Below, piece by piece: positions 1 through 17,979 of a DNA stretch of 17,979 bases. The number at the start of each line of letters is the position of its first letter. The stretch's first letter is position 1. The notes under the pieces are model-generated. The model was not told the origin of the DNA. It worked only from the letters and a program-made list of their open reading frames with translations, and searched no databases. Both the position numbers and the translations under genes were made by a program. This stretch comes from Candidatus Nanohaloarchaea archaeon (GTDB lineage: Archaea > Nanohalarchaeota > Nanosalinia > Nanosalinales > Nanosalinaceae): contig JBKHHG010000016.1 in NCBI GenBank assembly GCA_046539225.1, positions 1-17,979 on the forward strand, read 5' to 3'.

Positions 1-763
1 TGAAAAGAACTTTTGGAATCTCTTCCAGCAAATCAGTCGCCAGTAAACCGTTACCATATTTTTCAGCAGCTTTTTCACCCGCTTTTCCGCTTACCTTGGC
101 AGCTTTTACTGCGGCTTCTTCCTTGTCCATTCCCTGTGCAATCAGACCTGCGAGAACTCCTGTCAAAACGTCTCCTGTTCCTCCGACCGTCATGCCGGGG
201 TGGCCGGCCTCCACTTCTTCAACGCCTTCTTCCAAGTATATTTTATCGGTCGGGCCTTTCCTCAGGACCACGTTACCATTCTTCAAAAACGTGTCTAGCT
301 CGTCCTCTACCTCCTGGAACTCGCCTCTGTGCGGCGTCAAAACCGCATCTTCAACATCAGAAGGCCTTAAATTTCTGAGAGCGTCCGCATCAACCACCAT
401 TGGAGAATCAGCCCTCTGTAAAAATTCTTTGACAGCCTCAGCTTCTGCATCACCGATTCCAGGCCCAATAACGACTGCATCAGCCCATTCATCAAGCTTC
501 AAGGCCTGTTCGACAGCCTCTCCATCAAAATAGTCTGATCCAAAGCTTTCCACAATCAAGTTCTCCGAGAAACCCGCGACTACACCCCTCACCGAATCAG
601 AGGTTAGAACCCGAGCCAGATCACAGCCCGTCCTTAATGCAGCCTGGGCAGAAAGTGCGGGCGCACCAGTAAAATCAATGCTGCCGCCGATAACCGCTAC
701 CCTGCCGTTTTCTCCCTTGTGTGATTCTTTTTTTCTTTCAAGTTCCAAGGAATTTTTCTTCAT
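1..763 (-). CDS. nnrD: ADP-dependent NAD(P)H-hydrate dehydratase (YjeF C-terminal family), stand-alone, 3' end runs off the window
   Basis: Not in the ORF track; translated by hand from ATG at 763 with no stop to base 1: MKKNSLELERKKESHKGENGRVAVIGGSIDFTGAPALSAQAALRTGCDL...VIGPGIG...VVDADAL...LTPHRGEF...GHPGMTVGGTGDVLTG. These are the characteristic NnrD motifs. Confidence 0.93.
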   Translation of the reverse strand, partial: MKKNSLELERKKESHKGENGRVAVIGGSIDFTGAPALSAQAALRTGCDLARVLTSDSVRGVVAGFSENLIVESFGSDYFDGEAVEQALKLDEWADAVVIGPGIGDAEAEAVKEFLQRADSPMVVDADALRNLRPSDVEDAVLTPHRGEFQEVEDELDTFLKNGNVVLRKGPTDKIYLEEGVEEVEAGHPGMTVGGTGDVLTGVLAGLIAQGMDKEEAAVKAAKVSGKAGEKAAEKYGNGLLATDLLEEIPKVLF

Positions 764-781
764 AAATTCATCTTGGGTTTT

Positions 782-793
782 CTTTTTATTCAA
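782..793. promoter_or_regulatory. Probable TATA-like element in the 57-bp divergent nnrD/gap intergenic region
   Basis: TTTTTATT at 783-790 lies 31-38 nt upstream of the gap ATG (821). The minus strand reads TTGAATAAAAAG about 20-30 nt upstream of the nnrD ATG (763). Confidence 0.4.
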
Positions 794-801
794 GCTTACG
801 A

Positions 802-820
802 AATATCTACGCGTGATATT
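802..820. promoter_or_regulatory. Inverted repeat AATATC-N7-GATATT immediately before the gap start, candidate operator
   Basis: AATATC (802-807) and GATATT (815-820) are exact reverse complements; the spacer contains the palindrome ACGCGT (809-814). Confidence 0.4.
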
Positions 821-1843
821 ATGGTAAAAGTTGCTGTAAACGGGATGGGAACGATTGGTAAAAGGGTGGCGGAAGCCGTCAAAAAGCAGGAGGACATGGA
901 GTTGTTTGGTGTAGCCGACGTAGAACCGCACGGCGAGCTGAAAACTGTTCTCAGTGAGGAAGGAGCGCTTCACGGAACTTCCCTATACGGTTCGAACAGT
1001 GAGGGCGTGGAAAACCTCAAAGAGGACGGCATGATTGTAGAGGATAACCTGGAGAACGTTATAAATGAGATTGATGTTGTGGTGGATGCGACGCCGTCTG
1101 GCGTGGATGAAGTGAACAAGGAGAACCTTTACGAGCCGAACGATGTGAAGGCGATCTTCCAGGGCGGTGCAGGAGATATCGCGCCTGTCAGCTTCAACGC
1201 GAACGCCAACTACAAGGATGCGAGGGGAGCCGACTATGTGAAGGTGGTTTCGTGTAACACAACTTCTCTTTCGAGAACTCTGAAATCGATCGACTCGAGC
1301 TTCGGCATCGAACAGGCCACGGCCAACCTTGTCAGGAGAGGAGGGGACATACCGCAGGATGGGAGAGGACCCATAAATTCAACGGTACCTGTAACAAAAG
1401 TTCCCTCCCACCACGGACCTGACGTCCAGGCGGTGATGCCGGAACTGGATATCAAGACCCTCGCGGTGAAGGTACCCGTGACCTACGGACACGTTCACAT
1501 GGTAACTGTCGACCTGGAGAGGGATGTGACGACGGAAGAAGCACTGGAGGCTTTCCGGGGTTCGCCCCGTGTAAAGCTACTGGAGGCGGGTGACGGCTAC
1601 GATTCAACCGGCAAGGTCCACGAAAAGATGAGAGACCTGGAAAGGCCCAGAAGCGACATGCCGGAGGCAGGAGTATGGAAGGAAACAGTTACCGCTGACG
1701 GCGACAGGCTTCACTGGATCCACATGGTCCACCAGGAATCCATCGTCATTCCTGATAATGTCGACGCGATCCGTTCCATGTTCGGAATGACCGGGAAAGA
1801 AGAGAGCATCGAGAAGACAAACGAGGCGATGGGGATCGAATAA
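821..1843 (+). CDS. gap: Archaeal (class II) phosphorylating glyceraldehyde-3-phosphate dehydrogenase
   Basis: Begins MVKVAVNGMGTIGKRVA (Rossmann fold). Also has VVVDATP, IFQGGA, catalytic VVSCNTT, PSHHGPD, HQESIVIPDNVDAIR. The ATG at 821 is preferred over the track's TTG at 773. Confidence 0.95.
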   Translation: MVKVAVNGMGTIGKRVAEAVKKQEDMELFGVADVEPHGELKTVLSEEGALHGTSLYGSNSEGVENLKEDGMIVEDNLENVINEIDVVVDATPSGVDEVNKENLYEPNDVKAIFQGGAGDIAPVSFNANANYKDARGADYVKVVSCNTTSLSRTLKSIDSSFGIEQATANLVRRGGDIPQDGRGPINSTVPVTKVPSHHGPDVQAVMPELDIKTLAVKVPVTYGHVHMVTVDLERDVTTEEALEAFRGSPRVKLLEAGDGYDSTGKVHEKMRDLERPRSDMPEAGVWKETVTADGDRLHWIHMVHQESIVIPDNVDAIRSMFGMTGKEESIEKTNEAMGIE

Positions 1844-1852
1844 GTCTTTCCC

Positions 1853-2344
1853 CTACTTGTCCATCCAGGGATAATCATATATCACGTATTTCTTTCTTTT
1901 CTTATCGAATCCTACATTGTGTACTCCCACATCTACCCTCTTAGGGTCTATGCCTATTTCAAGAGCATCTCTTTTTACTCGACTGAAGAAATCATTGACC
2001 TCCTTTCCAACAGAAACATCAGTGTCCACGAGACGAGATACCAAGAACTCGCCGTCTTTAGTACAGTAAAACGCTGGGTTCAGGTCTCGTCCCAGTTCAG
2101 AATCTCTCAGCTCCATAAAAGTTTTATATTCTCTCATATTCCTTACCGCGCCTTCTTCATCTTTCGCAACTTTCAAGACCCTACCTTTTAACCGGATTTT
2201 AGCTTTTTCTCCCGATTCAGACATTATTAGCTTCCTCGCCTCCGAACCATCTACTATCCTGTAAACCCTCCTGTGAGAAGCATCTCCTATATTCTCAAGA
2301 TCAGGTTTACCTTTAATGCCAAAAATTCGGCTGAAGATACCCAT
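1853..2344 (-). CDS. Small protein-kinase-like (PKL fold) protein
   Basis: Ordered kinase motifs: Gly-loop-like IGDASHRRVY, beta3 Lys VLKVAK, alphaC Glu NMREY, catalytic loop DVGVHN (DxxxxN), DFG-like VIYDY. T-rich TATA-like element about 22-30 nt upstream. Confidence 0.6.
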   Translation of the reverse strand: MGIFSRIFGIKGKPDLENIGDASHRRVYRIVDGSEARKLIMSESGEKAKIRLKGRVLKVAKDEEGAVRNMREYKTFMELRDSELGRDLNPAFYCTKDGEFLVSRLVDTDVSVGKEVNDFFSRVKRDALEIGIDPKRVDVGVHNVGFDKKRKKYVIYDYPWMDK

Positions 2345-2446
2345 AACAAAGTTTTCTTAAGCCTAACTAAAAAATCCTCGTAAAACCAGCAGATACCTGC
2401 GAAGACAGGTGGGAAAGTTAAACTCTTTTTTACCAATAGTTTATCT

Positions 2447-3475
2447 ATGAACAAGAAAATCCTTCTTGTCGGCTGGGGTTATCCTCCGAAGATCGATGGA
2501 GGCCTTGACATCGCCGTGAAAGAGCTTTTTGAAGGCCTTGAATCCAGGAATGTGGATGTTGATCTGATGTTGCCGGCGGAGAGAGCCCCGGATAGAGAAA
2601 ATGTTGTGCCGGTTAAAGTAGAGGGAGACATGTTTTCCAAGGCGGAGCAGTTGAGCAGGGCGGCGGCGGAAAAGGCCTCAGAATACGATTTGATTCATAC
2701 GAACGACTGGTTTGGGGTTGAGGCGGGTTTCAAGGCCTCGAAGTATCAGGATGTTAAGTGGGTGTCAAGTTTTCACTCGTTGAGCTCTACGAGGAACAGG
2801 TCGCCCGAACCCCGGCTTGAAAAGCTGGAGAGGGTCGGAGCTGAAAAAGCGGACCATGTCACTGCTGTAAGCCAGAGGCTCGCGAATCAGGTAGAGAAGA
2901 GATACGGTAGAATACCCAGAGTAATTTACAACGGTTTTTCGAGGCCTGAGTCCAGCGATAAATCGTTAGAGTTTGAGTCGCCGAGTTTTTTCTTTGTAGG
3001 CCGGCATTCCAGCCAGAAAGGAATCGAACACTTGATCTACGGCTTCAAAAAGTTCAGGGAAAAAAACTCTGAAGGCAAGCTGGTTATCGGCGGCACAGGC
3101 CACATGAAAAAGTCTTTTGAAGATTTTGTAGAGATCCTTGGAATTGGAGAACACGTATTATTCGAGGGTTTTATCCCTGAAGAAGATCTGGAGGCCTATT
3201 ACAGGGCTGCGGATGTTTTTGTGTCTCCTTCTGTGGAGGAGCCTTTCGGCCTGACGATTTCAGAGGCCTTGAACTCCGGTACAAAGGTTGTATGCACGGA
3301 TAGTGGGATTAATGAGCTTTTGCAGCCTGAGGCCTTGACTCTTGTAGAGCCTGACTCGGATTCGATCGTGGAAGGGCTTGAAGAAGCTCTTGAGAAGGAT
3401 TTGCCGGAGTTTGAGAAGCGTTCGTGGAATAAGATGGTTGAAGAGTATATTCAGCTTTACAGAGGCCTATCTTAG
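2447..3475 (+). CDS. Glycosyltransferase family 4 (GT-B)
   Basis: GWGYPPKIDGGL, LIHTNDW, FHSL, FVGRHSSQKG, FVSPSVEEPFGLTISEA (E-x7-E motif). Confidence 0.92.
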   Translation: MNKKILLVGWGYPPKIDGGLDIAVKELFEGLESRNVDVDLMLPAERAPDRENVVPVKVEGDMFSKAEQLSRAAAEKASEYDLIHTNDWFGVEAGFKASKYQDVKWVSSFHSLSSTRNRSPEPRLEKLERVGAEKADHVTAVSQRLANQVEKRYGRIPRVIYNGFSRPESSDKSLEFESPSFFFVGRHSSQKGIEHLIYGFKKFREKNSEGKLVIGGTGHMKKSFEDFVEILGIGEHVLFEGFIPEEDLEAYYRAADVFVSPSVEEPFGLTISEALNSGTKVVCTDSGINELLQPEALTLVEPDSDSIVEGLEEALEKDLPEFEKRSWNKMVEEYIQLYRGLS

Positions 3476-3700
3476 GACTTCTACTGTGTCAGGAGTTCCT
3501 CTGTAAAATCCTGAGTAGCCTTCACTGGTTTTTAAGAGGCCTTGGCTGTTTTCGTGGTAGTAAGTGTCTTCTGATGTTTTCTGGTGTAGAGGGAGCAGTA
3601 TTCGCTCTTTTCCATCGTCTTCTATCCGTATGGCTGCTTTTTCCTCTGTTTTGATGCGGATCAGGGTCCCTTCAGGCCTTTTCTCTGTCTCGACTTCCAC
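3467..3700 (-). CDS. Small hypothetical protein (77 aa, GTG start), resembling small proteins in haloarchaeal glucan clusters (DUF7510-like, from memory)
   Basis: 3' part of track ORF 3467..4216. It fills the gap between GT4 and GH57: MEVETEKRPEGTLIRIKTEEKAAIRIEDDGKERILLP...GLLKTSEGYSGFYRGTPDTVEVLR. TTTAAAA lies 24-30 nt upstream of the GTG. Confidence 0.7.
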   Translation of the reverse strand: MEVETEKRPEGTLIRIKTEEKAAIRIEDDGKERILLPLHQKTSEDTYYHENSQGLLKTSEGYSGFYRGTPDTVEVLR

Positions 3701-3721
3701 ACTGTTAGTTTGGTCCCATCC

Positions 3722-3730
3722 AATTTTAAA
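3722..3730. promoter_or_regulatory. Shared bidirectional TATA box for the divergent small ORF and GH57
   Basis: AATTTTAAA, with palindromic core TTTAAA at 3725-3730, is centred about 27 nt from the GTG at 3700 and about 25 nt from the ATG at 3752. Confidence 0.55.
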
Positions 3731-3751
3731 CTGCGGTATCAATGAACTGTT

Positions 3752-4966
3752 ATGACTGATGTGACTCTGAGCTTTGAGGTTCACCAGCCTCACCGGCTCA
3801 GGACTGATGGAGTGAAGGAAGACGCTGAAACGCTTTACGACCGTTATTTTGACGATGAGATGAATGAGCATTTTTTCAAGGACGTGGCGGAGAACTGTTA
3901 CTTCCCCGCGACTGAGAGGCTTCTGCGTGAGGCGAAAAAGCACTCCGGCAACGGCAGGCCTTTCGTGGTCAACTTCTCGATCTCTACTTCCTGGATTGAG
4001 CAGGCGAAGAAGTATCATCCCGAGCTTATTGATATGATTAACCGTTTCCCGGATGATTCTATTGATTTTATCGGCCAGGCCTATCTCCATAGTTTGGCAG
4101 GCCTTTTCGAGGACAAGACGGAGTTCCGGCGTCAGTTGAACCATCACCGGGAGGTAATTGAGGAGACGTTCGGTGTAACTCCGAAGGTCATGACGAACAC
4201 CGAGCTGATCTACCACAACGAGATCGGTAAGATCGCGGCAGAGGAAGGCTATAACGGTATTTTTACGGAGGGTGTTGACAGGATTCTGGGATGGCGTTCG
4301 CCTAACGATGTGTATACTCAGCCGGAGTTCGTGACCGAGGATGGAAACTCTATACTTTTGAGGAACAGGGAGCTGACGGATGACGTAGGCTACCGTTTCT
4401 CAGCGGAGTGGTGGGATGAGTATCCGTTGACTGCGGAGAAGTACTCTCTCTGGCTTTCAGAGGCCTCGGGCCAGAACGTCAACCTTTTCATGGATTACGA
4501 GACCTTTGGAGAGCATCACTGGGAAGGCACCGGCATCCTCTGGTTTCTGGAGTCGCTGCCTGATGAAGTTTTGAAACACGATGACCTGGAGTTTGTTAAA
4601 GTGAGAGAGGCTGCGGACAAAGAACCGGTAGGAGAGTTCGATGCGTTCGAGTACAACACTGTTTCATGGGCGGATCAGGAGATGGACGCCTCTGCATGGC
4701 TCGGAAACCCGATGCAGAAGCTGCTTTTTGAAAAACTTCAGGAACTTGAGGATAAAGTCAAGGCCTTGGACGATGAAGAATACCTCGAGGTCTGGCGAAA
4801 GTTCCTGACCTCTGATCATCTTCACCACATCGCGACGAAGACGATGGATGACGGTTCGGTGCACAACTACTTCTCGTACTTTGACCATCCTCATGAAGGA
4901 TTTGCCTGTATAACCGAGCATCTGATGGACTTTCAGGAACATGTCGAGAAAAAGCTGAAAAGTTGA
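3752..4966 (+). CDS. Glycoside hydrolase family 57, alpha-amylase (AmyA)-like
   Basis: FEVHQP, AENCYFPA, AYLHSLA, NTELIY (nucleophile region), FMDYETFGEHHW (acid/base region), SWAD...AWLGN, LTSDH. Confidence 0.92.
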   Translation: MTDVTLSFEVHQPHRLRTDGVKEDAETLYDRYFDDEMNEHFFKDVAENCYFPATERLLREAKKHSGNGRPFVVNFSISTSWIEQAKKYHPELIDMINRFPDDSIDFIGQAYLHSLAGLFEDKTEFRRQLNHHREVIEETFGVTPKVMTNTELIYHNEIGKIAAEEGYNGIFTEGVDRILGWRSPNDVYTQPEFVTEDGNSILLRNRELTDDVGYRFSAEWWDEYPLTAEKYSLWLSEASGQNVNLFMDYETFGEHHWEGTGILWFLESLPDEVLKHDDLEFVKVREAADKEPVGEFDAFEYNTVSWADQEMDASAWLGNPMQKLLFEKLQELEDKVKALDDEEYLEVWRKFLTSDHLHHIATKTMDDGSVHNYFSYFDHPHEGFACITEHLMDFQEHVEKKLKS

Positions 4967-4997
4967 GAAATTTAATTCTTGACATTTACTGTTAAGT

Positions 4998-5498
4998 ATG
5001 GTCAACGACTGGGTAGACGGTAGAGCCACCAAAATAACTGTAACTTATCAGGAAGAGGAAGAGGCTAGATTTGAAGTCTATGATGATGGGAGGGTTAAAG
5101 CGTATACAGATAAAGGCTTATTCGGCTGGAAGGCTCCAGAAGTATATCACCTGGATTCTACTGACCTGGAGAAGGTTGTAGACCCTATCTTCTCGGAGGC
5201 GGATCAGGCTACAGGAATAGCACACCATAAAACACAGAACAGATACGGGGTTGAAGTAGAGTATCTTTTCAACCCGGAGTGGAGCCCTGATAGTAGAGAA
5301 GTAAAAGCAGTTTGGGACGATATATCCGTTGAAAACTATCCTGAAGTCCTTGAAAGCTTTTCAACCCTGTTAGGAGAGCATCCAGAAGCGGAAACAGGTA
5401 GGGAGATATTCGAGGATGGCTCCAAAGAATTACAGGCCTTTGTAAACACAGTTCTGGAGGAGACAGAAGATCAAAAAGCCTCTACAGCCAAAGCTTAA
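4998..5498 (+). CDS. Hypothetical acidic protein (166 aa)
   Basis: Non-overlapping ORF with a Glu/Asp-rich composition like its neighbours. TTTAATT lies about 22-28 nt upstream. No motif recognised. Confidence 0.7.
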   Translation: MVNDWVDGRATKITVTYQEEEEARFEVYDDGRVKAYTDKGLFGWKAPEVYHLDSTDLEKVVDPIFSEADQATGIAHHKTQNRYGVEVEYLFNPEWSPDSREVKAVWDDISVENYPEVLESFSTLLGEHPEAETGREIFEDGSKELQAFVNTVLEETEDQKASTAKA

Positions 5499-5513
5499 AG
5501 AGGGGAAATCAAT

Positions 5514-6212
5514 ATGGAAAAACAGTTTGTAGAAGTAGAAGATGGAGAGGAAGTCGCCGCTGTGCACCACGAAGCAGATTCAAGTAAATGGATTTTTCTC
5601 TGCCATGGCTTCGGCGGCAGCAAGGACCGCGGCAACAGCAGAAGAGCAGAGTTTTTCAACGAAAAGGGCTGGAACGCTGTAAGACTTGATTTCCGGGGGA
5701 ACGGCGAGTCAGACGGCGACTTCATCGATCAAGGCCTGAGCTCGAGGATAGATGACTTGAAAGCAGTGCATAGCTTCTTTGATCCTGAGAGATCGGTTGT
5801 CTTTGGGACAAGCTTCGGCGCTAAAGTCGTGCTTCATTCAGGCCTTGGAGACGCGATTGCGTTAAAGTCTCCGGTAACTTTCAACAGCGTTATGGATCGT
5901 TTCCGGGAGGCTGTAGAGAACAAGGGCCGGTTCGAGTACATCGATGGAAAGCCTATCGATCAGCGTTTCTTCGCGGATCTTGACCGTTACAGCTTTGAGG
6001 ATTTGCAGATTGAGAGGCCTGTCTTTATCTCCCATGGCTCGATGGATCAGACCGTGCATCCTGAGAACTCTGTGAAGGCCTTGCAGCGGTTTGAAGCGGA
6101 CGTGATCTTGCAGAGGCTTCAGGGCGAGAAACATTCTTATTCTGAAGAGGCCGGAGAAAAGCTCAGGAAGGCGATGCTTGACTGGGCTCAGGTTATATCC
6201 GAGCCGAGGTAG
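5514..6212 (+). CDS. Alpha/beta-hydrolase (serine esterase/peptidase-like)
   Basis: HGFGG oxyanion region, DFRGNGES, nucleophile GTSFG, HGSMDQTV (Asp), GEKHSY (His). GAGGGG SD-like sequence upstream. Confidence 0.9.
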   Translation: MEKQFVEVEDGEEVAAVHHEADSSKWIFLCHGFGGSKDRGNSRRAEFFNEKGWNAVRLDFRGNGESDGDFIDQGLSSRIDDLKAVHSFFDPERSVVFGTSFGAKVVLHSGLGDAIALKSPVTFNSVMDRFREAVENKGRFEYIDGKPIDQRFFADLDRYSFEDLQIERPVFISHGSMDQTVHPENSVKALQRFEADVILQRLQGEKHSYSEEAGEKLRKAMLDWAQVISEPR

Positions 6213-6658
6213 CCGGCCGCCATCGCAACCACAAGAGTGGGAAAGCTGAAGAATGCGACGCTGTTCTCCAGGCCGAGGAACGCGTAGAAGATTCTGTAGG
6301 GACTGTTGAGGCCTGTAGACTGTTCGACTCCCTGTAAAAGCACGATAATAGCTGAGATATTGAGGATGAAGTAGCCTATGAAACATGTGAAGCCTGAGGA
6401 GATGACGGCGATCATCCTGTCTTCCAGGTCGTAACCTGTGTAAAGTGAGAAAGCCGCTGCGATCACGGGAGAGATCAGGAAAGAGGAGATCGACAGCATC
6501 ATAAGCATTGAGGAGAGGCCTCCGCCGAGATTGACATGCCAGTAGCCTATCAGATTGATAAACCAGACCCCGAAATACGAGGATAATCCGAGAAACAGGC
6601 CTGTTAAAAGAAAAGAGAGGCCTCCTGCAGTCATAAGCCTGTAAAACTTTTTTTCCAT
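6188..6658 (-). CDS. Hypothetical integral membrane protein (about 4 TM helices)
   Basis: Four long hydrophobic, Gly/Ser-rich segments. Overlaps the 3' end of the hydrolase convergently by 25 nt. Confidence 0.7.
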   Translation of the reverse strand: MEKKFYRLMTAGGLSFLLTGLFLGLSSYFGVWFINLIGYWHVNLGGGLSSMLMMLSISSFLISPVIAAAFSLYTGYDLEDRMIAVISSGFTCFIGYFILNISAIIVLLQGVEQSTGLNSPYRIFYAFLGLENSVAFFSFPTLVVAMAAGYLGSDIT

Positions 6659-6691
6659 AAATTAAAGTTTGTCTAAGGCCTTTTTTATCTT

Positions 6692-7834
6692 TCACTCAAG
6701 GGCTTGGTTGTATATTCCTGTTGTCCATGCGCTGATCTGCTCCCAGCGGAAGTTGTCTTCAACTCTTTCACGTGCGTTGTCCCCCAGCCAGTCCGCCCAT
6801 TCAGGATCGTTCAACGCCCGGGTAACCTGGTGAGTGATCGAGTTGGAGTCCGCTGGATAGGTGTGAAGGCCTGTGTACTCATGGACGATAGTGTCTTTCA
6901 TCCCTCCTGTATAGCTTCCGACTGTTGCGGTGTTCGAGGCCGCCGCTTCCAGAGGAACAATTCCAAAAGGCTCGTAGACAGAAGGCGCGACCGTCATCTT
7001 TGCCTCTTTCATCAGCGAGAGAAGCTCGCTGTTAGAGACGTATCCGGGGAAGTGAACCTTGTCGCCCACCTGTTTCTTCGCAAGGCCTCTGTAATGCTCC
7101 GTGGCGCCGGAGCCGCACATCACAAACTTGGCTTCAGGCCTCTGATCGAGTATATGCGGCATCGCCTCTATCAGGTGGCCAGGCCCTTTCTGAGGATACA
7201 TTCTGCCGACAAACAGTATAATCTGCTCCCAGTCAAGCGCGTAACTCTCCCTCTGGAGATCTTTACTGTGGTCGTCGAACTTCTCAAGGTTGACGCCGTT
7301 CGGAATATAGTTTATCTTTTCTTCAGGTACTTCGTAGATGTGCTGAACCTCGTCGCAGAAATCCCTTCCAACAGTTATAACCTGCTCGGCCTCATATGTT
7401 CCAAGCCACTCCAGGTTGTGGATAGCCCGTTGATAATCAGAGTCAATACCGTCACGGCCTTTCTGCGTCGAGTGAACCGTGAAAACCATCGGAAGGCCTA
7501 AAGTCTTTTTTATACCCGTAGCGCCGGGCACAGCCATCCAGTCGTGGCCATGCACCAGGCCAAAGTCGTGGGTCTTGCTGAGCTCTATAGCCTTTTTCTC
7601 CATCCTGTCGCCGAGCGCCATAGCCCATGAAACAGTGTTGTCCGCGCCGTTATGCGACGGAACCCTGTGAATCTCCACGCCGTCACGGAACTCTTTCTCC
7701 TCTTTCTCGCCGAAAGTTATGACAACCGGAGAATGCCCCTGGGAAGCCATGGTCGTCGCAAGGTCCTCACAGTGCGCAGCTATACCTCCTGCCTTGTAAG
7801 GCGGGTACTCCCATGTAACGAAAAGAGGCCTCAT
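6692..7834 (-). CDS. Glycosyltransferase family 4 (GT-B), alpha-glucan related
   Basis: TWEYPPYKAGGIA, VHGHDW, TVHSTQKGR, IPNGV, FVGRMYPQKG, PSVYEPFGIVPLEA. AGGTGA SD upstream overlaps the previous gene's stop. Confidence 0.93.
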   Translation of the reverse strand: MRPLFVTWEYPPYKAGGIAAHCEDLATTMASQGHSPVVITFGEKEEKEFRDGVEIHRVPSHNGADNTVSWAMALGDRMEKKAIELSKTHDFGLVHGHDWMAVPGATGIKKTLGLPMVFTVHSTQKGRDGIDSDYQRAIHNLEWLGTYEAEQVITVGRDFCDEVQHIYEVPEEKINYIPNGVNLEKFDDHSKDLQRESYALDWEQIILFVGRMYPQKGPGHLIEAMPHILDQRPEAKFVMCGSGATEHYRGLAKKQVGDKVHFPGYVSNSELLSLMKEAKMTVAPSVYEPFGIVPLEAAASNTATVGSYTGGMKDTIVHEYTGLHTYPADSNSITHQVTRALNDPEWADWLGDNARERVEDNFRWEQISAWTTGIYNQALE

Positions 7835-7843
7835 ACCGTTTTC

Positions 7844-8452
7844 TCACCTTTCAACATCGACTTCCTCTAAATCCAGTAGGTTTTCGTAAGTTTTTAAAAC
7901 CGTATGGCGCCATCCATCACCGAGAGGATCTACAACCTCTATTTTCTGCTCCGGAGCATCAAGATCGAACACGGCAGAGTTCCTAGTCGAATCCGAGTTC
8001 ACAAGTATCTTATCCGCATTGTAGCAGCCTTTCCACTCCAGCTCGGAGATAACCTCGGCATTAGGGCTCTCAAAACCTCTCTCATTCTCCGTTGAGTGAA
8101 GCGTTAAAACCACAGGAACCTCAAACCGCTGCTTGATAGCTGTAGCGCCCGGAACCGTCATCCAGTCATTCGCATGGATCACATCAAAATCCCTTTCCTC
8201 AAAGTACTGACGGGCCTTCTCCTTCATCTCATTATTAAGCATCATAGACCAGCTGTAGAGAGAATCCCCCTCGTAATGAAGCGGAACCCTCTCAACCTCA
8301 ACCCTGTCATCGACAGAGTAATACTCCTTATCATCAAAAGCCAGAATCAAGGCCTCACCACCCTCAGAAACCACCTTTTCGGCCAGAGCCTTCACATACT
8401 CTGAGACCTCATCGCCATCAACAAACTTCCGGGTCAAAAACAGTATCTTCAC
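7844..8452 (-). CDS. GT4 N-terminal (acceptor) domain-only protein, GTG start
   Basis: IHANDWMTVPGATAIK...TLHSTENER...LEW aligns with VHGHDWMAVPGATGIK...TVHSTQKGR...LEW of the next gene. It has no VGR..QKG or EPFG motif. The start overlaps the pgi stop (GTGA). Confidence 0.8.
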   Translation of the reverse strand: MKILFLTRKFVDGDEVSEYVKALAEKVVSEGGEALILAFDDKEYYSVDDRVEVERVPLHYEGDSLYSWSMMLNNEMKEKARQYFEERDFDVIHANDWMTVPGATAIKQRFEVPVVLTLHSTENERGFESPNAEVISELEWKGCYNADKILVNSDSTRNSAVFDLDAPEQKIEVVDPLGDGWRHTVLKTYENLLDLEEVDVER

Positions 8453-9594
8453 TCTCCAAACCTCGCCTCAAAACCTTTCTGCTTGCTTTTCTCGACATCA
8501 GGCTGGTTAAAAGGATCAACCCCTCTCAGCCATGACGAATAAACCGCCAAAAACTGCAGGAAAGCCATAAACCCTCCAACAGAACTATAACTAAACTCCT
8601 CAAGCTCTAACTCAATGAAAGGCCTGTCCTCAGACTCCAAGGCCTCTTTGACCCCTTGAGACTCGGCATTCAGCGATTCTTCATAGCTTAACATTCCAAA
8701 CTCTTCAAGCTTCCTGCCCCTCAACTCAACATCCTCAAGGCCTTCAGGAATTTTTAAGTCTTGGTGTTCATGCGTGGACTCAACGAAAACCGGCAGAACA
8801 TTGTCTCGCCCGCCGAACAGACGTTGATTTGTATGGTGCTGGTACTCAGGACCTAAATCGCCGTAAAAAGTCTGGCCCTCCCCTTTCTTGCAGACAGATT
8901 CGTGCATCAGCTGCACAAGCAGCGGATAAAACCCGAAAAGTCTCGTAGAGTAAAAAGGCGTCAGCACCTCGTTAAATCCACGGTTTTCAGCTTCCAAAAG
9001 CTGCTCAGCCATTTTCGAGGCCTTGTTAGGTTTTCCAGGCGCAAATCTTTTATGCATATCTCTGCCTCCTTCAAATATCGACCTTATATCGAGGCCTATT
9101 AGAGACGCGGGTGCGAGAGCCGTCTCTGAAAGGCCTGTGAATCTTCCGCCGATCTCTGGATGATCAACGGTCTCAAGGCCTTTTCTTTCAGCTATGGTCT
9201 TCAGAGGCGAGTCATGATCAGTTGTCAACGGCATTACTTCGTAGCCTTTTTCAAGGAAGTAAAGTGTAGACTCTATTACACCTGTAGTTGATCCTGACTT
9301 GCTTACAGGCATTACAAGCGTTTCTTCCTTCTTCACAGAAGATTCTACGTGTCTCAGGTAGCCTGGCTCCACCGTTGTAACTATTTCAATGTTTTTATCG
9401 TGTTGATCGCGGAATGCATAGGTTAAAGCTCTGAAGCTTGTTACTGAGCCTCCGTTCCCGATCAGGATAAGGTTTTCGAAGTCTTTTTCCAGGCCTTCAA
9501 GCTTTTCTATATCCGGTTTGTGAAGCGAGAAGTAAGGCCTTGGCTTGTCAAAGCTGCTGTAATCCGTTTCAATCGTTGAATCAATGTTTATCAA
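8449..9594 (-). CDS. pgi: Glucose-6-phosphate isomerase (SIS-domain PGI family), TTG start
   Basis: IGNGGS, VSKSGSTT, IGGRFT, QLMHESVCK, GPEYQHH, VDPFNQPDVEKSK. Confidence 0.88.
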   Translation of the reverse strand: MINIDSTIETDYSSFDKPRPYFSLHKPDIEKLEGLEKDFENLILIGNGGSVTSFRALTYAFRDQHDKNIEIVTTVEPGYLRHVESSVKKEETLVMPVSKSGSTTGVIESTLYFLEKGYEVMPLTTDHDSPLKTIAERKGLETVDHPEIGGRFTGLSETALAPASLIGLDIRSIFEGGRDMHKRFAPGKPNKASKMAEQLLEAENRGFNEVLTPFYSTRLFGFYPLLVQLMHESVCKKGEGQTFYGDLGPEYQHHTNQRLFGGRDNVLPVFVESTHEHQDLKIPEGLEDVELRGRKLEEFGMLSYEESLNAESQGVKEALESEDRPFIELELEEFSYSSVGGFMAFLQFLAVYSSWLRGVDPFNQPDVEKSKQKGFEARFGE

Positions 9595-11333
9595 CTGTTT
9601 TTCACCGCCATTCTATGCGCATCCCTGTAGTTTTCCCCGAGTTTTTCCCAGGAGGTCAGCTGGGCAAGCTTTCTTGCATTATGTTTTCTCTCGGTTATCT
9701 CTGTCTTGTCAAACGACAGGAACTCTTCTATAATTCTTGCAAGATCCTCTACAACTTCTGATCTTTCCCTGTGCCTTCTTTCAAGTATTTCTATGCCTTT
9801 ACGTTCCGATGACTCTACCTGATTCATCAAAAACTGGCCAAAGCCCGCCAAATCTGTAGTGAGAGATAGTGCCCCGTTTGCAGCCGTCTCTACCGGGGTG
9901 TAGCCCCAGGGTTCGTAGTAGCTTGGGAAAAATCCTGCGCTTGATGCCACGACCATATCTTCGTATTCCATTGACAGAAGCTTGTCGCCTACGGAAAGAT
10001 ATGTTGGATAGAATACTGCTTTTACCCTGTCATCTTCAGAGTTGGTTATGCCTTCTTTTTTCAAGGCATTGACTATTTCATCGTTTTCGTAGTTTAATTC
10101 GAAGGCTGATAGCGGCGGGCCTTCGCTGTCTTTCCTGTAGAAGTTTTGCTGCAAGAATTCAAGCTGTTCTGAATCGTTTAATTCTTTTTCAAGCTCTTTT
10201 ACAGGGCTTTCGCCTGAGGCCACGGAGTTTACGAATTTTTTTCGGAGTTCCGGTATTTTTGACTCGATGTAGTCTTCGAGCTCTTCGTATAAAGATTTGT
10301 TTTCGAGGACCTCCATGTCCGGGCCTTTAACGTCGGAGGGTACGAGGAAGAAGAAGTAGAGGTCGTCTCCAGGCCTTTCGTTGATCTTTCCGAGGGCTTC
10401 GATCAGTATGTCGAAGCCTTTGTTGTGGAATTCGTATCTTCCGGAGGTGAAGAATACTCGGGGGTCGTTTTCAAGGTTGACCGGGTAGTAGGGGTCGAAG
10501 TACGCATTCAGGAATTCTTTGACTTTGTCCTTTTTCTGTTTGTGGTTTACGGAGAGATCCTCCAGGCTGGGGTAGTCCTCCACATTAAAGCCGTTTGGCA
10601 GGATCTTGTCCGGTTCTATTCCGTGGATTGCTGAGGCCTCTTGCCCTGTTACATCGCTGACAGTTGTGAATACATCGGCTTCTCTCGCCGCCGCCTGCTC
10701 CATATCATGTTTTTCCTTGACGCCGAGCTCCTCTGCAAGGCCTTCACTGTCTATATCTCCGTCTTCAACCATCGAGATTAAATCGTAGTCGGAGTTGGAC
10801 AGCGCTCTTCCAAGTACTGTGGCGTGAGTCGTGAAGACTGTAGGAGAGTCCACGTTGAAGATGGGGGATGATGAAAGCCATTCGTGGAGGTGTACGACAA
10901 AGTCCTGGTCTTTTTCAAGCTCCTGTATAAGCCGTGAGACTGCGTAACCCCATTTAACCGGTTCATCGAAGTCTGGGCCTGCGTTTATCGAGTCGATGCC
11001 GTGTTTCTCCCAGTAGCTCTGCTTTATCTCGTTTACATCTTTTTCAAGGCCTGAGGCATCGACTAAAACTGTCCTGGGCGATCCTTCGACTTCCCAGACT
11101 CCATAGTAGCATTCTATGCCTTCTTCCCGGAGTTTCTGGAAGGCCTCGCTGTACGGGTTTTCGCGGGGTGCGAACTCTTTCCGCATCGATTCCTCGTCGA
11201 AGTAGCCGACTGTCAGGTAGCCATCCCCGTAGAAGTCGATCATCTTTGAGCTCTTGGAGCTCAGGACCTGGTAGATTCCTCCGACCTTGTTCGCCACTTC
11301 GAAGGATACCTCCACCACCTCAAGATCTCTCAT
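9591..11333 (-). CDS. Glycogen synthase, GT3 (eukaryote-type) family
   Basis: EVSFEVANKVGGIY, HLHEW, FTTHATVLGR, FTTVS, SGRYEFHNKGFD, DRVKAVFYPTYL, FPSYYEPWGYTPVE. Confidence 0.93.
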   Translation of the reverse strand: MRDLEVVEVSFEVANKVGGIYQVLSSKSSKMIDFYGDGYLTVGYFDEESMRKEFAPRENPYSEAFQKLREEGIECYYGVWEVEGSPRTVLVDASGLEKDVNEIKQSYWEKHGIDSINAGPDFDEPVKWGYAVSRLIQELEKDQDFVVHLHEWLSSSPIFNVDSPTVFTTHATVLGRALSNSDYDLISMVEDGDIDSEGLAEELGVKEKHDMEQAAAREADVFTTVSDVTGQEASAIHGIEPDKILPNGFNVEDYPSLEDLSVNHKQKKDKVKEFLNAYFDPYYPVNLENDPRVFFTSGRYEFHNKGFDILIEALGKINERPGDDLYFFFLVPSDVKGPDMEVLENKSLYEELEDYIESKIPELRKKFVNSVASGESPVKELEKELNDSEQLEFLQQNFYRKDSEGPPLSAFELNYENDEIVNALKKEGITNSEDDRVKAVFYPTYLSVGDKLLSMEYEDMVVASSAGFFPSYYEPWGYTPVETAANGALSLTTDLAGFGQFLMNQVESSERKGIEILERRHRERSEVVEDLARIIEEFLSFDKTEITERKHNARKLAQLTSWEKLGENYRDAHRMAVKNS

Positions 11334-11346
11334 ATAAATGACTGCC

Positions 11347-11370
11347 CGTGCACGAGTATAAAAACTCGTG
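11347..11370 (-). promoter_or_regulatory. Glycogen synthase operon promoter: TATA box enclosed by the inverted repeat CACGAG-N8-CTCGTG
   Basis: Minus-strand TTTTTATA (11364-11357) lies 24-31 nt upstream of the ATG at 11333. It is flanked by CACGAG (11351-11356) and CTCGTG (11365-11370). An overlapping palindrome CGTGCACG sits at 11347-11354. Confidence 0.6.
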
Positions 11371-11396
11371 GTGCCACCCCTGGGTTAAAATAAACC

Positions 11397-11404
11397 TTTT
11401 TTAC
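11397..11404 (+). promoter_or_regulatory. TATA-like box of the debranching enzyme-tpi-ADP kinase operon
   Basis: TTTTTTAC lies 24-31 nt upstream of the ATG at 11428, preceded by the A-rich AAAATAAACC. Confidence 0.5.
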
Positions 11405-11427
11405 ACTCGCAGAGACCTACACCTTTT

Positions 11428-13176
11428 ATGTACCACCTGAAGAAACCTGCCGGGAAGACGGGCACGGTCTCGAACCTCGACGCTTTCATCCATAGAGGCC
11501 TCGATACCGGATTCAGCTCGAAGTGGATGGGTGTCTGGAAACCGCCGTTCAAACTTCTTGACTACTACGCATACAAGATCAACGGCATCTGGCTGGATGA
11601 AGAGAGCCTGGATGCTGTGGATTATGGTGATGATATCACGTACTACCATGAAACCGAATCCCTTCACGTACAGGAGAAGATTTCGGCTCCTCAAGGCCTC
11701 CCCGGTGTAAAATCCGAGTTAATGCTTCAGAACAATGAGGATGAAAAAAAGGCGGTGCATATCGTGCTGGAGGCCGGAGTAGACATAAGGGAGAAAAACG
11801 TTGATATCCCGGAGCAGGATTACAGCGTTAGAAGGGACAGCTCCAAGATAGAGGTTGAGTCAGGCAAAAAGCTTTCGATCACATCCGACAGAGAACTACA
11901 TAACTCGGGCGAGGCCTACGTAAAACAGCATTTCCCCGGCGAAAAACAGGAGTGCCTCGTACCGGGAGAGACCGGAGTAATGATCGAACTGGAGCCAGGA
12001 GAAGACAAGAAAGTCGAGTTCCGGTTCACCTCTGGAGAGGCCTCAGACCTTGTAATAGAGAAACAGGACAACAGGGTTGAAGGCAGCCAGAAAAGAGTTT
12101 TCGAGGCCTCAGTCAGAAGCATGGAGAACCTGATATACGACAGGGAAGGCCTCGGAATTATCGCAGGGCATCCATGGTTCCAGAGCTACTGGGCGCGCGA
12201 CACCTTCTGGACCCTACTGGGTTTGATTGACGCAGGCTACTTCAGAGAAGCAGAGAAGATACTGGAAAACTTCGCGGAAAGAGGCCTACCCGGTAAAATC
12301 AACCTTGGAGGAAAAGATGAGGAAACCGGCAGAAACGATACCTACCCACTGTACATAATCGCCGCCGATAAACTCAAACGCCACCACAAAATCTCGGAAA
12401 AGATCGAGGACGGAATGGAAGAGGCCTTCTCCAGGCTCGAGCTGGATAACGGCGTAGTACAACATAACCCGGAGGGGACGTGGATGGACACGCTTGAAAG
12501 GCCTGGAGCCGTCGACGTACAGTGCCTCTGGCTTGAAGCCGCGGAGATAATGGGGGAAAAAGAGGATAAACTTGAAGAAGGCCTTGAAAAGTTTGAAAAC
12601 AATCATATCAAAGACCATTTAGGCGAGGAACCATCCCACACTGTTAATCCTGCGGTAGGCCTCATGTTTGAGCAGTTTGACGAAAAGTATCTTTCGAAGA
12701 TCAACGCAGAGTTTTCATCGCTTTACGGTGCCAGAACCCGTTCATTCACCGATCCAGGCTACGAGTCATCCGGCTACCACACCGGGAGCACCTGGGGCCT
12801 AACAAGCTGCTGGGCCGCAGCCGCCAACCTCCGGAACGGCAAAACCACTCAAGGCCTCAACTTTATAGAAAAGTTCTCAGGCTTCCTCGACCGGAACCAG
12901 CCCGGCGCCTTACCAGAATTAGTCGACTCCGAGACAGGAGAGAGCCTTGGATGCGTTGAACAGGCCTGGAGCGCTGGAATGACAGTCCACGTCATAGACT
13001 CATACCTCTTCGGCATAGAGATCGACAAAGAAAAGATAAAAATCGATCCAGCGCCAGCATACACCGGTGAAAGACATGGAAAACGTGTGGGCGACAACTA
13101 CATTGACATAAAGGTGGAAGACGGCAAAGCCGAAATCCTGAACGATCCAGGCCTTGACAGAGAGGTTTTAACGTGA
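11428..13176 (+). CDS. Amylo-alpha-1,6-glucosidase (glycogen debranching enzyme, GDE_C/GH133-like)
   Basis: IIAGHPWFQSYWARDT, GTWMD, YHTGSTW, LPEL, GCVEQAWS; N-terminal beta-rich domain. Confidence 0.88.
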   Translation: MYHLKKPAGKTGTVSNLDAFIHRGLDTGFSSKWMGVWKPPFKLLDYYAYKINGIWLDEESLDAVDYGDDITYYHETESLHVQEKISAPQGLPGVKSELMLQNNEDEKKAVHIVLEAGVDIREKNVDIPEQDYSVRRDSSKIEVESGKKLSITSDRELHNSGEAYVKQHFPGEKQECLVPGETGVMIELEPGEDKKVEFRFTSGEASDLVIEKQDNRVEGSQKRVFEASVRSMENLIYDREGLGIIAGHPWFQSYWARDTFWTLLGLIDAGYFREAEKILENFAERGLPGKINLGGKDEETGRNDTYPLYIIAADKLKRHHKISEKIEDGMEEAFSRLELDNGVVQHNPEGTWMDTLERPGAVDVQCLWLEAAEIMGEKEDKLEEGLEKFENNHIKDHLGEEPSHTVNPAVGLMFEQFDEKYLSKINAEFSSLYGARTRSFTDPGYESSGYHTGSTWGLTSCWAAAANLRNGKTTQGLNFIEKFSGFLDRNQPGALPELVDSETGESLGCVEQAWSAGMTVHVIDSYLFGIEIDKEKIKIDPAPAYTGERHGKRVGDNYIDIKVEDGKAEILNDPGLDREVLT

Positions 13177-13802
13177 TAGTAATCAACTTCAAGACCTACG
13201 AGCATTCCATGGACTGGGAGGCCAGAAAGCTTTCAAAGCTATGCAAAAAGGCCTCTGAAAAAACCGGTGAAAGAGTTGTATCGGTGCCTCAGCATCAGGA
13301 TCTTCGTGTATGCAGCGGAGAAGTGTTCGCACAGCATATAGACCCTGTTAAACCCGGCAGCCATACAGGAAGCGTTCTCGCGGAGGCTGTTGAAAGATCC
13401 GGAGCCTCAGGTACGCTTTTGAACCATTCAGAGAAGAGACTGGAGAGAGAAGTGCTGGAAGAGTCCATCGAGAGAGCAAAGGATTCAGGCCTTGAAACCG
13501 TGGTATGCGCCCAGTCGCCGGATGAATGCAGGGAGCTAAGCCGTTTAAACCCGGACTACATAGCCTTTGAGCCTCCAGAGCTGATAGGCGGCGACACATC
13601 GGTGTCAGAGGCGGAGCCTGAAATGATTGAAGAGGCCGTGGAAGAATCTGAGGTCGATGTCCTGACAGGCGCAGGTATTAAAAGCCGTGAAGACGTTGCA
13701 AAAAGCATTGAACTCGGCACGGAAGGAGTACTGGTGGCTTCCGGAGTTGTAAAAGCCGAAAACCAGTACGAGGAGATACTGGAGCTCTGTAAAGGCCTAT
13801 GA
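13173..13802 (+). CDS. tpiA: Triosephosphate isomerase, archaeal type, GTG start
   Basis: INFKTY, AQH, GSHTG, LLNHSE, AFEPPELIG, GAGI, GVLVAS. Confidence 0.96.
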   Translation: MIVINFKTYEHSMDWEARKLSKLCKKASEKTGERVVSVPQHQDLRVCSGEVFAQHIDPVKPGSHTGSVLAEAVERSGASGTLLNHSEKRLEREVLEESIERAKDSGLETVVCAQSPDECRELSRLNPDYIAFEPPELIGGDTSVSEAEPEMIEEAVEESEVDVLTGAGIKSREDVAKSIELGTEGVLVASGVVKAENQYEEILELCKGL

Positions 13803-15070
13803 AAGAAATCTGGAGAAATAGGTACAGTGAAATGGCTGAAAGGCCTGAGATCGGAGGTTTCCAGGTTTTAACCGCTTTCAACACCAATATCGACCGCAGA
13901 ATCAATCTTGAAGAGCTTGACTGGGAGTTAGAGGACGCGGAGAAGCTTGAAGAAGTAAAAAGTATTGAAGAAGTCAAAAAGACTTTGAAATACGCTGTAG
14001 AAAACGGTAAAAACATGGAGGTGGACGCGTCAGGCCTGAAGACCGGTATCGACGGCGGGAAAGCGGCTGTAGGCGGCCAGGCAGGGATTATGGCGAACTT
14101 TCTCTCAGGCCTGAACGGCAGCGTAACACTCTACACACCTCTCCTTTCGCAGAAAATGGCGGATATGATCGATGACAGGGTGCTGCATCCCTACTTTGAA
14201 TCGGAGTTCACGCTGAAAAACGTCAGAGACTCGGCGAACACCGACAGAACAAAGGAAAACATTATAATAGAGTTTTCAAGGCCTCAAACCGGGCGTTTAA
14301 TCCTTTCTGACAAGTTAAGAGGTTTCGGACCGTATTTCAGATCTGGTATAGAGGATAACCTCGATAAAATAGATGAAAACATTCAGGGCGCGTTGCTGTC
14401 AGGCTTTCAAAACGTTAAAGGCAATAGAGAGGTTAAAATAGAGAAGGCAAAGCGCCAGATCTCGAGGTTTGACAGTAGAAAGCATCTGGAGCTTGTTGGA
14501 GCGGATAGAAAGCTTTTTCACTTGATTGGACGGGAAGTTCTGCCAGAGGTTGAAAGCGTTGGCATGGATGAGACCGAGGCCTTGAAGCTTGCGGAGATGT
14601 CGGATGAAAGCTACGGTGAGCCTCTTCACATCGGCGAGGCTTACAATCTTATGAAGGAGCTGTTGGAAGAGGCTGAGCTGGAGAGATGCCATCTTCACAC
14701 GTATCGTTACCATCTTATCGTGGCCGAGGAGAGTTATCCGGTTGAATTGGAGGTTTTGAGGGATGGTATGGTGTTTGGAGAGGTTGCAGCGTTGTTAAGA
14801 GCGGATACTGGCGAGATACCATCGATTGAGGAGTTTGAAGGCCTTGATTTTGAGGATAAGCACGTGAAGAATCTGGATGAACTGGAGGATTTTCAGGAGT
14901 TCTTTGATCTGGATAACTTTGTTGAAGAGGGCAAGGCCTTGGTGGAGGATTACAAGGTATGTGCGGTTCCGACCGTGATTCATGAAGACCCCGAGGTTTT
15001 GGTGGGTATGGGTGATTTGATCAGTTCCGGGGCCTTCGCCTACGAGCTTAGCAGAGGGAGCGGACAGTAG
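13799..15070 (+). CDS. ADP-dependent glucokinase/phosphofructokinase (PfkC family)
   Basis: AFNTNID, VGGQAGIMAN, LLSGFQ, HLEL, SVGMDETE, HLHT, C-terminal VGMGDLISSGAF. Substrate specificity cannot be resolved by eye. Confidence 0.88.
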   Translation: MKEIWRNRYSEMAERPEIGGFQVLTAFNTNIDRRINLEELDWELEDAEKLEEVKSIEEVKKTLKYAVENGKNMEVDASGLKTGIDGGKAAVGGQAGIMANFLSGLNGSVTLYTPLLSQKMADMIDDRVLHPYFESEFTLKNVRDSANTDRTKENIIIEFSRPQTGRLILSDKLRGFGPYFRSGIEDNLDKIDENIQGALLSGFQNVKGNREVKIEKAKRQISRFDSRKHLELVGADRKLFHLIGREVLPEVESVGMDETEALKLAEMSDESYGEPLHIGEAYNLMKELLEEAELERCHLHTYRYHLIVAEESYPVELEVLRDGMVFGEVAALLRADTGEIPSIEEFEGLDFEDKHVKNLDELEDFQEFFDLDNFVEEGKALVEDYKVCAVPTVIHEDPEVLVGMGDLISSGAFAYELSRGSGQ

Positions 15071-16355
15071 ACTCTACTTTTCCCAGTATTTCTTCGAGGT
15101 CTTCTTCTGTGTCGGCCTCGCATCTGACGCTCATCTTTTCCTCGGTGCTTGAAGGCCTGACCAAGGCCCAGCCTTTTTCGAACTCTATCTTTACGCCGTC
15201 TTTGGTTGTCATGTTCAGGTCGGAGAACTCTTCTTTGACTCCTTCAATTACTTTCTGCTTCCTGTCTTCTGGACAGTCAATCCTCAGCTCTGGGCTGACA
15301 GGATAATCCGGGTACTCCTCCAAGCGGTCGATCTCTCCCAGGTCGACGATTTCGCACATTAGACAGGCTGCGAGAATACCGTCATCCCATGGAAAACCGA
15401 GGAACGGGAAGTAGTAATGGCCTGAGAGCTCTCCGGCAAAAACAGCATCTTCCTCATGTATTATCTCGGATATAAACGTGTGACCGACTCTGCTCTCAAG
15501 GGCTTCGCCTCCTCTCTCAGTGATTTTTTCTTTCACAAGCTTTGAAGCCCTTAAATCATGCACAATCTTGCCCTTCTTTTCTTCCAAGGCTCTCTCGGCG
15601 AAAAGCGCTATAACCTCGTCTTCAGAGATGTATTCTCCGTTATAGATAAATCCTGCCCGGTCTCCATCCCCGTCAAACAGTATTCCCAGGTCTTCACCAT
15701 TCATCTCTTTTCTCAATGCCTCCTGGGCCTCCTTTTTTGTAGGATCTGACAGATGGTTTGGGAAGTTACCATTAACTTCTTCATTCACGTTTTTAACTTT
15801 GCAGCCGATTGCTTCAAGTACTTCAGGCCCTATCTCTCCGGTTACACCGTTTCCATAGTTCGCCGCCACCTCTATATCGACGTCGAAGATCGAGGATAGC
15901 TCTTCTATATAGGCCTGATCCATGTTTTTCTCTTCTACAGCTGCTTCACCAGATTCAAAGGCCTCTTCTTCGTAGATCTCTTCTATCTGCTTCATGCCTT
16001 TTTTGCGGGACATTGCAAGGCCTCCGCTCAGTGTAAACTTGAAGCCTGTGTACTCTGGCGGGTTATGGGATGCTGTGACGACGGCTCCATGCTCGAAGCC
16101 GAGTCTATCCACCACAAAGTAGAGTACAGGAGTCGCAGTCATTCCTATATCTACTACATCGCTCCCTGTGGAGGTAATTCCTTTTATGAATGCCTCTGTT
16201 ATTTTTTCGGCTTGTTTTCTACCGTCTCTCGCCACTAAAACTTTTTCGTCGCCTATAAATGTGCCGTAGGCCTTTCCGACTTTTTCAGCTTCTTTTTCAG
16301 AGATCTGCTCCGGGTACTTGCCTCTCAGGTCGTACGCGTGGAAGAAATCAGTCAT
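15048..16355 (-). CDS. Phosphoglucomutase/phosphomannomutase
   Basis: FHAYDLRG, TASHNP (phosphoserine), FDGDGDR (metal loop), GELSGHYYF, LVRPSSTE. Confidence 0.95.
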   Translation of the reverse strand: MTDFFHAYDLRGKYPEQISEKEAEKVGKAYGTFIGDEKVLVARDGRKQAEKITEAFIKGITSTGSDVVDIGMTATPVLYFVVDRLGFEHGAVVTASHNPPEYTGFKFTLSGGLAMSRKKGMKQIEEIYEEEAFESGEAAVEEKNMDQAYIEELSSIFDVDIEVAANYGNGVTGEIGPEVLEAIGCKVKNVNEEVNGNFPNHLSDPTKKEAQEALRKEMNGEDLGILFDGDGDRAGFIYNGEYISEDEVIALFAERALEEKKGKIVHDLRASKLVKEKITERGGEALESRVGHTFISEIIHEEDAVFAGELSGHYYFPFLGFPWDDGILAACLMCEIVDLGEIDRLEEYPDYPVSPELRIDCPEDRKQKVIEGVKEEFSDLNMTTKDGVKIEFEKGWALVRPSSTEEKMSVRCEADTEEDLEEILGKVESTVRSLC

Positions 16356-16392
16356 AATATGGTGTATTACTCGGTGTTTTTAGCTCTTGCTG

Positions 16393-17154
16393 TTAAAGCG
16401 GGGTAAGTTCTTTGAACCTTGTCTTGAGTCTTTCGCCCACCCCTCTCTTAGGCGGTTCGTCGCCTTTTACCCTGTGGGCGACGTTCTCTATCTTTTTGGA
16501 TACTCTGGAGTCAGGCCTGTAGCTGACAACCGGTTCCCTGAGCGCGATGCCTTCCCTGACGTGTTTGTGGTCCGGCACCCTTCCGATTATTTCGGTTTCC
16601 ATCAGATCTTTGACGTCATCATCTGAAACCTCTGATTTTTCGCCTCTCACGCCGTTCAGCACAAGGCCTAAGACTTCTCTGTCAAGATGTTCCGCGATTT
16701 TCTTGGCGCCGAGACAGTTTGTGAGGGATGGAAGCTCCGGCTCCGATACGAGCAGGACTTCATCTGAGGCCTCGATGCTTGCCTGAACCTCGTCGTTTAT
16801 TCCCGCAGCAGAGTCAATAAGTACAAAGTCTTTGTCTCCGAGGAACTCGACCAGTGAGTGCTTCAGGTTTTCGGCGTTACCCTGGAAATCAAGTATGTTG
16901 GCTGGAAGTACTTCTACACCCTCGCTGTGTTTGGTGACTGCCTGGGTGATATAGGCCTCTCCCTGCAGTACGTCGTTCAGCGAGATTTCCTGGAAGCCGA
17001 GTCCCATGTGCTGGGATACGTTGGCTCCGGAGAAGTTTCCATCGATTATAAGCACTTCGTGTCCCTGCTGTGCAAGGGATGTTCCTATGTTGACCGACAT
17101 TGTTGTCTTTCCTACGCCTCCCTTGCCGGATATGACTGAGATAACTCTGGTCAT
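16393..17154 (-). CDS. minD: MinD/ParA-family ATPase (second paralog)
   Basis: Deviant Walker A SGKGGVGKTT, LIDSAAG, VLN, C-terminal basic helix. The ATG is at 17154; the track's 17157 start is a TTG one codon earlier. Confidence 0.85.
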   Translation of the reverse strand: MTRVISVISGKGGVGKTTMSVNIGTSLAQQGHEVLIIDGNFSGANVSQHMGLGFQEISLNDVLQGEAYITQAVTKHSEGVEVLPANILDFQGNAENLKHSLVEFLGDKDFVLIDSAAGINDEVQASIEASDEVLLVSEPELPSLTNCLGAKKIAEHLDREVLGLVLNGVRGEKSEVSDDDVKDLMETEIIGRVPDHKHVREGIALREPVVSYRPDSRVSKKIENVAHRVKGDEPPKRGVGERLKTRFKELTPL

Positions 17155-17189
17155 CAAGTTAAAGTTCCCGGTACAGGAATAAAAAGGTT

Positions 17190-17957
17190 CTACCTGAACT
17201 TCGAGACAATCCTGTCCAGAAAACCGTTCTCGCCAAGGTCCGGCTCGTATTCAAGTCCATGCACGTCTGCGGCTATCTTCTTGAAACGCTCCGAGACATG
17301 GTGATCCGGCGCGTGGTGGACAACCGGTTTCTTGGCCGCGAGGGCCTCCTGCATCTTTTCATGGTGCGGAACCTCCATCAAGACCTCATACCCTATCATC
17401 GACTCAACCTCCTCAGTACTTAACTCAGAGTCATGGCCTTTGACCATGTTCAATACCACCCCTGTAACTTCAGTACCGGCCTCTTCAGCAATATTGACAG
17501 TCTTCAACGCATCGGTCACAGCAGGAAGATTCGGGTTAGTCACGACCATGACCTCGTCCGAGGCCTCAATCGCATTTATAGATTCGTTTCCAAGGCCTGC
17601 AGCGGAGTCAATCAGTACAAAGTCGGGTTCGCCTACAGCGTCAAGCAACACATCAGAAAGGTTTTCAGGACTGGTATCCTTCAAGTCCTCGACAGATAGA
17701 CCCGCGGGAACAACTCGAAGCCCTGAATCATGGATGTACATCGCTTCAGTAATATGCGCATCGCCCTTTAAAACATCGTGAAGAGTCTTTGGATAAAGCG
17801 GGATTCCTATATGAAATCCAAGGTTTGGATTGGTAAGGTTAGCGTCCAGTACGACCGTATCAGCTCCGAAATGCGTCAAAGCTGCTCCAAGGTTTGATGT
17901 AACCGTCGTTTTCCCTACTCCTCCTTTACCACTGCTCACACATACCAGACGGGTCAT
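17190..17957 (-). CDS. minD: MinD-family ATPase (first paralog)
   Basis: SSGKGGVGKTT, DANLTNPNL, LIDSAAGLG, TNPNLPAVTDA, and a C-terminal amphipathic membrane-targeting helix GFLDRIVSKFR. Confidence 0.9.
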   Translation of the reverse strand: MTRLVCVSSGKGGVGKTTVTSNLGAALTHFGADTVVLDANLTNPNLGFHIGIPLYPKTLHDVLKGDAHITEAMYIHDSGLRVVPAGLSVEDLKDTSPENLSDVLLDAVGEPDFVLIDSAAGLGNESINAIEASDEVMVVTNPNLPAVTDALKTVNIAEEAGTEVTGVVLNMVKGHDSELSTEEVESMIGYEVLMEVPHHEKMQEALAAKKPVVHHAPDHHVSERFKKIAADVHGLEYEPDLGENGFLDRIVSKFR

Positions 17958-17979
17958 CGTATCAACGAATTAGATTACA

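Follow-up and report, generated by a model that had tools for sequence, protein, structure and literature searches.

AGGCCT as a highly iterated palindrome of nanohaloarchaeal genomes, and the case for a possible DNA-binding reader

The stretch of DNA analyzed here (17,979 nucleotides; the window) comes from a tiny, salt-loving symbiotic archaeon, a kind of organism with about 1,100 genes. It raises the question of why one short palindrome, AGGCCT, should recur throughout it, and what keeps it there. The nanohaloarchaeal genome that contains the window (G000) is 82% complete in 38 contigs. It was compared with a set of 50 genomes of the family, 13 rich and 37 poor in AGGCCT, including the complete, AGGCCT-rich genomes G005 and G022 and the AGGCCT-poor genome G024.

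AGGCCT in the window and genome-wide

An earlier note on this DNA had counted about 83 AGGCCT sites, and our recount gives 83 exact, unstranded copies at 362..17598 (4.6 per kb), against a mean of 5.26 (standard deviation, 2.35; maximum, 12) in 200 dinucleotide shuffles. The note gave a roughly 20-fold excess over about 4 expected sites; in the window the excess is about 16-fold over 5.3 expected, and it is 20-fold genome-wide against base composition alone. The sites are dispersed and form no longer repeat unit; as the note had described, genes on both strands carry them (82 of 83, in frames 15/30/37), the sole intergenic copy being that at 6676..6681, in a 33-bp spacer (6659-6691).

On the plus strand, nine sites lie in a GT4 glycosyltransferase gene (2447..3475), where all three frames are used (relative to the start at 2447, the copies at 2500, 2673, and 2942 fall in the three frames originally assigned to them), 5 in a GH57 glycoside hydrolase gene (3752..4966), 14 in the amylo-alpha-1,6-glucosidase (debranching) gene (11428..13176), and 3 and 7 in the triosephosphate isomerase and ADP-dependent sugar kinase genes (13173..15070). 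The minus strand carries another GT4 glycosyltransferase gene (6692..7834; 5 sites), a PGI-like gene (8449..9594; 9 sites), a glycogen synthase gene (9591..11333; 5 sites) whose product has its nearest named relative in a Nanohaloarchaea MAG (63% identity), a phosphoglucomutase/phosphomannomutase gene (15048..16355; 5 sites), and two tandem MinD/ParA-family ATPase genes (16393..17957; 4 and 2 sites). The counts for the debranching and PGI-like genes agree with those made before. The PGI-like protein had no Pfam match at E<=1e-8, and its name is based on motifs. The two ATPases gave no evidence of motif reading, and no candidate for the responsible gene is present among the window's open reading frames, in line with the earlier view that this gene lies elsewhere.

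One unstranded stretch of about 2 kb (508..2499), spanning the GAPDH gene (821-1843, plus strand) and the next open reading frame (1853-2344, minus strand), is free of sites. In the GAPDH gene both one-step contexts, in which five bases match and the sixth is synonymously free, are unfilled, and in two metagenome runs the stretch shows contig breaks and half depth. It is probably recently replaced DNA.

The signal extends well beyond this locus. AGGCCT occurs 2,850 times in G000 (4.7 per kb, one per 210 bp) and on all 38 contigs (1.7-5.8 per kb), an excess of 16.4-fold (order 1) or 20.2-fold (order 0), with the next palindrome at 2.5; the excess is 17.1-fold in G005 and 9.8-fold in the 340 kb of G022 on which its hexamer fold rests. 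GGCC-containing hexamers in general are not equally enriched, and the remaining 15 NGGCCN hexamers are as ordinary as they had first appeared, with 0-9 copies each in the window and 0.3-1.6 times expectation in G000. A synonymous-codon shuffle leaves most of the enrichment unexplained (2,547 observed versus 414-494 shuffled in G000), with excesses by frame of 5.3-, 5.3-, and 6.5-fold; together with the peptide counts given below, this rules out a codon or protein artefact. In both G000 and G005, divergent, co-oriented, and convergent spacers are all 40- to 53-fold enriched, and AGGCCT dips at two distances upstream of start codons, 0-15 and 30-45 bp. Since spacers of every orientation are enriched, the effect acts at the DNA level, and an RNA-level motif is ruled out because divergent spacers are as enriched as the others. 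The lack of a flank consensus rules out a longer repeat or mobile unit; there is a weak bias toward T three to four bases before the site and A after it, symmetric on the coding strand and seen in spacers too. The enrichment supports the proposal of the earlier note of a process that maintains AGGCCT across the whole genome; this process is specific to certain lineages and acts on the DNA itself, a situation comparable to that of the highly iterated palindromes (HIPs) of cyanobacteria. With regard to the 10-90 kb periodic spacing of HIPs, a periodogram of G005, with site-poor islands left in, peaks at 9.3 (349 kb) and 8.5 (52 kb), versus about 6.3 for the largest peak by chance.

Completion, spacing, and decay of sites

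In G000, one-step contexts are completed to AGGCCT in about 95% of cases, whichever of the six positions is the free one and whatever the competing base (GGC, 1179/1241; GCC, 931/991; CCT, 449/473; NAG, 931/974; NNA, 375/390). These values amount to 94-96%, whereas the range elsewhere is 27-54%, and no such completion bias is present in the poor genome G024. Odds ratios in G000 range from 18 to 109 across the six positions. Transversion neighbours (28-109) are purged at least as strongly as transition neighbours (18-69), and the C-to-T neighbours (20-26) do not have the largest values. Small basic conserved genes reach 96% (76/79), and AGGCCT-compatible peptides are approximately doubled (RP, 1.65 versus 0.79; [QKE]A[FLSYCW], 2.01 versus 0.98).

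Sites close to one another are under-represented. In three genomes, AGGCCT pairs spaced 9-26 bp apart reach 0.58-0.64 of the density found at 45-134 bp (control hexamers, 0.92-1.17), and a neighbour within 25 bp enters the logistic model with a term of -0.51+-0.25 in G000, -0.78+-0.17 in G005, and -0.37+-0.40 (not significant) in G022. The one-step dip in G000 is clear only at 6-15 bp (53/62, compared with 140/146 at 15-25 bp), and beyond 25 bp there is almost no saturation with site density. Close pairs could be disfavoured as hairpins; control inverted repeats were not disfavoured at short range. Tolerance at the outer base varies by lineage, NGGCCT standing at 1.4-2.1 in G000, 2.0-4.8 in G005, and 3.6-5.1 in G022. 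Among the 40 strain variants listed, with a further 394 beyond the list, 0 fall in AGGCCT versus 1.1 expected, a comparison with no power.

The AGGCCT-rich state is found in 13 of the 50 family genomes, which do not form one clade in rpoA1 trees (quick, single-gene searches), and 37 do not have the trait. Pairs of rich genomes retain 21/37, 15/27, and 29/39 of their sites, with control hexamers at 0.19-0.25, although high equilibrium fill alone would give such retention too. Of the 23 sites in the sister genome G002, the congener G003 retains 5 (control hexamers, 0.20), and it completes just 10/26 one-step contexts; it no longer maintains AGGCCT, and its sites are decaying. No substitute palindrome was seen in the loci of poor relatives that were examined (2.6-32 kb each), and among the viral matches listed, none of the 80 loci with flanks resembled a halophile virus carrying dispersed sites. 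We found no published account of this AGGCCT iteration.

What may keep the sites in place

The enrichment, its uniformity, the short-range exclusion, the lineage-specific outer-base tolerance, the decay in G003, and the absence of the enzymes discussed below lead us to favour, tentatively, a DNA-binding factor of two-fold symmetry that reads AGGCCT as its target sequence; most likely it would organize the chromosome and work without a classical methyl mark. We infer all four elements of this reading: protein binding, the dimer state, the chromosome-organizing benefit, and selection rather than biased conversion. With such a factor, every added AGGCCT, anywhere, would be favoured at fixation by about 20- to 100-fold odds, equal to weak selection (2Ns of about 3-4.5 per site), and a second site within about 25 bp would add less, as a protein footprint predicts. 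With each site favoured, the genome would fill nearly every place that its proteins permit, and protein sequence would be bent to make more. Once the factor was lost or changed, the sites would decay. The lineage-dependent outer-base tolerance is as for a reader with evolving specificity.

The chromatin inventory includes histones, Alba, and ScpAB. No AGGCCT-binding protein was found in our searches, and the main histone has no diagnostic residue (30 loci). Gene subtraction gave 38 G000 genes with a hit in G005 and none or a far weaker one in G024; the follow-up set aside about 30 of them, mostly metabolic or membrane proteins, and none of eight candidates present in G000 and G005 and missing from G024 held up as the reader. 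Because only one poor genome and 340 kb of G022 entered this subtraction, and because the factor may persist in G024, the gene could have been missed. The RadA-like gene of a PolB2 cassette occurs in 28/50 genomes and is missing from the complete G022 and G053; the DnaG-like, SWIM, 69-aa wHTH, metallophosphoesterase, RHH-nucleotidyltransferase, and MazG-like candidates are not co-distributed with AGGCCT. A Pfam scan covered 293 of the 395 G005 proteins missing from G024 (102 excluded: 90 for a hydrophobic stretch, 6 for length, 6 others), and 150 of 252 small shared proteins were scanned.

A more specific form of this reading, which we consider doubtful, names as the reader a winged-helix-like protein of 158 aa that is conserved and unannotated and whose gene (G000 C17:2843-3319) lies between grpE and the gene for the main histone. 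A change from Lys to Leu immediately before its putative recognition helix would switch on AGGCCT binding. Leu is present in 9/10 rich genomes and Lys in 16/16 poor genomes, and the column ranks top among 1,583 poor-invariant columns; a second column of the same protein is also high (His to Asn, 7/10). Among 31 dereplicated metagenome lineages (loci of at least 2 kb), which overlap with the genome set and include kin that are not independent, 9 are Leu and rich, 17 Lys and poor, 1 Lys and rich, and 4 Leu and poor or intermediate. The Leu alleles do not form one clade (p-AU 0.02 for protein, 0.003 for DNA), and among the homologues matched at the position (55 of 59) no residue other than Lys or Leu occurs. 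However, in every one of the 9 rich Leu genomes AGGCCT is formed by the very codons for Lys-Gly-Leu, so that Leu may be a product of the motif and not its cause, which accounts without extra assumptions for both exceptions, G010 (rich with Lys) and G003 (decaying with Leu). Distant homologues also have a hydrophobic residue at the position (Leu, Tyr, Ile; 4/4), and 5 of 423 sites common to G000 and G005 likewise replace a G024 residue between fully conserved flanks. The winged-helix fold itself is a lead (Atlas TM of 0.43-0.48 to HTH clusters, below the bar), the protein has no Pfam, NCBIfam, or PDB match, and its gene was not found in viral contigs. It is correspondingly doubtful that a methylation-independent system of one small winged-helix protein and a single-residue switch has led entire lineages to rewrite, reversibly over evolution, about 3% of the chromosome and part of the proteome into its binding site; if true, this would be the first named reader of a highly iterated palindrome outside the methyltransferase model.

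The strongest competitor to a selected binding site, in our view somewhat unlikely, is neutral drive, in which a short-patch, non-canonical pathway acting on heteroduplexes (from replication errors, or from gene conversion between chromosome copies or relatives) retains the AGGCCT strand with no benefit and even some protein cost. Completion that is uniform regardless of gene conservation, doubled compatible peptides, little saturation, and a dispensable, decaying trait all agree with it; the 96% completion in small basic conserved genes and the near absence of saturation are fitted at least as naturally by drive, and the data do not separate selection for binding from biased conversion. NucS, which mainly handles transition mismatches, could be suspected, as it was found in 46/50 genomes; however, rich and poor genomes alike have it, none of its residues is diagnostic (best column, 7/10 versus 3/20; 30 loci), and the purging of transversion neighbours is unlike its bias. 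The mycobacterial enzyme, according to PMC11551744, works in a 5-6 bp patch, a scale near that of the exclusion zone. Drive would still require a strand-choosing reader, of which none was found, and MutS was absent in 5/5 genomes searched.

The mechanism that the earlier note had put first, an AGGCCT or GGCC methyltransferase with Vsr-like or methyl-directed repair, own or from the haloarchaeal host, now appears very unlikely; it might still hold for a divergent or host-supplied enzyme. It has precedents: in cyanobacteria, HIPs include the target sites of methyltransferases that occur together with them (PMC4390886), AGGCCT methylation is known from a bacterial restriction system (PMC12128166), and a methyltransferase has been proposed to have passed from a nanohaloarchaeon to its host (PMC11001535). 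Yet across the 50 genomes no methyltransferase family tracks the trait: C5 enzymes are commoner in poor genomes (15/37 versus 1/13 rich), the Dam type occurs in 0/13 rich genomes, and a full-length N4/N6 beta-class match among the 13 is found only in G022. In the complete G005 the sole enzymes of this kind are a type I HsdM (1.6 kb, 0 sites) and a type IIG-like enzyme (3.7 kb, 5 sites), and G000 has a motif match for neither. Motif scanning, which covered G000, G005, G024, and a portion of G022, revealed no co-occurring methyltransferase with its site in the palindrome. No Vsr was found in the 82% of G000 at hand, and its C-to-T neighbours are not specially depleted, as Vsr-type repair would have them. 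G005 has an extra HhH-GPD glycosylase with no orthologue in G000. A GGCC type of Dnd phosphorothioation exists; DndD (TIGR03185) exceeded the cut-off in 0/5 rich genomes and in none of 14 controls, a search with no positive control. An uptake or self-recognition signal for intercellular DNA transfer, comparable to the Neisseria and Haemophilus uptake sequences or to the part that HIP1 is reported to play in transformation, is very unlikely. Such sequences double tripeptides and are missing from recently acquired genes, as PMC2817400 reports, and both features recur here; HIP1, moreover, improves transformation (10.1101/2024.09.10.611283). However, ComEC (PF03772) was found in 0/5 genomes searched, including the complete rich G005 and G022, with control rings positive in 10/14. 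Moreover, at one AGGCCT per 210 bp a transferred fragment holds many, so that the gain from another should be slight; even so, every site is favoured about 40-fold, and this does not saturate beyond 25 bp.

Relation to known systems and significance

Uptake sequences are longer, non-palindromic words. Those of Pasteurellaceae and Neisseriaceae resemble AGGCCT in peptide doubling and absence from recently acquired genes (PMC2817400); AGGCCT differs in being a 6-bp palindrome that is denser and belongs to genomes in which the search for ComEC was negative, whereas uptake sequences belong to competent bacteria. Very-short-patch repair by Dcm/Vsr and the Mig.MthI glycosylase also illustrate how repair confined to a short site with a C in it can alter the abundance of oligomers. 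They depend on a C5 methyltransferase, however, and T:G mismatches are their only substrate, whereas the neighbours of AGGCCT are purged whichever base they carry, and the enzymes are absent.

The closest parallel is with the HIPs, among them HIP1 (GCGATCGC), GGCGCC of Calothrix PCC 7103 (PMC4390886), and CAGGCCTG of Synechococcus PCC 6312 (PMC5861425), an octamer that contains AGGCCT. AGGCCT is, as they are, short, palindromic, and dispersed; it is hyper-abundant in every frame as well as in spacers, its conservation between genomes exceeds that of control words, and its occurrence among relatives is patchy. Unlike them, it is archaeal and denser (2.0-4.7 per kb versus about 0.5-2.5 per kb given for HIPs), has no co-distributed methyltransferase, shows short-range exclusion, and has no substitute palindrome in the loci of poor relatives examined, and neither MutS nor ComEC was found where searched.

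The origin and role of HIPs have been open since HIP1 was described more than three decades ago, as PMC13756078 puts it. The leading accounts require methyltransferases, MutS-type repair, or competence, parts that were not found here. Because AGGCCT is on, off, or decaying in close relatives, its cause should be findable by comparison, and among these symbionts AGGCCT density flags recent gene replacements.

AGGCCT in the window and across its genome

The AGGCCT enrichment is real and strong. The window contains 83 sites, whereas shuffled sequences contain 5.26 on average and never more than 12, consistent with the over-representation described in the earlier note. The window is contig C16 of the G000 assembly (606,781 bases, 38 contigs, 82% complete), which holds 2,850 sites in total, 20.2-fold above base composition and 16.4-fold above a first-order model, while the next most enriched palindrome reaches only 2.5-fold. 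All 38 contigs are enriched, so the process is genome-wide and not confined to this locus, and the excess also survives synonymous-codon shuffling, as 2,547 coding sites (by gene calls made in this analysis) were observed against 414 to 494 in 20 shuffles, an excess of 5.3- to 6.5-fold that is present in every reading frame. CTAG occurs in G000 at 0.14 of expectation, a far stronger avoidance than in the complete rich (AGGCCT-dense) genome G005 or the poor genome G024.

Intergenic sites are enriched in all three spacer orientations (40- to 53-fold in G000 and G005, 12- to 16-fold in rich G022), and their density drops at start and promoter signals. The proportion of protein-compatible places holding AGGCCT is 79% in G000, 73.5% in G005, 59.5% in G022 (from a sampled third of that genome) and 3.5% in G024, and in G000 and G005 the number of such places is itself roughly doubled. 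In G000, contexts that are a single free base short of the word have it completed in 94 to 96% of cases, with odds ratios of 18 to 109 across six positions and all bases (0 to 2 in G024). Completion is nearly independent of gene conservation and reaches 76/79 in small, basic, conserved genes; genes with very high expression contain few sites, as do foreign islands. G005 and G022 accept substitutions in the outer bases more readily than G000 does. Sites avoid one another within about 25 bp, unlike control words. Under the strictest test, this avoidance is plain in G005 and weaker in G000, and in G022 it falls short of significance; spacing is otherwise near random (variance/mean 0.72 to 0.84 outside long gaps).

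The window encodes a glycogen and glycolysis cluster plus two tandem MinD/ParA-family ATPase genes (16393-17957). No AGGCCT occurs at 508-2499, over GAPDH and the next open reading frame, where about 9 are expected; around 700-1840, contigs from two runs break and depth halves. This suggests that the stretch is strain-variable DNA that was recently replaced. Across 268 G000 genes, AGGCCT becomes less dense with a shift in similarity towards G024 (Spearman -0.29). Its density may mark recent gene replacement between nanohaloarchaea. A tRNA-synthetase-like gene (G000 C31:4398-5423) with one site is 93.5% identical to the G024 copy and 68.6% to that of G005. A RadA-like gene (G000 C4:15346-16296) gives a discordant pattern (82.6% identity to G005, 65 to 68% to G024). 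At L077:5001-9333 and G000 C22:2921-7384, a Cdc6 paralogue adjoins a RadA-like gene, a small gene and a PolB2-like polymerase; this RadA-like gene is patchy (28/50 genomes).

Distribution and decay among relatives

Site density per kb is 2.0 to 4.7 in 12 of the 50 family genomes, about 0.95 in G003 and roughly 0.05 to 0.7 in the remaining 37 (densities based on rounded genome sizes). By genus, with G000 included, the trait is found in 5/5, 3/3, 3/3 and 2/6 genomes. By the count of close doublets (0 to 8, versus 54 to 458 in the 12 rich genomes), it is absent from all 20 genomes from the order's other families. The nearest named relative of the window's glycogen synthase belongs to a Nanohaloarchaea MAG (63% identity) with 74 AGGCCT within 18 kb; the remaining 36 of 37 loci show 27 to 39% identity and 0 to 3.8 times the expected sites. 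In the rpoA1 tree, the rich genomes share one branch with four poor ones, requiring three changes, and a single group of rich genomes is weakly rejected (p-AU 0.037 on 25 rows, with five short or long-branch rows excluded).

G003, the sister of rich G002, retains 5 of 23 G002 sites, the same rate as control hexamers, compared with 56 to 74% between rich pairs; the losses are mostly single changes. In the rpoA1 frame, all six G002 sites are one-mismatch variants in G003, and one-step contexts are completed in 10/26 cases, as in poor genomes (73 to 97% in 12 maintaining genomes). AGGCCT sites require upkeep.

In G024 (L002), GGGCCC is avoided (0.07), as are related GGNCC words and ACGT, and its C5 methyltransferase scores similarly to the one in G020, which is also very poor. 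A restriction system overlapping GGCC might keep the trait out of such genomes. A 10.1-kb viral contig (L265, 41% GC) carries 17 dispersed AGGCCT and 74 GGCC, with 23/28 one-step contexts filled and a proteome lacking halophile-type acidity; it is possibly a separate instance of the same kind of motif enrichment.

Known systems and the gene inventory

The pattern is that outlined for HIP1 and its alternates (PMC4390886, PMC5861425, PMC13756078, 10.1101/2024.09.10.611283), which include CAGGCCTG in Synechococcus PCC 6312 (PMC5861425). AGGCCT behaves as a HIP, yet the methyltransferase feature of HIPs was not found here, and we therefore do not class it as a member. The methyltransferase with Vsr-like repair proposed in the earlier note finds no support: C5 enzymes occur in 1/13 rich versus 15/37 poor genomes, Dam-type enzymes in 0/13 rich ones, and Vsr was not found in the 82% complete G000. 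Beta-class N4/N6 enzymes gave one full-length (G022) and one marginal (G045) match among the 13 rich genomes, with weaker, sub-cut-off matches in rich and poor alike. The only such enzymes in G005, one of type I and one type IIG-like, both lie within site-poor DNA. Two papers on nanohaloarchaeal methylomes report GDGCHC, and their main text does not mention GGCC (PMC11001535, PMC10266531). Among the titles and abstracts searched, mainly of openly available papers, none described an archaeal AGGCCT palindrome; the one match concerned Alcanivorax. The system is apparently an unpublished HIP-like phenomenon without the expected enzymes.

MutS and DndD were not found in any of the five genomes searched for each. 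NucS is present in 46/50 genomes and has no residue diagnostic of rich or poor; a T:G repair bias was ruled out because all neighbour words are purged evenly. Histone-fold proteins (2 to 5 matches per genome) occur in all 50 genomes, and the main histone was aligned across genomes.

Candidate forces and the 158-aa protein

Most probably, a symmetric sequence reader of AGGCCT favors each site locally. We lean, tentatively and at somewhat under even chances, towards selection that fixes sites at which a chromosome protein binds. A neutral heteroduplex drive could also accumulate sites and is the less probable of the two; both yield uniform completion and conserved positions, so they are inseparable here. 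Uptake sequences have a comparable effect on proteomes, as outlined in PMC2817400, but ComEC was found in none of the five genomes searched, and that gene inventory makes an uptake signal very unlikely. The enzyme inventory leaves a methylation-linked site slightly more improbable still.

One candidate for the chromosome protein is an unannotated 158-aa product (G000 C17:2843-3319) encoded between grpE and the main histone gene. It is 80 to 94% identical across 27 of the 30 genomes searched. It matches no known family, and its neighbours in the Atlas are helix-turn-helix folds, at a score under the bar used there. Residue 92 is Leu in 9/10 rich and Lys in 16/16 poor genomes, ranking first of 1,583 columns for this association, and 31 metagenome loci comprise 9 Leu-rich, 17 Lys-poor, 1 Lys-rich and 4 that are Leu-poor or intermediate. 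The exceptions are G010 (rich, Lys) and G003 (decaying, Leu). It is improbable that the residue 92 change is the cause of the trait. The codons at this place spell AGGCCT in 9/9 rich Leu genomes, and the simpler reading would be that Leu is maintained or created by the motif. If the motif does drive Leu at this position, the force would be seen acting on an otherwise invariant residue.
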